Origin: an uncultured Bdellovibrionales bacterium | GTDB lineage: Bacteria > Bdellovibrionota_C > UBA2361 > CAZKXU01 | Length of the DNA stretch: 64,000 nt | Reading direction: 5' to 3' | Assembly (NCBI GenBank): GCA_964556665.1 | Contig: CAZKXU010000001.1 | Span: forward strand, 36,078 to 100,077 | Shown: piece after piece, positions 1 to 64,000 of the stretch | Layout: every line of letters begins with the position of its first letter | Numbering within the stretch: the first letter of the stretch is position 1 | Notes under the pieces: model-generated | Told to the model about the DNA's origin: nothing | What the model saw: the letters and a program-made list of their open reading frames with translations, nothing else | The model's database searches: none | Made by a program: the position numbers and the translations under genes

Positions 1-1462
1 AGGATTACTTTTCATATCGCTATTCTGCTCGACTTTGCACGCCGATGAGGCTGTAAATACTTTAAAAGCTCTGGCATCTAAGGTTGAAGAGATAACCCTT
101 GATAACGGTATGCGCGTGCTAATATATCGACGAGGAGTAGCGCCGGTTTTTGCAGGTGTAGTTGTAGTACGGGTAGGAGGTTCGGATGAGGTAGTAGGTC
201 ATACCGGTATTGCACATATGCTGGAGCATATGGCCTTTAAAGGGACACCTCGTATTGGCACAAGGGACTATGCTAAGGAGAAGGATCTTCTGGCAGAGCT
301 AGAGAAATTGGCTGCACTATCAGATGGAGGTAGAAAGTTAGACTCGCAGGAGCAAGCACGCTGGGATGATATCAATCTCCAATTAAGCAAACTCTGGGTT
401 AATAACGATTTCATTAATCAGTTCCAGAGTCATGGAGCTTCAGGAATTAATGCCACAACTGATAGTGAGCAGACTAAATATTTCGTAAATCTCCCTAAAT
501 CGGCATTTGAATTTTGGTGTTATATGGAGTCAGAGCGGTTACTCCGTCCGGTGCTGAGGCAGTTCTATCAGGAAAGAGATGTGGTAATGGAGGAGCGGCG
601 TATGCGCTCCGAAGATAGCCCAGCCGGCAAGCTGTACGAACTACTTCTTAGCTCTATTTATACACGGCACTCATATCGAAATCCTGTCATAGGTTATGAC
701 AATGACATCCAACATCTCACAGCTACGATGGTGAATGAATTCCGTAAACGGTTTTATGTCCCTTCTAATATTGTATTGAGTGTAGTTGGAGATATAGATC
801 GAGAGCATGATCTTCCGTTAATCAAAAAATATTTTGAGCGTATACCGGCCGGAGAACATCCTTCACGTCCAAGCATAGATGAGCCGGAGCAGCGTGGTGA
901 AAGGCATATTAAACTGAAAGCTGACGCTTCACCGCTTCTGTATATAGCCTACCGCAAAGTGCAGTACCCTGATCCTGATGATATTGCAATCTCCGTTATG
1001 AGCCGTGTTTTTGCTGGCAGTGAGATCTCTGTGCTTTATAAGGAATTAGTAAAGAAAAGAAGAATTGCAGCTGATATTGGTATGGATGAAATCCCTGGTA
1101 TGGCTTATCCAAATGCACTTTTGTTCGCAGCCAGTCCTAAAGCACCTTACACTAACCACGACCTAAAGGTCGCTTTTGATAAAGTTTTACAGGATTTTAT
1201 AGATAAAGGTGCGAACGTCGAGGATGTTGAGATAGCAAAGCGCGCACTTAAAGTCTCATATTTAACTCAGCTTAATTCTAATATTCATTTAGCTAAGGAT
1301 TTAGCCAGTTTTGAGTCTCTATATGGTGACTGGCGTGTTGTTATTGATTGGTTTGAGAAGGTGTCAGCGGTTACTGTTGAAGATGTTAATAGGGTTGCCA
1401 AAAAATATCTCGTAAGTGATGCACGCACTATTGCGGAGTTGGAAAATAATGAGAGGGATTAA
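1..1462 (+). CDS. M16 family zinc peptidase (pitrilysin-like), catalytic subunit; 5' end runs off the window (ORF-track start 35 is internal)
   Basis: Inverted zinc motif HMLEH (GIAHMLEHMAFKGT). Frame stays open to base 2 with hydrophobic, signal-like residues. About 475 aa M16 architecture. Confidence 0.8.
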   Translation, partial: GLLFISLFCSTLHADEAVNTLKALASKVEEITLDNGMRVLIYRRGVAPVFAGVVVVRVGGSDEVVGHTGIAHMLEHMAFKGTPRIGTRDYAKEKDLLAELEKLAALSDGGRKLDSQEQARWDDINLQLSKLWVNNDFINQFQSHGASGINATTDSEQTKYFVNLPKSAFEFWCYMESERLLRPVLRQFYQERDVVMEERRMRSEDSPAGKLYELLLSSIYTRHSYRNPVIGYDNDIQHLTATMVNEFRKRFYVPSNIVLSVVGDIDREHDLPLIKKYFERIPAGEHPSRPSIDEPEQRGERHIKLKADASPLLYIAYRKVQYPDPDDIAISVMSRVFAGSEISVLYKELVKKRRIAADIGMDEIPGMAYPNALLFAASPKAPYTNHDLKVAFDKVLQDFIDKGANVEDVEIAKRALKVSYLTQLNSNIHLAKDLASFESLYGDWRVVIDWFEKVSAVTVEDVNRVAKKYLVSDARTIAELENNERD

Positions 1463-1475
1463 GTTACGTTTTGTT

Positions 1476-1551
1476 CACTGGGACCACGGGCTTCCAGCCT
1501 GCAAACGAATCAGGTGCAACTATGTTGCGGGCTGGAAGCCCGTGGTCCTAG
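1476..1551. repeat. Palindromic element family A, copy 1 (CACTGGGACCACGGGC...GCCCGTGGTCCTAG)
   Basis: 76-bp imperfect palindrome, intergenic between the two M16 genes. Related copies at 18718, 37011 and 58501, half copy at 4324. Confidence 0.75.
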
Positions 1552-2999
1552 TAGAAAACTTAGTTTACACTCTACTAGTAATTTTCTGTTTAATGACTGG
1601 CTGCAGCTCGGTCTTTATAGACTCACCACCCGCAGATCATGCACTAGATGATTTTACTCCTCCTCAACCGCAGCACTTTTCATTAAAGAATGGATTAGAG
1701 GTTTATTATCTTCATGATCAGGAGCTGCCATTAGTAAGAGCTGGGCTTTATATCAAGGGCGGTTCTCTTACAGAACCGGATGGATTACACGGCATAGCTG
1801 ATGCCATGGGAGAGCTGATGCGCTCCGGAGGAGCAGGAGCTAGATCTGCTGAAGAGCTTGATCATGAGTTAGAGAGACTTTCAGCTTCAGTCGGCAGCTC
1901 TGTGTCTGATGAGTTCAGTAAGGTCGGGTTTTTTACATTACGGGAAAATTTAGAGGAGGTCTTCTCTATTTTTGCAGATGTTGTGATTAATCCGCGCTTT
2001 GAAGAGAATCGACTTGAACTTTGGAAAGGACAGAAAATTGAAGGGATTCGCCGGCGCAAGGATGACCCTGACCAGGTTTCACAGATCGCATATAAACAGC
2101 TTCTTTACGGTGATACTGTTTATGGGCGCGTGGCGGAGAGTTCAGATATAAGAAAAATTACACGGCTCGACTTGCTAAGAGCACATAGGCGTTTAATTAA
2201 CCCAACCAATGCTACTCTAGTTGTAAGCGGTGCTATTACCCGCCCTGAGCTTGAGCAGCTGCTTAATAAGTATATGGCGCAATGGGAGGCAGGCAATAAG
2301 CAGGAGGTATCCTTACCGCCATTAAATTTTGAGCCAGTTCCGGGAATATATTTTATTGAACTACCCATTGCACAGGCGAATATCTTGATGGGGCACCAAA
2401 GTGTGCCACGTTTTACAGATGATTATATAGCAATCGATGGTTTTAGTAGCATTTTTGGTTCAGGCGGTCTTAAGGCTAGGTTGGCTAGCTCTGTACGTAC
2501 CGAGCATGGACTTGCTTACGGAGTTGAGGGTGGAGTTTTACCCGGGCCTGTTAAAGGACAGGCTTTAATTACTATTGGCACTAAGAATCAGAGCACTGCA
2601 CAGGCGATAACATTGAGTATAGATGTTTTAAATGAGATGCGTCAGAACCTAGTAACAGCTGTTGAGCTGGATGAGATGAAGCGCGGAATGGTAAACTCAT
2701 TTATTTTTCGATTTGATGAGAGTGATGAGATCTTGAGTCGAACCGCGATAATGAAAGTCTTGAATTATCCAGAGAACTTTGATGAGAACTACATAAAGGC
2801 GATCAAGGCACTCAGCGCGGAAGAAATAAGAACAGTTGCACAGAAACGATGGGATGTACAGAAAATGATTGTAGTTGTAGTAGGGGATAGAAAGGCATAT
2901 GATTCATTAAGCGCCTTAGTAGAAGGCTCGCAGGCACTTTTCCCGAATCATAGGATTATAAAAATGAACTTTGATGAGGTAGCAAAGGTAGATGAGTAA
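1542..2999 (+). CDS. M16 family peptidase, non-catalytic partner subunit, probable lipoprotein
   Basis: M16 fold lengths and motifs (e.g. GLAYGVEGG) but no HxxEH. Lipobox-like LMTGC. Follows the catalytic M16 as in paired M16 systems. Start uncertain: GTG at 1542 lies inside a palindromic repeat; the long ORF from 1416 is unlikely. Confidence 0.7.
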   Translation: MVLVENLVYTLLVIFCLMTGCSSVFIDSPPADHALDDFTPPQPQHFSLKNGLEVYYLHDQELPLVRAGLYIKGGSLTEPDGLHGIADAMGELMRSGGAGARSAEELDHELERLSASVGSSVSDEFSKVGFFTLRENLEEVFSIFADVVINPRFEENRLELWKGQKIEGIRRRKDDPDQVSQIAYKQLLYGDTVYGRVAESSDIRKITRLDLLRAHRRLINPTNATLVVSGAITRPELEQLLNKYMAQWEAGNKQEVSLPPLNFEPVPGIYFIELPIAQANILMGHQSVPRFTDDYIAIDGFSSIFGSGGLKARLASSVRTEHGLAYGVEGGVLPGPVKGQALITIGTKNQSTAQAITLSIDVLNEMRQNLVTAVELDEMKRGMVNSFIFRFDESDEILSRTAIMKVLNYPENFDENYIKAIKALSAEEIRTVAQKRWDVQKMIVVVVGDRKAYDSLSALVEGSQALFPNHRIIKMNFDEVAKVDE

Positions 3000-3714
3000 G
3001 ACAAAAATTGTAATACTGTTAAGCATGCTTACGGCCTGTGCTCCTAGCGCGGGGCCGGATAAGCAGTTTATGGGAATGTTAAAGGGTGGAGCAGTAGGAG
3101 CTGGTTCGGGCGCTGTCACCGGTGCCAAGCTTTCAGCAGGAACAGGTCCAGGAGTTATGGTAGGAGCCGGTATTGGTGCACTGGCAGGTGGGATTGAAGG
3201 ATTTATTCAGGATCAAACAGAGGATCAATTATTAGAGCTTGATGCTAGGACCAGGTATGAGCAGCAGGTTGCTTTTGCACAGGAGATATTAGCTGATCAG
3301 TATAGGCGTAGAGTAGATCTTCACCCTACCCGTGAGTTGTATCCGGCCGATCTATTTTTTGTCGGGGATAATGTCCAAGTCTCAGCACAGGGGAGGTTTC
3401 TTATACGTGAATTAGCAAAACTTAATTATCAGCGTCTGCCTTGGTCGCGCCTTGCCGTGATCTCATATGTAAGGGCAAATGAGAAGAAAGTAGCGCAGGA
3501 TGAGATAGGTGTAAGTAATGCAGCAGATGGATTTTCAGAATATCTAGCAGGAAGACGAGCACGTGAGTTTAGTGACCTGTTAGTCAGTGCTGGGATAGAA
3601 CCGCGCAGAATAGAGGCACGTGGGGTTATAATTGATGCTCCTATATTAATTGATCCGCTTGATGACCCAGCCCGTTATAATCAGGTTATAGAGCTATTGC
3701 CCTTAGATCGATAA
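2992..3714 (+). CDS. Lipoprotein with glycine-zipper segment and OmpA-like C-terminal region
   Basis: Lipobox LTACAP. GxxxG-rich stretch GAGSGAVTGAKLSAGTGPGVMVGAGIGALAGG. Overlaps the upstream stop by 8 bp. Confidence 0.45.
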   Translation: MSKTKIVILLSMLTACAPSAGPDKQFMGMLKGGAVGAGSGAVTGAKLSAGTGPGVMVGAGIGALAGGIEGFIQDQTEDQLLELDARTRYEQQVAFAQEILADQYRRRVDLHPTRELYPADLFFVGDNVQVSAQGRFLIRELAKLNYQRLPWSRLAVISYVRANEKKVAQDEIGVSNAADGFSEYLAGRRAREFSDLLVSAGIEPRRIEARGVIIDAPILIDPLDDPARYNQVIELLPLDR

Positions 3715-3764
3715 ATAATGGTTAAAGCATGAATCTTGAGTTTAATTGTATCATCTAATATTGT

Positions 3765-4097
3765 ATGGCTATGAAAAAAGATAAGAAAAAAGAAGCGCCT
3801 GCCGAAAAAGCAGAGCCCCTAACATTTGGTAAAATTGTCACAACTGCTGATTTGAAAACTTTTCTTCTTAATGTTCGTGATAAGATGACAGAGGAGATAG
3901 CGGCGCCAATTTATGCACTCAGCGCTCTCAACCATGTGATGAGTCTTACGAATATATATCAGCTCCTGGATAATGAGTGTAAAGAGATTGCGCGTGATAT
4001 CTGGCTCCGGCTCCGCCAAGCAGGACTTCAACTTCGAAATCCACCGATGCTCTTTGGTGATGATGAGACAATTAGCAGCGTTAATACCACAAGATAG
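3765..4097 (+). CDS. Hypothetical small protein (110 aa)
   Basis: Clean ORF with a Lys-rich N-terminus. No recognisable motif. Confidence 0.4.
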   Translation: MAMKKDKKKEAPAEKAEPLTFGKIVTTADLKTFLLNVRDKMTEEIAAPIYALSALNHVMSLTNIYQLLDNECKEIARDIWLRLRQAGLQLRNPPMLFGDDETISSVNTTR

Positions 4098-4105
4098 GAT
4101 TTATT

Positions 4106-4292
4106 CTAGTGCTTCGCCAAATAAGTTTTTTCACGTATAGCGCGCAGCGTTGCCCCAGATTGGCACGCCTCGGAAGGAGGAAATCCGCAGCAATACTGGA
4201 GTATTGCGAGGATTTTCCGACTGAGAAGCGTGACAAGGTGGGGCAACGATGTGATGCTAGACGTGAAAAAACTTATTTGGAGGAGCACTAGA
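4106..4292. repeat. MITE-like element C1 (187 bp, about 35-bp terminal inverted repeats CTAGTGCT.C.CCAAATAAGTTTTTTCACGTATAG, internal GCGTTGCCCC/GGGGCAACG hairpin)
   Basis: About 99% identical to the reverse complement of 33361-33546. Generates spurious 60-69 aa ORFs on both strands. Confidence 0.85.
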
Positions 4293-4323
4293 TCTACCCT
4301 GCAACGTAGTTGCATTTAATTTG

Positions 4324-4353
4324 TTTGCGGGCTGGAAGCCCGCGGTCCCAGGT
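4324..4353. repeat. Family A half-element (TTTGCGGGCTGGAAGCCCGCGGTCCCAG), abutting MITE C1
   Basis: Right arm only; matches the right arms of copies A1 and A5. Confidence 0.6.
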
Positions 4354-4363
4354 GTTTTAGGGA

Positions 4364-5878
4364 CTAAGCTTCCGCAATCCTTTTTTTAACCACATCTAAT
4401 GCCTCCTGTACGCCTATTCTGTCCTGCTTAGTAGTGTCACGATCTCGAATTGTAACGGTGTGGTCGGTTAGTGACTGGTGATCTACGGTTAAGCAATACG
4501 GTGTTCCGATCTCGTCATGTCTTGCATAACGTTTTCCGATAGATTGCTGCTCATCATAGCTCGCATTAATGCCAGCACTATAGAACTTGGCAACAATATC
4601 CCGTGCAACCTCAGGTAGGCCGTCTTTTTTTGTAAGCGGACAGACTGCGACTTTAAATGGAGCAAGACGTGGATGCAGTTTTAATATAACCCGAGTCTTG
4701 GATTCCCCCTCTGCATCTACTCCTGACTCCTCTGCATAAGCATCGATCAGGTACATAAGCACAGCTCGGCTCAAACCAGCAGCGGGCTCAATAACGTACG
4801 GTACATAACGCCAGCCTGGTTTGCCTGTCTGTGGATCGTTTTTACCCTGATCAAAATAGGTGAGTTTGGCGCCGGAATACTCCGCATGTTTAGTAAGATC
4901 ATAATTAGTGCGGGAAGCTATACCCTCAAGCTCGCCCCATCCCCACGGATAATCATACTCTACATCAACGCAGCGATCAGCATAATGAGCTAGTTCATCC
5001 TCTGTATGCTCACGTAGTCTAAAACGCTGTGGATAGTTAGCAAAACGCTGCCACCATTTTAACCTTAGATCGCACCAATACTTGTGCCATTCCAGCTGCG
5101 AGCCTGGCTCTACAAAATACTCCATCTCCATCTGCTCAAATTCGCAGGTTCTAAAGAAGAAATGCTCAGTAGTAATCTCGTTTCTAAAAGATTTACCGCA
5201 TTGTGCGATTCCAAAAGGAACCTTCATAGACATGGAGCTTTGAACATTTAGAAACTGTACGAACATCGCCTGTGCTGTCTCAGGTCTTAGGTACACTGCT
5301 GACTCCTTGATGGCTGCTTCCATACGTTCGCGCAGCTCTAACTTAGTTAGACTCTTTCCGTGCACCTCATCTACAATAGCCTGTATCGGATCGACTGGGC
5401 CAAGTGAGGTACGGAACATTAAATTAAATTTCCTTTCAGTGCCCAAGTCGCTTGATCCGCAAACAGGACAGACATAACCACATTCTCCAACCTTACCCTT
5501 AACTGTTTCACCTTTAGCTTTGCCGCCTTTGATCCAGGTAATATCGCTGCCGGCACTCATGTTGGTAGCTTTATCTGCTCTAAAACGCTCCTTGCAGTTA
5601 TGACAATCCACGAGCGGATCGGTAAATCCAGAGAGATGCCCGCTTGCCTCCCAAACCTTTGGATGCATAACAATCGAGGAGTCAAGACCTACCACATCCT
5701 CCCGTTCGTGCACCATCGTACGCCACCATTCCGCAGCGATATTCCGCTTTAACTCAACTCCAAGCGGACCGAAATCGTATGCGCTTTTTAGTCCGCCGTA
5801 GATCTCGGAGCTTTGAAAAACAAAGCCGCGTCTCTTACAGAGCGAGGTGATTTTATTCATTATTTCAGCTTCAGCCAT
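4364..5878 (-). CDS. glyQS: Glycine--tRNA ligase, single-chain alpha2 type
   Basis: N-terminal RRGFVFQSSEIYGG, class II aaRS motifs, about 500 aa. ATG at 5878 overlaps the upstream TGA stop (ATGGCTGA); GTG at 5887 is also possible. Confidence 0.9.
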   Translation of the reverse strand: MAEAEIMNKITSLCKRRGFVFQSSEIYGGLKSAYDFGPLGVELKRNIAAEWWRTMVHEREDVVGLDSSIVMHPKVWEASGHLSGFTDPLVDCHNCKERFRADKATNMSAGSDITWIKGGKAKGETVKGKVGECGYVCPVCGSSDLGTERKFNLMFRTSLGPVDPIQAIVDEVHGKSLTKLELRERMEAAIKESAVYLRPETAQAMFVQFLNVQSSMSMKVPFGIAQCGKSFRNEITTEHFFFRTCEFEQMEMEYFVEPGSQLEWHKYWCDLRLKWWQRFANYPQRFRLREHTEDELAHYADRCVDVEYDYPWGWGELEGIASRTNYDLTKHAEYSGAKLTYFDQGKNDPQTGKPGWRYVPYVIEPAAGLSRAVLMYLIDAYAEESGVDAEGESKTRVILKLHPRLAPFKVAVCPLTKKDGLPEVARDIVAKFYSAGINASYDEQQSIGKRYARHDEIGTPYCLTVDHQSLTDHTVTIRDRDTTKQDRIGVQEALDVVKKRIAEA

Positions 5879-6977
5879 GTGCAACACTCAGATCAGGTAA
5901 ACGATTAACTCTTTCATATAAGGTATCTCTTTCTTGCGGCTCTCTACCAGCCGCTCTTATAATGCGCTTAATATCCTCAATTGTTAACGCATTAGGGGAA
6001 TCGGAGCCAGCCATATGATAGATCTTCTCCTCGGTGACTGTACCGTCAATATCATTTGCACCAAAAAGCTGTGCTATCTGTGCTGTTTTGACCCCGAGCA
6101 TAATCCAGTAAGCCTTAATGTGAGGAATATTAGAGAGCATCAATCGGCTGACTGCTATGACTCGTAAATCATCCACACCGGTAGGTGCAGGCAGCCGCTC
6201 CATACGGTTATTTTCATTGTGAAAGGCGAGCGGAATAAAAACCTGAAACCCTCCGGTTTCGGCTTGCAGAGTACGCAGACGGATAAGATGATCGACGCGT
6301 TCTTCTACCGTTTCGATAGTTCCGTATAACATGGTGCAGTTGCTTTTAAGCCCCAGCTCATGTGCAGTTCGGTGAACTGCCAACCATTCATCAGCTGTAG
6401 CCTTTTCACGACAGAGCTTTTTTCTGGCTCGCTCTGCAAAAATTTCTGCGCCACCTCCAGGTACCGAACCAAGACCAGCTGCTATGAGGCGAGTTAATAC
6501 TTGCTTATAGGTCATGCCGTATTTTACAGCGAAATAATGTATTTCTACCGCTGTAAAAGCCTTAATGTGCAAAGCCGGATATTCAGTATGAATCATCCTA
6601 AGGAGATTCTCATAGTACTCAAACGGTAGATCCGGATTAAGTCCATTCACGATATGAATCTCAGTCATGCCAATTTTATACCGTTCAGCTATCCAACGTC
6701 TGGACTGCTCAAGGCTCATGGTATAGGCTTGCGGATCGCCGGTCTTGATCCTAGAAAATGAGCAGAATATACAGTCTGCTTCACATACATTTGTACTGTT
6801 AAGATGTAGATTCCAGTTATAGTAAGTTATATTGCCATGCAGTCTCTCGCGATGCCGATTGGCAATAGCCCCTACTGTTAAAAAATCGTGATGGGTAAAT
6901 AACGCAACCCCTTCTTCAAGAGAGAGAAATTCACCTGCAAGTACTTTCTCCTCGATACGCTTTAAGATTCGATCCAT
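5871..6977 (-). CDS. Radical SAM menaquinone (futalosine route) enzyme, MqnC or MqnE
   Basis: CEADCIFCSF provides the CxxxCxxC motif. C-terminal FGANDIDGT motif typical of the MqnC/MqnE family. 368 aa. Confidence 0.75.
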   Translation of the reverse strand: MDRILKRIEEKVLAGEFLSLEEGVALFTHHDFLTVGAIANRHRERLHGNITYYNWNLHLNSTNVCEADCIFCSFSRIKTGDPQAYTMSLEQSRRWIAERYKIGMTEIHIVNGLNPDLPFEYYENLLRMIHTEYPALHIKAFTAVEIHYFAVKYGMTYKQVLTRLIAAGLGSVPGGGAEIFAERARKKLCREKATADEWLAVHRTAHELGLKSNCTMLYGTIETVEERVDHLIRLRTLQAETGGFQVFIPLAFHNENNRMERLPAPTGVDDLRVIAVSRLMLSNIPHIKAYWIMLGVKTAQIAQLFGANDIDGTVTEEKIYHMAGSDSPNALTIEDIKRIIRAAGREPQERDTLYERVNRLPDLSVAHG

Positions 6978-6990
6978 ACATTTGTTAGAG

Positions 6991-7755
6991 CTATAAAGCA
7001 GCTCTTAATCCTACAATTTTTTTCTTGAGTTCCTCACTCTGGTCACCGAGCTCAACGGCTTTCTCAAATGCAATTAAAGAGTTTTTATAATCCTTTGAGA
7101 TTTCGTAAGCAGTTCCGAGAGTTATATATGTTTCAGCGTTAGCTTTAACCTGAAGTGCTCTTTTTGCACTACTGATCGCTTTGTCCGTTTTACCATTTGC
7201 TAGAAAAAGCGAGCTCAGATTGGAGAGCAGCTGACCATCTTTTGGATTTAGTTCAACTGCAACAAGCATTAATTGCTCCGCCTTATCTAGTTTATTTTGC
7301 AGAGTATAAACCGAACTTAGCCGTTGTGGTATTGTTGGGTAATGAGGATCAAGTTTTAAGGCCGCTTCATAATTCTTTGCAGCAGCATCTGTATTTTTTG
7401 AGGCGAAATATGCATCACCTAAGCGAGCATAGATCCCGGGGTCTTTAGTGTCCTGATTAGCATACTGCTCCAAGAGGGCGATAGCCTGCGGCTCCTTCTT
7501 ATTAGTGATGTATACTGTGGCCAAATTTATTACAGCGGTTAAGTTTTTTGGGTCAGCTGCCAGGGCACTACGAAAAAATGCCTCTGCCACAGGATAATTT
7601 TTTGAACGTACCGCCTGAACACCCTTTTCATTTAGTATCGCAGATTTATTCTCAACTTTAGTGTGTTGCCCAATCTTTGGTGTGCAAAATGCAGAATACG
7701 GGAAAAATAGTAAAGCGAAAAATAAGGGGAAAATCCTAATCATCTGTTGCCTCAA
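6991..7755 (-). CDS. Secreted tetratricopeptide-repeat protein
   Basis: Signal peptide (IRIFPLFFALLFFPYSAFC), then repeated A-x-x-Y/F-x-x-A/L TPR-like 34-mers. Confidence 0.65.
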   Translation of the reverse strand: MRQQMIRIFPLFFALLFFPYSAFCTPKIGQHTKVENKSAILNEKGVQAVRSKNYPVAEAFFRSALAADPKNLTAVINLATVYITNKKEPQAIALLEQYANQDTKDPGIYARLGDAYFASKNTDAAAKNYEAALKLDPHYPTIPQRLSSVYTLQNKLDKAEQLMLVAVELNPKDGQLLSNLSSLFLANGKTDKAISSAKRALQVKANAETYITLGTAYEISKDYKNSLIAFEKAVELGDQSEELKKKIVGLRAAL

Positions 7756-7812
7756 AAGCTGTAGATATATAGGTAAAATCTAGCTTTTAGCGGCATCAAA
7801 GTCAATTATTAG

Positions 7813-8610
7813 CTACTTACTCCCTACACTTACATAAAACGCGAGACCACCAATTAATGCTGAATATATAATTGGTATGAGCGCAGTGATTAACTGAAAA
7901 TGCTTCCAGTATGGCCGCCCAGCCAGGAGTTCCTCGGCTTGAGTGATTACACGTGCATTTAGACCAAGGATTAAAACGGTAAAAAGAAATATCCCAGGTA
8001 TTTGCTGAAGATATGCAAGAAATAGAATCTGAAGCGGGCCAATAATCAGAAGAAGATTAAAGGAGCGTATCGTAAATTTAAGTAACTTTGACTGCTGCTT
8101 AATCGCTGCAAAAGTCTTCGCTAATTCTGTAGCAACAACTAAGGTGGATATGCCTAATGCGATGACTATAGCCTGCCAGCTCCAATTATATATCAAAATT
8201 GTAAAAGCTAAAAAACTAATAACTGTGTAATATGTCAGCGCAGCAGTCATGTATAATTTAATTATGCGTTTACTAAGATAGTGTGACTTTAGAATTGTTA
8301 GAGCCAATAAGGGAATAATTAGAAGAAACATCTCTCTGTCAGCAATGTTTCTGAATGAGTGTAGGGAGAATAAAAAAAGCAGTAATATTAATATTGTGAT
8401 TACAACGATGAATGTAAATTTAGCGCCTTTTTGTCCAGGACGTATAATTTTTTTGCAGAGCTCACGTAGTAATTTCCAAAGAATAAGAATAATTAATAAA
8501 AGAGCATAAAGTTTAATATTAATTACGGAGCCAAGTGTAGGAAACGCAAAAATAACCGGAAAGAAGAGCGGCAATACTAAATTGAGGTGCTGAATCAGTT
8601 TGAAAGGCAT
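7813..8610 (-). CDS. Polytopic integral membrane protein, function unknown
   Basis: About 8 hydrophobic helices in an AT-rich coding region. Confidence 0.5.
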   Translation of the reverse strand: MPFKLIQHLNLVLPLFFPVIFAFPTLGSVINIKLYALLLIILILWKLLRELCKKIIRPGQKGAKFTFIVVITILILLLFLFSLHSFRNIADREMFLLIIPLLALTILKSHYLSKRIIKLYMTAALTYYTVISFLAFTILIYNWSWQAIVIALGISTLVVATELAKTFAAIKQQSKLLKFTIRSFNLLLIIGPLQILFLAYLQQIPGIFLFTVLILGLNARVITQAEELLAGRPYWKHFQLITALIPIIYSALIGGLAFYVSVGSK

Positions 8611-8636
8611 GTTATATAATTAAACTTATGCTAAAT

Positions 8637-8830
8637 GACAAAATAACGTACCGTTATTTTGTCTGTCGGCCTTTGACCATCCGTGGCCAAAGGCCTCCTC
8701 GAACGGCTTGAAACGGGTCCCCGAGCGCCCATTTCAAGCCGTTCTCCGAGCCTACGGCTCGTCCTGGCCATCCATGGCCAGGCTATAGCAAGTGACAGAA
8801 TAACGCTACGTTATTCTGTCACTTGCTATA
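8637..8830. repeat. Composite multi-hairpin element family B, copy 1 (about 195 bp, four consecutive perfect or near-perfect hairpins)
   Basis: GACAAAATAACGTACCGTTATTTTGTC; GGCCTTTG...CAAAGGCC; GAACGGCTTGAAA...TTTCAAGCCGTTC; CTATAGCAAGTGACAGAATAACGCTACGTTATTCTGTCACTTGCTATAG. Nearly identical at 63083-63277. Confidence 0.85.
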
Positions 8831-8887
8831 GTCTGCCCGTAGCCCGCAACATAGATCTTCTATGTTTTCCGTATTATTATCATATGT

Positions 8888-9316
8888 ATGTCACTTACAA
8901 TTAATAGATTGCTGACAATCCCCGACTCTGAGCTCAGCTTTACCTTCAGTCGTGCTTCTGGCGCAGGCGGGCAGAATGTAAATAAGGTTAATAGTCGTGC
9001 TACTCTTATTTGGAATGTTTTTAGTTCAAAGGCAGTTTCCTCTGAGCTGAAGGCCCGTTTTATCTCACTTTTTAGTAATCGGATTAACCAGGCAGGTGAA
9101 CTTCTTATCTCCTCTGACCGATTTCGCGAGCAGAGCAGAAACCGAGAGGATTGTATCTTACGACTTGAGAGTATGATACAAAAAGCGTTACATAAGCCTA
9201 AGTTGCGGCGCAAAACAAAGCCCAGTAATGCCTCACATGAACGGCGTATAACTGGCAAGAAGATCAGATCTAAGAAGAAAAATAACCGTGGAAGAATTAA
9301 ATTAGGACAGCTTTAA
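8888..9316 (+). CDS. arfB: Peptidyl-tRNA hydrolase ArfB (ribosome-rescue factor, release-factor-like)
   Basis: GGQ motif (SGAGGQNVNKVNS). About 140 aa with a basic C-terminal tail (KLRRKTKPSN...RSKKKNNRGR). Confidence 0.8.
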   Translation: MSLTINRLLTIPDSELSFTFSRASGAGGQNVNKVNSRATLIWNVFSSKAVSSELKARFISLFSNRINQAGELLISSDRFREQSRNREDCILRLESMIQKALHKPKLRRKTKPSNASHERRITGKKIRSKKKNNRGRIKLGQL

Positions 9317-9533
9317 TATGGAACACTTCAATCGAAAAGATGGGCCGTTTCAACTTTTTCAACGCAAGGTTGTTAATAAAAGTAATTACAACTTAGTTGA
9401 GTATATTAAAGTTATTCTTATCCTCTGTGTAGTGCGAATAGTTATGCTGATTTCTGGTGTGACTTTTATTGCTATTCCCTATCTAGATGGTGTATTACGA
9501 ATGCTCATATCAATGGTGATGTAGATAGTTAAA

Positions 9534-10238
9534 ATGCCCAAGGACGTAACATACAGCCGGATCGGATTTGAGGTGCAGGAGATGTTTGGCTCCATTGCAG
9601 CTGGGTATGATCGTGCCAATACGATTCTTAGCTTTGGTATACATCATCTTTGGCGTAAGGCGCTTATAGCTAGCCTTCCAAAGGGCCAAAAACTCGAGAT
9701 ATTAGATCTTTGCACGGGCACTGCAGATCTTATTCCACCTCTGGTCCCTCTAGCAAAAAGGTTGGTAGGAGCTGATTTCTCTCTGCCTATGTTAGTCCAA
9801 GCAGGGAAGAAGCTTAATCGGCTTGGTTTAAAAGCAGAATTAGTACAGGCAGACGCCCAAAATCTTCCATTCGCAGAGATGAGTTTCGATCTGATAACGG
9901 TGGCTTTCGGAGTGAGAAATTTTGAAAATTTAGAATTGGGATTAAAAGAGATGCTTCGCGTAATTAAGCCGGGCGCCACAATTAGAATATTAGAATTTGG
10001 CACACCTCCCGGCCTTTTTGGTTTAATCTACAAATTTTATTCCGATAAGTTGCTGCCACTTATAGGTGGATTAATAACAGGAAATCGTGCTGCTTATCGC
10101 TATCTGCAGAAGACCTCCTCTCATTTTCCGTATGCCGATCAGTTTGCTGCTAAGCTAAGCGAGGTTGGATATCAAGATGTAAGTTATAAGGCCTTAACCT
10201 TCGGTATTTGTTATCTTTATTCAGCTAGACGGATCTGA
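9534..10238 (+). CDS. ubiE: UbiE/MenG family demethylmenaquinone methyltransferase
   Basis: N-terminal FxxxAxxYDxxN (FGSIAAGYDRANTILS). SAM motif I ILDLCTGTADL. Confidence 0.75.
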   Translation: MPKDVTYSRIGFEVQEMFGSIAAGYDRANTILSFGIHHLWRKALIASLPKGQKLEILDLCTGTADLIPPLVPLAKRLVGADFSLPMLVQAGKKLNRLGLKAELVQADAQNLPFAEMSFDLITVAFGVRNFENLELGLKEMLRVIKPGATIRILEFGTPPGLFGLIYKFYSDKLLPLIGGLITGNRAAYRYLQKTSSHFPYADQFAAKLSEVGYQDVSYKALTFGICYLYSARRI

Positions 10239-10431
10239 ATCGTCTCTATTGATTAGGTCTAAGTGATATCCTAAAATATGTCCTTTAATAATGCTCAGTT
10301 GATGCTCTTTGCAGAATGTCGTTCTATCCTTGCCAGTAACGAATTCATTAATGACTTAAAAAATGGTAGAATAGTGGCCAGTTCTGATTCAACTGGAACC
10401 GTACTCATCCTTTATTTTTATTGAGAATTTT

Positions 10432-11082
10432 GTGCCATATACAAAAAAGTGGGTTATAGCTCTTACAGGTGCCAGTGGGATGCCGTATGCATTGCGGCTT
10501 ATTAAGAATCTTTTGAATGAGGAGATCGAACAGCATATAATAATCTCTGAAGCTGCTCATCAGGTATTGGCCGCAGAGCAGGGTATTAAAATATCTAGTG
10601 CCAAACTTAACAGTAAATCACTCCTAGGGGTGGAGAGTGATAAACTCCACTTTTATAACCCGCGTGACATAGGAGCGGCCCCTTCTTCGGGGTCGTTTTT
10701 ATTTGAGGGAATGGTAGTCGTGCCATGCAGCATGGGCACCTTGGGAGCGATTGCAACCGGAACACCGCGCAACCTTATTCATCGTGCCGCCGATGTGGCT
10801 CTCAAGGAGAATCGAAGGTTAATCCTTGTTCCTCGAGAAACTCCACTTTCGGCCATCCATCTTGAGAATATGCTTAAACTAAGCAGGATGCAGGTGCAGA
10901 TGGTTGCAGCGATGCCAGGCTTCTATGCTATGCCTGCTAATATAAATGATTTAGTTGACATGCTCGTTATGAAGATCATGGATTCAATGGGAATTCATAG
11001 AGAGCTGGTGCCGCGTTGGGGTGTGGAGAGTCCAGGCAGCGCCATTACTGAGACAAAAGTATTTGAGTTAAACCGTGGGTAA
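10432..11082 (+). CDS. ubiX: Flavin prenyltransferase UbiX (prenyl-FMN synthase)
   Basis: IALTGASG flavoprotein start, VVPCSMGTLG motif, about 210 aa. Confidence 0.85.
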   Translation: MPYTKKWVIALTGASGMPYALRLIKNLLNEEIEQHIIISEAAHQVLAAEQGIKISSAKLNSKSLLGVESDKLHFYNPRDIGAAPSSGSFLFEGMVVVPCSMGTLGAIATGTPRNLIHRAADVALKENRRLILVPRETPLSAIHLENMLKLSRMQVQMVAAMPGFYAMPANINDLVDMLVMKIMDSMGIHRELVPRWGVESPGSAITETKVFELNRG

Positions 11083-12097
11083 ATTAGCTCGTGTAGGAAT
11101 AACTGAAGGAAGGCTAGTACCAGTTGATGGATTGGCATGGGATCTCTCTGTGCAGAAGAGCGATAACTTTGTAGTAACAGCATTTGAACGGTTTGGTGTC
11201 TCAGAAACAGCAGCAGATATAATAGCATCCCGTCCATTAAGTGTAGAGCAGATCGAGTTTTTATTAGCAAAAGCCTCCTTCCCAATTTTGTTGAAATTAG
11301 TAGAGCTCCGAAAACAGAAGGTGGCGGGCATGAAGCCTACTCCCATCGTAGTTCTGCCGATTGGATCCTGGGTAGCTACATATGGGCTTAAGGCTTCGGT
11401 AAAGTTAGCAGTCGATTTTCTTTGCTCATTTGATAGTCCCTCTCTACAAGTAGTGTTAGAAGATCTGCAATCGATAGACTCAGCAATCCTTGAACTTGGA
11501 CTTTATGATGCCATTAGGGAGATACACGAAAGTAGAGCTGGTGTTGTCTTAGTAGGGCCTAGCGTTGAGGACATTCTTAAATGGATTGGTTGTATAGGTG
11601 TTAACCAAGATGAAGTATTTCACTTGGTTGAACTGGAAAGAGTGTTGTACTGTTTAAAGCAAGCTGGTGTTTCACGACTGCGCTATAGCTCTAATAAATA
11701 TTTACTAAAGCTGCTAAATGAAGTCGGTTTGTCAGCAAGTATATTGACCGATATAGGGGTTTATTCAACCCATACTAAGATGGCTGAGGAGCTGTATGCG
11801 TTAGGACAGCTCTCAGAGGATTGTCGTATCGATGTTTGGATGCCAGGTCTTATCGCACAAGATTTTAGCGCTGATTCTGCTACTGATCTGAAATTATTAC
11901 GTACTTTGGCTGTTGGGACTCTAGCATTGCCTCGTATTAGTTATCGACGTGCATCTAGCCGTTTTTTCTCTAGAGAGGGGCTAAGTTTCGCTAAATTCTG
12001 TGGCGCTAATGATTACGGATTTGGAGCAGTTGACGAATTAACCGAGCGTCGTTTAGGTGTGGCTCGCTTAGATCTACTTTCAAAGGTAATCGCATGA
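11075..12097 (+). CDS. MqnC/MqnE-fold paralogue lacking the radical SAM CxxxCxxC motif; function unknown
   Basis: C-terminal FCGANDYGFGAVDE parallels FGANDIDGT of the true MqnC/E at 5871-6977, and the middle region aligns by eye. No cluster-binding cysteines. Confidence 0.4.
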   Translation: MGKLARVGITEGRLVPVDGLAWDLSVQKSDNFVVTAFERFGVSETAADIIASRPLSVEQIEFLLAKASFPILLKLVELRKQKVAGMKPTPIVVLPIGSWVATYGLKASVKLAVDFLCSFDSPSLQVVLEDLQSIDSAILELGLYDAIREIHESRAGVVLVGPSVEDILKWIGCIGVNQDEVFHLVELERVLYCLKQAGVSRLRYSSNKYLLKLLNEVGLSASILTDIGVYSTHTKMAEELYALGQLSEDCRIDVWMPGLIAQDFSADSATDLKLLRTLAVGTLALPRISYRRASSRFFSREGLSFAKFCGANDYGFGAVDELTERRLGVARLDLLSKVIA

Positions 12098-13827
12098 GGA
12101 AGCTAAAGGTTGCCAATCTTAACTATATCGCCGCACTTCCTTTTAAAACTTTGGAGGGCATGCCTAACATTTGTTATGAGGAGAACTCTCCAACCGAGAA
12201 TGCACGTAAGTTGCATGAGGGTGAGGTGGACCTAGCACTAATATCAGTGGTTGAGTATGCAAATCATGGAGGATATGTAGGGCTTGATTTTGGGATTGCG
12301 GCAGTTGATAAATTAGATGCAGTGTCGCTCCTTTCCAACCATGAAATTAAAGACCTAACAACAATCTATCTCTATGAAGGCTCAAGTGCTTCGGCAGTAA
12401 TGTTAAAATTGTTGCTAGCAGAAAAGTATCTTACTACACCACGACTTGTGCGGGTAAACAGTAGGAATATTGTGGAATCACTAAAGCCTTACGAGGGCGT
12501 GCTGGTCATTCACGAAGTTGAACCTATTGTAAAAGAGAAATTTAAAGTTTGTGAGGATCTTGGGCGCATATGGTACGAGTTTACTGGCCTACCATTTGTC
12601 TATCTTGTCTGGGCAATGCGACCTGGCACACTCAGTATGGATCAGCACAGAAAACTCAATGATCTCTTTCATCGCTCTGTATGCGTTAGAGAGATTATCG
12701 CAGATGAGTTTGATAGCGAATTAGGACATGAAACTGGCGCAGCCTCTGCCTATGTTGGTCAAACAATCCATCACTACTTAGATGATACTCTACTGGGAGG
12801 ATTGGATGAGTTTTTTAAAAGATCGGCTAGTCTTAACCTACTGCCACAGACTCTCTATCGGAGTGCTACCTTTACACTTCTGAATCGCAAAGCATCGCCA
12901 AATGTGCAACATAAGCCGGTACAGTCATTATTTACAGAGGTGATAAAGGGTAGGCGTTTGAGTATTCGAGAAGCCGTGCGTATCGCTGAAGAGGCTACAA
13001 TGAGTGATTTGGCTTTGGCCACGCAGATGGTAACTCCAGCTCAGGTTAACAAGTCTCACTTCAATATGGTCTTGCCACTAAATGCAGCACAGTTACAGGA
13101 CGATCAACTGCTTTGGGAAAGACTTTTTCAAGCAGAAGTTAAAGGAGTTGATCATATTTTGATTAATCCTGGTGGTACGCTGCATGCTTCACTGTCTTGG
13201 TGGGAGGAGCGTCTTGCAACTATTAAGAAAAGATTTAATTTTTTGATTGAAGGATTTACCGTTAGTGAACTTTTGATGCTCTCTAAGTTGTCAAAAATGT
13301 CAGTTGGCACTCTAGCGGCTAAACTTAAACTTGCAGGGCTCGATCTGATATCTGGTACGGGTGGGGGGATGCTCTTTGATCGTATTGCTGCTAAGCACTG
13401 CAATTCGCAGATAAGCGCGGCTGAATGGATAGATACAATTCGATGGGTACATTCAGTAGGTGTCAAATCTAGCTGTTGCCTGACTATATCAAAGTTTGAA
13501 AGTTGGGAAGAGCGATTAATACATCTACAGAAACTCCGTAGTTTGCAGGATGAGAATCCTGGATTTAAATACTTTGGTGTGCAGATCTCAGAACAGTGGC
13601 CTGGACCTGTGGTCTCGGAAATAAAGTTAAGAACTCTGATGTTAGCCCGGCTCTTTTTAGATAATGTACCAACTTTTATAGAGTATGATTATACGCATGG
13701 TTTATTTGCTGCAACAGCGGGACTTTCCTTTGGGGCCAATCAGTTGCGAATCGACCCTACACTGCCAAATAGTAAGAGCATCTTTGCTGCTGTAGATGTA
13801 ATGCCTGGGTTGGAACTAGTTGGGTAG
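12094..13827 (+). CDS. MqnA-like (chorismate dehydratase, PBP-fold) domain fused to a second cysteine-less MqnC/MqnE-fold domain
   Basis: N-terminus KVANLNYIAALPF...DLALISVVEY resembles MqnA. C-terminal half (FKYFGVQI...SFGANQLRID) parallels the MqnC C-terminus. Overlaps the upstream stop by 4 bp. Confidence 0.45.
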   Translation: MRKLKVANLNYIAALPFKTLEGMPNICYEENSPTENARKLHEGEVDLALISVVEYANHGGYVGLDFGIAAVDKLDAVSLLSNHEIKDLTTIYLYEGSSASAVMLKLLLAEKYLTTPRLVRVNSRNIVESLKPYEGVLVIHEVEPIVKEKFKVCEDLGRIWYEFTGLPFVYLVWAMRPGTLSMDQHRKLNDLFHRSVCVREIIADEFDSELGHETGAASAYVGQTIHHYLDDTLLGGLDEFFKRSASLNLLPQTLYRSATFTLLNRKASPNVQHKPVQSLFTEVIKGRRLSIREAVRIAEEATMSDLALATQMVTPAQVNKSHFNMVLPLNAAQLQDDQLLWERLFQAEVKGVDHILINPGGTLHASLSWWEERLATIKKRFNFLIEGFTVSELLMLSKLSKMSVGTLAAKLKLAGLDLISGTGGGMLFDRIAAKHCNSQISAAEWIDTIRWVHSVGVKSSCCLTISKFESWEERLIHLQKLRSLQDENPGFKYFGVQISEQWPGPVVSEIKLRTLMLARLFLDNVPTFIEYDYTHGLFAATAGLSFGANQLRIDPTLPNSKSIFAAVDVMPGLELVG

Positions 13828-13833
13828 TTTCTG

Positions 13834-14706
13834 ATGAAAACGGTAATTCCGACTCTGCAGCTCTGGGGTAATGTAGTTAAGTTCTCACATACAATTTTTG
13901 CTTTACCATTTGCATTAGCGATGTTTGTAATTGTCGCTTCTCGTTATCCGGTTACTGTATTTCAACTTCTATGGATCTTGGCTGCGCTGGTTGCGGCACG
14001 TACAGCCGCAATGTCCTTTAACCGCCTCATTGATCGTAAGATTGATGAGCTAAATCCACGCACCAAAGACAGGGAGCTGCCTGCGGGGCGCATCGGAGTG
14101 CGAAGTGTTATGATATTGCTATTCTGCTCATCAATTCTATTTCTGTTTTCTTCGGGTGCCCTGGGTTTGCATTGTCTTATCTTGGCATTGCCAGTGTTAG
14201 CTGTCTTGTTTCTTTATTCCTGGTCAAAACGATTTACTTCTTATAGTCATCTGCTGCTTGGTCTTGCCTTAGCTCTCGCACCAGGAGGTGTTTGGTATGC
14301 GTTAACTGCTCAATTTTCGTATGAGCCTATAGTAATGATGTTAGCGGTGCTTTTCTGGGTAGCAGGCTTCGATGTGCTTTATGCGATACAGGATACTAAC
14401 TTTGACCGAGAGCATGGGCTGAACTCTATCCCAAGCCGTTTTGGGGTGAGCAAAGCACGCCTGTTAGCCTTTATATTTCATTGTATAGCAATCACACTGT
14501 TTAATATTCAGGGGGTATACACAGACCTAGGCTGGATATATTTTTTCGGATTAGCTCTTTTCTCCATTGTTTTACTTAGTCAGCATTGGATTATACAAAT
14601 GCGCGGTTTGGCAGAGATTAATCACCTATTTTTTAGCCGTAATGGCGCTGCTGCAGTTATCTATTTTGTAGCTGTACTTCTTGATGTCACACTACGTTCA
14701 GTTTAG
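13834..14706 (+). CDS. UbiA-family aromatic prenyltransferase (MqnP-like), 8-9 TM
   Basis: Polytopic membrane protein. NRLIDRKID and YAIQDTNFD motifs (first Asp-rich motif partly degenerate, N-R for N-D). Confidence 0.7.
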   Translation: MKTVIPTLQLWGNVVKFSHTIFALPFALAMFVIVASRYPVTVFQLLWILAALVAARTAAMSFNRLIDRKIDELNPRTKDRELPAGRIGVRSVMILLFCSSILFLFSSGALGLHCLILALPVLAVLFLYSWSKRFTSYSHLLLGLALALAPGGVWYALTAQFSYEPIVMMLAVLFWVAGFDVLYAIQDTNFDREHGLNSIPSRFGVSKARLLAFIFHCIAITLFNIQGVYTDLGWIYFFGLALFSIVLLSQHWIIQMRGLAEINHLFFSRNGAAAVIYFVAVLLDVTLRSV

Positions 14707-14935
14707 ATACTGAGCTCGAGGAAGCTCGATTCTGTGCCAAATTCTGGAGTATGCGCATTCCAGCCCCTGTAAACTCAGCAGGCACTAATAATCTATAACC
14801 TAAGGCGCATAAGCTGCCATCAAGGATCTCTACATGCTCAATTATGACAGGAATACCTGCATCTTCTAAGACTGCGCAATAATGGTTGGCTACTCTCTGT
14901 TCGGTAATCGTAGTCAGCACCAGAAACTTTTCCAT
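14687..14935 (-). CDS. Small DUF2007-like protein
   Basis: MEKFLVLTTITEQRVANHYCAVLEDAGIPVII pattern. Start taken at the internal Met of the longer ORF. Confidence 0.35.
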   Translation of the reverse strand: MEKFLVLTTITEQRVANHYCAVLEDAGIPVIIEHVEILDGSLCALGYRLLVPAEFTGAGMRILQNLAQNRASSSSVSKLNVV

Positions 14936-15156
14936 GCCTATCCTCCTATGAATTATGAGAAATATCAGTAATGCCAGCCTGGCTATCTCATGCTTCACAT
15001 GATAAATCCATGCTAGTGTGCCCTATCAGCACATTCATTCTTATATGGTTATTTAACCTCAACTATTCCTTATCGCCAGTGCAAAAATATGATCATTCTA
15101 CAAATAAATATTTTTTGGATAGATTAAAATTATTTTTTTAACGAGAATGCTTCTAT

Positions 15157-16212
15157 ATGCTTGATAGTGTTAGGAAAACTGCGCAGCAGTTTAATATTAC
15201 AGGAACCATATCATCTCTCGAAGAATTAAAACGAGGGCACATTCATTCGACCTTCGTAAGTAGCTGGACAGAAAATGGTAAGGTGCGCCGGTATATTCAT
15301 CAATGTATAAATCGTAACGTTTTCCCTGATCCTCCACAGGTAATGAGAAATATTGAAAAAGTTACTGCACATTTGAGAGGGAAAGTTGGTGCAAGTAAAG
15401 AGATCGAGATACTGGAGATTATTCAGACTAAGAAAGGAGAGAGTTACTTAATAGACGAACGGGGTGAATACTGGCGTACCTATAAGTATATCGAAAACAC
15501 CAAAGTTTTTGACAGCTGTACAGATCCTGCAGTTGCTTATGAGGCTGCGCGAGCCTTTAGTCTTTTTGTCTCTTTACTTACCGATTTATCAACATCTGAG
15601 CTGGCTGTAACCATCCCGGATTATCATCATGCAGTAAAGCGGTTAAATGTATTCAAGGCAGCCCTAAAAAACGATCAACTAAGTAGAGCCTCGGACATTA
15701 AAGAGGAGGTTCAGTTTATTAATGAGAGAGAGGGCCGTATCGGATCGATAGCTAATCACATCGAGGCGGGAAGGCTCCCTTTAAGAATTATGCATTATGA
15801 TACTAAGATCAATAATGTTCTTTTTGGCATGGATGTACGAGCTAAGGCGGTAGTTGATCTAGATCTGGTGATGCCGGGGTCTATTCTTTATGATTTTGGA
15901 GATCTGGTTAGGAGCGCGGTTAGTAAGAGTGCTGAGGATGAGGAGGATTTAAGTAAGGTAAAATTCGAGCGCAGCATTTACGATGCGCTCTATCGTGGCT
16001 ATAACGAAGCTGGAGCTGGTTATCTTACCGATTTTGAGCGGAGCCTATTCCCAGAGTCAGCCAGAGCTGTAGCTTTTACACTTGCAGTTAGATTTCTCAC
16101 CGATTACTTATGTGGCGATACATATTTTAAGACCTCCAAGCCTAAACACAACCTGCTTCGTGCACGTACGCAGCTTAAGCTGGTGGAGGAAATTGAACGG
16201 GAGCTGATGTAA
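15157..16212 (+). CDS. Aminoglycoside-phosphotransferase-fold (APH/choline-kinase-like) small-molecule kinase
   Basis: HYDTKINNVLF (HxDxxxxN catalytic loop) followed by DLDLV...DFGDL. Confidence 0.5.
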   Translation: MLDSVRKTAQQFNITGTISSLEELKRGHIHSTFVSSWTENGKVRRYIHQCINRNVFPDPPQVMRNIEKVTAHLRGKVGASKEIEILEIIQTKKGESYLIDERGEYWRTYKYIENTKVFDSCTDPAVAYEAARAFSLFVSLLTDLSTSELAVTIPDYHHAVKRLNVFKAALKNDQLSRASDIKEEVQFINEREGRIGSIANHIEAGRLPLRIMHYDTKINNVLFGMDVRAKAVVDLDLVMPGSILYDFGDLVRSAVSKSAEDEEDLSKVKFERSIYDALYRGYNEAGAGYLTDFERSLFPESARAVAFTLAVRFLTDYLCGDTYFKTSKPKHNLLRARTQLKLVEEIERELM

Positions 16213-17265
16213 TCAGGATTTTTTCTCCCTGAAAGCTCTTCTTGGAAGGTCACATATATAAAGTATTTGCATACTGGTAATAATCCATTCCATAAATTCA
16301 CTTAAAACATTGCGTGACGAACCCTCACAATTTATGCTTCGAGCATAGGTAATTGGACAGCCGGTAATATAGTCAATTTGATCGTCATCGGATTCTGCCC
16401 TTTCTAACGCTTCAGCGGTTGCTGCTAGAGCCTTTCTAAATCTTTCAGTTAGCTGCCAATAATATCTTCCCTTTGTTCTTACAACTTCAAACAATCCTGG
16501 ATAACATGTAGCTCCAAAGATCTGTGGTAACATCGATTCTGAAGTATATTTAAGAAAGAATTGAAAACTACTTGTGGCCATGCGCTTATGAAATTCAATT
16601 ATCTGAGAGAGAAGTTGTGTAAATTCCCATTGGGCTGGGCGTCTATGATATTGTTGTTTAAAGGAGGTTTCTATAGTTCCGGCAGATGCCAATATAGATC
16701 TCAAGCCAGTAATAAATCCTCTTCCTATATAGTCATAAATATCCGTAGCTTGTCTAGCAGCTTTAGCTTGCAGTAATTCTTTTAACCTAACAAAGCTGCC
16801 CTCTGACATTTTATATTTTGATTCAATTTTGATACTAGGATCTGTATGTGCATCTATCCAGAGTCGGAGAACAGATGCAAAGGCATCCCCCATCTGTTTT
16901 ACCATTTTGTCTAATCTCAAAGAATCATGACCATAAAGACTTGCAACAAAAGAGGATTTATCTGTAACAAAAAGCATCGTTTCTTTGTCGACATCACCTA
17001 ACGCAAGTGCTTTTGGAGAATTTAATCTGATACTCTGAAAAAGGCCCCAAGACTTTTCAATGGCTTCAACTCCTAATCTAAATAGTTCTATCCTTTGATC
17101 GGTAGGTCCTTCAAACGATTGAAAAGGATCTAGTCGAGGAAATACATGATTAGCTCTTCTCAAGATTTCATTTTGGTCTATGACTATAGGTGGAACTGCG
17201 GCAGAACCGCTATTACCAGGTGATACTACTGAAACTACCATAAGATCTAACTGATAATAATACAT
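16213..17265 (-). CDS. Hypothetical protein (350 aa)
   Basis: Long clean ORF, no recognisable motif. Confidence 0.5.
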   Translation of the reverse strand: MYYYQLDLMVVSVVSPGNSGSAAVPPIVIDQNEILRRANHVFPRLDPFQSFEGPTDQRIELFRLGVEAIEKSWGLFQSIRLNSPKALALGDVDKETMLFVTDKSSFVASLYGHDSLRLDKMVKQMGDAFASVLRLWIDAHTDPSIKIESKYKMSEGSFVRLKELLQAKAARQATDIYDYIGRGFITGLRSILASAGTIETSFKQQYHRRPAQWEFTQLLSQIIEFHKRMATSSFQFFLKYTSESMLPQIFGATCYPGLFEVVRTKGRYYWQLTERFRKALAATAEALERAESDDDQIDYITGCPITYARSINCEGSSRNVLSEFMEWIITSMQILYICDLPRRAFREKKS

Positions 17266-17408
17266 TTTGTTAGCTTAAACAATTCAAGGTATACATATGA
17301 ACTTCTAGTCTGATTGCTGCCAAGGAGGCTTTTACTTAGTTATCTTTGAACTCAAAAAAGTGGTAGATTCTATAGGTAGTTAATTACATTAAATTCCGCT
17401 TAAGCAGT

Positions 17409-18668
17409 ATGTTTGCAATCCCTAGACATGACGGTTTTAGAGAATGTGAAGCGCCAAGTAGAGAGCAGGGACCACGCGTCTCCATTAATACTGAAGCACT
17501 CTCTAGAAATTATAAGCTTCTTGAGAGAGTAGGTGGTAGTGCTGAAATCCTTGCAGTCGTAAAAGGGCGAGGATATGGTTACGGTGATCATCCGGAGGTA
17601 ATTGTTACACTTTATCAAGCTGGCTGTCGTCGTTTCTGGGTCGAGAGCTCTGAAGAGGCCGCGTTTGTTCTTAGATCAGTGTCCCGACTAGGAAATGATG
17701 TAGCGGTATATCTGCCTATTAATGAACTTGCAGGTCGTCTAGATAATGAGAGCATCGCTGCATTCCTACGGCCTGGAATAGTCCCGGTGCTATTCCATCA
17801 TGAGCATATAGTTAGATTTAACGCATACGGAAAGGAGATTGGCAGCAGGATCCCGGCTGCTATTAAATTTGATGTCGGATTGCGACGTCGCGGAATCATA
17901 GTAGATGATATATCGCAGGCAGGAGAGGTTCAGTTTGCAGAAGTACGGAATCACCTTGAATCCCTAGAGGTCCATTTTGTCTGTAGTCATTTTTCAGGTG
18001 CAACACGGCCAGAGTCTAAAGTGAACACCCCTCAGATCGAAAAAATGCAGTTTATATCCCGTGCTTTTCCACACTTTCGAACCTGCTTTGCAAATAGCTC
18101 AGGTATATTCATGTTGGCACAACGAGGACTTCAATCATTATCCCATATAAATAGGCCTGGTTATGCTCTCTGGGGAGGCAATCCGATTCGTCAATTCAAA
18201 GCGCCTGTCACAATAGGAAAGGAGACTTTTTCAGCAGAGAAAAATCCTATGGAGCCCGTATTCCAATTTCATGCACCGATAAGACTTGTTGCCGAGGTTC
18301 GGGATCTTGCACCAGGAGCGGAAGGGAGAAAAGTAACTGCCGCCCAGATCCCTATATCATCTCTTAGTATCGGGAATTTAAATATATTTGTAGCCAATAA
18401 AGGCTGCTTTGCGATTAATGGTCAGCTGGTAAGAGTACTTGCGCCAGGACCAGAAGAGGAGGAAGGGGGATTTATATATCTTGAGTTGCCGGAGTCATTG
18501 AAAACAACGGTCAGACCTGGAATGCAGGTAGAGCTTCTTGGGCCGCATATCACACTTGATTATTTAGCTGAAAAACTTTCTGATAATGAGCACAAAACAA
18601 CCGGCTACCATGTGCCATTTTATCTTGGGATGTCTCAGTATCCAACTAGCGATCCCACTGCATACTAA
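17409..18668 (+). CDS. Alanine racemase-family PLP-dependent enzyme (N-terminal TIM-barrel domain recognisable)
   Basis: AVVKGRGYGYGD resembles the Alr PLP-lysine region AVVKAnAYGHG. Confidence 0.45.
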   Translation: MFAIPRHDGFRECEAPSREQGPRVSINTEALSRNYKLLERVGGSAEILAVVKGRGYGYGDHPEVIVTLYQAGCRRFWVESSEEAAFVLRSVSRLGNDVAVYLPINELAGRLDNESIAAFLRPGIVPVLFHHEHIVRFNAYGKEIGSRIPAAIKFDVGLRRRGIIVDDISQAGEVQFAEVRNHLESLEVHFVCSHFSGATRPESKVNTPQIEKMQFISRAFPHFRTCFANSSGIFMLAQRGLQSLSHINRPGYALWGGNPIRQFKAPVTIGKETFSAEKNPMEPVFQFHAPIRLVAEVRDLAPGAEGRKVTAAQIPISSLSIGNLNIFVANKGCFAINGQLVRVLAPGPEEEEGGFIYLELPESLKTTVRPGMQVELLGPHITLDYLAEKLSDNEHKTTGYHVPFYLGMSQYPTSDPTAY

Positions 18669-18717
18669 GTTTGCAAGTAGTAGCTCCGGCATTTTGGGCA
18701 ATTCTAAAAACCTCCTT

Positions 18718-18809
18718 ACTGGGACCGCGGACATCCTGTCCGCTGTTGGGACAGCCTACAATTACGGCAAGTCTACTAATCTGCGGACAGGATGTTCGCG
18801 CTCCCAGTG
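18718..18809. repeat. Palindromic element family A, copy 3 (variant with GCGGACATCCTGTCCGC arms)
   Basis: TACTGGGACCGCGGAC...GTTCGCGCTCCCAGTG. Covers the 3' end of the pabB-like gene and creates three spurious ORFs. Confidence 0.7.
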
Positions 18810-20116
18810 CTTTTATACGCCTCCCAGATGCCGCGCGCCTTATGGAAGGTCTCTTCATACTCTGCTTCAGGCTCTGAATCGATTACCACTGCACCGCCTG
18901 TTTGAAATATAAAACTATCAGCTGAAAGGAGAGCTGTGCGAATAGCTACATTAAAATGTAGGTAATCTCCACCAAAAATGCCGATAGCCCCTGTATAAAC
19001 ACCTCTTCTTACTCCTTCAAGTTCAGTGATTATTTTCATTGCGGCGATCTTTGGACAACCTGTTACAGAGCCAGAGGGGAAAAGCGCCCTGACAATCTCT
19101 ACCAGGCCTACTTCACTAGGCAGTTTGGCTTCAATGTCAGCAAGGAGATGATGAAGATGAGGGAGCGTTTCTAGTCTAGGATAGCTTATAACTTTAACCG
19201 ATCCGGTTTTGGCAACGCGACCCAGATCGTTTCTAATAAGGTCAACTATCATAGCAAGCTCAGCCAGGTTCTTAGGACTTCGTAGTAGCTCGGCCGGATC
19301 TGAATCGAGAGCGGCGGTTCCTTTAATTGGAGAGGCGAGTATTGTAGCTCCTCTTTTCTCTATAAAAAGCTCAGGTGAAGCGCTTACGATTGAACTATGC
19401 TGTAACCTTATATAAGCGGCTCGTTGTGCCGGAGAGGATCTGCGTAGGTTTAGGTAAAAATCTTCCGGACGACTACATGCTGGAAGTTTAAATCTCTGGC
19501 TAAGATTCACCTGATATACATTCCCGTCTTTAATCTCATCTTTGATCTTATTTACAGCGTCTAGATAGCTCTGATGTGTAAAATTTGAAAATTGCTCAAG
19601 CTCCCGCTTCATCTGCGTAAAATTCAAAGTTGAAGGAGAGGCTGTAACAGAGCTGGTGGCGCTAGATGAGAGCAGTTCGATATTATTCTCCATTTTCCAA
19701 AGCGGAGTGAAATTACCTTGATAAGAGATGCACCACTTGATGCAGCAATCCGATGATTTATCTATTTCAAATATTGTTGAGTAGAGAAAGAATGAGAGAA
19801 GCGGGTGCTCCTCCTTAGCAGAAGCTAGCTTAGGAAGCTTCTCAATAAAATGGCTGAATTCGTATGAGATGAATCCGGCACTTAATGGCGGTGTAGATGT
19901 AGTACTGGTAATACTCTCTAATGTTCGTATGATAGACCAGGGATCGTTGCAGGCATATGAAATCTCGATCTTATGTACCGGATCAAGAAAAATAAAGCTG
20001 CGATCAGCTGTATCTATCTGAGCAAATCCCTCTCTCTGCCCGTATCGCAGTAGCATCGTTTCAAGAAGATGACTTCCGGCAGCGGCTATTATCCCTTTTC
20101 TGATATCTGTAATCAC
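18776..20116 (-). CDS. Chorismate-binding enzyme, aminodeoxychorismate/anthranilate synthase component I (PabB/TrpE-like)
   Basis: C-terminal GGAVVIDSEPEAEYEETFHKA and PIKGT motifs. The 3' end runs into palindromic repeat A3. Confidence 0.7.
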   Translation of the reverse strand: MITDIRKGIIAAAGSHLLETMLLRYGQREGFAQIDTADRSFIFLDPVHKIEISYACNDPWSIIRTLESITSTTSTPPLSAGFISYEFSHFIEKLPKLASAKEEHPLLSFFLYSTIFEIDKSSDCCIKWCISYQGNFTPLWKMENNIELLSSSATSSVTASPSTLNFTQMKRELEQFSNFTHQSYLDAVNKIKDEIKDGNVYQVNLSQRFKLPACSRPEDFYLNLRRSSPAQRAAYIRLQHSSIVSASPELFIEKRGATILASPIKGTAALDSDPAELLRSPKNLAELAMIVDLIRNDLGRVAKTGSVKVISYPRLETLPHLHHLLADIEAKLPSEVGLVEIVRALFPSGSVTGCPKIAAMKIITELEGVRRGVYTGAIGIFGGDYLHFNVAIRTALLSADSFIFQTGGAVVIDSEPEAEYEETFHKARGIWEAYKSTGSANILSAD

Positions 20117-20697
20117 AAGCAGTGCGCCAAAAAGTTGTGGATTATTCTATCTCCACTCTCTGTTAAAAATGATTCAGGATGAAACTGTACCCCCCAGATC
20201 GGTTTATGACGATGACGAAGAGCCATCACCTCGCCGTCAACAGTATCGCTTGCTAGGATCTGTAAGTCTTCCGGTATCTCGTCAATCGCTAATGAATGAT
20301 ACCGTGCTACTGTCAGCGGAGAAGGAAGGCCTGCGAAAATATCGGAAGCAGTATGATGTATCAGGCTGCATTTACCGTGTAGCGGTTTTTTTGCCCGCCG
20401 TAGTCTTGCTCCAAAATGTTCGCCGATCAGCTGATGCCCAAGGCAGACACCTAATATAGGCACCTGAATATCCGTTGATTGAAGCACATCCTTACAAATA
20501 CCAGAATCTTTCGGAGTGCCAGGACCAGGGGAGAAAATTATTGCTGCCGGTGCAATACTCCGTATCTCGTTAAGATGTAAGCTGTCATTCCTATGTACTA
20601 AAACCTGAGTTTCTAGAGCAACCAGCTGCTTAAACAGCTGTGCTAAGTTAAAGGTGAATGAGTCATAGTTATCGATAATTAGAAGGGAAGCACTCAT
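20113..20697 (-). CDS. Class I glutamine amidotransferase component II (PabA/TrpG-like)
   Basis: LGVCLGHQ nucleophile-Cys motif, C-terminal HPES. 4-bp overlap with the component I gene. Confidence 0.8.
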   Translation of the reverse strand: MSASLLIIDNYDSFTFNLAQLFKQLVALETQVLVHRNDSLHLNEIRSIAPAAIIFSPGPGTPKDSGICKDVLQSTDIQVPILGVCLGHQLIGEHFGARLRRAKKPLHGKCSLIHHTASDIFAGLPSPLTVARYHSLAIDEIPEDLQILASDTVDGEVMALRHRHKPIWGVQFHPESFLTESGDRIIHNFLAHCL

Positions 20698-20884
20698 TAG
20701 GGTCGTAGAGTAACATTATGGGTGGTGGTAATAAATATGAGTGAAATTGTCTTGTAAATACAGCCTCTTGCAGTCTTACATGACGGGGTTGTTTCAACTT
20801 GGATAGCAGTATACAATCCTCTCCTAAACTTTTTATTGTTTGCTGAACTGAGTCCAGTCTGAATCGATTCAGATCAGGAATCTT

Positions 20885-21946
20885 ATGTTTTCATTTCGAT
20901 TCAAGCATGTCTGCTTAGAGGCTTACGCCGTTAATCTTCCACCTAATGAACTATCTTCTGATACGATTGAAGATAGACTCGCCGCCGTTTATCAGAGGCT
21001 ATCTATCCCGCTTGGGACTCTGGAAAAACTAAGTGGTATTAAAACTAGATATTTTTGGCCGAATGGTACTCTTCCCAGCCAGCCCGCAACGGAGGTATCA
21101 AAGCTTGCGCTTGAGAAAATTGGATTCGATCGGAGTCATATCGGTGCTATAATTAACACCTCTGTTACTCGTGATTATTTTGAGCCAGCTACTGCCTGTA
21201 TAGTTCATGGGAACCTAGGGCTAGCGGAGACAACAGTTGCCTTTGATGTGACTAATGCTTGTATCGGATTCTCTAACGGAATCTTTCTGCTTGCCAATAT
21301 GATTGAGTCCGGCATGATCAAGGCCGGAATAATCGTATCTGCAGAGGTGTTGAACCGTTTTCTTGATTCAAGCCTTGAGTATGTGCAGCATAGTAAAGAC
21401 GTAAGTCGTGATAATCTCCTAAAACTTCTGCCTGCCTTTACATTAGGTAGCGGATCGGTCGCGTGGGTTTTGGCGCATGAAAGCATCGCCACACAGAGGC
21501 ATAGAATTGTTGGTGGCGTAGCGCGTTCAGCTACGCAGTTTAATGATCTTTGTAATGGGAACAATGACTACTGCGTCACGCAGCCAGGCGAGATTATGCC
21601 GGTAATGCTGACAGAGTCACAGAAGCTGATCTCTTCTGCATCCAAGCTTGGTGCAAGAGTGTGGCCAGAGGCGAGCCAGGTTTTAGGATGGAATAGTGAA
21701 GCGATTAATCACATCTTTTGCCACCAGGTTGGTAAGCAAGTCAATGAGGCTTTTTTTGCTGAGCAAGGGTTAGACTACAGCAAGGAGTATACAATTTATC
21801 GAAAGTACGGAAATTTAGTATCTGCAGCGTTACCAACGGCGGTTGCTTTAGGCATAGACGACAAGCCAGTGCGTAGCGGTGAAAAACTGTTATTAACAGC
21901 TTATGGTAGTGGTCTAAATACTGTCTTTACCGGTATTGAGTGGTAG
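20885..21946 (+). CDS. oleA: FabH-like thiolase, OleA-type (head-to-head Claisen condensing enzyme)
   Basis: KAS III fold (NACIGF active-site Cys region). First gene of a thiolase / hydrolase-ligase / dehydrogenase set. Confidence 0.6.
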   Translation: MFSFRFKHVCLEAYAVNLPPNELSSDTIEDRLAAVYQRLSIPLGTLEKLSGIKTRYFWPNGTLPSQPATEVSKLALEKIGFDRSHIGAIINTSVTRDYFEPATACIVHGNLGLAETTVAFDVTNACIGFSNGIFLLANMIESGMIKAGIIVSAEVLNRFLDSSLEYVQHSKDVSRDNLLKLLPAFTLGSGSVAWVLAHESIATQRHRIVGGVARSATQFNDLCNGNNDYCVTQPGEIMPVMLTESQKLISSASKLGARVWPEASQVLGWNSEAINHIFCHQVGKQVNEAFFAEQGLDYSKEYTIYRKYGNLVSAALPTAVALGIDDKPVRSGEKLLLTAYGSGLNTVFTGIEW

Positions 21947-24519
21947 CCTCTAAATCGATGTTCTCCACCTTTGCAATATCAAAACTTCTTCCCTTTAAGT
22001 CTAATTACCTGGAAGTAGCTGGGTATAAGATGCATTATCTTGATGAGGGCAGCGGTCCTATAGTTGTAGCTCTTCACGGCAATCCGACCTGGTGTTTTTA
22101 TTATAGAAATCTAATTACAGAGCTGCGCCAGCATTTTCGCATTATAGTTCCTGATTATATCGGCTGCGGACTCTCAGACCATCCTGAGGATAAACACTTC
22201 AGAGCAATTCATAGAATCGAGCAGCTGGATGAATTCCTTTCAAAATTAGGAATTAATAAGCTTTCATTAATAATGCACGATTGGGGCGGACCGATCGGGA
22301 CAGGCTGGGCAGTACGAAATATTTCTAAAGTTGAACGCCTAGTCTTCTTAAATACAACACTGACGGAAACAGATGCATTACCGCGCGTTATCAAAATGGC
22401 CGCCAAGGGTTGGATCGGGAGATACATCACAAAATATAGTATGCGTTTTCTTAAGCTTACTACGGATTTTGGGGTGGTGCACAAGCTTTCGAAAGAAATA
22501 AAGCAGGGATATTACTATCCGTATCGCAGTTCGAAACGTCGTACGGCTATATGTGATTTCGTTTCTGATATCCCATTTGACAGCAGCTATCCAAGCTACG
22601 GTGATCTTATGGATATGGCGGGTCGTCTAGCGGATCTTAGATCGGTTCCTGTGAAAATAATTTGGGGATTAAAAGATCCATGTTTTCATAGGGAGATGCT
22701 TAACAAAGTTGCAAAGCACTTTCCGCAAGCCGAGGTGGTTGAAATCCCAGAGGCATCGCATCTCGTATTAGAAGATGCACCGCAAATTGTCTGCCCAGCT
22801 GTTAAATCATTTTTACTTGATCCAGCACCCCGCAGCGGAACGGCAGTCTCAAACATGGCACCTTCTTATGAATTACAGCCTAATCGATTTTTTAAATCAT
22901 TCAGCGAACATGCACAAAAATCACCCTCTGCAGATGCAGCCATAGTACCTTGGTTTTTTGGAGAGATGGTAACTTATAACCATATTAGTTTTCGTGATTT
23001 ACAACTCTTAGTAAATAAGTATCAGCGCGGTTTGGCAGAGTTAGGTTTGCAGCGCGGGGACAAAGTCATAATGTTAGTGTCACCTGGAGTTGATTTTCTA
23101 GCACTAAGCTATGCTGTGATGGGTCGCGGAGCGATCCCTGTTTTTCTTGATCCTGGAATGGGGAAGGAGAATCTCTTAAACTCTATTGAACATGTAAAAC
23201 CTGCTGCTTTCATAGGATCTCCAAAGGCGCAGGTGCTGCGTTGGCTTAAAAGATCTTTGTTTGCTGGCATCAAGTTTCATCTTACGGCCAGCGAGTGGTT
23301 CTATACTGGCGGGCCGACTCTCTCCTATCTTAAAAAATTCTCATCATTCCCACCTGATCCGGTACAGGGGACAGGAGTGGCTCTGATTGCATTTACCTCA
23401 GGTGCGACCGGAGTGCCAAAAGGTGTGATATATACAGATGAAATGGTAGATGCACAGCTTCAGATCTTTAAAGATTCTTTTGGAATACAGCCTTTAAACA
23501 AAGATCTGCCACTATTGCCGATTTTTTCCTTATTTAACCTGGCATTGGGTGTGTGTAGTGTTTTCCCGCCTGTAGATCCATCAAAGCCACTAGAATTATC
23601 TCCATCCAAAATAGTTAAAATTATAAATGACCTTAATGTTGATTACTCATTTGGTTCACCTACGCTTTGGAGAAAAATAGGGGAGTACTGTTTGCGCAGC
23701 ACTGATAAGCTTCCTTCAATCCGTACTATATTAATGGCAGGTGCACCTGTGCCTCCAGAGACGGTAGTGTTAGTTAAAAACTATCTGCCTAACGGAGAGG
23801 TGTATACTCCTTATGGAGCTACGGAGGCTTTGCCGGTAACATTTGTTTCAGGTGAGGATATTTTAACACATCAAAGTGTGCCGGCGCTTACTGGGGAGTT
23901 AGGAACATTCGTTGGTCGAGCTGTTTCTGGCCTTGAGGTGAAAATTATCTCTGAATCTGATGAGAGATTAAGTGAAACTGTATCTCTGCCTCCTCTGCAG
24001 ATAGGGGAGATAGTTGTACGCGGGAAAAATGTTAGTTCAGAATATCTAGATCTGCCGAGATCAAATGAGCTTTCTAAAATACCTACCTCTTCAGGTCTAT
24101 GGCACCGCATGGGTGATATGGGCTATCTCGATAAGATCGGCAACCTGTATTTTTGCGGACGCAAGAGTCATATAGTGAAGTGGCAAGGAAAAGTATTTTA
24201 TAGTATTCCAGTCGAGCGTGTTTTTAATCAGCATCCCAAAGTTAGACGTTCTGCTTTAATTGCACTTGCTCGATCCTCTGGTATTGGAATTGCGATTGAA
24301 CCGTATCCGCAACACATGCCATCAAGCACAGATGAGCGTGATAAATTCATAGAGGAGCTTTTACAGTTAGGCGCAGCGAATCCTCTTACTGCCTCTTTAG
24401 CTAACATTTTCTTCTTTCCAAGTTTCCCGGTAGACAGTCGACATAACGCTAAAATCTTTAGGGATAAGCTGGGAGAGATGGCATCAAGGGAGGGATATGA
24501 ACATGAGCGCGCAGCATAA
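21940..24519 (+). CDS. oleBC: Fused alpha/beta-hydrolase (OleB-like) plus AMP-dependent synthetase/ligase (OleC-like, beta-lactone synthetase family)
   Basis: N-terminal HGNPTWCFYYR haloalkane-dehalogenase-like hydrolase motif. AMP-binding motif FTSGATGVPKGV further on. 859 aa. Confidence 0.65.
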   Translation: MVASKSMFSTFAISKLLPFKSNYLEVAGYKMHYLDEGSGPIVVALHGNPTWCFYYRNLITELRQHFRIIVPDYIGCGLSDHPEDKHFRAIHRIEQLDEFLSKLGINKLSLIMHDWGGPIGTGWAVRNISKVERLVFLNTTLTETDALPRVIKMAAKGWIGRYITKYSMRFLKLTTDFGVVHKLSKEIKQGYYYPYRSSKRRTAICDFVSDIPFDSSYPSYGDLMDMAGRLADLRSVPVKIIWGLKDPCFHREMLNKVAKHFPQAEVVEIPEASHLVLEDAPQIVCPAVKSFLLDPAPRSGTAVSNMAPSYELQPNRFFKSFSEHAQKSPSADAAIVPWFFGEMVTYNHISFRDLQLLVNKYQRGLAELGLQRGDKVIMLVSPGVDFLALSYAVMGRGAIPVFLDPGMGKENLLNSIEHVKPAAFIGSPKAQVLRWLKRSLFAGIKFHLTASEWFYTGGPTLSYLKKFSSFPPDPVQGTGVALIAFTSGATGVPKGVIYTDEMVDAQLQIFKDSFGIQPLNKDLPLLPIFSLFNLALGVCSVFPPVDPSKPLELSPSKIVKIINDLNVDYSFGSPTLWRKIGEYCLRSTDKLPSIRTILMAGAPVPPETVVLVKNYLPNGEVYTPYGATEALPVTFVSGEDILTHQSVPALTGELGTFVGRAVSGLEVKIISESDERLSETVSLPPLQIGEIVVRGKNVSSEYLDLPRSNELSKIPTSSGLWHRMGDMGYLDKIGNLYFCGRKSHIVKWQGKVFYSIPVERVFNQHPKVRRSALIALARSSGIGIAIEPYPQHMPSSTDERDKFIEELLQLGAANPLTASLANIFFFPSFPVDSRHNAKIFRDKLGEMASREGYEHERAA

Positions 24520-25528
24520 CCGTTTTATAGTTACAGGAGGCGGCGGATTTGTTGGTAAGGCCTTGGCCTTAAGATTGCGTTCCTTAGGTGCTGAAGTTAT
24601 CTCAGTGTCACGCGGTAATTATCCTGAGCTTACAGCTCTTGGTATTAAACATCAGCGTGTTGATCTGACCCAGGATTTTATGGGCCTCGTCCAGGTCTTT
24701 AAAGGAGCGGACGCTGTTTTTCATGTCGCTAGTAAGACTGATATGTGGGGGCCTTATGAGGATTTTTTTAAAAGTAATGTACTAGCAACTCAGAATATGA
24801 TCGAGGCCTGCAAACTCGCAGATGTGAATAAGCTTATCTATACCAGTAGTCCTAGTGTTGTTGCCGGCGGGGAGGATCTGAATGGTGTGAATGAATCTTA
24901 TCCATATCCAAAAGAACATTTGGCATATTACCCGATGACAAAGGCTCGTGCTGAGCAGGAGGTGTTGGCCGCTAATTCCAATGATTTATATACCATCGCA
25001 TTAAGGCCGCATCTGATATTTGGTCCAGGAGACAATCATCTAGTTCCTGAAATATTGGCACGTGCTAAAGCCGGCAAGCTGGTTCGTGTAGGTAGTCGTG
25101 AAATTATGACTGACCTTACTTTTATAGACGACTGTGTTGAAGCACATCTGCTAGCCTATAAAGCCCTGGATCGCGCCAGTGCACGAGGGCGCGCGTATTT
25201 TATAAGCCAAGGTGAGCCTGTATCTTTGTGGGGATGGATTAATAAAGTCTTAGAGCTCAATCAGCTTTCTCCGGTAACTAGAAGCATACCTCAATGGCTT
25301 GCTGAGACTCTCTCTGGTCCAAGCGAGTTGCTTGGAAAGATTGCAGGGAGTCGTCCATTACTTACAAAGTTTCTTGTATGTGAGATGTCAACAAATCATT
25401 ATTTTGATATATCTGCTGCTAAAAAAGAGCTTGGATATCAACCCTCTTGTAATATAGCAGAGGCGCTCCATCGAACCTTTGGCAAGAAAACGAGCGGTGC
25501 AGTTGTGCTAGAGCAAGCTGCTACTTAA
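24497..25528 (+). CDS. oleD: NAD(P)-dependent 3beta-HSD/epimerase family reductase (OleD-like)
   Basis: TGGGGFVGKAL Rossmann motif, YxxxK region. Overlaps the oleBC stop. Confidence 0.6.
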   Translation: MNMSAQHNRFIVTGGGGFVGKALALRLRSLGAEVISVSRGNYPELTALGIKHQRVDLTQDFMGLVQVFKGADAVFHVASKTDMWGPYEDFFKSNVLATQNMIEACKLADVNKLIYTSSPSVVAGGEDLNGVNESYPYPKEHLAYYPMTKARAEQEVLAANSNDLYTIALRPHLIFGPGDNHLVPEILARAKAGKLVRVGSREIMTDLTFIDDCVEAHLLAYKALDRASARGRAYFISQGEPVSLWGWINKVLELNQLSPVTRSIPQWLAETLSGPSELLGKIAGSRPLLTKFLVCEMSTNHYFDISAAKKELGYQPSCNIAEALHRTFGKKTSGAVVLEQAAT

Positions 25529-25604
25529 AAAACAGTGTGCATACTTATCATACGCGTGCAGTCTAATTGTTAAAGATCGTCATGCTCACCTGCACACTTT
25601 ATCT

Positions 25605-26642
25605 TTGCCAAATCTTGCCAATTATACTTTCTTAGATGAAGATAATATTATGACTGGTTCTACGCTTGCCGATATCAAAAAAATTCTAGGTATATTTCTG
25701 TTTCTCCTATCTCTTGGCCCAATTAATTTACTAGCTGATTCACCAGCCAAATCTATCTGGATTGCAATTCCAAAATTTGACTACTCCCAGCATCCTGAAG
25801 ACATTTACTTCCCAATCGCTATGTTCGATGGCTTAAAGTGGCATGCTCCTTGGCCACGTCCCTTTGATGAAAAGATTATTGAGGCTTCTGAGATGGATCT
25901 AAAAAATATTCCTGAAGCGTGGACTGGAAAATCTAAGCTTCCTGGAACTTGGAATCTTAGTTATGTTGATGGCTCGAAGCAGGTATCAATCATTACGAAA
26001 ATAAAAAAAACTAATTGTAGCTGCCAGGATGCTTACGGGATTCAGTTTAATAAGAGGAGTTCTAGCCGAGCATGTCTAGCTGTTACAGGAGAAGTAAGTG
26101 CTTATTGCGCACAAGAATTGAAAACAACAAGCTCAACCAAGGAATTTGATAATAGATTCCAAAGCTTGGTTGCGGCAGAGAGTACCTTCAAAAATAAGTT
26201 GTCAAAACTTGAATCAACTACAATAAACAAAGTCTTCTTAGTCGGTCCTGAAAGGAATTTTGCATTCGCCTCTTTTTTGAAAATGTTTGCTAAGAACCAG
26301 AGCGCACTTGATAGCTGTTACGAAGGCACCAATTGCAGTCCCCCATGTCTGGGTTTTGCTTATATGAGCGGCTGGTATTTAAATGGAAAGAAGATTCAGG
26401 CATTGAATGAGGATAGTGATGTTGTAGATTGTAGTAAGGACTCTGCGGGTTATAGCTATTCACCTGATCCATTAGGTATGCTTACTTTTGGTAAGCACTC
26501 CTACCTAATTGAACAGTCTAATGGATACGAGGCTCATGGGGTAAACATTTATGAGGTACTTGGAAATAAGATGGTCCAAGTCTTTTCTACGGATACAGAC
26601 CCAGAAACTGGTAAGCCTCTTTATGCATACTGTGGGTGTTAA
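25605..26642 (+). CDS. Secreted cysteine-rich protein, unknown function
   Basis: Signal peptide (ILGIFLFLLSLGPINLLA) and many Cys. True start probably the internal Met near 25650. Confidence 0.45.
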   Translation: MPNLANYTFLDEDNIMTGSTLADIKKILGIFLFLLSLGPINLLADSPAKSIWIAIPKFDYSQHPEDIYFPIAMFDGLKWHAPWPRPFDEKIIEASEMDLKNIPEAWTGKSKLPGTWNLSYVDGSKQVSIITKIKKTNCSCQDAYGIQFNKRSSSRACLAVTGEVSAYCAQELKTTSSTKEFDNRFQSLVAAESTFKNKLSKLESTTINKVFLVGPERNFAFASFLKMFAKNQSALDSCYEGTNCSPPCLGFAYMSGWYLNGKKIQALNEDSDVVDCSKDSAGYSYSPDPLGMLTFGKHSYLIEQSNGYEAHGVNIYEVLGNKMVQVFSTDTDPETGKPLYAYCGC

Positions 26643-26746
26643 CAATCATTCATTAGTGAGTCAGGAAGAATGGGTGCTAAGCACCATAGAAGTCAGGTAG
26701 GTTCGTAGCCAACCTTTGGCTAAACCTAATAACTGTGTATGAGGAA

Positions 26747-26935
26747 TTATGCTACTATGTTCAATCGGGTACCTACACCGGGTGCGGGTGTATTGTCTAA
26801 ACCTTCAATTAGCAGTTCTGCGATATCACCTTTTTGATCGAGCGCTTTTTTAAATACTGCAACTTCAGCTTTCTGGTTATACTCTTCTAGTTTTTTGGAA
26901 GAAATTGCCGATACGGACAAGATTTCGTCTGCCAT
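26747..26935 (-). CDS. YjfB-like small protein (putative motility protein family)
   Basis: SVSAISS...AEVAVFKKALDQKGDIAELLIEGL resembles the YjfB signature. Confidence 0.4.
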   Translation of the reverse strand: MADEILSVSAISSKKLEEYNQKAEVAVFKKALDQKGDIAELLIEGLDNTPAPGVGTRLNIVA

Positions 26936-27430
26936 TGAAAACTCCTTTTACAATTTGCACCACCACAAATTGGCAACGCCCGGGGATCCATTCCCTAGTA
27001 AAAGTATCGGAGTCGACGCTTAGTTGCATAAGGCGTATTTATAGTTCAAGGGCATTTATACGAGTATAATCGAGTGCGCTCAAATTTATAGGAAACCATA
27101 GTGATTTTAGTATGTTATACGCCAATGATAATAAACAGATCCATTTCAGTCGAATTTATGACTTATAGTATGGTGATTGGTAAAGAGAGACTCGCACCTT
27201 CAATACGAATAACTTGAAGATTGTATTTTAAAACGATACCATCCTCCGCTTGTATTACTATGTTCTATAAAAATTAGTTTGGGCAGTAATTATGAGTAGA
27301 AGGGTAGGTTATCGTTCCTCGGGAGATCCTCACCGGTCTGCCCTGGAACGGTAGCGGTCAGATTGAAGGTTTTATCTAGCCGCAAACCGTTTGGCGATCC
27401 ATTCATGTTGCTTCTTCTGAGGAGCTTCAA

Positions 27431-29011
27431 TTGAAGAAAAGAGGCGGTTCAGGTTCGAAAGAGGGAATCGAGGTCATAGACAGGCCTGATGGAAAAAAGG
27501 AGGTCAAGGTTAGGCAGGTCGATCTCGCTGCTGCTGAAAACAAAAAGGAAGCAGTGGCAGCGAATCGGAGTGCTTGCGAGGGGCTTTCAGGCCTTGCACT
27601 CAAGGGCAAGGTCGTTCTCTTGAGCTTCGTCGGAGAGAACGGTTCCCGAGTAGCGCCAAGCGACACTATGCGTGACTTCGCGATCGGGAAGCTGCGCGGA
27701 AACTGTGCAGGGCTCTTCAAGCCAAACCTGCAAAGGGGTGGCTGGGAGGCGCTCTCGAAGAAGCAGGAGACGCAGTTTGTCCCGTTCGAGGAGGGCGCTG
27801 CCCCTGTGCTGGAGGTATTCGAGGAGGTTCCCTCGGAACCAGAAGCCTACGTAAAGCGGCTCTACATCGGAAGTGCTGATGCTTCCGGTGTGCTGACCAT
27901 TAGCCTTGATCTTGCTCCTCATTCCGCACTGATAGCGGATCTGGAGCGCGAGGCTGCGGAGAAGCGTGAGAGGGTCGCTGGTAAGGTGGTGGTTCTCGAG
28001 GCGCGCGCTGGTGGTGAACTGAAGAGCGATCACTGGAAGGCAGTTTTGCGTGGATTTGGCGCTGTACTTAAGGCAAAGCTGGTTCTGCGCAAGAGCTCTC
28101 TCGGTGATGGAAACTACGTTGTGCTCTTCAGCACCGATGAACGCTGGAACTTGGATAGCCGCAAGATCCTTGCCGAGCTCTTGGCACCGGTCGAATCGGC
28201 GAATCCGCAAGAGACGTCAGCGGCGGCTGAGCCGGCGGCAGAGGAAGTGGTGGCTGAAGAAGCTCCCGTGGCCGAAGCTGCAGAGCCAGAGGTGGTAGCC
28301 ACGGATGACGGCGCGCAAGCGCCGCCAGATGTTGCTCCACCCATGGATGAAGTTCCTGCAGTTGTAGAGACATCTGCGGCCGAAGCCACTCCTGCGCCGA
28401 CGGTGAAGGAAGCAGACGACGGTGCGCAGGTTCCGCCAGATGCACCTGCACAAGTGGTTGAAGTTCCGGCAGTTGAGGAGGTGCCTGGTACACAGGTGCC
28501 AAATGCTGCTGAGCTTGTGGTGGCTGAAGAACCACCACTTGGGCTTGAGGAGCTTTTGCCTGATGCGTTGCCGGCTGAAGAAGTCGCGCTGCAGGCTCCT
28601 ACTATGCCCGATGCTGCTGTTACTGCTCCCGATGCCAGCGTGGCAGAAGCTGCAGTGACACCCCCGAGTGGAGATGGTGATGCGGTCCAGGCGGCCGATA
28701 TTCAAGCAGCTCCCGAGGCTCCACCGGCAGAGCCAGAAGTGGTGGGCACAGCAGTGCTAGTTGAAGCACCGGACGTGGTGGCGCAGGCTCCGGCGGTTGA
28801 ACTGCTAGAGGAGATGTCTCCTGAGACAGGAAGAGCTGCGTCACAGATCGAGGCATTGCCTGCGGATCCAGCCCCTAGTGACGGTGCTCCACCGGTAGCT
28901 TCACTTGCACCTGCTTCCAGATCGGTACCGCCACATAACGGGCTGAAATGGTGGCAGATCATTCCCAAGCTACGTCGCCGCATGGCAAAAAACCTTGGGT
29001 TGCGAGAGTGA
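27431..29011 (+). CDS. GC-rich Pro/Ala/Glu-rich repeat protein, unknown function; TTG start
   Basis: Long ORF in a visibly GC-rich island. Acidic PAPE-type low-complexity C-terminal half with an approximately 117-bp tandem repeat (DDGAQ.PPD...EVPAV). Confidence 0.55.
   Translation: MKKRGGSGSKEGIEVIDRPDGKKEVKVRQVDLAAAENKKEAVAANRSACEGLSGLALKGKVVLLSFVGENGSRVAPSDTMRDFAIGKLRGNCAGLFKPNLQRGGWEALSKKQETQFVPFEEGAAPVLEVFEEVPSEPEAYVKRLYIGSADASGVLTISLDLAPHSALIADLEREAAEKRERVAGKVVVLEARAGGELKSDHWKAVLRGFGAVLKAKLVLRKSSLGDGNYVVLFSTDERWNLDSRKILAELLAPVESANPQETSAAAEPAAEEVVAEEAPVAEAAEPEVVATDDGAQAPPDVAPPMDEVPAVVETSAAEATPAPTVKEADDGAQVPPDAPAQVVEVPAVEEVPGTQVPNAAELVVAEEPPLGLEELLPDALPAEEVALQAPTMPDAAVTAPDASVAEAAVTPPSGDGDAVQAADIQAAPEAPPAEPEVVGTAVLVEAPDVVAQAPAVELLEEMSPETGRAASQIEALPADPAPSDGAPPVASLAPASRSVPPHNGLKWWQIIPKLRRRMAKNLGLRE
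28303..28536 (+). repeat. Approximately 117-bp in-frame tandem repeat inside the GC-rich gene
   Basis: GATGACGGCGCGCAAGCGCCGCCAGAT... recurs as GACGACGGTGCGCAGGTTCCGCCAGAT... Protein level DDGAQAPPD / DDGAQVPPD. Confidence 0.6.
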
Positions 29012-29020
29012 AGTCAGTGC

Positions 29021-29070
29021 GTGCGGGGGTGTGTCTGAAGCAGCAGACACACCCCCGCGGCCCTTAGTGG
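29021..29070 (+). terminator. Strong GC hairpin after the GC-rich gene
   Basis: GCGGGGGTGTGTCTGAAGCAGCAGACACACCCCCGC; no clean U-tract. Confidence 0.45.
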
Positions 29071-29237
29071 TTTTTAAAAGGGTGACCGCGCCGTTTGTTT
29101 TTCGTTATAGATCTAAGACTAGCGAAGCTCGCACCTTAGGCAGATAGTTGTTTTTATTGCTTCATCAATAATGCGTTGGAATAATTAGTTATTTAAAAAA
29201 CTATGAGAAGGGGCGGCTAGATCAAGCCGCGGCATAA

Positions 29238-29281
29238 AAAAACGGTGTGCATATTTATCATATGCACACCGTCTCATCGCT
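29238..29281 (-). terminator. Intrinsic terminator for the pilin-like gene
   Basis: Minus strand reads CGGTGTGCATATGATAAATATGCACACCG followed by TTTTTTT. Confidence 0.7.
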
Positions 29282-29297
29282 AAGAGTAATTCTACAC

Positions 29298-29705
29298 TTA
29301 GATACTATCTCCGATGTTCTGGTCGTTAAAGAAGGTTGAAACGAGAGAACGAAGGATAAAAGCACCTACTGCAACAACTAACAAGCCAAGAGCGGCTTTA
29401 TACTGACCGAATGCAGAGGCAAAGATAGCTCCTATTCCAGCAGCAACCATTACTAACGCACCAAATGAACCTTCAAGATATGTGAAGATTCTATTAACAG
29501 CTAATGCAATACGCTGATCGTTGTAGTTTCCTACATCAATCTGAGCACTCGCACCATGTACAAGACCGGCGCTTAATAGGCCAATCCCGATTAAGAAAAG
29601 AGCAACCTGGGCCTGACTCTGAGAAGGAGCATAAAATGCTGCCCCTACTTTCTGTCCAAGGCCAAGATAACCCTTTTTAAAAGTAGCAAGAATTTTCTTG
29701 GACAT
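29298..29705 (-). CDS. Small membrane protein, possibly VirB2/TrbC pilin-like
   Basis: 135 aa. N-terminal Lys-rich leader, hydrophobic segments separated by a loop, Gly/Ala-rich. Followed by a perfect intrinsic terminator. Confidence 0.4.
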   Translation of the reverse strand: MSKKILATFKKGYLGLGQKVGAAFYAPSQSQAQVALFLIGIGLLSAGLVHGASAQIDVGNYNDQRIALAVNRIFTYLEGSFGALVMVAAGIGAIFASAFGQYKAALGLLVVAVGAFILRSLVSTFFNDQNIGDSI

Positions 29706-30120
29706 AAATTAACTCCGTTAAGTATTAATACTATATTTTCCCTTTACCGGCAGCAAACCTTAGTTTTTACCTCAAGCAGCTGCCCCATGTGTTTTCTAAT
29801 TATGTTATGTTGACAGATAATAAGATGTGACCTGTTTTTTTATTGATATGGTGCAGCGCGGCTATGAAAAAACTAGTGTATACAGATGGTTAGCAGGCTT
29901 AATCGGTATTTGATCATTAAGTGTGGGTATTCTCTTTGTCCCAGTCCTAGTCCTAGTCCGCGTGGACTGTGATGAGGGTAAGGATTCGGACAAAGACAAA
30001 GACGAGGACTGGGACAAGGAGATTACCCACACTTTTTCAGCAGTTACGGAGAAAGAGAATACCCACACCTAATGAGCAGTTACGCAGACTTGAGATAATT
30101 AGTAGTATGCTCTCAGCACA

Positions 30121-31038
30121 ATGAAATCACGCAGAAGAGCTACACTAATAGGCCTAATAGCAGTTTTCGTATGGGGGTTTGGCCTGCCTGTATCACGGTT
30201 TATTAACGAGCAGGTAGGATTTGTTTATGCAGTGTTCTCTATATTTGGTTTGTCAGGAGTGATAGGAATCACTCATCAATTATTTGTTGCAAAAACTCCA
30301 CCTCCTTTAGTCTTATTAAAAAATCCGGCGCTCTATTTCCGCTTAATGTTTTTTATCGGGCATGAGATATGTGTGCACCTTGCGATGTTTCTCTGCTCAA
30401 AACAGAACCTCGCATTTGTCATTCTCTTAAATTATCTTTGGCCAACCTGTGTACTGCTTTGTTCAATACTATTAGGAGAGTTAAAAATAACGAGATGGCT
30501 GATATTTATCTCAGGCTGCACAGTCGTGCTGCTTGGACTGACAAATGAGGTAGTTGGAATTGATTCCTTAACACTCAAGCTTTTTGAAAATAGACTAGAC
30601 TGCATTGCCTATCTTATAGTGATCTTAGGTGCGATCTCATGGGGAATGTTTTCTGCACTCTCAAGAAAGTATGAAGAGAGCGGTGGTGGTAGTGCGGTAA
30701 TGCCATATTTTCAGCTGATTGTAGCGTTATGCGCACTACTCTTTCTCTTTTTCCCAGAATTTCGCTTTGCATGGGATCTCACTCTTTCTGGATATGTGGC
30801 ACTATTCTGTATTTCACTAGGAGCGTTAGCTGCGTTTTACTCCTGGGATTATGGTATGCGAAAAGGGAATGTCGTGGTTCTAAGCCTATTTGCAGACTTT
30901 ATTCCCTGGCTATCCCTTTTCTCAGCGCACCTACTTGTATCTGTAAATATTGGGATTGATACTATTACCAGTGCGGTAGTCCTGGTAATAGGGGCAATGA
31001 TCACAAGGGCTGGGACGGCAGCTGGTAAATCGGCCTAA
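30121..31038 (+). CDS. Integral membrane protein (about 10 TM, DMT/EamA-like?)
   Basis: Hydrophobicity pattern only. Confidence 0.45.
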   Translation: MKSRRRATLIGLIAVFVWGFGLPVSRFINEQVGFVYAVFSIFGLSGVIGITHQLFVAKTPPPLVLLKNPALYFRLMFFIGHEICVHLAMFLCSKQNLAFVILLNYLWPTCVLLCSILLGELKITRWLIFISGCTVVLLGLTNEVVGIDSLTLKLFENRLDCIAYLIVILGAISWGMFSALSRKYEESGGGSAVMPYFQLIVALCALLFLFFPEFRFAWDLTLSGYVALFCISLGALAAFYSWDYGMRKGNVVVLSLFADFIPWLSLFSAHLLVSVNIGIDTITSAVVLVIGAMITRAGTAAGKSA

Positions 31039-31126
31039 TATTCTGAGGCATTTATACATACCTATTTTAACAAGTTAGTTAAATCCACAAGCAACAATTT
31101 TATCATTTTCTCGAATATATAGATAT

Positions 31127-31320
31127 ATAGTGAGTGACAGAATAACGTAGCGTTATTCTGTCACTCACTATAGCCAGGCCATGGGTGGCCAGGTCGGGCC
31201 GAAAGGCCCGGAGAACGGCTTGGAATGGGCTCTCGGGGATCCGTTCCAAGCCGTTCGAGGAGGGATTTAGCCATGGACGGCTAAATCCCGACAGCCAGAA
31301 TTCCGCTACGGAATTCTGGC
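31127..31320. repeat. Family B element, copy 2, opposite orientation and diverged terminal hairpin
   Basis: Starts with ATAGTGAGTGACAGAATAACGTAGCGTTATTCTGTCACTCACTATAG, ends with GCCAGAATTCCGCTACGGAATTCTGGC. The central GAACGGCTTGGAA...TTCCAAGCCGTTC hairpin is shared. Confidence 0.75.
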
Positions 31321-31356
31321 AATCATTATAGATCTTACTTTAGCTACTTTTCAGGA

Positions 31357-31767
31357 GTGTATATGAATAACAAAGGCTTTAGTTATGAAATTAGAGAGGG
31401 AGATATCCTGCAGTTCAGAGAGGATATTAATGTAATACCTGCGGGTGTATATCGGGTAGATGGGGTCGATGAACAGATGATATATTTTATGGCTGGGAAA
31501 AGCGCTGTATTTGGTGTGGAGAGAAGCTGTCAGGGAAAGATGGTGAAGCTCCCGCGAGAAAGCGGTAAAATAAAAATTACAGCGCTTAATTCCTTCTTAG
31601 AACGGTACTATAGAAATCTTAAGGCACGCAAAGGTAAAGCATGGTCAGTAACAGAGCTTGCATCTCTTCCCGTGACGATGTGTTTTATAGATCCATCTGT
31701 GGCAGCACTGTTTGAGGAGGAGTTATATAAGGAGGAGAAAGAGGGTCAGTGTGAAATAATGCACTAG
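31357..31767 (+). CDS. Hypothetical protein (136 aa)
   Basis: Clean ORF, no motif. Confidence 0.4.
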   Translation: MYMNNKGFSYEIREGDILQFREDINVIPAGVYRVDGVDEQMIYFMAGKSAVFGVERSCQGKMVKLPRESGKIKITALNSFLERYYRNLKARKGKAWSVTELASLPVTMCFIDPSVAALFEEELYKEEKEGQCEIMH

Positions 31768-31937
31768 CCACCCCTTCTCATAGTTTTTCAAATACCTATT
31801 TATTCCAACGCATTATCGATCAAGCAATAAAAACAACTATTCTCAAATAAAATGGAGCCGCCCTACTTTTCAACTATTTGGGAATTTGTCATCAATTAGA
31901 TTGCATACGAGTCAAAAATAATGTAGAATTTTGACAT

Positions 31938-33089
31938 ATGATCCAAAGGCTTATTAACCCATTGAAATCAAACAGCTTCTTCCTGTTTGGGGCACGTGGA
32001 ACAGGAAAAACATTCTTTTTAAAGAATTTTTTTAGTAAGGAGCAATATTTATTAATTGACCTTTTGAGCACCTCAAATCTAGCCCGATTTAGCGCGTACC
32101 CCGAGGAGTTGTCGAAGATAGTTAAGAGTCAAAAAGTAGAGTGGATCGTTATAGATGAAGTGCAAAAAATCCCTTCCTTACTCGATCTTGTTCATAAACA
32201 TATAGAAGAAGATCGACAAAAATTTGTATTAACTGGCTCAAGCGCCAGGAAATTAAAGCGTGGCGGAGCAAATCTTTTGGCAGGCAGAGCTTATGTAAAT
32301 TATATGTTTCCTTTAACTCATCGTGAGCTGGCTGAGAATTTTGATCTGCATACAGCTCTTGCATGGGGCAGCCTACCCAAGTCATATCTATTAGAGAATG
32401 ATCAAGAGAAGCGAGTATTCTTAAATTCGTATACAGACACATATCTTAAGGAGGAGATTCTGATTGAACAGATTGTGCGTAAACTTCCACCCTTTCAAAG
32501 GTTTCTTGAAATAGCCGCGCACACTGATACTGAAGAGATTAATTTAACAAACATAGCAGCAGATGTTTTAACTAGCCCTAAAAATATTCAGCGGTATTAT
32601 CAGATTTTAGAAGATACCCTTCTCGGATTTTTTCTTGAATCTTATCATACCTCTATTAGGAAACGTCAGAAACGTAGCAAAAAATTTTATTGGTTTGATG
32701 TCGGAATTATACGATCACTTACCGGTAGTATAGATAATAAATTACTTGTAAAAAGCTATGAATACGGCAAATTGTTCGAATCTTTCGTAATTAACGAGAT
32801 TAAAAGACTGCTAACCTATTCAGGCCGCAGATATGCTCTTTCATTTCTTAGAACAACAGATGGTCAGGAGATTGATCTTATAATAGAAAGAGCTGGCATG
32901 CCAACTTATCTAGTTGAAATTAAGTCAACTGATTTTGTACGTGAGGAACATGTTACCACCCTGAATAATTATCTGAAGGAGTTTAAAAATGCAAAAGCGA
33001 TCTGTTTGTCAAATGATTTAAGCAGTAAAAAAATTGGTGCAGTAGATTGCTTCGAGTGGAAGGAAGGAATTACTGAGATGGGGATTTAA
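31938..33089 (+). CDS. AAA ATPase with DUF4143-type C-terminal domain (COG1373-like)
   Basis: Walker A GARGTGKT, Walker B IVIDEVQ. Confidence 0.7.
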   Translation: MIQRLINPLKSNSFFLFGARGTGKTFFLKNFFSKEQYLLIDLLSTSNLARFSAYPEELSKIVKSQKVEWIVIDEVQKIPSLLDLVHKHIEEDRQKFVLTGSSARKLKRGGANLLAGRAYVNYMFPLTHRELAENFDLHTALAWGSLPKSYLLENDQEKRVFLNSYTDTYLKEEILIEQIVRKLPPFQRFLEIAAHTDTEEINLTNIAADVLTSPKNIQRYYQILEDTLLGFFLESYHTSIRKRQKRSKKFYWFDVGIIRSLTGSIDNKLLVKSYEYGKLFESFVINEIKRLLTYSGRRYALSFLRTTDGQEIDLIIERAGMPTYLVEIKSTDFVREEHVTTLNNYLKEFKNAKAICLSNDLSSKKIGAVDCFEWKEGITEMGI

Positions 33090-33360
33090 ATGGCTAATGG
33101 CTAGGAGATCGCTTATTGTTTTGTCTAATAAACCAAATCTCGGACATAAAAGTTAACAGTTAGTTGTGCTATAATTGAGTTGAAGGTGGCTTTGAAGAGA
33201 CGATAGAGGCAGTGAAAGATTAGGGGTGCAAAGTTAGATAGTATAAGTAAAGCACTGAGGACCGAAGGGATTTTAATACGTATTAGTGTTCTAGTATATA
33301 TAGGAACTAAGTTGCTGAGCATAAGCGCATAGTAGGAACTGTTGATTTTGGCTCTAAGCA

Positions 33361-33546
33361 CTAGTGCTCCTCCAAATAAGTTTTTTCACGTATAGCATCA
33401 CATCGTTGCCCCACCTTGTCACGCTTCTCAGTCGGAAAATCCTCGCAATACTCCAGTATTGCTGCGGATTTCCTCCTTCCGAGGCGTGCCAATCTGGGGC
33501 AACGCTGCGCGCTATACGTGAAAAAACTTATTTGGCGAAGCACTAG
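33361..33546. repeat. MITE-like element C2, inverted orientation relative to C1
   Basis: Reverse complement matches 4106-4292 with about 1 mismatch plus TIR tip variation. Confidence 0.85.
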
Positions 33547-33603
33547 TAGTAGGTTATAATTGGTGGCTTAGTGAACAGTTTGGTGATTACTCACTTAATA
33601 ATC

Positions 33604-36600
33604 CTATTTTATTCCATTTTTTTCGGTAAAATGATTAAGCCTTGCTAGAACATCATGAAAGTAGGTTGTATAACCTTTTTGAGTGCGCACAGCTAACTCT
33701 TTATCTAACATTGTAACAAGTATTGTTATATTATTAGCAGCTTCTGCAAGCTCACTAGTAGCTATTGCTGAGATGCCGTCTGCTAAAGGGGTTGAATCTA
33801 CAATTTTTGCTCTGCCATTTGCTGCTTGCATGGAGTTTAGAATGGCATTATCTGCAACTTCTCTTAACCAATCGGCTTGTGCGGTATCGATGCAAGATGC
33901 GGCGATCTCGACGGCAGATTTTCCATTACCAGATAAAAGCCAATTTTTGAGAGCCAATGCTAGTATTAATGGCTCAAAATAGGTCCCGTATTCTATATCA
34001 GAGTTATCCTTAAGTGTACCAAGCCATTCAGGTCGTAAGGTGTTGTCATGGTATTGTGCTATTTCGTTGCCTAAAATCTTAAGTAGTTGTTCCGTACTTT
34101 CAGCGCCGGGAGCACCTGGAGGCCAATACCATATATCGGGAGTATTATTGCCCATAATATGGCGCCAATCTGTGAATTTTGTAGCATATCTTTCTCTCAA
34201 GCTGTCCTTTGTACCGGGCTCTGCCCACTCTAGAACATCACGTTCACGTAAATCCACAACTTGTCGCAAGCACCTGTCCCCATTTAAATCTCCTAATTTC
34301 TTACCTCTAGTATTCGTAAAAAAAATTTCGTATGACTTAAACCCTTCAATTTGAGTCTCCGTTTTGCTACCGTTATGGTCAGAATAAACCCGGGTTGCTC
34401 TATTGCTTGAGGCATCTCTCTTACCATCCTCTGGGTTCAAAACGAACAGTCCGATAATACGTCCAATAGTTAAAGGGTCATTTGATACTCCTACATAGCC
34501 ATCCCCCTCTATTGCAGGTAGTACTCCACCATCCATATTCCTTCCTGCTCTAACCTGATCTCGCACAAACCAATACATTCCCTGTGCATCACGTAAATTA
34601 AAATTACCAGTTGGAGAATACACTCCTGATGCAAACGAAGTAGGCCTATCGTTATGAATGTACCATGGTGTTCCGTAAGGGCCTAACCATAAGCGAAAGC
34701 CACTACCTGCACGATCTTTCTCATAACCTGTCAGCCTGCCAAATTTTTCCTTTGCACATCTCTTTTTTTCAAATTCCTCAGTGCTTTTAGTTAGATCGCT
34801 TTTAATTTTAACTTCTAGCTCATTCTTTGCTTGGTCTGCTACGGATCTTATATTCTCATTGCTTGCAATCCTTGTAATAGACTCGTTAATAGACCTACCA
34901 ATCTTTCGAAGCTGCGCTAGCTGTGGGGGTATTGCTGGATCTTGCCTGCACAGTTCTGGAAATGTTGATAGGAGATCCAGAATTAAGCCAACCGCTGAGG
35001 CCCATTCTGTAGGGTTACACTTAAGATGCTTTTTCTGATCTTCTGATAATTTATAATGGTCACTATAACTAGCAGCAAATCCAAACATGTTCTCTACAGA
35101 AGTTCCATCGTCAAGGCAATCTGAAAAACGGTACGTTCTTGGCCCCTTGTAAAAGGCAGGAGTAGCTGCAGTTGAATTTGCATATTCGTTCAGTTCGATG
35201 ATCAAGCCTGCAGCCGCAAGGAGGTCCATCTCTCTAGTAGGGATTATATCTGCAGCATTCCCTGCCTTACGGAACGACTCTCGAATAATCAATCCTGTAA
35301 CAGTAACCTGAAATCTATTTAACATTCCGTGAGCATTGGTAACGTCCGCTTCCTCCTGATATTTACGTCCAAACCTTACATCTTGCTGCACCTTCTCTAT
35401 CATTTCCTGAGTGATCTGAGCTGCCTTAAGAATTGACTGAATTCCTGCTTCTATCTGTTTTAACTGTTCTTCTAGCCTATCAAATCGCTGATGCATCTCG
35501 GTGCGCATTTCAGATAGCAGCATGTTAATGTTATCTAAAGCAGAGAGGATTATTAAGTTAGTGTTTTGCTGACCCGCGTCTTTGTTTAATAGAGATAAAC
35601 CTAAATCTAGTAACTGCAAAGCTCCACCTAGCGTGGCAAAAGAAAGTATGTCCTTCGCAGTTTTAATGCCATCGATTAAAGTATAAGCACCTGAAACAAT
35701 CTTCCCAACTTTAAGGGCTTGATCGGCCAGGGAACTGCTCTTAAAGATATGCTTGGCAGCAAAATAAGCAATAGTAGTTGCCCCCTCAATCTCTCGAACA
35801 GTATCAGCGAGTTCTTCACGTTTAGCTTTTTCAAGTGCTTCGTCTCTTTTATTTTGTTTTAGCATTGCGAGTAATTCTGCCATTGTTTCTTTCTGACTCT
35901 GCAGCCGACTATTAAGTATTTTTAGAATATTCTCTTGTGCTTGCAATGCGGGGATGGAACCATCAAGCGCTCCTTTTGTTTGGTCTTCAACCTCTTTTTC
36001 TGCTTGAGTTGGTGTTCTGTCCGTAGGTATATTTAGCGCTTTACAAACATCGGCATCATTCAGAAGTGTATTACAAACTTCGTTCTCACCTACTTTTGAA
36101 GCAACTATGGCTAAGGATGTTGTAGCTAGTGCTGCAAGACGTTTGTCATATACTTCTTGGATCTGTTTGTCTGCATATTGATCACTAAGATAGACCGCTA
36201 GACCTTGGGTTAATAGACCTAGAACCTGAACAGGTGGTACTCTTGACAGGCCTAATAGCGTGCCAGAAGTAGTTAAGCTTCCTGTTGCAAGATTAAGCGC
36301 TCTTTGAGCCTCTAATTCTAATGCTTCGTCTCTCGCTGAATCAGGTGTATGTAGTGCTTTACATACAAAATCTAAATCTTTATTCTCAAACCTAGACTTG
36401 GGATCACAAACATACTCTTTTAATTCTTTTGCAAGGGCTTTACGTTCTTCTGGGTTGCTAGGAAGTTCTTGCGTACGTGCGTACACATAAATAAGTTTTT
36501 GGAGTGCGTTAGAGCTTAAACGCGGATCATTGCGTGTAGTCCATTCACGGTAAGCACTATCTACCTTTTCTCTTGCTGATAATATTACATTTAGCTGACC

Positions 36601-36765
36601 ACTGCCTGGTATTGCACCACCGTCTTCTGATGGGAGTAGCGGATTTAAAATAGTAGACGATATGGGTGTAATAGGATCCTTTGGAGTGTGCGGAATACAC
36701 AGCGCTGTTAGCAAGCAGAATGAAGCTCGTGCGTTACCTCTTGATGTAATGTTAAAGATTGCCAT
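33604..36765 (-). CDS. Large (1053 aa) coiled-coil-rich protein of unknown function; candidate secreted effector
   Basis: Long ORF, no enzymatic motifs seen. Sits between MITE copy C2 and the T4SS block. Confidence 0.55.
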   Translation of the reverse strand: MAIFNITSRGNARASFCLLTALCIPHTPKDPITPISSTILNPLLPSEDGGAIPGSGQLNVILSAREKVDSAYREWTTRNDPRLSSNALQKLIYVYARTQELPSNPEERKALAKELKEYVCDPKSRFENKDLDFVCKALHTPDSARDEALELEAQRALNLATGSLTTSGTLLGLSRVPPVQVLGLLTQGLAVYLSDQYADKQIQEVYDKRLAALATTSLAIVASKVGENEVCNTLLNDADVCKALNIPTDRTPTQAEKEVEDQTKGALDGSIPALQAQENILKILNSRLQSQKETMAELLAMLKQNKRDEALEKAKREELADTVREIEGATTIAYFAAKHIFKSSSLADQALKVGKIVSGAYTLIDGIKTAKDILSFATLGGALQLLDLGLSLLNKDAGQQNTNLIILSALDNINMLLSEMRTEMHQRFDRLEEQLKQIEAGIQSILKAAQITQEMIEKVQQDVRFGRKYQEEADVTNAHGMLNRFQVTVTGLIIRESFRKAGNAADIIPTREMDLLAAAGLIIELNEYANSTAATPAFYKGPRTYRFSDCLDDGTSVENMFGFAASYSDHYKLSEDQKKHLKCNPTEWASAVGLILDLLSTFPELCRQDPAIPPQLAQLRKIGRSINESITRIASNENIRSVADQAKNELEVKIKSDLTKSTEEFEKKRCAKEKFGRLTGYEKDRAGSGFRLWLGPYGTPWYIHNDRPTSFASGVYSPTGNFNLRDAQGMYWFVRDQVRAGRNMDGGVLPAIEGDGYVGVSNDPLTIGRIIGLFVLNPEDGKRDASSNRATRVYSDHNGSKTETQIEGFKSYEIFFTNTRGKKLGDLNGDRCLRQVVDLRERDVLEWAEPGTKDSLRERYATKFTDWRHIMGNNTPDIWYWPPGAPGAESTEQLLKILGNEIAQYHDNTLRPEWLGTLKDNSDIEYGTYFEPLILALALKNWLLSGNGKSAVEIAASCIDTAQADWLREVADNAILNSMQAANGRAKIVDSTPLADGISAIATSELAEAANNITILVTMLDKELAVRTQKGYTTYFHDVLARLNHFTEKNGIK

Positions 36766-37010
36766 AAATATATAAGACTAATAAAAATACTGAATTACAA
36801 ACTATTCTTTAGGAGGTGTAACATCCTCTTTCGATCGTTCATTTAGCTTACCTGAAGCAACAAATCTTACACTATTATAATCTTCTGATCCAATGGTTTC
36901 ACACGCCAATTGCGTTTCTAGCTGTTGTTGTAACCCCGTTAAATTTTTACCGACTAAATATATACTAGCTATCTTCGGGTAGTCACTATCTAAGAGTGGA
37001 TGGTACTAAG

Positions 37011-37119
37011 TCACTGGGACAGTTGCTGAATGCAACCTTGCGATGCTGGGACCGGGTATCTTGCCCGCAAACAAATTAGCTGCCTCTACGCTGCAGGCAA
37101 GATGACCGCTGCCCCAGGG
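37011..37119. repeat. Palindromic element family A, diverged copy 4
   Basis: CACTGGGACA...GCTGGGACCGGGTATCTTGCCCGC...GCAGGCAAGATGACCGCTGCCCCAGGGG, followed by TTTTTATT. Intergenic between the large protein gene and the M23 gene. Confidence 0.55.
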
Positions 37120-37145
37120 GCTTTTTATTGAATATACGATTAACT

Positions 37146-37658
37146 CTAGCCCTCAGCTTGCAAGGCTAATCCAGGAATAAACCGTTCCGGATCTTGAACC
37201 TCACCGTTTAGACGGATCTCGAAATGAAGGTGCGGCCCGGTTGAAATTCCAGTGCTGCCTACGGTGGCAATAATCTGTCCGGATTTAATCCGTTGTCCGG
37301 GCTTGATCTTGAATTTTTCAAGATGACCATAGTGTGAGGTCATACCGTTGGTATGCTTAATAGTGATAAAATTTCCGTATCCTTCGTAGGGATCGGCAAA
37401 GATAACTATTCCGCCTTGAATTGCTCGTACAGGTGTACCCGCAGGCGCAGCTAGATCAATGCCGTGATGATGGCGGGAAACTTTGAAAATCGGATGTTTT
37501 CGCTTGCCGTAGCCGCTCGAAACTCTTGGGCTCATTAATGGATAGACGAAGGCAGTTGACCCTCCAGTAAGGCCAAGTGGAAAAGCTAAGGCGAAGTTAC
37601 TTTCCAGCAACAGCACCAGAGCGAATAAGCTTAAAAGCATCATCCTCAGCTTGTGCAT
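37146..37658 (-). CDS. M23 (LytM) family peptidoglycan endopeptidase, secreted
   Basis: HHGIDLAAPAGTPV and HLHFEIR metal-binding motifs. Signal peptide. Confidence 0.8.
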   Translation of the reverse strand: MHKLRMMLLSLFALVLLLESNFALAFPLGLTGGSTAFVYPLMSPRVSSGYGKRKHPIFKVSRHHHGIDLAAPAGTPVRAIQGGIVIFADPYEGYGNFITIKHTNGMTSHYGHLEKFKIKPGQRIKSGQIIATVGSTGISTGPHLHFEIRLNGEVQDPERFIPGLALQAEG

Positions 37659-38643
37659 TGTATCCCTTAATTCTTAAGGCACCGGACGGACTGCTTTGTC
37701 CGTCTGTACCGAAAGCCACTACATCACTCGATACCCATGCTCGAGCACCTGTAGGTGCTAGCACTCGATACCACTCTCCCTGACGGGTTTCTATTGCCAG
37801 GCGAGTCCCCTTTGTCACAGCCATTAGTGGGGAGTTGTCTTTGCCTGGACCTGTACGAAGCTGTGCTTTGTCTACAATAATAGTAGCTATTGGCATCTCC
37901 TCTACCGGTTGGGCAACAGGCTGCTGTTTACGCTGCTGTGCCGGAGGATGCCGATTTACATTCACTGCTGCTACTGCTCCTAGCTTAGTCAAATTACTAC
38001 GATTGCGTGCTTCAAACTGTGAGGAGAGACGTTCTACTTCAGTTTCTGCCACCATAAGTCGATTACGAGTGTCATTTAACTCCCGACTGAGGCGCTGGAT
38101 CTTGGTCTTAGCCTCCTTCAATTCGCCATCTAAGATCTCCTTGCCTGACTTGAAGCTCTGAAGCTCCTTGGAGCTAGTACTTAGTGTTGTTAATGCACCT
38201 TTATGAGCAAGCTTAATCGCCTGCAGCTCATTCTTAAGACTACTGATTTCCTTCTCCTGTGATAGGGACTTAGCCTCCAGTCCTTCGAAATCAACTGTTG
38301 TAGCTTTAGAAATCTCATCAGCTGTTAGCACCTCACTTCTTGAATTCTCCTTCTTTGCGTTCTTTGACGGAGCTAGAGCAGCCATTTTTGAACTATCATC
38401 TCCTGAAATCTCATCACTTGCTATCTCGCTCTGCTCGGCCTTAATCTTTTTTAACAGTTCCTGCTCAGCAGCCATCAATTTATCTGATGTAGCATCGAGT
38501 GCATTGTCGGCTGCATTGGGATCGAGAGAAGAGAGCTTGTCTTTTATTCGCTCGATCTCACTATCAGTATCAAGTGCAAATGCAGGTGTGCTAACTGCTA
38601 TTGCAGTCACTATCAGAATTAAAAACGTACATCTTACAGCCAT
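37597..38643 (-). CDS. Secreted coiled-coil protein with C-terminal SH3b-like domain
   Basis: Signal peptide and long heptad region. C-terminal GEWYRVLAPTGARAWVSSDVV is SH3b-like. Overlaps the M23 gene by 62 bp in another frame. Confidence 0.5.
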   Translation of the reverse strand: MAVRCTFLILIVTAIAVSTPAFALDTDSEIERIKDKLSSLDPNAADNALDATSDKLMAAEQELLKKIKAEQSEIASDEISGDDSSKMAALAPSKNAKKENSRSEVLTADEISKATTVDFEGLEAKSLSQEKEISSLKNELQAIKLAHKGALTTLSTSSKELQSFKSGKEILDGELKEAKTKIQRLSRELNDTRNRLMVAETEVERLSSQFEARNRSNLTKLGAVAAVNVNRHPPAQQRKQQPVAQPVEEMPIATIIVDKAQLRTGPGKDNSPLMAVTKGTRLAIETRQGEWYRVLAPTGARAWVSSDVVAFGTDGQSSPSGALRIKGYNAQAEDDAFKLIRSGAVAGK

Positions 38644-38661
38644 AATAACTCCAAAAATATG

Positions 38662-39195
38662 CTAGGCGCTAAGTTTTTGAGGTGTCTGAGCATCAAGTTT
38701 CGCCTTCTTTTCACGCTCTTCACGCTCTGTTAATATTATCTCACGTACCTGATGAGGTGCTGAAATTCCCTCCATCGTTATCTCAATCCCAGCGACTGCT
38801 GCTGTTGCAACATCCACAGTGCCGACATTAAGAAGCCGTTGAACTAAAGATTGATCGGTCTCAACACTTCTTATGTCTTCAAATCTAATTCGGGTAATAG
38901 ACTGACGCATGCTCAATATTCCAACCCTAGCTTCGATGCCACGCGCATCTATGATATAACGCACGTCATATATCTTCAGAAGAAGATCGCATAATATGTA
39001 GAGCGGAGCTAACGTAAAGAGTGGAAGTGTTAGAAAAACTCTAGTCTGGCCTATGTCAAAAAGCTTTCCAGTTATAATGCTGTTAGGATAGTAGTGTGAA
39101 AGCAAGATGCAAGCGACACTACTAACAGCTAGGGCTATCAATCTCCCAAATTGAGAACGCCATGCTCGCGGAATTGTTACTTTGCCCTGTATCAT
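38662..39195 (-). CDS. Membrane protein with bacterial PH (bPH_2 / YdbS-T-like) domain
   Basis: Two N-terminal TM helices, then a PH-like domain. Confidence 0.5.
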   Translation of the reverse strand: MIQGKVTIPRAWRSQFGRLIALAVSSVACILLSHYYPNSIITGKLFDIGQTRVFLTLPLFTLAPLYILCDLLLKIYDVRYIIDARGIEARVGILSMRQSITRIRFEDIRSVETDQSLVQRLLNVGTVDVATAAVAGIEITMEGISAPHQVREIILTEREEREKKAKLDAQTPQKLSA

Positions 39196-39212
39196 AAAAT
39201 TCGATCTACTAA

Positions 39213-39560
39213 TTAATCCATTCCCAATATCTGCTCTATGTCATCAAGCTTTGAAGAGCCCTGCTGCTTAGGTTTTTGTTGAGGCAATTGCGAAGCTGCC
39301 TGCTTCGCCTTTAACCGCTTTATTTCGTCAGCAGTGCTTGCAACATCAAGATCCGCTTCCTCCCGGTCTAGATTTTGGAATAGGGATCCGCGTGGTGTAC
39401 TGACATTTTTGAATCTAGAATGAGTATCTCGTAGCTCAATCTTTGCTCCGGAGAAGCGTACTACTGTAAAAATGAGTGCGATTAAAATTAGAGTAACGAG
39501 ATTACGTCTCTCTGAAAAAGGAGCAATTACGTTACGTGCATTTATAAGACTCATAGGCAC
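39213..39560 (-). CDS. Small bitopic membrane protein, T4SS-associated by position
   Basis: One TM helix (LVTLILIALIFTVV). Sits in an operon with the VirB4-like gene. Confidence 0.35.
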   Translation of the reverse strand: MPMSLINARNVIAPFSERRNLVTLILIALIFTVVRFSGAKIELRDTHSRFKNVSTPRGSLFQNLDREEADLDVASTADEIKRLKAKQAASQLPQQKPKQQGSSKLDDIEQILGMD

Positions 39561-39571
39561 CTCATAAAAAT

Positions 39572-39856
39572 CTACTTCTGTTTCTTTTGCCAGCGACCCT
39601 GTCGGATTTCAACTACAGCTTCATGTGCCGGCCGGTAGTAATTTCCCTCAGGATCTAGGCCTGCTGGCACTTTTACTACATCAACTATCGGTTCTTGCCA
39701 AAGGTACGGTTGAGTCCCTTCCTTTCTCACCTCACGCACGACCGGAAGTGGAGCTGGGGCTGGAGGAGGAGGAGGCTGCTTCATACACCCAGACAAGATA
39801 GGCACAAGAACTAAACAATACTTTATTAATTTAATCATAATCTTTCCTCCGTACAA
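39572..39856 (-). CDS. Small proline-rich lipoprotein
   Basis: Lipobox ILSGC followed by PPPPPAPAP. Confidence 0.4.
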   Translation of the reverse strand: MYGGKIMIKLIKYCLVLVPILSGCMKQPPPPPAPAPLPVVREVRKEGTQPYLWQEPIVDVVKVPAGLDPEGNYYRPAHEAVVEIRQGRWQKKQK

Positions 39857-39859
39857 AAT

Positions 39860-42619
39860 CTAATTTTTATGTGATCCATTTACTGCCCCTACTGTTTGCG
39901 AAACTATGTTCGAGCTGCTCGATCCATGCTCTACACTTTCATTAGCAGCCTGTTCAGTGCGTCGTCTAGCCTCATTTTCTGTAGCGAAAGCCTGGGCGCC
40001 ATTTGGAGCAATTGCAACTACACGCTCGTATGCTTTCCAAAAATCACCGCCCATCTCCTGCTGCACATTCGCAAAGAGCTGGTTATCATCTCCGTTATTT
40101 GTGCTTGCCCAGTAGAACGCGGGTTCAAGCGGTAAAACTAATGCTGCTTCGCCTATATCGGAGATCATATAGAACTGTGACTCAACTCCTTTGACTGTTC
40201 GAAGTTTTGTAATTACATCAGCTTGTTGTTGATTTAGGTTAAAAGCCTGCTGAGTAAAGTGAAACTTACTAGGATCCTGTCGTAAGAAGATCTTGTGAGC
40301 ACTATTCTGTACTATCGCCTGACCTCCTGCGCCAACATAGAAATCCTCTCCTGACTGGGAGGCTGCAATGACAATACCTTTACGTTTACGGTAAAGTCTA
40401 AAAGCTGATTCAATAACATTCGCGGAGGTTTTACCAATAAGATCATGAGCCTCATCAAAAACAAGAACTTTCCGACAATCCAACTCCTTTGGATCGTTCA
40501 TCACATTATCTGCCCAGAGCATTGCAATTTTCAGAAATACGGTCTGTAAGGATGGATTACGGCTAAGTGCTTTTAGATCAAATACAATAAAGCGCTCTGT
40601 GAGCTTTAATGCGCCTGGACGATCAAAAAAGCGCGCATATATACCGTTTCCGTAGTAGTCGCTCATTAGCTGCGCGATCTCCTGGCGGCGCTTAGCTGAG
40701 TCTTCATTTTCATCTACCCGCTTTGGTGCGCGCATTACTGCTACCACATCGCTCAAGATCATTTCACGCTTCATCGGACCGTTACGATACAGTCTATGTG
40801 CTTCGATTAGGGAGGATATTACCTCAGTGCGTTGTAGCCGGTTTAACTTGGTTGTTGGATCTGCAGCCATGTCCAGAATAATGTCTGAACACATATCAAT
40901 TAGATCTTTATAATCCTCATCCGTGTTGTCAGGTTTTGTCTCACCCAGGCGAGCAAGGAAATTCATGGCAGGAGCCTTGGAAGGTGATGCTTCGTATATC
41001 CGTCCTCCAAATAATTTGGCAAGCTTTTCAAAGCCGCAAGGCTGGTTAACCATGCCTTTGTCGAAAACAAAGGTAATAGGCTGACGCTCAGCTTTCTGTC
41101 CATCACTCTGTGTAGAAAAATGTCCTCGGTTCAAGGCGATAAGCATATAGCAAAGAAGATAACTCTTACCGGCGCCTGATACTCCGCTAATTAGCACGTT
41201 AGGAGCAACGTTGGAATCGTACAGATCGAATCCCACTAATTCACGGTTCCATAGCTGTGGCAAAAGAAAAAGGGAGCCGCTGCTGCCGCGCCAATTACCC
41301 CAGAAAGGAAACATTCTTACAGCGCGCGAGGATTGCATAGTTGTTGTCCAACCTGCGCCATCTAGCTTTGGGTCGTAACAGCCTGGTAACGAATTGACCA
41401 TGACACCCATATCAGCAATTTCATGAATCATTCCGCGCGCACCGTTTAGCTGAGGAAACCCAGCAACTGCCTCAGCAGATGCACGTACCGCTTCATCCTC
41501 ATTTTGACAGATTAGTGTTTGATGAACTCCAACCCGTACTATTTGGGCTGCGTTTCTATATAACTCGTCTTTTGCGGCCCTAACAGAGGATATCTGAGTA
41601 TCGATTTTTTGATTCAACCTACCAAGTGCTGAAATTCTTCTAAAGCCGAGAGCAGTATCAAGTGCTTCAAGTTGCTTGACCTGCTTCTGTGTTTCATCAC
41701 GTGAATAGGTAACACTAATAATATGCTCGTACGGAGTGCTTTGAACTGGACAAAGCATTAAAGGAAAGCATTGTTTTGGTGGCTTTACCATCGATACAGA
41801 GCGATAGACTTTGCCGTCTTTTTTAAGAAATCCGGGAGCTGTATGAATTGCAGATGTATCTGAGATCTGATTAGCCAGAAGATCGTCCGCATCATAGCGT
41901 GGTACAGGTATGCTGCTTGTACGACCACGCTTGAATTTTCCTGATTTTATACTACGGCGGTTGAGTAGCGGGTAGAGAACATCAATCAGGTCTTGTCCGT
42001 CAACACGACGTGGGCGAAATCCAAGTTCGCGAAGTTTTTGAATGTGCCCCTCTATCTCTCCTCTGAATTTACCGGCATAGACAGAATACTCAGCTTTGCG
42101 ATCTTTACTTGAATCACCAAACTTGCCTAAAAAGAGAATTTTTATTGTGCGTTTAAGATCTTCAATTATTCCTCGCTTGACCCAAGGAGGATCAAAGCGA
42201 AAGGACATAAAGAGACGCATACGACGTGGGCGACGATGTAGATTTCTATGTCGCGCATCATTCCGTAGCATACGGATCCAGCGGCGCGCCATCCAGCCGG
42301 CAGGACCACTCTTTGGATATGTTGTCCAGGAGTCATATAGCAGACCTTCAATATCAAATGTATTAACCCAGTTCACCTGCACGCTAATATGAGGATTAAT
42401 AGCGTCTAATAACTCCTGTATGTCTTTACAGATTTCAAACGCGCGGGAATCGGAGGTGGCGGTAAGGAGAAGTGGCTGCAGTTCCCAAATTGACCAGATA
42501 GAGGCATCGGCATGTAAAAATACCTTCATTTCCTCGTCATATTTGGCATACGGGAGTAGCTCATTAAATAAAGCCTCATCCTCGTAAAGCCTTGCTCTGG
42601 TGATTCGTGAAATACTCAT
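39860..42619 (-). CDS. Type IV secretion ATPase, VirB4/TrbE/DotO(IcmB) family
   Basis: N-terminal ELLPYAKYDE...WELQ motif, Walker A GVSGAGKSY, Walker B VLVFDEAHDL, 919 aa. Confidence 0.85.
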   Translation of the reverse strand: MSISRITRARLYEDEALFNELLPYAKYDEEMKVFLHADASIWSIWELQPLLLTATSDSRAFEICKDIQELLDAINPHISVQVNWVNTFDIEGLLYDSWTTYPKSGPAGWMARRWIRMLRNDARHRNLHRRPRRMRLFMSFRFDPPWVKRGIIEDLKRTIKILFLGKFGDSSKDRKAEYSVYAGKFRGEIEGHIQKLRELGFRPRRVDGQDLIDVLYPLLNRRSIKSGKFKRGRTSSIPVPRYDADDLLANQISDTSAIHTAPGFLKKDGKVYRSVSMVKPPKQCFPLMLCPVQSTPYEHIISVTYSRDETQKQVKQLEALDTALGFRRISALGRLNQKIDTQISSVRAAKDELYRNAAQIVRVGVHQTLICQNEDEAVRASAEAVAGFPQLNGARGMIHEIADMGVMVNSLPGCYDPKLDGAGWTTTMQSSRAVRMFPFWGNWRGSSGSLFLLPQLWNRELVGFDLYDSNVAPNVLISGVSGAGKSYLLCYMLIALNRGHFSTQSDGQKAERQPITFVFDKGMVNQPCGFEKLAKLFGGRIYEASPSKAPAMNFLARLGETKPDNTDEDYKDLIDMCSDIILDMAADPTTKLNRLQRTEVISSLIEAHRLYRNGPMKREMILSDVVAVMRAPKRVDENEDSAKRRQEIAQLMSDYYGNGIYARFFDRPGALKLTERFIVFDLKALSRNPSLQTVFLKIAMLWADNVMNDPKELDCRKVLVFDEAHDLIGKTSANVIESAFRLYRKRKGIVIAASQSGEDFYVGAGGQAIVQNSAHKIFLRQDPSKFHFTQQAFNLNQQQADVITKLRTVKGVESQFYMISDIGEAALVLPLEPAFYWASTNNGDDNQLFANVQQEMGGDFWKAYERVVAIAPNGAQAFATENEARRRTEQAANESVEHGSSSSNIVSQTVGAVNGSHKN

Positions 42620-42627
42620 ACTAAACC

Positions 42628-43086
42628 TTAATAAGTTCTAGCCTTAGTTCCTGGCACCAAAATTCTGACAAGATGACGCTTATGATCAACCTGCACATCG
42701 ACATTTGCACGTCTTGAAATGCGCTTAGCTAAATCATCTAAGCTGCCGATGGCATCCATTGTTAGTCTTCTGTCAGCAAGTTCATATGCTACAAAACTTG
42801 AATAACGTGCGCTTGATGCGAGAATTGATGCCACCTCTTCAAGCGAGGAGTTCTCTACGCTGAGATGCAGCTCTGGCATCACAACCGGAGCCGCAGCGCG
42901 TTTAGTCTCACGTGCTGGTTTGGTATACGGCATATACTCAATTTTTACCCTACCATACACAGGCTCTGGTGGTAGCTGTTCTGTAGCTACACGATATTGG
43001 GGTATAGGCTCTGGCTCTGGCTTGGAAAAAGATGCACAACCACAGAGGCATAAACCTAATATTATGGCAGAAATCCGTGCTATCAC
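42628..43086 (-). CDS. Lipoprotein (T4SS outer-membrane/periplasmic component?)
   Basis: Lipobox LCLCGC. Overlaps the upstream gene by 4 bp. Confidence 0.45.
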   Translation of the reverse strand: MIARISAIILGLCLCGCASFSKPEPEPIPQYRVATEQLPPEPVYGRVKIEYMPYTKPARETKRAAAPVVMPELHLSVENSSLEEVASILASSARYSSFVAYELADRRLTMDAIGSLDDLAKRISRRANVDVQVDHKRHLVRILVPGTKARTY

Positions 43087-43535
43087 TGTCTTCTCCTAAC
43101 ATCATCTTCGTAAACATAAGGAAGATTTGAACCTGCACTAGCGCCAGGACCTTGCAGCTGTTTCTCAAGCTCGAATGAATCCTGTACTGCCCAACGCTCT
43201 TTTAAAACTTTAATGTAGTAATAGTGATCGGGCACTAAATCTCCGTGACTATTGACATGATCGGGTACCCACATAATTCGAACAACCGCGGGCTGCATAA
43301 CAGGGTTCGCTGGTTCCGGCTCCTGAGCGCGCCTATAGGTTGATAACTTCTCAAGTGAGGCTCGCGCTGAATCCATCTTGTCAGCCTCATTTAGTAGTGC
43401 TCGATCTGTTCTTTCACCTAGAAGTGCTTCCGGCTTTGGGGCTTCATAGAACGGATTAAGCACATTACCTGCTGAGGCGCATCCACTAAGTACTACTGCT
43501 GCTGTCCATGTAAATATTATACTACGAATCTTCAT
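43083..43535 (-). CDS. Lipoprotein (T4SS-associated)
   Basis: MKIRSIIFTWTAAVVLSGC lipobox. Start taken at the internal Met of the 43613 ORF. Confidence 0.45.
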   Translation of the reverse strand: MKIRSIIFTWTAAVVLSGCASAGNVLNPFYEAPKPEALLGERTDRALLNEADKMDSARASLEKLSTYRRAQEPEPANPVMQPAVVRIMWVPDHVNSHGDLVPDHYYYIKVLKERWAVQDSFELEKQLQGPGASAGSNLPYVYEDDVRRRQ

Positions 43536-43557
43536 AATTACCTCCAAAATTTCTATC

Positions 43558-44892
43558 CTAATCAAGCGCGCTATAAATACTCTCGTCAGTCTGCATCGAT
43601 TCAAATAAGCCATCTATTGTTAAAGGTTTTGCAAAAACCGCAGTGGCTTCCCGGCCTGAAAGAACCTGAACATGTGGTACTAACTCGCTAACACGTTGCT
43701 TGACGATCTCGCTCCACTCACGAGACGCTCCGGACAATCCTTTGCCTGCAGCAAATGCGAGAGAGTCGCCGGTAACGGCTTGTCCTACGCCTCCATACGG
43801 ACTAACATATGTTGTGGCCTGCGCATCTGAAGCCGCCTTACCAATGCCATCAAGTGCACCGGCAAATCCAGCTGCACCGATTGCTTTGCCGATCGGATCT
43901 ATAAGAAGGCCTTGCATGCCACGAATTCCATCTTCACCTACAACCCAGCCATCAACTTTAAATACACGTCGACTGCCATCTGGGTATCTAATGTTAAGGT
44001 CTGTAAGTCGAAATAATGCGCGTGAATCACTAAGAGAACCTTGCGCTGCCGCAATTAGCCTTGCTTCACCAAGTGGCAGTACTGATCCATCCGGACCTTG
44101 AATATCGCCACTTAGTTTAAATACAACTGGGTAGGGTGTGCCATCTGTAGGAGCATTGACTCCTGCTAATAACTTAATTCGAACTGAATCTCCCGTCCCG
44201 ATATATGCTATTTTGCGCGGAGCAGCTGGTGGAGGTGGAGCCACGCCAGGCTCTTCATTTCCAAACGATTCAAGCTCTCCAGTATCGTTCATTGCCATAT
44301 CGTAACTAGTGCCGCCCATGCCTGGCATACCCCCAGCATCTACATCCATTGGATTTGGATATCCTGCAGCAGATCCTGTCGCGCCTCCAGCTCCATAAGC
44401 ACCCTGCGCTCCGCTGTTGAATCTGCCGTGGGCAGTTGCTGCAGATCCTCCGTACGCAGCCCCTGCTGCACCAGCGGCTCCAGGCGCACCCGCCGCTCCG
44501 GCTGCACCCGCTATTCCAGCAATTCCATTACCACCAGAGCTACCCTCATCGGAAATACGCTCCAATACCTTTTTAAAGATCTCTGCCGTTTTCTTTTCAT
44601 ACTCGGTTTGAGCTTTATTTTGGTTCTCAACTGATTTGCTTAAGTCTGTCAGTACATTTTTAGTACCTTCTAACTCATTGCGAAATCTCTCGATGAGATC
44701 ACCATACGCCTCATTATTATTCTTATTCGTGAGACGCTCTGTTGGCTGAGCTCTGGCATCGAGACGACGGTTCCGGCTAGTAGGCCCAGAAAAAATCGTC
44801 CATGCTAAGAGAAGGAGGCCAACTAAGAGGATAAACCTCGTCTTGGCGTCATTCTTGATGAGAAGTTGTAAGTCCTTTAGTTTTTGTTTCAT
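43558..44892 (-). CDS. VirB10/TrbI/DotG(IcmE)-like T4SS core protein
   Basis: N-terminal TM anchor, Gly/Ala-rich low-complexity linker, C-terminal beta domain. Position after the VirB9-like gene. Confidence 0.5.
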   Translation of the reverse strand: MKQKLKDLQLLIKNDAKTRFILLVGLLLLAWTIFSGPTSRNRRLDARAQPTERLTNKNNNEAYGDLIERFRNELEGTKNVLTDLSKSVENQNKAQTEYEKKTAEIFKKVLERISDEGSSGGNGIAGIAGAAGAAGAPGAAGAAGAAYGGSAATAHGRFNSGAQGAYGAGGATGSAAGYPNPMDVDAGGMPGMGGTSYDMAMNDTGELESFGNEEPGVAPPPPAAPRKIAYIGTGDSVRIKLLAGVNAPTDGTPYPVVFKLSGDIQGPDGSVLPLGEARLIAAAQGSLSDSRALFRLTDLNIRYPDGSRRVFKVDGWVVGEDGIRGMQGLLIDPIGKAIGAAGFAGALDGIGKAASDAQATTYVSPYGGVGQAVTGDSLAFAAGKGLSGASREWSEIVKQRVSELVPHVQVLSGREATAVFAKPLTIDGLFESMQTDESIYSALD

Positions 44893-44900
44893 ATGCTACC

Positions 44901-45701
44901 CTACCTTGCTGATTTAGGTTTGGTTACAATGTAAATTTTAGTCTGATGCTTTCCTGCTATCTGATGCTCAATATTGAGAGGCTTAGCAGCTAATTCCCAA
45001 TTTTGCATAGATATTGCTCTGGTACCATCAAGACGAAAAGTTGCCGGATTAATGCGCTGTACGACATCTAGGCGATTCTCCGCATCGATAATATAACCCC
45101 AAAGATTTGGTCCAATTATTAGTTTGTCAATTTTGGCTGAGAGTGTCCCGTCATCAAGCACCACCTCGCCGCGATATTTTTCGCTGATCTGATATCCTGG
45201 CACTGCTCCCTTACCGAACTCAGTTACTAAGACCATCTCGCGCATTAGGCCGCTAATCGCAGTAGGCGGGGCATATTCATAGTTTTTTTCCTTATATGCT
45301 GGATCCATCTCCTCTTTGGATAAAATCATAGATCCACGCTCATCCAAAATTCTTACTAAATTATCCCTTGGACTCTCATCGTTGGAGCGTTGTGCACGAA
45401 TCGAGTAAGAGCGACCATCTTCAAGCCGTACAATGATTGCTTCACCCTGGTCGCTGAGAGACTCTCTTGCAAAGATAATTAGATCTGAATCTTTCTTATC
45501 TAGAGAGATGGCGGAGTCTTTTCTTTTGAAGCCTCCCGAGATCTTCCCTGGGAACTCTAGCTGAGTTGGCTCTCCAGGAGTTACTCGTATAGTGACCTCC
45601 TGATTGTCGTACTGTACGTCACGAGCCAAAGCTGTGTTCGCAAGCATCAATAGACCTGAGATTACGAAGCTAAATTTTACAAATACATCTTTCCTGTTCA
45701 T
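44901..45701 (-). CDS. VirB9/DotH(IcmK)-like secreted T4SS core protein
   Basis: Signal peptide, beta-rich. Position between the VirB8-like and VirB10-like genes. Confidence 0.45.
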   Translation of the reverse strand: MNRKDVFVKFSFVISGLLMLANTALARDVQYDNQEVTIRVTPGEPTQLEFPGKISGGFKRKDSAISLDKKDSDLIIFARESLSDQGEAIIVRLEDGRSYSIRAQRSNDESPRDNLVRILDERGSMILSKEEMDPAYKEKNYEYAPPTAISGLMREMVLVTEFGKGAVPGYQISEKYRGEVVLDDGTLSAKIDKLIIGPNLWGYIIDAENRLDVVQRINPATFRLDGTRAISMQNWELAAKPLNIEHQIAGKHQTKIYIVTKPKSAR

Positions 45702-45709
45702 AAATGCCC

Positions 45710-46426
45710 CTATAAATTTCTACGTTCCATAGCCGCCTCTTTAGCGCTCTTTTCTAATTCGTTTTTAATCTCTCCCTTCTTAACATCTTTAACGCCAACA
45801 TCAGTTATTACGATTCCATATTGATTAAGGCCATTACGAGGAATCGTTGTCATAGTTATTGTGTATGTAGTTAACAAGACGGGAAGCTCTTTGCCTGCGA
45901 TTATCTTTTGACGCTCGCCGGTCATGCTTACCGTAACTTTATTGTCCTCCCGTTTAATCTGATTGAGCGTTGGATCAACCCAGAAGAGTTGTGTTCGATT
46001 AGTCCCTTCAATAGCTGAAAGTTCAGCATCGAGGATTTTAATATTAAATTCGGAAAGTAATGGCTCCACCAGCATTTTACGAGCTTCAGTAAATTGACGC
46101 TTAGCGTTATAAGGCTGATAGGTAGCGACAAAATTAATATAATCTGTCGCCATATCCATAAATTCAGTGTCCGGGATTTCACGAGCTGCATAAATCCCAG
46201 GCAGCGGTTTTTGCGGAACGTTTATTTCTACCTTTCTTGTCCACCAGGTGATGAGTGCAAAGATTAAGGCGATACATGTAGCAGGAATTTGAAGCAGTGC
46301 GATAGCTCGCCAGAACAAAGCCTGATCTTTATACGACTCCCAGATACGGATGGTATCTCCTGCAGATCTGCCATCCATAATCTCTGTCTGTTTGATAGTA
46401 TTTGCTACTGCTACTTTCATAAGCAA
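45710..46426 (-). CDS. VirB8/DotI(IcmL)-like bitopic T4SS protein
   Basis: Cytoplasmic N-terminus, single TM (LLQIPATCIALIFALITWW), periplasmic domain of about 170 aa. Confidence 0.4.
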   Translation of the reverse strand: MLMKVAVANTIKQTEIMDGRSAGDTIRIWESYKDQALFWRAIALLQIPATCIALIFALITWWTRKVEINVPQKPLPGIYAAREIPDTEFMDMATDYINFVATYQPYNAKRQFTEARKMLVEPLLSEFNIKILDAELSAIEGTNRTQLFWVDPTLNQIKREDNKVTVSMTGERQKIIAGKELPVLLTTYTITMTTIPRNGLNQYGIVITDVGVKDVKKGEIKNELEKSAKEAAMERRNL

Positions 46427-46436
46427 TTACTCATTA

Positions 46437-46823
46437 TTACGCTTGCTCAACTTCTTTAAAAATTTCATCAAGATTAAGTTGAACGTATTCTCTTGATCTC
46501 TTCATCTCTTTAATCGGTGCTCCGCTCCACAACGGCTGTAAATTTGCCGGTGAAGGAATGTTGGGTGGATTAATCCCTACAAGTACTAAACAAAAATTCA
46601 TCAGCCCGCGCTCCTCGTCTGGAAATCGACTTCGCAGTGTTGCCAGTATCGCAGTCGTGCTAATCCATATAAGTAGTAGTGCTGGCATAGCGGTCGATGT
46701 CTTCTTAAAAAAGAGTTCACTTGAGATCATGAACATGGAGAATCCTGCGGCCCATTCCCCCAACTTGGCGCCAAGCATAGTCCATGATTCATTTAGTCCC
46801 TGTATGACCTCTCCGTTATCCAT
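46437..46823 (-). CDS. Small membrane protein (IcmM/DotJ-like position)
   Basis: Two hydrophobic helices, 128 aa. Confidence 0.35.
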   Translation of the reverse strand: MDNGEVIQGLNESWTMLGAKLGEWAAGFSMFMISSELFFKKTSTAMPALLLIWISTTAILATLRSRFPDEERGLMNFCLVLVGINPPNIPSPANLQPLWSGAPIKEMKRSREYVQLNLDEIFKEVEQA

Positions 46824-46834
46824 TCATCCCTCCC

Positions 46835-47251
46835 TTATTTCTCAATCTCCTCTTTAGTGCTGGAGTCACTCTCAGAAGACTGCTTACTTCTAGTCAGCCT
46901 CTGATCTGCTTCTGTCTCATTTAATAGACGGCTATCTGCCTGAAATCTTACGCCGCTCTCACTTAAGCGTGGCTGCGGATCAAGCAGTCGCTCTAGTTCG
47001 TCGACCCGACTTAATACTGTGTTTCTCCATATACCTGCGTCTAACATCGCATCCGGATCGGCCAGCTCTCTAGCACGATCAAACTCTCTTAACGCCTCTA
47101 CAAGATGAGCCCGTGATCTGAGATAATGTCCTTTAGCTGATGCCAGCCTCTCCCCTTTAGCGTTCTCAATGCCAACACGGCGCTCTGCAGAGGCTTCCAG
47201 TAATGGTGCCAGTGCAATCGTTGCCACCAGTAAGTATGCGAATTTCTTCAT
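46835..47251 (-). CDS. Secreted periplasmic protein, first gene of the minus-strand T4SS operon
   Basis: Signal peptide MKKFAYLLVATIALAPLLEASA. Confidence 0.4.
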   Translation of the reverse strand: MKKFAYLLVATIALAPLLEASAERRVGIENAKGERLASAKGHYLRSRAHLVEALREFDRARELADPDAMLDAGIWRNTVLSRVDELERLLDPQPRLSESGVRFQADSRLLNETEADQRLTRSKQSSESDSSTKEEIEK

Positions 47252-47474
47252 AGATTACACCTATTCAATAGATATATTGCCTTCACAATAGAGCAGTCGC
47301 TCAAATTGTCAATTAACGTTATGTAAACTATAGACCTTTTTGTGATGTGATTTTTTAATAAATTTGGAGTAACCTTCTGTGGAAACTCAACATAATATAT
47401 TATGAATTTATGAGGTTGTTTTAACGCCTTAGTAAGATATTCAGTCCTTTTTACTACGGCCAAGGGTTATATTT

Positions 47475-49508
47475 GTGGGATCTCAGAGTAGTGAAGCATC
47501 ATTAAAGGAGCAGAAAGCTCTCAGTAGGCTTAAGCGCCGATATACCGGAAGTATAATTAAATTACTATTTGTCGGAGTAGTAGGCTTTATCGCTCTTGGA
47601 CTTGCTCTATCTACTATTAAGGAAGAAGAGGGAGCAGAGGGGTATCATCTCAAAGCAGATTGGTACTCTGAGTATAATGAAACACAGCGCGGATTTCAGG
47701 ATTGGTTGGAACAGCATGGAACTGTTGTTGAGTACAAGGTATTTAACACCCTCTCAGGAACGATCCTTGATACTGCGTTACTCCTAATACCTAAAAACAC
47801 CAACCGTAATCGTCTATCATTCTTTGGTAAGATTTACCTAGGAACCCATTTTGCAGCATTGCGGGTTACATTTGTCTTGTTGGCATCACTTCGTATCTGG
47901 ATCGTGCTTGCCATGGCTGGTGCAATCTGGGGGATCTGGGGGATTAAGCTACATCTTGGAAAGGATGTCCTAGGTATGACCGGCAATGGGAGGCTGTTTT
48001 ACTCCGGTATCAGGGCTGATCTTAAAAAAGTAGCAGCCAGCGGTGCGCCTGATATTCATATCACAGGACTTGCCTGTCCGCAGATGACTTCAGAGAAGGT
48101 TACAAGCGAATCCGAGTTGGTTGATTTTTTGAGGAAGCACGGAGCTCTGAATCAGACAAACTTTGCATTGGCTTCAATTATCTTAAATTCAGCTTCAATG
48201 CCTGCGCATGTAGCACCATTTGGGGAGGAGGCTCTTTTTGAAAAAAGTTTTAGTGGTGTAACGATAGTAGATAATGCACTCACCATATTAAAACATGCCT
48301 TTTCTTTGCAGGCCGAGTACATTAAAGGTGTAGCTCCGACGATTTCTGAATTAAAAGAATTAGAGAGTGTGCAGCGAATTGATCATGCTCAGTATGCAGC
48401 TCTTCTTAAAGCGGGCCTTAATCGTGTCCTTACAGCAGAAGCCAAAAAGCTCTTAGCAACAATTGACCCGGTTGTGCTTGCAACAGTAATCCTTGCATTT
48501 GAATCAGGGAAAACTATGGCTTTTCAGAATGAGGGTGGTCGCTGGCTTAGAAAATCTACATTTATTGAGCTTTGTGCTAGGTCGGTGCTGCATTCACTCC
48601 CTAGTTACGGAGATGAGTATGATTTCGATCGCAGAACATTAATAAGACGTACTCTTGTATACTCTTCGCGATCAAGCGTATTTGGTCCGGTACGGTTTGC
48701 ACTGGATCTTAGTGCAGAATGTAGAGCACTTAGACAATGGACAGAGCTGCTATTAGCAGTGCCTCATTCACTTCGCTCGGTAATAGATGACGTCGAGTTA
48801 TACGGTGTAATGTGTAAGGTTGAAGCTGCTTGGAGCCAACGGCTTTTTGCAGAGCTTGCCAGCTCCCCTCCCGAGATCTTGCAAGATGCATTTGCAGTTT
48901 CACAGAGCGGGGCTTTTTACTTTGGCATCAAGCCTATAATTAAGGAGCTGCGTGCCTCGGTAGAAGGGCGAGATTTGCGCCGTATTGAAGAGCTTGCTGC
49001 TAGAGTATCGCAAAAGCAGAGAATTTTTGAGATGTCAGCCGATCTGCAAAACGATAAGGATGAGCGCCAAGCTATACCTGCTTATCAGCGCATCATGGCA
49101 CCATTAGGACTTAAAGAGATTGAGTCACTGGCGGTAGAGCATGGGGTAACCGCAGTTGATATGAAAGATTGGCTAGCCCTACGGATAGCTCTAAATTCAT
49201 TTGGCTGGTTAGGTAGACGGGTTGGTGATTATACAATTTCCGATCCATCAGTAATTCACCTTGTTTTTAAGACTGAGAAGGCTTTGCCTGGGACAAATGA
49301 GCTAGGACTGCTGGGCCGCTCAGCCATGGTGTCGCTGCGCGGTTCTAAGCTTGAGACACGCTGGGGAAAGAATTGGAGTTCCCGATTTAATATAGCTCTA
49401 CGTACTAATATGGCGCGCAATAAAGAGGAGATGGCGCAGTTACTGCGTGGCATTGAGCCAAAGGAACGGGACGAAGAGGAGAATACTGGAGTGGTAGTAG
49501 GAGCTTAA
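47475..49508 (+). CDS. Inner-membrane protein upstream of the coupling protein (DotM/IcmP/TrbA-like position)
   Basis: N-terminal TM helices, large cytoplasmic domain. Position only. Confidence 0.4.
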   Translation: MGSQSSEASLKEQKALSRLKRRYTGSIIKLLFVGVVGFIALGLALSTIKEEEGAEGYHLKADWYSEYNETQRGFQDWLEQHGTVVEYKVFNTLSGTILDTALLLIPKNTNRNRLSFFGKIYLGTHFAALRVTFVLLASLRIWIVLAMAGAIWGIWGIKLHLGKDVLGMTGNGRLFYSGIRADLKKVAASGAPDIHITGLACPQMTSEKVTSESELVDFLRKHGALNQTNFALASIILNSASMPAHVAPFGEEALFEKSFSGVTIVDNALTILKHAFSLQAEYIKGVAPTISELKELESVQRIDHAQYAALLKAGLNRVLTAEAKKLLATIDPVVLATVILAFESGKTMAFQNEGGRWLRKSTFIELCARSVLHSLPSYGDEYDFDRRTLIRRTLVYSSRSSVFGPVRFALDLSAECRALRQWTELLLAVPHSLRSVIDDVELYGVMCKVEAAWSQRLFAELASSPPEILQDAFAVSQSGAFYFGIKPIIKELRASVEGRDLRRIEELAARVSQKQRIFEMSADLQNDKDERQAIPAYQRIMAPLGLKEIESLAVEHGVTAVDMKDWLALRIALNSFGWLGRRVGDYTISDPSVIHLVFKTEKALPGTNELGLLGRSAMVSLRGSKLETRWGKNWSSRFNIALRTNMARNKEEMAQLLRGIEPKERDEEENTGVVVGA

Positions 49509-49523
49509 TAGTAAGATTGTATT

Positions 49524-51650
49524 ATGGCACGAAACTATAGACGTTCAAATTTTAATGATCTGCGTGAAGAAGAAAGGTCGCGTGCCTTGCGTACTGGAGG
49601 TTTGGCTGCACTAGGTGGTCTGAGTCTAGCAGCAACCCCATTCTTTTCTGGATTAGATCCTAACCTGCTATTCGCCCTAGGTGCATTACCCAGTGTTGCC
49701 ATAGCCAATACTGCAAAGACATTAGCTCGCCAGTATTGGTATGAAAAAGAGAGAAAGGCGGAGTCAGTGAGACGGGATGGGCGGGAAGTATTAGGTATGC
49801 CTCCGCAGCGTAATTGCTTTGAGGATGCTCTTAAAGATGCAAGATCTCGTGGCAAGAAAGTAATTGATAAGTATCTAGTTGGCTTTGAACTTGATAGCGG
49901 AGCACCGCTATGGATTGATGAAGATGAGATCTGTACGCATGGCTGTGTCTTTGCAAAGACAGGAGTAGGTAAGACGCTTTGGCTTGAATCGCTGATTTTT
50001 CAGCAGATGGCACGCGGAAGAGCTAGCGGCTGTACCTTTATTGATGCTAAGCGTGATTCTACAACACTTGCGCATATTATACAGATGGCACTTATCACCG
50101 GTCGAATTGAGGATCTAATAGTTATTGATCCGTTTGACAGCTTGCACTGTTATAATTTTGTTATGACCCATCAAAGGGCAGATGTGAAGGCACGGAAAGT
50201 CCTACGCGCTGGACTCCCTCCAACTTCAGATCAGAGTACTACCAAACATTATGATCGTATGGCAGCCGACTCTATCTATCGTATGGTGCGTGCTATGGAG
50301 AGTTTTGGGCTCTCCTGGTCGATTCGCGATATAGCAGTTTCCTTATCGGCGTTTAATATAGCCTACCCGCACCTGCGTTCGATGCTTCACAAAATTGGAG
50401 CACGCCAAGCAATGGTTGAGCTTGGCCATCTCGCGGCGAGTTATCGTAGTCCCAAAGGAATGCTTGATACGGCAAGAATTACAGATAATTTACGTGGTAT
50501 AGCCTCTGAGCTTCACTCGATCGCAGGTAGTGAGTCCGGCAAAATCTTTTGCACTCGTTATACTGATTTAGTTCTAACTGATGCGATTTTACGCGGAAAG
50601 ATCATCTATTTTATGCTACCGCGCTTAGAAGAGGCAGAAAGTGCGGCACGCATGGTGAAGGTCTTTAGAGAGGATCTAGAAGTCTCAATCGGAGAGATAA
50701 CTTCCTCTCGAATCCATAATTTGGAGGACCCGCATCTTGTAATTATAGATGAGGGATCTTCTACTTTTGGTCCAACCTGGGCAAATCTCTTTGAGCTTGC
50801 ACGAAAAGGGCGGTTCGCACTCCTGTTTGGCGCGCAGTCAACTGGTGGATTAACCGATAGTGCAACAGGATTGAGTGAGGCCTTCTATGAACGTGTGATG
50901 GCGAATGTAAATCTCAAGGTCTTGATGCGAGTCGGAGATAATCGCACGGCGATGGAGATGACAGAGTGGATTGGAAAGGTAACAACGACAAAGAAGACCG
51001 TTGGTGCAGGAGTCTCAGTTGGAAGAATGACGAGTGATATGCGCGGCGCTTTTGACCTTGAGGCTCGTCGTATGGGCAATGAGTCACAGAATGTTAGTTT
51101 TTCTGAAGATGAAGAGGATCTGGTAAGTGCTGAAGAATTAAAGCATGAGATGAGTGCTGAGAAGGGGCTTGCTTGGTTTGATCTTGGAAATGGCAAGATA
51201 GTTAAGGGCAGATCTTTTTGGTTTAATGCAGAGCTCCCAGAGACTTGGGAAGGCAGAGAGTTTATACAGAAGTTGGAGCGGTTTGAGAACGATGAGATCG
51301 GGCTAGCTGACCTAGTAGATGAGAGAATTTTAAGAAGGGAGGAGGAGGAAACCTCCTTTGAGCTAGGTGCCCGGCCGGAGGGTGGAGGTGATTTTTCAGG
51401 AAAGCCGGTAGCGGCTTTAGCAAAGGAGAAAGACAATTCGTCTGCTGCTAAGGAGGAGGCTCCAGAGGAGGCTGGTCCATTTCGTTTGGGTATTATGCCT
51501 GGCCCAAGACGCGGTCGGGGGGTTGTAACGGCAATAAATCAAGTGGAGGAAAAAAAGATAGAGCAAAAAGTAGAGCCGGTTAAGAAGGAGGGAGGAGGGC
51601 TTAAGTTGTCGGAAAATAAAGAGAAATCAGGAGTACTGAAAAGATTATAA
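49524..51650 (+). CDS. Type IV coupling protein, VirD4/TraG/DotL(IcmO) family
   Basis: N-terminal TM helices, Walker A GCVFAKTGVGKT, FIDAKRD, Walker B HLVIIDEGSS, FGAQSTGGL. Acidic, low-complexity C-terminal tail. Confidence 0.8.
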   Translation: MARNYRRSNFNDLREEERSRALRTGGLAALGGLSLAATPFFSGLDPNLLFALGALPSVAIANTAKTLARQYWYEKERKAESVRRDGREVLGMPPQRNCFEDALKDARSRGKKVIDKYLVGFELDSGAPLWIDEDEICTHGCVFAKTGVGKTLWLESLIFQQMARGRASGCTFIDAKRDSTTLAHIIQMALITGRIEDLIVIDPFDSLHCYNFVMTHQRADVKARKVLRAGLPPTSDQSTTKHYDRMAADSIYRMVRAMESFGLSWSIRDIAVSLSAFNIAYPHLRSMLHKIGARQAMVELGHLAASYRSPKGMLDTARITDNLRGIASELHSIAGSESGKIFCTRYTDLVLTDAILRGKIIYFMLPRLEEAESAARMVKVFREDLEVSIGEITSSRIHNLEDPHLVIIDEGSSTFGPTWANLFELARKGRFALLFGAQSTGGLTDSATGLSEAFYERVMANVNLKVLMRVGDNRTAMEMTEWIGKVTTTKKTVGAGVSVGRMTSDMRGAFDLEARRMGNESQNVSFSEDEEDLVSAEELKHEMSAEKGLAWFDLGNGKIVKGRSFWFNAELPETWEGREFIQKLERFENDEIGLADLVDERILRREEEETSFELGARPEGGGDFSGKPVAALAKEKDNSSAAKEEAPEEAGPFRLGIMPGPRRGRGVVTAINQVEEKKIEQKVEPVKKEGGGLKLSENKEKSGVLKRL

Positions 51651-51788
51651 CAAAGCTTTGTATGATAGAACAAATTTAGGTTAGTAAACTTTTTGAATTT
51701 TAGCTAATTTTGTAATAGGATTGGCAGGCAAGGCAAGAACGTAACATATTGAATAGATCTCTTACGCTCCTCTGCTATCCTATCGAAG

Positions 51789-52316
51789 TTGGTTTTTATA
51801 AGAGTAGGTTATATGAGTGAAGGACTAAATTTTACAATCAATAAATCATTTGGACGTTTAAGACTAGTTCCGGATACGGTTGGTCTTAAGATGAGCTACG
51901 TGCCCATAGTCAACGGCGAGGCAGCTTCTGAGGGAGAAGGTGCTCTAGACTTAGAGATTCCACTTGAAGCAGTAGGTGGGCTTTGGGCTACTACCCGTGC
52001 TTTTCTATATGGAGTTGAGTCTCTTGATGAGAATGTGATTTTACGTGGACCAGAAGGGGACATCTTAATAAAACTTTATAGGGATAAGCCGCGTGGACAG
52101 ACCGGCAAACTGACAGGTGAGGAGGTTTGTTGGCTTCGTATCGTAACCGGACGAAGTGAGGAGGAGAGGCGTCGTATTAAGCTTGGGCCACGTGATCTTC
52201 TTTGTATTGAGCTTGCTTGTAATTCTGTCTTAGTTTTATCAAGCAATGCGCAGGCGATGGGATCGAAAAATGTAGCTGCTCATACTGGTGCTGCTCCCAG
52301 GGTCGCAGCCGGCTAA
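51789..52316 (+). CDS. Hypothetical protein (175 aa)
   Basis: ORF convergent with LanM, 4-bp overlap. Confidence 0.4.
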   Translation: MVFIRVGYMSEGLNFTINKSFGRLRLVPDTVGLKMSYVPIVNGEAASEGEGALDLEIPLEAVGGLWATTRAFLYGVESLDENVILRGPEGDILIKLYRDKPRGQTGKLTGEEVCWLRIVTGRSEEERRRIKLGPRDLLCIELACNSVLVLSSNAQAMGSKNVAAHTGAAPRVAAG

Positions 52317-55300
52317 GTGACTGACGTATCTCTAATACTGCCTAATGTTAAAAATGGGATGAACTTATCAGGATCTACAATTCTAAGTAGTTGATAGCCT
52401 ACTCCTGATAATCCTTGAAATAATCCTGGATTGATAATATCCGCAGATGTAAATGGCTTGCATTGCCATATTACCTGTTTTTTGCGTAATTGATAAAGCC
52501 AAGCTAACCTTCTCTTAGCTTTAGCTCGTAAGTCGCTCCCAGCCTGTAGCAGTAATTCCAAACAACCTAAATTGCCACAACATGGGCAATCATTGTCCTC
52601 GGCTTGTAATTCAAGTGTTAACTTGAGTGATCTATTAATATCTGGCTGTAGTGCAGCCTGTAGTTCTGGAAATAATTTACAGATCGCTACTCTTGATATT
52701 CCGATACCACACGCACCATGACACCATTTACATGAGATCTCAGCTCTGTCTCGGGATGAGGTTCTCTCATCTCTTAAATCTGCCCAATGTCCATTTACTG
52801 GATCGATGAGAGAGTTTTCATATTCTATACCTTCAAGTGCAGCTTTACGATATCTCTCATCAGCTGTGAATTTAAATGCACGTAATAGGGCAAGAGAAAT
52901 CCCTGCTGCACCATGAGAAAAGCCAGTAAGCGGATTTTTAACTATAGATTTCCAAGCACGTCCATGATGCTCAGAGGTAACTCTGTTAGCAACTAGATGA
53001 TCTGCTAACATTTGTATTCTAAGTAGCAACTCATTCGTATGTGTATCGTCATAGAGAGCAGAGAGAGCATGTAGTGCACCAGCGCTCCCAGTTAGCACAT
53101 CTAACATATTATCACGCTCAATAAGTGAGTGTGTAATAGCTGTAGTAATCTGTATAGCGCGATCCGTGAGAGTAGGCATTTTTAAGTAGTTGCCCGCTAT
53201 ATGTAGTGCATAAGCCGCAGATGATATTCCAGCGCCAAGTCCGAGTCCTGGCTCAAATAGGCTAATTCTACTAGGAACGCCTGATATCCATTCGGAGCCT
53301 TTAAGTACTTTTAAGGATAGATCATACCATCTCTGATCCTGAGTAGCTTCAAAGAGTGCGCTAAAAAAAAGCAGGATGCCGCTTGAGCCTGCATATAAAC
53401 AGCTAGAAGGCGGTCTATATCCAATGCGTTTGTAATCAACAATATTTGAGGTAGGAACAAGCCAGGTCAATCCACCATCATCGCCATGACAGGCCTCTTG
53501 CAGCACCAACTCTCCGATATGAACCGCTTCATTTATTAACTCACTATCATTACATTCACTTTCACCCCAATCCACGCTCTTGACTATTGTTGATGAAGTA
53601 TACTCTCCTAATGATACTGCGAGTCTTTTTCTCTCCTTTTGAAGCTTTGTGATAGATGCTGCCTGTAGGCGCTCTTTTGCACAATCCAAGGCAGATTTTT
53701 CTAAATAGCCTGCGGCTACTTTATCGATATTGTATTGTAGATCTTTGCTACCAAATTTAGCACTAAAATAAGGAACATCTCCTTCTAGGATGCAGTTTAA
53801 TTCATCATCTAAGAGGGCTAAGCTTTTCGGATCCCCTTTTCCATCAAGAAATGGAATTATTAATCTATCACCTGCAATACTCCAATCTATTCCGCTCATA
53901 AGATGATTAGGCATCGCTAGAATCGCAGATACTTGCTCGTAAAACATAGTTGGCCGCAGAACAAACCGTCCATCAATAGATGCTGCTCGAGTAGGAAGTT
54001 CGCAGAGTAACTTGTTACGTTGAGAGAGAATAACTTTGTAATACTCCTCAAATCCCTGCAATATATCTTTGGCATATAACAGTGAATTGCTTGCCTCTCC
54101 TTCTAGTCGTGGCAACGAGTTATCTACTTTAAAACTCATGTGGTCATATTGATATGTAGGCTTATTGTTATGCGAATAGTCCCATGAAAGAACACGATAA
54201 GGAGTCTGCTGAATTCCAGTGCCTCCTAGCGCAGAAAGATCAAATATCCCAACACCCTCTACTTCCCCTGTAACTCTAGGAACAAAACCGGTAGATTCGA
54301 CTCCCTGACTTAGCTCTAATAATGCCTGTTTAACAGCACTTGGCAAACTTGAAGCTTCAAACAACCTTGAGCTGTGTGGATGCAGGATAGTTTCTGCGTC
54401 AATAATAATAGGCGCAGCTCTATTACAAATCAGATTTTCTACATGACAATCATTGCCGCCCAAAAGAAAGACAAGTGCACATAAGCCTCCAATCTTTTGG
54501 TATGCCTCCTTAATTTCAGCTTCATTTTGACAGGGAGAATTATTTATATATTCAAACCAGGAGTGTGTGTGAGAGTCTCTATATTTTGGTGACTGAAACG
54601 GTAGATTAGGCGATGCTTCAGTAATTGTCTCTAAAATCTGTCTTAGAAGTTCATCAGTCTCTGCACTGCGCGGTTTGTATACTATTTTGTTGCCTGTAGA
54701 TGATTCGATTATACAGCTACTTCTTCCTCGGTTGTGTTTATCGCCTGCTCCTATATGTAGGCTCTTAATCACAAGAGGTAGATCTTGATAGAGAGATAAT
54801 TGCTGTAATAACTCCAAGTCCTTAATTGTTCTGTCAATTAGCTCAATCACAGAGTCTTCAAAATTCAGAAGTACTGATGAGATTACTCTAGCTAGGACAG
54901 GATACTGTTTCCAGAGAGGACGATACTGTTGTGAAGAGAGCCATCCTAAAAACTCTGGATAGCTACTTTTACGAATACCAGCGATAGACCCAAGATGACG
55001 CTGACGGAAGACTGTGTACTCGGAATAGAGGCAAGGAGTGATTAAGCTAATAATCTTTTGTGTTATAACGGCATCTAATTGATTATATACATCTTCAACA
55101 AAAATAACTTTATTCTGTTTATTTATTCTTCTTCGTATATTCTCTATCCTAAAGTCAACTATAGGTTTGAGAGGATTAAGATCAATAACAGATAGTAGAG
55201 TAGGAGTATCTAGCTGCAATGGTTTGAAGAGAGCTTCTTCGATACGCACTGCAATAGTATTAGCAGTTGGTATGGATTCGTTATGTGATACCTCTCTAAC

Positions 55301-55543
55301 TGCTAGCCAAGAATCCAAGAGATCTCGCTCTGGAAGCCAGTTCCAGCGCTCTTCAAGAAGAGTCCCTGTGTTGTCGTTGAAGATCTTTTTCCATGCACCT
55401 ATCCGTGCATTCTTTGCTGCATTAGTTAAAGTGGAGTGTAGTGGTTTGCATCTCGAATTTATTAATTCCGATATGGTAAGAGAGTTGTGGGCCAGTAGCG
55501 AGCAAAACTCAGTAACGCTTATATTCTTATAATCTATCTCCAT
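52313..55543 (-). CDS. lanM: Class II lanthipeptide synthetase LanM (ProcM-like, Cys-Cys-Cys zinc site)
   Basis: Dehydratase-domain motifs GNDCHVENLI and IIIDAETI. LanC-like motifs SHGAAGISLALL, KWCHGACGIG and CPCCGNLG. 1076 aa. Confidence 0.85.
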   Translation of the reverse strand: MEIDYKNISVTEFCSLLAHNSLTISELINSRCKPLHSTLTNAAKNARIGAWKKIFNDNTGTLLEERWNWLPERDLLDSWLAVREVSHNESIPTANTIAVRIEEALFKPLQLDTPTLLSVIDLNPLKPIVDFRIENIRRRINKQNKVIFVEDVYNQLDAVITQKIISLITPCLYSEYTVFRQRHLGSIAGIRKSSYPEFLGWLSSQQYRPLWKQYPVLARVISSVLLNFEDSVIELIDRTIKDLELLQQLSLYQDLPLVIKSLHIGAGDKHNRGRSSCIIESSTGNKIVYKPRSAETDELLRQILETITEASPNLPFQSPKYRDSHTHSWFEYINNSPCQNEAEIKEAYQKIGGLCALVFLLGGNDCHVENLICNRAAPIIIDAETILHPHSSRLFEASSLPSAVKQALLELSQGVESTGFVPRVTGEVEGVGIFDLSALGGTGIQQTPYRVLSWDYSHNNKPTYQYDHMSFKVDNSLPRLEGEASNSLLYAKDILQGFEEYYKVILSQRNKLLCELPTRAASIDGRFVLRPTMFYEQVSAILAMPNHLMSGIDWSIAGDRLIIPFLDGKGDPKSLALLDDELNCILEGDVPYFSAKFGSKDLQYNIDKVAAGYLEKSALDCAKERLQAASITKLQKERKRLAVSLGEYTSSTIVKSVDWGESECNDSELINEAVHIGELVLQEACHGDDGGLTWLVPTSNIVDYKRIGYRPPSSCLYAGSSGILLFFSALFEATQDQRWYDLSLKVLKGSEWISGVPSRISLFEPGLGLGAGISSAAYALHIAGNYLKMPTLTDRAIQITTAITHSLIERDNMLDVLTGSAGALHALSALYDDTHTNELLLRIQMLADHLVANRVTSEHHGRAWKSIVKNPLTGFSHGAAGISLALLRAFKFTADERYRKAALEGIEYENSLIDPVNGHWADLRDERTSSRDRAEISCKWCHGACGIGISRVAICKLFPELQAALQPDINRSLKLTLELQAEDNDCPCCGNLGCLELLLQAGSDLRAKAKRRLAWLYQLRKKQVIWQCKPFTSADIINPGLFQGLSGVGYQLLRIVDPDKFIPFLTLGSIRDTSVT

Positions 55544-55759
55544 TTAGTGCCAACCGTATCACAGTTCAACTCTTGGATTAAGTATTATCGTATATATTGA
55601 AACTATTGATGGCTCCATTTCTGAATTCTTTGATGATGTCATTAATGACGCTAGATGAGTAGTTTCGAGTCATTTACGCGTATTCTCTATTGAAGGAGGT
55701 TTTCGAGCATGATACTGGTTAGACGCCTCAAGGTGCCGAGGTAGTCTTTAATATTTATT

Positions 55760-56395
55760 TTGGAGATACATATGTTAACAACTGAACAAGGTAAGAGTAG
55801 TAATATTGGAATACTTGAAGAGGTAGGTTCTGCAGGGACGAGTGTAGCTGTAGCGCCTACTACAGAGAATATAGATTTTGCGCTCGCACTATGTGGTGAG
55901 CAGCTTGTAAGAAGAGCGATATTAGACCCCGAATACAGAGCAAAGCTCATGCAGGATCCAAATGGAACTCTACAGGCACTCTATCATGATCTTACAGGAA
56001 CTGATCTGCACCTGGCGCACTTAGAGCGACTTACTGTTTACAGTGAAACACCTGGCAAGGAGACATTAGTTATTTATCCTGACTCTATACCAGATCCTAA
56101 TGACAGGACTGATATACCTGCGATTACATACCTAGCCTCGATTGATCCTCGATTCGTAGAGTTATTAGAATCCGACCCAAAGGAGGCTATTCGACTAGCC
56201 GCACGACATGAGTTTGAGCCTGGAGTGCAGTTTGAAGTTTATATGGCAAGAGCCGGTGAGCGAGCCTTAGTAATACCGCTAGCAATGCCTGCTGTCTCGA
56301 ATGATCTAAATCTTCTGAGATTGTCACAGGATACTTCGCACCAAACCTGCACTTCATGCTGTAGTGCTTGTGGAACTTGTACAAATTGTCGATAA
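55760..56395 (+). CDS. lanA: Lanthipeptide precursor with tandem nitrile-hydratase-type leader (NHLP) and Cys/Thr-rich core
   Basis: Two NHLP-like repeats (RRAILDPEYRAKLMQDPNGTL...LVIYPDSIP and IDPRFVELLESDPKEAIRLA...ALVIPLAMP), then the core QTCTSCCSACGTCTNCR. Divergent from LanM. Likely start at Met 55772. Confidence 0.7.
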   Translation: MEIHMLTTEQGKSSNIGILEEVGSAGTSVAVAPTTENIDFALALCGEQLVRRAILDPEYRAKLMQDPNGTLQALYHDLTGTDLHLAHLERLTVYSETPGKETLVIYPDSIPDPNDRTDIPAITYLASIDPRFVELLESDPKEAIRLAARHEFEPGVQFEVYMARAGERALVIPLAMPAVSNDLNLLRLSQDTSHQTCTSCCSACGTCTNCR

Positions 56396-56400
56396 GTTTC

Positions 56401-56432
56401 ATCCTAAATCCGGCAGTTGCCGGATTTAGTTC
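56401..56432 (+). terminator. Hairpin after the lanthipeptide precursor
   Basis: CTAAATCCGGCAGTTGCCGGATTTAG, 12-bp perfect stem, weak U-tract. Confidence 0.45.
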
Positions 56433-56434
56433 AC

Positions 56435-56588
56435 CTAGAAAAAGCAGTTCTAACCCTTTTTTAGGCCGAAAAATGCCCGAAAACAGTTCGACAGCAGGCT
56501 CACCCTTCGGGTGAATTCGCAAACTTGATAAAGCTGTGTGTTTTCGGGCATTTTTCGCCTTTTCTTAGTTCGAACTGCTCCTTCTAGG
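56435..56588. repeat. Palindromic element E (about 150 bp; arms CCTAGAAAAAGCAGTTC...AGGCCGAAAAATGCCCGAAAACA / TGTTTTCGGGCATTTTTCGCCT...GAACTGCTCCTTCTAGG with asymmetric central loop)
   Basis: About 22-bp near-perfect inner stem plus an outer stem. Contains the inner hairpin CACCCTTCGGGTG. Confidence 0.65.
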
Positions 56589-56646
56589 TTCATAGATATG
56601 TTAATCCTTGCTAAAGTAGTAGTACTTAGAAACGTATATACTACGT

Positions 56647-58473
56647 TCAGTTGTGTCTAATTCTTTTAGCTACAGCGAGCGGCATCCTGCCTACTTTAGC
56701 AAGCTCTTCAAGCGGAGCATTCATAATATTCTTTAGACTTCCATAGTGACGTAACAATCTTCTAATCCGCTCAGGCCCAAGCCCAGAAACCTTATCGAGT
56801 TCAGAGGCAAACACTCTCTTAGCGCGGCTGGATCGGTGAAATGTAATTACAAAACGGTGTGCTTCATCCCTAATTCGTTTCATCAGCTGTGTGGCTGGAC
56901 TATCCTCTGCCAGTGTAATCGGATTAGGATCGCCCTCAGTGAATACTCTCTCTGATTTGTATTTAAGATCAAGTTGAGTGCCTTCTTCTAATCGCATCTT
57001 AGCAAGAGCAATAATCTCAATGGACTGCTTAGCCTCCTCGCGCGCTTGCAGAGCAGCGTTTAGCTGTCCAAGTCCGCCATCGATGATTAATAGATCAGGA
57101 AGGTCGTTGTTCAAAGCACCGGAAGCTAGCCGGCGTGAAACAGTTTCATAGATAGAGGCAAAATCATCCGGCTTACCTTGAGCAGTTATCTTGTATTTTC
57201 GGTACTGCTCTTTTAGGGGCTCCCCATCGAAAAAGGCTACGATTGCTGCGACTATGTCTGTGCCTTGTAAGTTTGATATATCGAGGCACTCAATCTTTCT
57301 TGGAATCTGCTTAAGTCGTAATTTGATGGCCAGCTCTTTTATCACCGCATCATATCTATCCCTGGCCTCAAATTTAAATGCAAAAGCCTGCTTAGCATTA
57401 AGCTCGGCTAATTTTAGAAGCCGAAGCTTTGTTCCGCGCTGCGGTACAGTGAACTCAAGCGCAGAATTACGGCGCTCCTCAAGCATTGCTTGAACAAATT
57501 CTAAGTTATTGGGTAGACAGGGCAGGACAATCTCTTTTGGTATCCTTTTTTGTTCATTATAGAACTGTAAGAGTATGGTTTCTATTACATCTTCGTCAGG
57601 CAGAGGGAGATCTGTAAATGAATAACTTTGATGCTCTGCAACTCTTCCCTGACGGACCATCATTATCGATATTGAGACAGTTGCTCCCTCGCGAAACAGA
57701 GCGATAGCATCCCGGCTTTCAGCATGATGTGGGATAAGATCGCGTTCTGCCGCCACATTTTTCAAAACATCGATGCGGTCACGAAGTAGCGCAGCGTCTT
57801 CAAATCTAAGCTCGTTAGAGGCCCGCTCCATGCGGTTTTCTAGCTCTGTTATTAAAGTCTTACTCCTGCCCTCGAGTATCGCTTTCGCCTCCTTGATATA
57901 TTCGAGATACTGCTCTCGGTCGACCGGCAAGCAGCATGGCCCGCAGCACCTTTTAATCTGATACTCAAGGCACGGACGCTGTCGATTATGAAAAATTGTA
58001 TTATTACATGTTCTAAGCGGAACAACTCTATTAATTAGAGAAAGCAGCTCTCTAATCTCGACACCGGATGCGTATGGGCCGTAATAAATAGCACCATCCT
58101 CTGAAACTTTACGTACTAACTCCAATCGAGGCCATAGCGCACTTTCATCTATACGAACGCTTAGATAACTTTTATCATCCTTAAGCCTAATATTATAGCG
58201 CGGTTTAAATTTAGTAATTAAATCCCGTTCAAGGATAAAGGCCTGGCGTTCTGTGGTGGTAATAGTACTTTCGAGGGAAGCAACACGTTTTAATAAGAAC
58301 TCAAGCTGTAGACGACCATCACCTTTATTAAAATATGTTTTGACACGAGCACGTAAATTTTTAGCTTTTCCCACATATATTACCTCACCGTTACTATCTT
58401 TCATGATATAGACACCGGGCGAGGTGGGAAGTCGAGCAGCGGACTGTTTTAATTTAGTAAAGTTGTATGTCAT
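56647..58473 (-). CDS. uvrC: Excinuclease ABC subunit C
   Basis: GIY-YIG N-terminus (PTSPGVYIMKDSNGEVIYVGKAKNLRARV), C-terminal HhH region, 608 aa. Confidence 0.9.
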   Translation of the reverse strand: MTYNFTKLKQSAARLPTSPGVYIMKDSNGEVIYVGKAKNLRARVKTYFNKGDGRLQLEFLLKRVASLESTITTTERQAFILERDLITKFKPRYNIRLKDDKSYLSVRIDESALWPRLELVRKVSEDGAIYYGPYASGVEIRELLSLINRVVPLRTCNNTIFHNRQRPCLEYQIKRCCGPCCLPVDREQYLEYIKEAKAILEGRSKTLITELENRMERASNELRFEDAALLRDRIDVLKNVAAERDLIPHHAESRDAIALFREGATVSISIMMVRQGRVAEHQSYSFTDLPLPDEDVIETILLQFYNEQKRIPKEIVLPCLPNNLEFVQAMLEERRNSALEFTVPQRGTKLRLLKLAELNAKQAFAFKFEARDRYDAVIKELAIKLRLKQIPRKIECLDISNLQGTDIVAAIVAFFDGEPLKEQYRKYKITAQGKPDDFASIYETVSRRLASGALNNDLPDLLIIDGGLGQLNAALQAREEAKQSIEIIALAKMRLEEGTQLDLKYKSERVFTEGDPNPITLAEDSPATQLMKRIRDEAHRFVITFHRSSRAKRVFASELDKVSGLGPERIRRLLRHYGSLKNIMNAPLEELAKVGRMPLAVAKRIRHN

Positions 58474-58500
58474 TTGGTCCGGGTAAAATTAACTCATAAT

Positions 58501-58579
58501 TCACTGGGACCGCGGGCATCCTTGCCCGCTTGCCCGTCAAAACTGATTCGTTTGCGGGCTGGAAGCCCGCGGTCCCAGT
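58501..58579. repeat. Palindromic element family A, copy 5 (most symmetrical)
   Basis: CACTGGGACCGCGGGCATCCTTGCCCGC...GCGGGCTGGAAGCCCGCGGTCCCAGTG. Fills the uvrB-uvrC intergenic space. Confidence 0.8.
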
Positions 58580-58586
58580 GTCCAAC

Positions 58587-60602
58587 TTAAACTTTTAATA
58601 ACTCCATCTGTATCTCATTAATTGCATCACGCAGACTTGCTGCACGTTCGAACTCTTTTTTAGATGCCGCATCAAACATCTCTGCTTTGAGCTTCTCTAG
58701 GAGAGCTAATTGACCATTTCTATCTTTTGGTATTTCCGTGGCTAGATTTAGTGCTGAGAGTTTCTGAGCAGTAAGATCAATATCAAATTCACCTAATAGA
58801 GAGGATTTCATCTCACTCTTAACAGAGTGAGGAGTAATGTTATTTTTTGCATTAAACTCCGATTGAATATTTCGTCTGCGCTCGGTCTCTTTTATAGCCT
58901 GCCTAATTGAATCCGTCATCTTGTCTGCGTATAGAATTGCCCTGCCTTTAATATTTCTTGCAGCACGACCCATAATTTGAATTAATGAACGTGTGGAGCG
59001 TAAAAACCCCTCCTTGTCTGCATCCAGTATCGCTACCAAGCTTACTTCAACTAGATCAATACCTTCACGAAGCAGATTGATGCCGATAAGAACATCAAAG
59101 TCCCCTCTGCGCAGGCCGCGCAGTATTTCAACCCTTTCAATGGTTTCGATATCAGAGTGCAGATATTTTGAGCGCACTCCGATCTCACGCAGATATGCGG
59201 ATAGATCCTCAGCCATTCTCTTGGTTAAAGTTAAGGCCAGTACCCGTTCTCCTGCCTGCACTGTTTTGCGGATTTCATCTAACAGATCGTCAACCTGATT
59301 TGTTGCCGGCCGCACATGGATTTCAGGATCAATTAACCCAGTTGGCCTGTTAATCTGCTCTGCAATATAAGGCTTACTCTTCTCAAGTTCAAATTCCCCA
59401 GGAGTTGCAGAGACAAATATTACCTGGCCTGTTCTCTCCCAGAACTCCTCAATATTAAGAGGTCGGTTATCGAGTGCTGAGGGCAATCTAAACCCGAAAT
59501 CAACTAAGGTCTGTTTACGAGAACGATCACCCCTATACATGCCGCCAAGCTGAGGTACAGTAACATGGCTTTCGTCGATGACTAGTATGAGATCCTTTGG
59601 AAAATAGTCGAGCAGGGTGGCTGGAGGAGCACCTGCCTCTCGACCTGCTAGGTGACGGCTGTAATTTTCAATGCCTGAACAAAATCCGATCTCCTGCATC
59701 AGCTCAAGATCATATAGTGTACGGTTCTGTAGCCTTTCCGCCTCCAATATCTTCCCTTTACCGCGCAGCTCAGAGACTCTTTCCTTGAGCTCTGCTCGGA
59801 TGCTTTTAATTGCGCGCTCAACTGCGGGACGGCCGGTAACGAAGTGGCTGGTTGGATAGATTGCACATGTCTCAAGCTTTCTCAGCACGGTGCCGCTAAT
59901 AGAGTCGATCTCCTTTATCTCCTCAATTTCATCACCAAAGAATAAAATCCTAATTCCCTTGGCATCTTCATCAGCAGGAAATATATCGATAGTCTCGCCG
60001 CGCACTCTAAAAGTTCCGCGGGTAAATTCAAAATCGGTGCGTTTATACTGCATATGTACTAATTTCTTGATCACCTCTTCACGCGGCAGTTGCTCGCCGA
60101 CTTCCGCAAAGAACATCATCTTAAAGTATTCATCCGGTGCTCCTAAGCCATAAATACAGCTTACGCTTGCTACAATTATAGTATCGCGCGCCTCTAGAAG
60201 AGCCTTTGTAGCACTGTGACGCATCTTATCGATCTCTTCATTTATAGCTGAATCCTTTTCGATATAGGTGTCGGTTGATGGGATATAAGCTTCGGGCTGA
60301 TAATAGTCGTAGTAGCTAACAAAATATTTTACACGGTTTTCCGGGAAAAACTCCTTAAACTCACCATAAAGTTGCGCTGCTAAAGTTTTGTTAGGGGCGA
60401 TGACCAGAGCAGGGCGATTCGCATGCGCTAATAGATTAGCGACTGAGAAAGTCTTTCCCGATCCAGTTACGCCTAATAAAGTTTGAAACTTTATTCCGTC
60501 TGCTATGTTCTTTTGCAGAGCTGCAATTGCCTGCGGCTGATCGCCGCGTGGCTCAAATGACGATCTTAGTACAAATGGTATGTTTTGTATGGATGGAGGC
60601 AT
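58587..60602 (-). CDS. uvrB: Excinuclease ABC subunit B
   Basis: [11 protein letters not shown] Walker A, helicase motifs, C-terminal UVR domain, 671 aa. Confidence 0.95.
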
Positions 60603-60712
60603 GTGGCAGTATCATATCACAATTAATGAATTGGAAGGAGAACCATAACTATAGTAATTCGTGAGCTACATTTTAAGGACTTCACCTAAGGGCGCGTCAT
60701 TATGTGCACGAG

Positions 60713-61159
60713 TTATGCTTTCTTCGTTTTTATAATTGCATCGACACTATACTTGCCGGCCCCTGTAATAAGTAAGCTAAACAACATGAAAAAATAGTAG
60801 AATGGGACCTCAAAGCCGTTGTCGCCACAGCTAAAGCCGTGCTTAAGGTGTACGGTTTGTATCGCCACTATCATTACTACCATTAAAGGGATGGTGATAA
60901 TGCGCGTGCCAAGTCCTAAAAATAACAGAACAAAACCGATATTCTCTGTAGCAGTTGCCATAACTGCATTTATAAATGGAAATGGTATGCCCATGCTTTC
61001 AAACCAGCTAACTATACTGGAGAAATTAGTGATTTTCTTTATAGCTGGATCAAAAAATCCATAGGCTAGGATCAGCCTAAATATTAGTGGCGGAAGGTTT
61101 GTGCATCGATCTAGTACCAATTCATACTGAGAAAATTTTTTTTTTACTAGTTCCATCAT
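60713..61159 (-). CDS. DoxX family membrane protein
   Basis: RLILAYGFFDPAIKKI DoxX-like start and hydrophobic helices. Last gene of the MNIO operon. Confidence 0.6.
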   Translation of the reverse strand: MMELVKKKFSQYELVLDRCTNLPPLIFRLILAYGFFDPAIKKITNFSSIVSWFESMGIPFPFINAVMATATENIGFVLLFLGLGTRIITIPLMVVMIVAIQTVHLKHGFSCGDNGFEVPFYYFFMLFSLLITGAGKYSVDAIIKTKKA

Positions 61160-61163
61160 AATA

Positions 61164-61913
61164 CTATTCCTCGGTGTTAAGAAGTAATCCAGAATTTAAA
61201 GCAGCATTAATAAAATTCTCTCCTTCTGTGGCGGATATTAAGGCAGCATTCCTTAAGATCTCCTGCAGATCCACTACCTGATCTCTAATGTAGTCGCATA
61301 ATTTTATAAGGGCTGGAGAGATCTCTACAAAGTTAACTTTTAGTAAGGTCCTGTGTCTATATGCAATTAAGTGGTAATTCCCCTTATGTAAAGGGAGCTC
61401 CTGAAACTTAATCCGATGTACTGGGTACTGTAGCCGTATATGTCGATGTTCTGGGTTAAGCAGCACCCCCTTTTTCCCTGCAGAGTGTGCTTTTTTTACT
61501 GCCATATCAGAGAGATCAGGCATCATGAAAACTTCTATCTCTACCCATTCAAATAATAAAAGATCGGCAAGCGCTAAGCAGTTCATTAACTCCGGTAGCT
61601 TGTTATCAACACAATATTGCATAAACTCCTCTGGCATGCGCCATAATTGTGGAGAGGATGAGCGATGCTGTCGCATGAAGCGGCTGACCAGAAAATACCA
61701 ATCAGTAGGTTTTAGTACTGCGTTAGTGATCGGATAAGCTCGTTTAAGCGTATCTTCAATTCCATTCCAGATGAGGTCTCGATATATTCTACCACGCTCC
61801 GGCTTTACGCTAGGAATATAAGTCTCTCTTCCTGTTCTACTCCAGCTCGCTAAGGCTGATTGATAAACATGTGTCTTAGGGCTAAGCAGCATTTTGATGC
61901 TCCCATGAGGCAT
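61164..61913 (-). CDS. DUF2063-family partner protein (HvfC/MbnC/BufC-like)
   Basis: Overlaps the DUF692 gene by 32 bp. Size and position are typical of MNIO partner proteins. Confidence 0.5.
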   Translation of the reverse strand: MPHGSIKMLLSPKTHVYQSALASWSRTGRETYIPSVKPERGRIYRDLIWNGIEDTLKRAYPITNAVLKPTDWYFLVSRFMRQHRSSSPQLWRMPEEFMQYCVDNKLPELMNCLALADLLLFEWVEIEVFMMPDLSDMAVKKAHSAGKKGVLLNPEHRHIRLQYPVHRIKFQELPLHKGNYHLIAYRHRTLLKVNFVEISPALIKLCDYIRDQVVDLQEILRNAALISATEGENFINAALNSGLLLNTEE

Positions 61914-62727
61914 TCATGATGCTCTCTAGTTGCATCATCTCCGCCGCCAATTCTGAATATTGCGGAAAGTTAAAATCTCTCTCGAGTAGTACCGGTACTG
62001 GCTGCAGTTTCTTGGTGGCATACGAGAAAAGCTTAAAAACATCTGCAATAATAGGCTTCCCATGGGTGTCTATGATCAGATCCTCAGCTCTTTTTTCATG
62101 TCCAGCCATATGAATGTATGAAACTCGTTGGAGCGGCAAGCTATCTATAAATTTATAAGGGTCATACTTATGATTGAATGAATTAACATATACGTTATTT
62201 ACATCTAATAGGAGGTTGCAATCTGCCTCATTAAGAATGGAGGTAAGAAATCTGACTTCATCCATTTCCGGTGCAACTTCGGTATAATAAGAGATGTTTT
62301 CGATCGCAATGCGCATCTCTAGAAAATCCTGTACCTCTCTAATTCTACGGACTAGATGCTTTACTGCATCTTGGCGGAAAGGGATTGGCAGCAGATCGTA
62401 CAGGTGAGCGTTTTCACATTTGCAGTAACTTAGATGCTCAGAATAGATCGAAATATTAAACTGTTTGAGGAAGGTCTTTATTTTAGAAAGAAAATCCCAG
62501 TCCAAAGACTCAGGGCTTCCTAGTGAAAGTGAGAGTCCATGACAGGTAAGTGTGTAACGCTCAGAGATCGAGTGTAAAGTTTTACTCCAGAAACCACCTA
62601 TATCCATCCAGTTTTCTGGAGCAAGCTCTACAAATTTGGGCTTGTAACCTAGATCGCTTAGTAATGCCTCTGCTAAGTCACGTCTAAATCCAAGCCCAAC
62701 TCCTGAAGGGATCCTGGCTATGGGCAT
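61882..62727 (-). CDS. DUF692 multinuclear non-haem iron oxidase (MNIO; MbnB/HvfB/BufB-like)
   Basis: Signatures GLGFRRD, SEHLSY, LLDVNNVYVN, IHMAGH, IDTHG. 281 aa. Confidence 0.8.
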   Translation of the reverse strand: MPIARIPSGVGLGFRRDLAEALLSDLGYKPKFVELAPENWMDIGGFWSKTLHSISERYTLTCHGLSLSLGSPESLDWDFLSKIKTFLKQFNISIYSEHLSYCKCENAHLYDLLPIPFRQDAVKHLVRRIREVQDFLEMRIAIENISYYTEVAPEMDEVRFLTSILNEADCNLLLDVNNVYVNSFNHKYDPYKFIDSLPLQRVSYIHMAGHEKRAEDLIIDTHGKPIIADVFKLFSYATKKLQPVPVLLERDFNFPQYSELAAEMMQLESIMNASWEHQNAA

Positions 62728-62730
62728 CTG

Positions 62731-63024
62731 TTACTCTCCACACTTACCTTCACCGCATTTTGCCTCAGCGCCCTTATCCTCTTTTTTCCCTTCACCGCAC
62801 TTTCCTTCACCACACTTGCCCTCTCCGCACTTTCCCTCGCCTGACTTATCAGCTTCATTTGAGATCGCATCGGAGTTGGCGCCATTTAGAGCTAGAATTG
62901 ATGATCGCACCTGCAATCCAGATCCAAGGAAAGAAAAGCCCGATTCGGCCTGTATGCTATTCACGCCAATCAAGGCACCGGCTACAACAGAGAATTTTGC
63001 AACGTTTACAAGAGTCTTTTTCAT
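62731..63024 (-). CDS. Secreted RiPP precursor with six EGKCG repeats (HvfA-like)
   Basis: Sec signal peptide, then GEGKCGEGKCGEGKCGEGK...AKCGEGKCGE. Stop lies 4 bp before the MNIO start. Confidence 0.65.
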   Translation of the reverse strand: MKKTLVNVAKFSVVAGALIGVNSIQAESGFSFLGSGLQVRSSILALNGANSDAISNEADKSGEGKCGEGKCGEGKCGEGKKEDKGAEAKCGEGKCGE

Positions 63025-63082
63025 ATAGTGCGTTCCTTTAAAATATTAATTATTAAATTTATCCAGACGTATTATACTAATT

Positions 63083-63277
63083 GACAAAATAACGTACCGT
63101 TATTTTGTCTGTCGGCCTTTGACCATCCGTGGCCAAAGGCCTCCTCGAACGGCTTGAAACGGGTCCCCGAGCGCCCATTTCAAGCCGTTCTCCGAGCCTA
63201 CGGCTCGTCCTGGCCATGCATGGCCAGGCTATAGCAAGTGACAGAATAACGCTACGGTATTCTGTCACTTGCTATAG
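63083..63277. repeat. Family B element, copy 3
   Basis: Near-identical to 8637-8830. Produces the spurious MAKGLLERLETGPRAP ORF, which also appears at 8683. Confidence 0.85.
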
Positions 63278-63405
63278 TGCTACTGAGAGTGCGGGCAAGA
63301 CCACGCTTCGCGTGGACTTATTGAAGCTTGCGTTGCAAGCATTTATCTTACGCTGCCTGGTAGCAGTCCACTGCCCAGGCGCGCCCCGCTGTCCCAGTAA
63401 CTCGA

Positions 63406-64000
63406 CTATCCAGCTAGCTCAAGCTTATGTTTATCTTTAAAAGTCTGCAAGATCATAGCCATAGCGGCATCAACCTCTGTATTTTCTAAGGTTCTATCAG
63501 GGCTTTGAAATGTGAGGCGATAGCTTACGCGCCTGAACTCCTCCCCTTCTTTTTTAAAATCATCGACGATTGCAACGGAAATTAGTGCGGTATTCTTCAG
63601 CTCGAGGGCGTAATGAATTGCCTCTGAAGCTAACCGTTTCATCGGGAATTTAATTGTAATATCACGCCATGCTGCAGGAAATAGTGATGGTGTATGGTAT
63701 GAGCGCTCAGATGCCACTCGTGCAAGGGTCGCTACATCGAACTGGGCATAAATAAGATCAAGTTTTGTATCCAAGCGCTCTCTAATCAATGGATGGAGTA
63801 GCCCAAAGTGGCCCAATATTTGACGTCCTGATTTAAAAGCCAACTGACTGCCTGGGTGAAGAAGCGGCTCTTTAGATTCAACCACTGTAGCTTGAAGGCC
63901 GATTGCAGTTAGCAGTCCCTGCACTACCCCCTTAAAAAGCATTAAACGATCGGCAAGAGACTCACCTTTGCGCCATTCATTCTCAAACCACCGTCCAGCG
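63406..64000 (-). CDS. pheT: Phenylalanine--tRNA ligase beta subunit, C-terminal part (gene continues past window end)
   Basis: C-terminal FDX-ACB-like domain (RRVSYRLTFQSPDRTLENTEVD). The 63942 Met is internal. Confidence 0.6.
   Translation of the reverse strand, partial: AGRWFENEWRKGESLADRLMLFKGVVQGLLTAIGLQATVVESKEPLLHPGSQLAFKSGRQILGHFGLLHPLIRERLDTKLDLIYAQFDVATLARVASERSYHTPSLFPAAWRDITIKFPMKRLASEAIHYALELKNTALISVAIVDDFKKEGEEFRRVSYRLTFQSPDRTLENTEVDAAMAMILQTFKDKHKLELAG

Follow-up and report, generated by a model that had tools for sequence, protein, structure and literature searches.

A GC-rich orphan gene for a three-part acidic protein, probably acquired laterally, in a type IV secretion-associated region of a Bdellovibrionota-like bacterium

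The analyzed stretch of DNA (the window, 64 kb) has a GC content of 0.436 and served as the background for the comparisons of GC content made here. It contains a GC-rich orphan gene, placed between one divergent and one convergent neighbor, whose product consists of three parts: an alpha/beta N-terminal region, an acidic low-complexity stretch and a basic amphipathic C-terminus (Table 1). A VirB2-like pilin candidate is located directly downstream. It lies inside a 2.7-kb segment bounded by 77-nt inverted repeats (92% identity), whereas the GC-rich gene lies outside this segment. The adjacent gene of 345 aa is an orphan too.

Table 1. Features of the locus with their positions in the window.
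Feature	Position	Strand	Description
YjfB-like small gene	26747-26935	-	Divergent from the GC-rich gene
Intergenic gap	26936-27430	.	495 bp between the divergent YjfB-like gene and the GC-rich gene; presumably with promoter and 5′ leader
Shine-Dalgarno-like GAGGAG	27419-27424	+	6 nt before TTG; read from the sequence
GC-rich orphan protein-coding gene	27431-29011	+	Open frame of 526 codons, TTG start
N-terminal region, aa 1-270	27431-28240	+	Near-neutral pI (7.7), mixed alpha/beta, foreign-looking codon usage
Acidic Pro/Ala/Val/Glu-rich low-complexity region, aa 271-495	28241-28915	+	Presumed disordered; pI 4.05; P+A+E+V = 71%
Duplication copy 1 (DDGAQAPPD...EVPAVVE)	28304-28369	+	Degenerate unit of 37 aa / 111 nt; repeat search
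Duplication copy 2 (DDGAQVPPD...EVPAVEE)	28415-28480	+	66-nt core with 76% identity to copy 1
Basic C-terminal segment, aa 496-526	28916-29008	+	...NGLKWWQIIPKLRRRMAKNLGLRE; pI 12.0; may be an amphipathic helix, a docking peptide or an export signal
GC-rich hairpin	29023-29058	+	Perfect 15-bp stem, 12 nt after the stop; inverted repeat 100% complementary
TraC-like gene	39860-42619		Type IV secretion
TraD/TraG-like coupling protein gene	49524-51650		Type IV secretion

The gene sits in an accessory region with type IV secretion genes. Genes similar to traC, trbI/traB, traV and traE as well as that for the TraD/TraG-like coupling protein are spread over 37-52 kb of the window, and the distance from the GC-rich gene to this cluster is 8 kb. 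The host belongs to a deep-branching Bdellovibrionota-like lineage; the best identity of its UvrC was 57%, and the collections hold no close sequenced relative. A scan of the genome collection with OleD yielded relatives of at most 56% identity, none of which carries the gene. A megablast search of 25 kb against plasmids gave zero matches. Hallmarks of the gene's own mobility could not be identified, neither a tRNA in the whole window nor an integrase or transposase domain in the neighbors. Significant flanking repeats around the gene were also absent; a direct repeat with 14 of 17 matching positions (27184/29121) and a 10-nt inverted match (27374/29213) are each expected by chance at approximately 10-20% by our own estimate.

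The open frame represents one real stand-alone gene that is coding in the plus frame, as judged from its length, the excess of G in the first codon position and its sense-like amino acid composition, together with the ribosome binding site and the 3′ hairpin. At the local base composition, a frame of this length was estimated by us to occur by chance with a probability of about 2e-8. The GC contents of the three codon positions (GC1/2/3) are.748/.480/.535, and 46-57% of all first positions are G. The residue-composition score of the plus frame was +0.24 and +0.41 nats per residue, compared to +0.113 ± 0.044 for known genes. The TTG start proposed in the first-pass annotation agrees with an in-frame TAG at 27377-27379, after which zero alternative start codons occur up to 27431, and with the upstream GAGGAG. 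This motif is among the stronger Shine-Dalgarno matches of the 45 ORF starts in the window, any partial match being found for 14 of them.

As noted earlier, both strands of the region are filled with overlapping spurious ORFs (207, 162, 136, 97, 93 and 91 aa on the minus strand and 82 aa on the plus strand), none of which has a family match in Pfam. The long antisense shadow ORFs arise because TTA, CTA and TCA codons are missing from the sense frame. It is extremely unlikely that the real coding sequence is that of the minus strand (27587-28210 and 28217-28705, in the same frame) or that the region is non-coding. The mirror antisense frame has just 8 stops per 526 codons and its part opposite the N-terminal half shows GC1/2/3 values of.615/.441/.667, like a typical GC-rich gene. 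However, it is broken by these stops, whereas the sense frame is open over all 526 codons, and both the first-position base pattern and the amino acid composition speak for the plus frame. The antisense score is +0.05 and -0.21, while known antisense translations average -0.116. An antisense gene was discarded in view of its composition and the absent family matches.

The GC content of the gene is 0.588, compared to 0.436 ± 0.028 for the 43 other ORFs, which is 5.5 standard deviations (SD) above their mean. In a sliding-window analysis the best 1.5-kb window reached 0.597 (z = 7.1), with a maximum of 0.494 in the rest of the stretch. Maximum-likelihood segmentation placed the island at 27550-29064 with a GC content of 0.60 inside and 0.415 outside. 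The compositional island described in the first-pass annotation is therefore well founded. Its borders are those of the gene, and a cause lying in the gene itself would predict this just as well.

Back-translation of the protein with host codon usage resulted in a GC content of 0.528, compared to 0.589 observed and 0.436 for the background. The amino acid composition (Ala, Pro, Val, Glu) thus accounts for about 60% of the GC excess, and a foreign-looking synonymous codon choice for the other 40% or so. The larger share is explained by the codons for Ala, Pro, Val, Glu, Gly and Asp, all of which start with G or C. GC1 of the acidic region (aa 271-495) is 0.83 and its GC3 just 0.45. The codon usage lies outside the variance of the window mainly in the N-terminal half, where GC3 was 0.613 versus 0.369 expected from host codons. 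The difference between observed and expected GC3 is +0.244 for the N-terminal half and +0.082 for the C-terminal half, with an SD of 0.038 among the other ORFs. The synonymous sites of the N-terminal half are thereby 6 SD off all 43 other ORFs, and those of the tail merely 2 SD above expectation. Of the Lys codons in the N-terminal half, 83% are AAG. The dinucleotide signature distance delta* was 127.5, compared to 54.6 ± 19.0 elsewhere, and 129.0 is reached by one further window of this size.

These values could also be produced by a native, fast-evolving and lineage-specific gene without any transfer, in which the GC content results from the amino acids and from gene-specific codon selection (high expression, constraints at the mRNA level). 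This explanation is possible but rather unlikely. It is consistent with the share of the GC excess explained by the protein sequence alone, with an island of exactly gene size, with the absent mobility hallmarks and with an orphan neighbor in a lineage lacking close relatives. The codons for Asp, Gly, Pro and part of those for Ala are moreover host-like. It is contradicted by the N-terminal half, whose GC3 departs so far from that of every other ORF and which wholly lacks the Leu codons TTA and CTA, representing 41% of the Leu codons in the host. Translational selection should in addition cover the whole gene, yet the GC3 of the two halves differs at z = 3.7.

Upstream of the gene, the first-pass annotation had described an AT-rich gap of about 500 bp. 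The length holds, and the gap ranks as the second-longest in the window (median 113 bp); its GC content of 0.402, however, falls in the usual range of intergenic DNA in the window (0.389 ± 0.069). The first 354 nt have a GC content of 0.364 and the last 141 nt of 0.496. The gap contains neither an ORF with a family match nor an Rfam match at E ≤ 1, its folding is ordinary (z = -1.08 and +0.17), and the promoter scan found no sigma-70-like site on its plus strand. At the other end of the gene, the presence of a strong GC hairpin could be verified, since a folding energy of -45.3 kcal/mol (z = -5.06) was obtained for its 91-nt context. It was not reported by the terminator scan because no T-tract follows the stem directly. 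A TTTTT run begins approximately 12 nt past the stem, which deviates from an intrinsic terminator. The hairpin is probably a transcript end or a stabilizer.

The composition shifts sharply at both sides of the gene, and relatives that could confirm the arrangement do not exist, as might be expected if a fragment of a GC-richer contaminant had been joined into the contig during assembly. Such a fragment would have to be exactly one intact gene with ribosome binding site and 3′ hairpin, whose tail is nearly host-like in codon usage. It would also be situated well inside a long contig of 135,681 bp and have normal intergenic DNA at both flanks. A double chimeric junction sparing a complete transcription unit appears improbable, and an assembly artefact is accordingly considered highly improbable.

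For the N-terminal region, AlphaFold2 run on the single sequence without an alignment gave a pLDDT of 41 for aa 1-275 and of 62 for aa 130-265. Fold searches returned nothing significant. The Foldseek match to the DNase-I-like subdomain of RNase E (E = 0.013, TM 0.41) derives from a low-confidence model; the structural candidates considered for aa 130-265 were this subdomain, IF3-C and a STAS-like alpha/beta sandwich. A test for internal repeats in the N-terminal half was negative. The N-terminal ~260 aa may nevertheless represent a folded alpha/beta region.

The remainder of the protein is the acidic Pro/Ala/Glu tail that had been recognized earlier, with 21% A, 16% P, 13% V and 12% E in aa 271-526. 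Its acidic composition in aa 271-495 is unique in the window, and the most acidic 200-aa window of the protein carries a net charge of -44. In the last 16 aa, by comparison, an Arg/Lys cluster results in a net charge of +5; 3 of the 48 ORFs in the window, among them uvrC, encode an equally basic C-terminus. The helical hydrophobic moment peaks at aa 506-523 with 0.56, the highest value in the protein. In the favored mechanism, the acidic spacer of ~225 aa, if disordered, would act as a long, flexible and self-repelling tether for the N-terminal domain, and the C-terminal helix would dock the protein at the membrane's inner surface or on a partner protein.

Within the tail, a tandem repeat of approximately 117 bp had been proposed. 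A duplicated unit does exist, but its spacing is 111 nt from start to start and it is degenerate and present in two copies. Instead of the head-to-tail array of a tandem-repeat protein, two copies were found in which 66 of the 111 nt are alike at 76%. Tandem Repeats Finder did not call the duplication; its sole match was 23 nt long with a period of 12 nt. An origin of the two repeats from a diversity-generating retroelement (DGR) or other retroelement was rejected, as the mismatches are not adenine-specific and a reverse transcriptase is absent.

The suggestion of a eukaryote-like protein that is Sec-secreted or exposed at the surface found no support. The low-complexity tail with its duplicated unit fits such a protein, and acidic Pro-rich repeat regions are known in surface or secreted proteins of several host-associated bacteria. 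On the other hand, a signal peptide, lipobox, membrane segment and anchor motif are all missing, the N-terminus MKKRGGSGSKEGIEVIDRPDGKK is polar, and the maximum mean Kyte-Doolittle value over 19 residues is 1.29 in the whole protein. Neither a homologue, eukaryotic or other, nor a domain match was found, and the repeat has just two degenerate copies. Since the features that it requires are missing, this reading fails at the level of the sequence and is regarded as very unlikely; the product is predicted not to be exported by Sec.

No homologue of the protein, eukaryotic or other, was found among approximately 15 billion proteins, including a word-indexed search of 5.8 billion proteins without a match. 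The N-terminal half was confirmed to be unrecognizable by an exhaustive HMMER search with aa 1-270, which covered 1.84 billion representatives, eukaryotic sequences among them. Apart from the protein itself, this search returned two long repeat proteins, which were discarded as spurious since their scores add up many weak stretches. The whole protein and its sub-segments had no Pfam domain at E up to 10, and searches of NCBIfam, PHROGs, PADLOC and the PDB sequences (E up to 10) were negative. Plasmids and phages searched with tblastn and blastn gave nothing either, nor did metagenome contigs scanned by pattern and by tblastn for both halves, or viral contigs scanned in this way. Paralogues were not detected within the window. 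As neither half has a homologue in the collections searched, transfer is supported neither by a donor nor by phylogeny. That the gene is an orphan is not remarkable in itself, given a host lineage that has no close sequenced relative.

The neighboring type IV secretion system (T4SS) raises the question of whether the protein is one of its substrates. In that case the TraD/TraG-like coupling protein would recognize the basic C-terminal tail, and the protein would be delivered to a recipient, a prey or a host cell. In VirB/VirD4-type systems, clustered positive charges at the C-terminus can act as translocation signals (PMC3297438). The Arg/Lys cluster following the -44 tail, the absent Sec signal, the coupling protein and TraC genes and the adjacent pilin-like gene are all consistent with this function. 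In contrast, equally basic C-termini occur elsewhere in the window, the gene lies at a distance from the cluster, homology to effectors is nil, and the local system resembles a conjugative apparatus of the F-like type. For such an apparatus, relaxases with internal signals are the known protein substrates (PMC3297438). A role as T4SS substrate is therefore unlikely.

The orphan gene was probably taken up from another organism. Of the two origins offered in the first-pass annotation, horizontal acquisition is the better-supported one: the codons of the N-terminal half and the accessory context speak for it, as does a dinucleotide signature at the extreme of the window, although one other window equals it, but a donor and mobility hallmarks are lacking and the greater part of the GC excess lies in the amino acids. 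Taken together, the best explanation is a real, laterally acquired orphan gene for a three-part tethered protein, to which we assign a probability of roughly 45%. The inference of transfer from composition, and amelioration, have been described (PMC3091660). A gene-sized piece would have come from an unsampled donor of moderately high GC content (roughly 55-60%) and entered an accessory, type IV secretion-associated part of the chromosome in the deep-branching Bdellovibrionota-like host. After acquisition, the acidic tail may have evolved faster in place by duplication or slippage and drifted to host codon usage.

A more far-reaching variant is speculative and improbable. In this variant, the gene would be the founding member of an unseen family, a Sec-independent cargo of a conjugative or T4SS element that either is delivered through this system or uses its C-terminal helix as a membrane tether. 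The gene would stem from a GC-richer unsampled donor, such as prey or a host, and would be a chimera of a foreign head and a locally grown tail.

If true, lateral acquisition would provide a clean case of a single GC-rich gene taken up into a lower-GC genome of a poorly sampled bacterial phylum. The two halves with their distinct codon signatures would be a small case study of amelioration or gene chimerism, and one further family would be added to the dark matter of T4SS-associated cargo. The orphan gene is a curiosity rather than a discovery and has no bearing on a long-standing open question.

Acidic, repetitive bacterial proteins rich in Pro, Glu, Ala and Val are represented by the magnetosome protein MamJ, the acidic proline-rich domains of Mycoplasma and the tandem-repeat proteins of Ehrlichia. 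The protein described here shares with them a low-complexity region of very low pI, rich in Pro, Ala, Glu and Val and with an internal duplication. It differs in its genomic context and in having just two degenerate copies, and no sequence relationship was detected.

The combination of a globular domain, a disordered linker and a C-terminal docking peptide is found in FtsZ with its C-terminal linker and conserved peptide. C-terminal amphipathic membrane-targeting helices occur in FtsA and MinD, and RNase E has one in its disordered half. The folded N-terminal part, the flexible Pro/Ala/Glu-rich segment and the terminal basic amphipathic helix largely correspond to this arrangement. The likeness is one of architecture alone, as the N-terminal domain has no sequence similarity and no significant fold similarity to these proteins.

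With the T4SS substrates of the Agrobacterium VirE2/VirF type (reviewed in PMC3297438), the protein has in common an Arg/Lys-rich extreme C-terminus, the absence of a Sec signal and the proximity of T4SS and coupling protein genes. In contrast to these, it has no homology to known substrates, the local system is F-like and the charge feature is non-specific in the window.

Genes that are acquired or orphan tend to be richer in AT than their host, whereas the gene described here is GC-richer. It further differs from laterally acquired ORFans in having no integrase, tRNA or att repeats, in a deviation that is largely driven by amino acids and in the different codon usage of its halves. It resembles them in a GC content and GC3 far from those of the host and in the lack of homologues; its dinucleotide signature is distant as well, although one other window equals it. 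A further resemblance is its location close to conjugation genes, a repeat-bounded cassette and other orphans.

The GC-rich orphan gene at 27431-29011 stands out clearly from its flanks, as had been seen by eye in the first-pass annotation. The overall GC content of the 64-kb window is 43.6%, and the sole outlier stretch among 1-kb bins is 27001-29000 (GC 0.494 and 0.598). In a 200-nt profile, the GC content rises from 0.32-0.42 at 27100-27400 to 0.56-0.65 over 27500-29100 and returns to 0.38-0.45 beyond. The gene itself has a GC content of 0.588, compared to 0.436 ± 0.028 for the 43 other long ORFs, and the top 1.5-kb window reaches 0.597 (z = 7.1; next-highest value elsewhere in the window 0.494), which places the island outside the variance of the window. 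A two-breakpoint likelihood segmentation of the region 25.0-31.5 kb set its limits at 27550 and 29064, with a GC content of 0.60 inside and 0.415 outside. The dinucleotide signature distance is 127.5; windows of equal size have 54.6 ± 19.0, with a single other one at 129.0. The GC island is a real feature, and within the window it is statistically solid.

Back-translation with the codon frequencies of the window predicts a GC content of 0.528, and the GC excess of 0.153 is composed of 0.092 from amino-acid composition and 0.061 from synonymous choice. The observed GC3 of aa 2-270 is 0.613 (expected 0.369; excess +0.244 or 6.4 SD of the other ORFs, with an SD of 0.038), whereas for aa 271-526 it is 0.453 (expected 0.371; +0.082 or 2.1 SD). 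The two halves differ with z = 3.7. TTA and CTA are absent from the Leu codons of the N-terminal half (41% of Leu in the window's genes), AAG makes up 83% of its Lys codons (43%) and ACC plus ACG 80% of its Thr codons (30%); the codon choice for Asp, Gly and Pro resembles that of the host.

The GC, codon and dinucleotide results point to DNA of foreign origin that has ameliorated incompletely, the clearest signal being in the N-terminal half, but do not amount to proof (for amelioration see PMC3091660). Our preferred reading, with a probability of about 0.45, is that a single gene was acquired laterally from an unsampled, moderately GC-rich donor and that its low-complexity tail has evolved locally since then. 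The horizontal acquisition suggested earlier is plausible but unproven. The island has exactly the size of the gene, as would also be the case with gene-intrinsic causes. The main rival, somewhat less probable, is a native, fast-evolving gene that owes its composition to the protein it encodes and to codon selection specific to the gene; the amino-acid share of the GC excess agrees with this. An assembly chimera is unlikely.

The sense frame contains 526 codons without a stop, for which we estimate a chance of ~2e-8 at this base composition. Its first codon positions are G in 46% and T in 12% of the N-terminal half (57% and 5% in the C-terminal half). Amino-acid composition was scored with a model built to tell the genes of the window from their mirror-antisense translations. 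The sense frame scored +0.24 (N-terminal half) and +0.41 (C-terminal half) nats per residue, compared to +0.113 ± 0.044 for the window's known genes. Both strands are indeed crowded with overlapping ORFs of 82-207 aa, none with a family match, and the long antisense ones arise because TTA, CTA and TCA codons are nearly absent from the sense gene. An antisense gene in place of the sense gene is unlikely, since the mirror frame has 8 stops and scores +0.05 and -0.21 nats per residue for the two halves. The TTG start at 27431 holds: an in-frame TAG is located at 27377-27379, with no alternative start codon between. The sequence GAGGAG, 6 nt upstream of the TTG, is one of the strongest Shine-Dalgarno matches among the window's 45 long ORFs, just 14 of which have a partial match within 20 nt of their most upstream start codon. 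Either many true starts are further downstream, or the organism relies little on Shine-Dalgarno sequences.

The gap in front of the gene had been described as about 500 bp of AT-rich DNA. The length could be verified (495 bp, second-longest in the window; median 113 bp), but at 0.402 its GC content is typical of intergenic sequence in this window (0.389 ± 0.069). The gap matches no Rfam family and folds unremarkably, and a sigma-70-like site was not detected on its + strand. Its left edge is a divergent YjfB-like gene; the YjfB family is a putative motility protein family. The GC hairpin reported at the gene's end begins 12 nt past the stop and is indeed strong (perfect 15-bp stem, fold z = -5.06). 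Because its T-run is set apart from the stem, the hairpin does not qualify as a canonical intrinsic terminator. Positions 28640-28666, coding for VAEAAVTPP in the tail, and 29031-29057 (hairpin 3' arm and loop) are identical in 22 of 27 nt (81%). The hairpin may have originated by duplication of part of the gene; alternatively, the similarity may be due to chance.

Among 5.8 billion proteins, a word-indexed search retrieved the query alone. When aa 1-270 were compared exhaustively by HMMER with 1.84 billion representatives, the query came up together with two long repeat proteins, which were rejected as spurious because their scores add up 6-10 weak stretches. No match was found in Pfam, NCBIfam, PHROGs, PADLOC and PDB sequences (E up to 10), no relative in plasmid, phage and viral-contig collections, none of either half in metagenome contigs, no paralogue within the window and no internal duplication in the N-terminal half, which remains as unrecognised as first described. 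The gene represents a new orphan family within an already known kind of phenomenon. Non-core genes of this lineage can be expected to be orphans, because the adjacent 345-aa protein also matched just itself among 5.8 billion proteins and no close relative of the host was found in the genome collections searched. The best relatives of UvrC are 57% identical, the named ones being Bdellovibrionota, Oligoflexia or 'Deltaproteobacteria' MAGs. The Ole cluster (FabH-like OleA, an 859-aa alpha/beta-hydrolase and AMP-ligase fusion as OleB-OleC, 3-beta-HSD-like OleD) has its nearest relatives, 47-56% identical, in Planctomycetes MAGs of 65-70% GC and one Bdellovibrionota MAG; its genes are host-like in GC despite these high-GC relatives.

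Downstream, 77-nt inverted repeats bracket a 2.7-kb segment starting ~85 nt past the hairpin and holding a 135-aa pilin-like gene, 36-nt repeat units, an EamA transporter and a 136-aa ORF. The repeats show no evident target-site duplication and no notable RNA structure, and the segment may represent either an invertible stretch or a cassette lacking a transposase. The 36-nt units possibly form an operator array or are left over from a MITE-like element. Weak Rfam microRNA matches at 31126-31172 are false, set off by the perfect hairpin. The pilin-like protein has no match in Pfam, NCBIfam and PHROG; its single PDB sequence match, spanning both hydrophobic helices, is Agrobacterium T-pilus VirB2 (8EXH, E = 0.33). 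This protein is probably a pilin of the VirB2/TrbC type that has diverged; its gene lies 8 kb away from the main T4SS cluster. This cluster further includes an M23 peptidase, an SH3 and coiled-coil protein, a bPH_2 protein and TraN-like and TraV-like lipoproteins; ORFs 44901-45701, 46437-47251 and 47475-49508 have no family match. The 188-bp palindrome yields near-identical small ORFs on both strands, and UvrB is encoded downstream as well. The window has no recognisable relaxase or integrase, and no integrase, tRNA or significant flanking repeat belongs to the orphan gene. From these neighbours, its surroundings are an accessory, rearrangement-prone, T4SS-associated chromosomal stretch.

Features at and around the GC-rich orphan gene
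Feature	Position	Strand	Remarks
Olefin (Ole) biosynthesis cluster	20885-25528	+	oleA, fused oleBC, oleD; upstream of orphan gene
Cys-rich orphan, 345 aa (or 330 aa)	25605-26642	+	hydrophobic N-terminal segment; adjacent to orphan gene
YjfB-like gene, 62 aa	26747-26935	-	PF14070, E = 5e-6, 26.8 bits vs 27-bit cut-off
Upstream gap	26936-27430
GC-rich orphan gene, 526 aa	27431-29011	+
Hairpin	29023-29058
77-nt inverted repeat	29144-29220 and 31764-31840		92% identity; two copies in all of window
Pilin-like protein, 135 aa	29298-29705	-	~54-aa leader ending ...HGASA, then two hydrophobic helices
36-nt units	29898-30083		direct (81%) and inverted (86%); between pilin-like and EamA genes
Perfect 22-bp hairpin	31126-31172		3-nt loop; ~90 nt past EamA gene
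AAA_14/DUF4143 ATPase	31938-33089	+	PADLOC candidate defence family PDC-S01, E = 8e-58
Imperfect palindrome, 188 bp	33360-33547		outer arms 37 nt at 95%, inner 42 nt at 71%
Conjugative-type T4SS cluster	37146-51650		TraC/VirB4, TrbI/TraB-like, TraV-like, TraE-like, TraD/TraG-like coupling protein
RiPP locus 1	52313-56395		class II LanM (DUF4135 + LANC_like); adjacent NHLP-type precursor candidate 55760-56395
UvrC	56647-58473
RiPP locus 2	61164-62727		MbnB/TglH/ChrH-family enzyme + DUF2063 partner

In the encoded protein, aa 1-270 are near-neutral (pI 7.7) and of ordinary composition. The acidic Pro/Ala/Glu tail noted previously is evident in aa 271-495 (A 21%, P 16%, V 13%, E 12%), where a pI of 4.05 and a net charge of ~-44 per 200 aa have no equal in the window. 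The tandem repeat described there is a degenerate duplication (66-nt core, two copies, 76% identical), but its spacing is 111 nt instead of 117, and TRF made no call for it. The last residues, aa 496-526 (...NGLKWWQIIPKLRRRMAKNLGLRE), have a pI of 12.0, a net charge of +5 in the final 16 aa and the peak helical hydrophobic moment of the protein (0.56). Neither a signal peptide nor a hydrophobic segment was found (top 19-residue hydropathy 1.29). A secreted, eukaryote-like protein, as once proposed, is thus unsupported, with no homologue found either, and a Sec-secreted or eukaryote-like surface protein is unlikely. The basic C-terminus and the T4SS neighbourhood are compatible with a T4SS substrate (C-terminal signals: PMC3297438), but this evidence is not specific and such a role appears improbable; 3 of 48 ORFs in the window are equally basic at their C-terminus, so this charge alone is weak evidence for anything.

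In its predicted architecture, the protein has a folded head joined by a long, flexible acidic spacer to a basic amphipathic end, without a Sec signal. FtsA, MinD, RNase E and FtsZ are similar in architecture only, without homology; from this analogy we infer that the C-terminal helix may dock the protein onto a membrane or partner and that the acidic spacer would serve as a tether.

What the first reader, a model, noticed from the sequence alone, without database searches (positions are those of the whole stretch)
37146..51650. Dot/Icm-like (type IVB-like) secretion gene block with non-canonical accessory genes and no relaxase in sight
Minus-strand operon 47251->37146 in this order: secreted protein, small 2-TM protein, VirB8/DotI-like bitopic protein, VirB9/DotH-like secreted protein, VirB10/DotG-like protein, two lipoproteins, a 919-aa VirB4/DotO-like ATPase (LPY N-motif, GVSGAGKSY, VLVFDEAHDL), a small lipoprotein, a small membrane protein, a bPH-domain membrane protein, a coiled-coil/SH3 protein and an M23 peptidase. 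Divergent plus-strand pair: a 677-aa membrane protein and a VirD4/DotL-like coupling protein (GVGKT, IIDEGSS). The order (8-9-10 like genes before the VirB4-like gene; membrane protein immediately before the coupling protein) mirrors icmL-K-E...icmB and icmP-icmO of Legionella-type T4BSS / IncI MPF-I rather than the virB2-11 order. No VirB11/DotB, relaxase or oriT is seen in the window, and a 1053-aa orphan protein lies adjacent. That pattern suggests an effector-translocating rather than a conjugative system.
Basis: partly seen in the sequence, partly recalled or inferred. Interest (0 to 1): 0.7.

Follow-up and report, generated by a model that had tools for sequence, protein, structure and literature searches.

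The report
Divergent F-type secretion system, Bdellovibrionota
The gene block is a real type IV secretion system, but it is a very divergent F-plasmid-type machine (not Legionella Dot/Icm-type) that sits permanently in the chromosome of an uncultured group of Bdellovibrionota. Its coupling ATPase is paired with a predicted single-stranded-nucleic-acid-binding protein, so it more likely moves DNA than only protein toxins.

Summary
The Dot/Icm reading is not supported. The VirB4 ATPase best matches TraC-F-type. The genes before it match TraE, TraK, TraB and TraV in F order, and the coupling protein best matches SXT-type TraD. All of these matches fall below curated cut-offs.

The whole block is conserved in the same order in about 30 metagenomic genomes, almost all labelled Bdellovibrionota. 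Its flanks there are different housekeeping genes. I found no relaxase, integrase or VirB11 in the window or in those flanks. Codon usage of the block equals that of the host genes. The TraC family is isolated: 60-70% identity inside the family, then at most about 30% to anything else.

- A VirB2-like pilin gene at 29298-29705 belongs to it. A 7.4-kb insertion, which carries the 1053-aa orphan, separates it from the operon.

The 677-aa partner is an orphan family. It resembles neither DotM nor a MOBH relaxase.

Best reading: a domesticated F-type system that exports a single-stranded nucleic acid-protein complex. Effector injection remains a serious rival. This is a new variant of a known kind.

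The parts
29298..29705 (-). Pilin candidate (VirB2/TrbC-like architecture). It has a long leader ending ...VHGASA|Q, then two hydrophobic helices and a conserved C-terminal motif ...ILRSLVSTFFND.
   Evidence: Sequence and alignment A6 (41-66% identity, 22 invariant columns). It directly follows the M23 gene in at least 11 relatives. There is no Pfam or PDB sequence hit, so the assignment rests on architecture and synteny only.
29706..37145 (.). A 7.4-kb insertion that is NOT part of the system. It carries an EamA transporter, a 136-aa ORF, a DUF4143 AAA ATPase, a long hairpin repeat and the 1053-aa orphan. It separates the pilin gene from the operon.
   Evidence: None of these genes has a counterpart in any related locus. 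GC3 is 0.33, against 0.38 for the T4SS and housekeeping genes.
37146..37658 (-). Secreted M23 (LytM-type) peptidoglycan endopeptidase with intact HxxxD and HxH motifs. It is the last gene of the operon.
   Evidence: Peptidase_M23 at 1e-36. Conserved at this position in 20 loci at 42-61% identity.
37597..38643 (-). Secreted or anchored coiled-coil protein with a C-terminal bacterial SH3 domain. It is a likely cell-wall-binding partner of the M23 enzyme.
   Evidence: SH3_3 at 1.5e-9 plus coiled-coil matches. Conserved in 21 loci, with length varying from 310 to 742 aa.
38662..39195 (-). Two-TM membrane protein with a bacterial PH (bPH_2) domain.
   Evidence: bPH_2 at 6.8e-10. Conserved in 15 loci and in L027, L029 and the place without DNA.
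39213..39560 (-). Small bitopic membrane protein (115 aa). It is specific to sub-clade A; sub-clade B has a different protein of about 150-230 aa here.
   Evidence: No family hit.
39572..39856 (-). Small proline-rich lipoprotein (94 aa, lipobox LSGC). It is duplicated in sub-clade B.
39860..42619 (-). VirB4-family ATPase of the TraC (F) type, 919 aa.
   Evidence: TraC_F_IV and P-loop_TraG. TIGR02746 at 9e-63, below cut-off. Walker motifs verified. Relatives are 60-70% identical; the next relatives are at most 28-30% identical and are also TraC-F-type.
42628..43086 (-). Lipoprotein of 152 aa, possibly with a VirB7/DotD-like N0 domain.
   Evidence: Weak P_T4SS_TraN at 3e-4. DotD hits in 4 scanned orthologues very probably belong to this family (the output does not say which members matched). 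No PDB sequence hit.
43083..43613 (-). TraV-like outer-membrane lipoprotein. The likely true start is the Met before MKIRSIIF..., with lipobox LSGC.
   Evidence: The TraV Pfam model is hit by 15 scanned members, best 4e-5.
43558..44892 (-). TraB/VirB10-like protein: an N-terminal TM segment, a Gly/Ala-rich linker and a TrbI domain.
   Evidence: TrbI at 8.8e-13. NF010289 F-type TraB at 5.5e-10.
44901..45701 (-). TraK/VirB9-like secreted protein.
   Evidence: TraK_C in 12 scanned members (best 2e-6). TraK_N at 0.016 in the window copy. Alignment A1 has 49 invariant columns.
45710..46426 (-). TraE/VirB8-like bitopic protein.
   Evidence: The TraE Pfam model is hit at 1e-3 in the window copy and by 10 scanned members (best 1e-6).
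46437..46823 (-). Small membrane protein (128 aa) in the position of TraL/VirB3.
   Evidence: Position and size only. Alignment A3. No family hit, and hhalign against an SXT-like TraL is negative.
46835..47251 (-). First gene of the operon: a secreted 138-aa protein of unknown role. It has a conserved core of about 80 aa and is 260-340 aa long in sub-clade B.
47252..47474 (.). AT-rich divergent intergenic region. The best sigma-70-like site of the region (TTGACA-16-TATTGT, 47312 to 47285, minus strand) lies upstream of the operon.
   Evidence: pattern match only, not above chance overall. Sequence. No convincing oriT-like inverted repeat.
47475..49508 (+). A 677-aa orphan membrane protein encoded immediately upstream of the coupling protein. 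It has N-terminal TM helices followed by a large, Arg-rich, mostly helical domain.
49524..51650 (+). Type IV coupling protein of the TraD type.
   Evidence: TraG-D_C. TIGR03743 SXT_TraD at 3.4e-17. Walker A and B verified. Relatives are 52-79% identical.
51813..52316 (+). A 167-aa Whirly-fold protein, predicted to bind single-stranded DNA or RNA. It is the third gene of the coupling-protein operon. The mechanical ORF starts at TTG 51789.

Best explanation
This is a chromosomally fixed, lineage-specific and very divergent F-type (MPF-F-like) type IV secretion system. Its gene layout resembles that of SXT/IncA-C elements. It belongs to an uncultured clade labelled Bdellovibrionota.

Shown:
- The envelope machine is built from TraE/VirB8-, TraK/VirB9-, TraB/VirB10- and TraV-like proteins, a TraC/VirB4 ATPase and several small lipoproteins and membrane proteins.
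- A secreted M23 endopeptidase and its SH3/coiled-coil partner are encoded in the same operon.
- A divergent operon encodes the substrate-recruitment module: a 677-aa orphan membrane protein, a TraD-type coupling ATPase, and a 167-aa protein whose model has the Whirly fold of single-stranded DNA/RNA binders.

Inferred:
- The displaced gene at 29298-29705 is the VirB2-like pilin.
- The M23/SH3 pair opens the cell wall (the cell's own or the target's).
- The Whirly protein coats or delivers a single-stranded nucleic acid (most likely ssDNA) to the TraD-type ATPase, which feeds it into the channel. The system would then work like conjugation or like the gonococcal DNA-secreting F-type system.
- The nicking enzyme is either unrecognisably divergent (the 677-aa protein is a candidate by position only) or encoded elsewhere.

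Sub-claim confidence: F-type rather than Dot/Icm 0.9; native and long-resident in the chromosome rather than a mobile element 0.8; nucleic-acid substrate about 0.45.
For: F-type identity:
- TraC_F_IV and TIGR02746 (9e-63) are the best hits of the ATPase.
- TraV, TraK_C and TraE are hit by 15, 12 and 10 scanned orthologues.
- F-type TraB and TrbI match the VirB10-like protein. SXT_TraD is the best hit of the coupling protein.
- The nearest plasmid hits are all annotated traC, at 22-25% identity. The nearest database representatives are all TraC-F-type.
- The SXT/IncA-C-like plasmid pRVS1-224 has the layout traI-traD-x / traL-E-K-B-x-x-V-C.

Native status:
- The same 16-18 genes occur in the same order in 26 GTDB species genomes and 6 further contigs, on contigs up to 1.87 Mb.
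- The flanks are unrelated housekeeping genes: IspG, PurC, FlgK, Fe-hydrogenase, UDP-glucose dehydrogenase, Kup, COX15, IleRS and mqn genes. No relaxase or integrase is among them.
- GC3 of the block is 0.382 against 0.386 for housekeeping genes, and RSCU correlation is r = 0.96.
- The same TPR-UbiE-UbiX-mqn neighbourhood occurs in the window and in L034.
- The TraC family collapses to one 50%-identity cluster, with a gap down to 28-30%.

Nucleic-acid substrate:
- The Whirly fold of the T4CP operon partner, its extreme conservation, and its fixed position after the T4CP gene in both sub-clades.
- The T4CP is TraD-like. Its only close relative outside the clade lies beside a protelomerase and ParAB on a linear plasmid.
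- From my own knowledge, all characterised F-type T4SSs move DNA.
Against: - No relaxase, oriT, ParA/ParB or other DNA-processing gene was recognised in the window or near the cluster in any relative.
- The 677-aa family lacks the HD and HHH motifs, gets no TraI_2 hit, and shows hhalign probability 0.1% against a MOBH TraI.
- All F-type hits are below curated cut-offs. TraL, the pilin and a VirB6/TraG equivalent are not confirmed by homology.
- F-specific genes (TraF, H, N, U, W, TrbC, TraG) are absent from the window.
- T4SS proteins are more conserved between two genomes than the adjacent metabolic enzymes are. This could also mean transfer within the phylum rather than strict vertical descent.
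Confidence: 0.5

Rival explanations
1. Protein-effector injection. The domesticated system delivers toxins or effectors into prey or host cells on contact, in the way bacteria-killing X-T4SS or Dot/Icm systems are used. The M23 peptidase and variable neighbouring orphans would be cargo or accessory factors. The Whirly protein would be a regulator, a chaperone-like adaptor or itself an injected effector.
For: - A coupling protein without any recognisable relaxase in about 30 genomes.
- Chromosomal, lineage-wide conservation in a phylum known for predation.
- A variable slot between the M23 gene and the pilin gene holds large orphan proteins in different genomes: the 1053-aa orphan here, and other genes in L010, L012 and L026.
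- Patescibacteria provide a precedent for a relaxase-less chromosomal T4SS tied to an epibiotic lifestyle (PMC12102498).
Against: - No effector family, translocation signal, immunity gene or chaperone was recognised.
- The slot genes are not conserved, and one family looks like a polytopic membrane enzyme rather than a toxin.
- The 1053-aa orphan lies in an insertion of different composition.
- From my own knowledge, no F-type system is known to be an effector translocator.
- The Whirly-fold partner and the TraD-type T4CP fit DNA handling better.
Confidence: 0.3
2. Ordinary conjugative element. The block is the mating-pair-formation part of an ICE or integrated plasmid, and its relaxase, oriT and integrase lie outside the window.
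For: - A T4CP of conjugative TraD type and an F-type gene order.
- Only 64 kb of a 135.7-kb contig was seen.
- T4SS proteins are more similar between genomes than neighbouring enzymes are.
- One T4CP homologue is on a cyanobacterial plasmid.
Against: - The cluster is bounded on both sides by different housekeeping genes in about 30 genomes, with no integrase, relaxase, cargo or repeats.
- Codon usage is identical to that of the host genes.
- 72,556 plasmids contain no TraC above 25% identity, and no 677-aa or Whirly homologue at all.
- No pseudogenisation is seen, and the family is tight with a long stem.
Confidence: 0.08
3. Dot/Icm-like type IVB (MPF-I) effector system.
For: - The order VirB8-9-10-like genes, then VirB4-like, and a membrane protein before the coupling protein, resembles icmL-K-E...icmB and icmP-icmO.
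- There are faint DotD hits in 4 orthologues.
Against: - Every informative profile hit is F-type.
- No DotB, DotA, DotC, IcmF or similar gene is present.
- The T4CP is TraD-like, not DotL-like.
- The 677-aa model has no similarity to DotM in the PDB.
- The F-type order is equally traE-K-B-V-C.
Confidence: 0.02
4. DNA-uptake machine. The system imports DNA, for example from lysed or attached prey, as the ComB T4SS does in Helicobacter. The Whirly protein would protect incoming single strands.
For: - A chromosomal T4SS without a relaxase, plus a predicted ssDNA-binding partner.
- A nutrient or DNA-scavenging lifestyle is plausible for the phylum.
Against: - From my own knowledge, ComB-type uptake systems lack a coupling protein. 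Here the T4CP is among the most conserved components.
- No ComEC or DprA linkage was seen in the flanks.
Confidence: 0.07

Closest known systems
F-type (MPF-F) conjugation systems, especially the SXT/R391-IncA/C layout (traI-traD-x ; traL-E-K-B-V-...-traC)
   Same: - The best profile matches of VirB4, VirB10, VirB9, VirB8, the lipoprotein and the T4CP are TraC, TraB, TraK, TraE, TraV and SXT_TraD.
- The gene order is the same, and there is no VirB11.
- The T4CP is preceded by a large gene and followed by a small one.
   Different: - Only 22-28% identity to any TraC, and all hits are below curated cut-offs.
- No TraI relaxase, MobI or oriT.
- No TraF, H, N, U, W, TrbC or TraG in the window.
- Extra bPH, SH3/coiled-coil and M23 genes.
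- A VirB2/TrbC-like rather than a TraA-like pilin candidate.
- It is chromosomal and lineage-wide, not on a mobile element.
Gonococcal genetic island (GGI) F-type T4SS that secretes chromosomal ssDNA
   Same: A chromosomal F-like machine with TraD, dedicated peptidoglycan hydrolases and a single-strand-binding protein encoded alongside. The GGI encodes SsbB (own knowledge). Its relaxase is membrane-associated and carries an HD domain (PMC6736028, PMC4207684).
   Different: - The GGI is a horizontally acquired island with a recognisable MOBH TraI, ParA/ParB, oriT and the full F-specific gene set. None of these is recognisable here.
- The ssDNA binder here has a Whirly fold, not an OB fold.
Legionella/Coxiella Dot/Icm and IncI type IVB systems
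   Same: The order of the VirB8/9/10-like genes before the VirB4-like gene. A membrane protein is encoded before the coupling protein. There are faint DotD-like lipoprotein hits.
   Different: - The core proteins match F-type, not IVB, profiles.
- No DotB, DotA, DotC, IcmF, IcmS or IcmW.
- The T4CP partner has no DotM-like fold.
Lineage-wide relaxase-less chromosomal T4SS of Patescibacteria
   Same: A phylogenetically distinct T4SS that is chromosomal, widespread in an uncultured host-dependent lineage and mostly without a relaxase. It is thought to be co-opted for a lifestyle function (PMC12102498).
   Different: That system is of the monoderm MPF-FATA type. This one is a diderm F-type machine with an outer-membrane core, a T4CP and a Whirly-fold partner.
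Whirly / PUR / MRP single-stranded nucleic-acid-binding proteins
   Different: - No sequence similarity: 9-11% identity and no Pfam hit.
- This is a bacterial protein in a T4SS context, which I did not find described.
- Binding is untested.

Membership tests
Dot/Icm type IVB (MPF-I) | VirB4-like ATPase of the DotO/IcmB type | tested here: not met
   The best hits are TraC_F_IV and TIGR02746 TraC-F-type. No IVB model appears among the hits. The nearest relatives are also TraC-F-type.
Dot/Icm type IVB (MPF-I) | DotB (VirB11-like) ATPase and IVB-specific parts (DotA, DotC, DotD, IcmF, IcmS/W and others) | tested here: not met
   No such Pfam or NCBIfam hit in the window, nor in the precomputed annotation of L027-L030, L033 and L034. 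The only trace is DotD hits in 4 of 134 scanned orthologues, best E-value 3e-4.
Dot/Icm type IVB (MPF-I) | DotL coupling protein with a DotM/IcmP partner | tested here: not met
F-type (MPF-F) T4SS | TraC-type VirB4 | tested here: inconclusive
   It is the best-matching family by far (9e-63, 212 bits), but below the curated cut-off of 567 bits. Identity to plasmid TraC is 22-25%.
F-type (MPF-F) T4SS | TraL-TraE-TraK-TraB-TraV module in that order before TraC | tested here: met
   TraE, TraK_C/TraK_N, TrbI/TraB and TraV are hit weakly but recurrently across orthologues, in F order. TraL is assigned by position only (negative).
F-type (MPF-F) T4SS | F-specific assembly genes TraF, TraH, TraN, TraU, TraW, TrbC, TraG | tested here: not met
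   None is in the window. Two relatives (L028, L030) carry five extra genes. One has a weak TraG_N hit and one a faint thioredoxin-like hit.
Conjugative element (ICE or plasmid) | Relaxase (any MOB family) with oriT | tested here: not met
   No relaxase domain in the window or in the flanks of about 30 relatives. No convincing inverted repeat in the divergent intergenic region. The rest of the genome was not visible.
Conjugative element (ICE or plasmid) | Integrase or att sites, atypical composition, presence on plasmids | tested here: not met
   No integrase. Codon usage matches the host. No flanking direct repeats. No close homologue of TraC, the 677-aa protein or the Whirly protein in 72,556 plasmids.
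MOBH relaxase (for the 677-aa protein) | TraI_2 domain with the alternative 3H motif (HHH), the HD motif and conserved tyrosines | tested here: not met
Whirly/PUR-like ss-nucleic-acid binders (for the 167-aa protein) | Two b4-a repeats forming the Whirly fold | tested here: met
Whirly/PUR-like ss-nucleic-acid binders (for the 167-aa protein) | Binding of single-stranded DNA or RNA | not testable with these tools
   Needs EMSA or structural work. Some proteins of this fold (SsgA) do not bind nucleic acid.
VirB2/TrbC pilins (for 29298-29705) | Long leader peptide plus two hydrophobic helices, about 70-80 aa when mature | tested here: met
   Sequence and alignment A6.
VirB2/TrbC pilins (for 29298-29705) | Sequence-profile membership (Pfam TrbC/VirB2) | tested here: not met
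   No Pfam hit at E <= 0.01. No PDB pilin hit.

The most novel reading that the evidence does not exclude
An uncultured Bdellovibrionota clade has turned an F-type conjugation machine into a core, vertically inherited organelle. It would export or inject a single-stranded nucleic acid (DNA or even RNA) without a canonical relaxase. The substrate module would be a new one: an orphan membrane protein, a TraD-type ATPase and a Whirly-fold binder. The machine might be used during contact with prey or host cells. That could also explain why the same T4CP appears on a cyanobacterial linear plasmid.
Probability: 0.15. Interest if true: 0.85.

Novelty: new variant of a known kind. Interest (0 to 1): 0.62.

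Why it matters
F-type type IV secretion systems are known almost only as parts of mobile elements that move DNA between bacteria. A lineage-wide chromosomal F-type system would be a clear case of domestication of a conjugation machine in a phylum known for predation. Three features make the case: strong purifying selection, no recognisable relaxase, and a new trio around the coupling ATPase.

The Whirly-fold protein gives a directly testable handle on an open question: what do relaxase-less T4SSs with coupling proteins transport? The 677-aa and 167-aa families, and the very divergent TraK, TraE and TraV proteins, are also missing from current detection profiles. Such systems are therefore probably under-counted in metagenomes.

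Tried and rejected
- Profile searches of six orthologue alignments against all PDB sequences gave nothing meaningful. The alignments were the TraK-like, TraE-like, 677-aa, pilin-like, 152-aa lipoprotein and 167-aa families. Solved F, R388, pKM101 and Dot/Icm structures are therefore not detectable by sequence.
- hhalign of the TraL-, TraK- and TraE-like alignments against single SXT-like plasmid proteins was negative. That test is insensitive with one-sequence templates, so it is not counted against homology.
- NCBIfam on the five extra genes of L028 and L030 gave no TraW, TraU, TraF or TraH hit.
- A search for oriT-like inverted repeats in the divergent intergenic region and at the operon ends found nothing convincing.
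- Attempts to read beyond the window ends through exact-protein look-ups failed. One returned a 1.9-kb contig and the other was not on record.
- The 1053-aa orphan showed no relation to any protein of the related loci and no family hit. I dropped it as a system component.
- Literature searches for a T4SS in Bdellovibrionota, or a Whirly protein linked to type IV secretion, found no description.
- tRNA and Rfam scans of the window were empty.

Full report
**Observation.** The quoted motifs are present: LPY-22, GVSGAGKSY-479 and VLVFDEAHDL-718 in the 919-aa ATPase, and GVGKT-147 and IIDEGSS-407 in the 708-aa coupling protein. Pfam confirms Peptidase_M23 (1e-36), SH3_3 plus coiled coil, bPH_2, TrbI/VirB10, TraC_F_IV + P-loop_TraG, and TraG-D_C. 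Three small proteins carry lipoboxes. I scanned all window ORFs of 200 aa or more. None has a relaxase, integrase or VirB11 domain. The surroundings are chromosomal:
- UvrB, UvrC, PheT, ProS and futalosine-pathway menaquinone genes;
- OleABCD;
- a LanM lanthipeptide synthetase.

**Kind of type IV system.** The evidence points to F-type, not Dot/Icm.
- The ATPase best matches TIGR02746 TraC-F-type (9e-63). Generic VirB4 scores 7.5e-29 and the ICE/PFL type 2.8e-15.
- The VirB10-like protein best matches F-type TraB. The coupling protein best matches SXT_TraD.
- I scanned 134 orthologues taken from related loci. TraV was hit by 15 members, TraK_C by 12 (best 2e-6), TraE by 10 (best 1e-6) and DotD by only 4.
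- The nearest proteins on 72,556 plasmids are all annotated traC, at only 22-25% identity.
- The nearest full-length representatives among 1.84 billion proteins (24-28% identity) are themselves best matched by TraC-F-type.

All F-type matches are below curated cut-offs. Profiles of the TraK- and TraE-like families find no solved T4SS structure by sequence. The system is a very deep branch.

**Extent and anatomy.** Synteny across relatives redraws the borders.
- A 135-aa gene at 29298-29705(-) follows the M23 gene in at least 11 relatives. It has a long leader ending VHGASA|Q, two hydrophobic helices and a conserved ...ILRSLVSTFFND tail. That is the architecture of VirB2/TrbC pilins, although no profile confirms it.
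- In this window a 7.4-kb insertion separates that gene from the operon. The insertion carries an EamA transporter, a DUF4143 ATPase, a hairpin repeat and the 1053-aa orphan. No relative has it, and its GC3 is lower (0.33 against 0.38). The orphan is not a component of the system.
- On the other side, a 167-aa gene (51813-52316) directly follows the coupling-protein gene here and in L013, L028, L030, L033, L034 and the H6619 genome.

The conserved unit is therefore two divergent operons plus a pilin gene:
- 138 aa / TraL-position / TraE / TraK / TraB / TraV / 152-aa lipoprotein / TraC / 94-aa lipoprotein / 115 aa / bPH / coiled-coil-SH3 / M23;
- 677 aa / T4CP / 167 aa.

**Distribution and inheritance.**
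- TraC has more than 120 listed homologues at 65-70% identity.
- A scan of one genome per GTDB species returned 26 loci. Almost all are labelled Bdellovibrionota or Bdellovibrionales, on contigs up to 1.87 Mb.
- The flanks differ from genome to genome and are housekeeping genes: IspG, PurC, FlgK, Fe-hydrogenase, a TonB receptor, UDP-glucose dehydrogenase, Kup, COX15 and IleRS. No relaxase or integrase is among them.
- Codon usage of the block equals that of the housekeeping genes in the window (GC3 0.382 against 0.386, r = 0.96).
- In HKST-UBA19 (L034) the cluster abuts the same TPR-UbiE-UbiX-mqn genes that lie at 7-14 kb in this window.
- In a library clustered at 50% identity the whole TraC family is one cluster. 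The next relatives are at 28-30% or less.

Together this argues for a long-resident, lineage-specific system rather than a mobile element. There is one caveat. Between the window genome and L034, the T4SS proteins (TraC 62%, T4CP 59%, 167-aa protein 70%) are more similar than the adjacent menaquinone enzymes (25-57%). That means either strong constraint or some transfer within the phylum.

**The substrate module.**
- The 677-aa protein has no family, PDB-sequence or plasmid match and only 18 homologues. Its AlphaFold model (pLDDT 78) shows N-terminal membrane helices and a large Arg-rich helical domain.
- MOBH relaxases of F-type systems carry an HD motif and sit beside traD (PMC6736028), so I tested that idea. 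There is no TraI_2 or HD profile hit in 15 members, hhalign probability is 0.1%, and there is no conserved HD, HHH or HxH. Membership is rejected. A functional analogy remains possible on position alone.
- The 167-aa protein is the most conserved component: 609 homologues at 63-77% identity and 66 invariant columns.

**Mechanism.**
Shown: an F-type envelope machine with a TraD-type coupling ATPase, a dedicated M23/SH3 wall-remodelling pair, and a Whirly-fold operon partner.

Inferred: the Whirly protein binds a single-stranded nucleic acid and hands it to the ATPase for export. That would be conjugation-like transfer, or DNA secretion as in the gonococcal island (PMC4207684, PMC6736028). The nickase is unidentified.

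The main rival is protein-effector injection into prey or host cells. The missing relaxase and the Patescibacteria precedent (PMC12102498) support it, but no effector or signal was found. An ordinary ICE, a Dot/Icm system and a ComB-like uptake system are less likely, for the reasons listed under the rival explanations.

**Novelty.** I found no description of this system in the searchable literature. It is a new variant of a known kind. It is an F-type T4SS in ancestry and core, but it differs in four ways:
- it is fixed in the chromosome;
- it lacks the F-specific assembly genes in this window;
- it carries bPH, SH3 and M23 accessories;
- its coupling module contains two families not previously linked to type IV secretion.

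**Limits.**
- The organism label comes from related MAGs, not from the window itself.
- Only 64 kb of the contig was visible.
- The fold assignments are predictions.
- The TraL, pilin and VirB6 roles are not confirmed by homology.

Noticed in passing
window 33360-33547 and 4117-4280: A hairpin element of about 190 nt with nested, near-perfect arms (RNA fold -123.7 kcal/mol, z = -18). It occurs twice in the window: once inside the insertion that splits the T4SS, and once between a small ORF and the ProS gene. It looks like a dispersed palindromic (MITE/REP-like) repeat. There is no Rfam match.
   Followed up: partly
window 29898-30083: Three copies of a 36-nt unit containing TACCCACAC: one inverted and two in tandem. 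The 9-mer is found 3 times against 0.17 expected. They lie in the intergenic region upstream of the pilin-like gene and the EamA gene, which suggests an operator-like arrangement.
   Followed up: partly
L035:14863-16932 (Leptolyngbya boryana linear plasmid pLBX, NZ_AP014640.1 352855-354924): An orphan homologue of the coupling protein, 59-61% identical. It sits beside a protelomerase gene and ParA/ParB, with no other T4SS gene nearby. It is as distant from all Bdellovibrionota T4CPs as their two sub-clades are from each other.
   Followed up: partly
L028:3615-9718 and L030:3481-9695: Two relatives carry five extra genes (about 210, 355, 270, 470 and 685 aa) between the 677-aa gene and the tra operon. 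The largest has a weak TraG_N hit and the roughly 270-aa one a faint thioredoxin-like hit. Their sizes recall TraW, TraU, TraF, TraH and TraG. They are absent from the window and the other loci.
   Followed up: partly
L034:8512-14152 versus window 6991-13827: The same TPR-UbiE-UbiX-mqn gene set neighbours the T4SS in a sub-clade B genome. These enzymes are only 25-57% identical between the two genomes, which is less than TraC, the T4CP and the Whirly protein (59-70%).
   Followed up: yes
L009, L010, L012, L015, L018 (for example L012:17311-20369): In sub-clade B, one or two polytopic membrane proteins of about 510 aa with no family hit lie next to the pilin gene or in the variable slot between the M23 and pilin genes. 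In the L002-L005/L022 group, a 680-790-aa protein with a kinase-like N-terminus follows the pilin gene.
   Followed up: partly
window 52313-56395 and 61164-62727: Two RiPP loci flank the system. One is a LanM class II lanthipeptide synthetase (TIGR03897, 1.6e-203) with a possible nitrile-hydratase-leader-type precursor ORF nearby. The other is an MbnB/TglH-type enzyme with a DUF2063 (HvfC-like) partner. LanM has lower GC3 (0.30) than the host genes.
   Followed up: no
window 20885-25528: An olefin-synthesis gene set: an OleA-like thiolase, a fused OleB-OleC (alpha/beta hydrolase + AMP-binding) protein and an OleD-like reductase.
   Followed up: no
window 27431-29011: A 526-aa ORF with an extremely acidic Pro/Ala/Glu/Val-rich C-terminal half, in the only GC-rich stretch of the window (51%). 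It has no family hit and no counterpart next to the T4SS in relatives.
   Followed up: no
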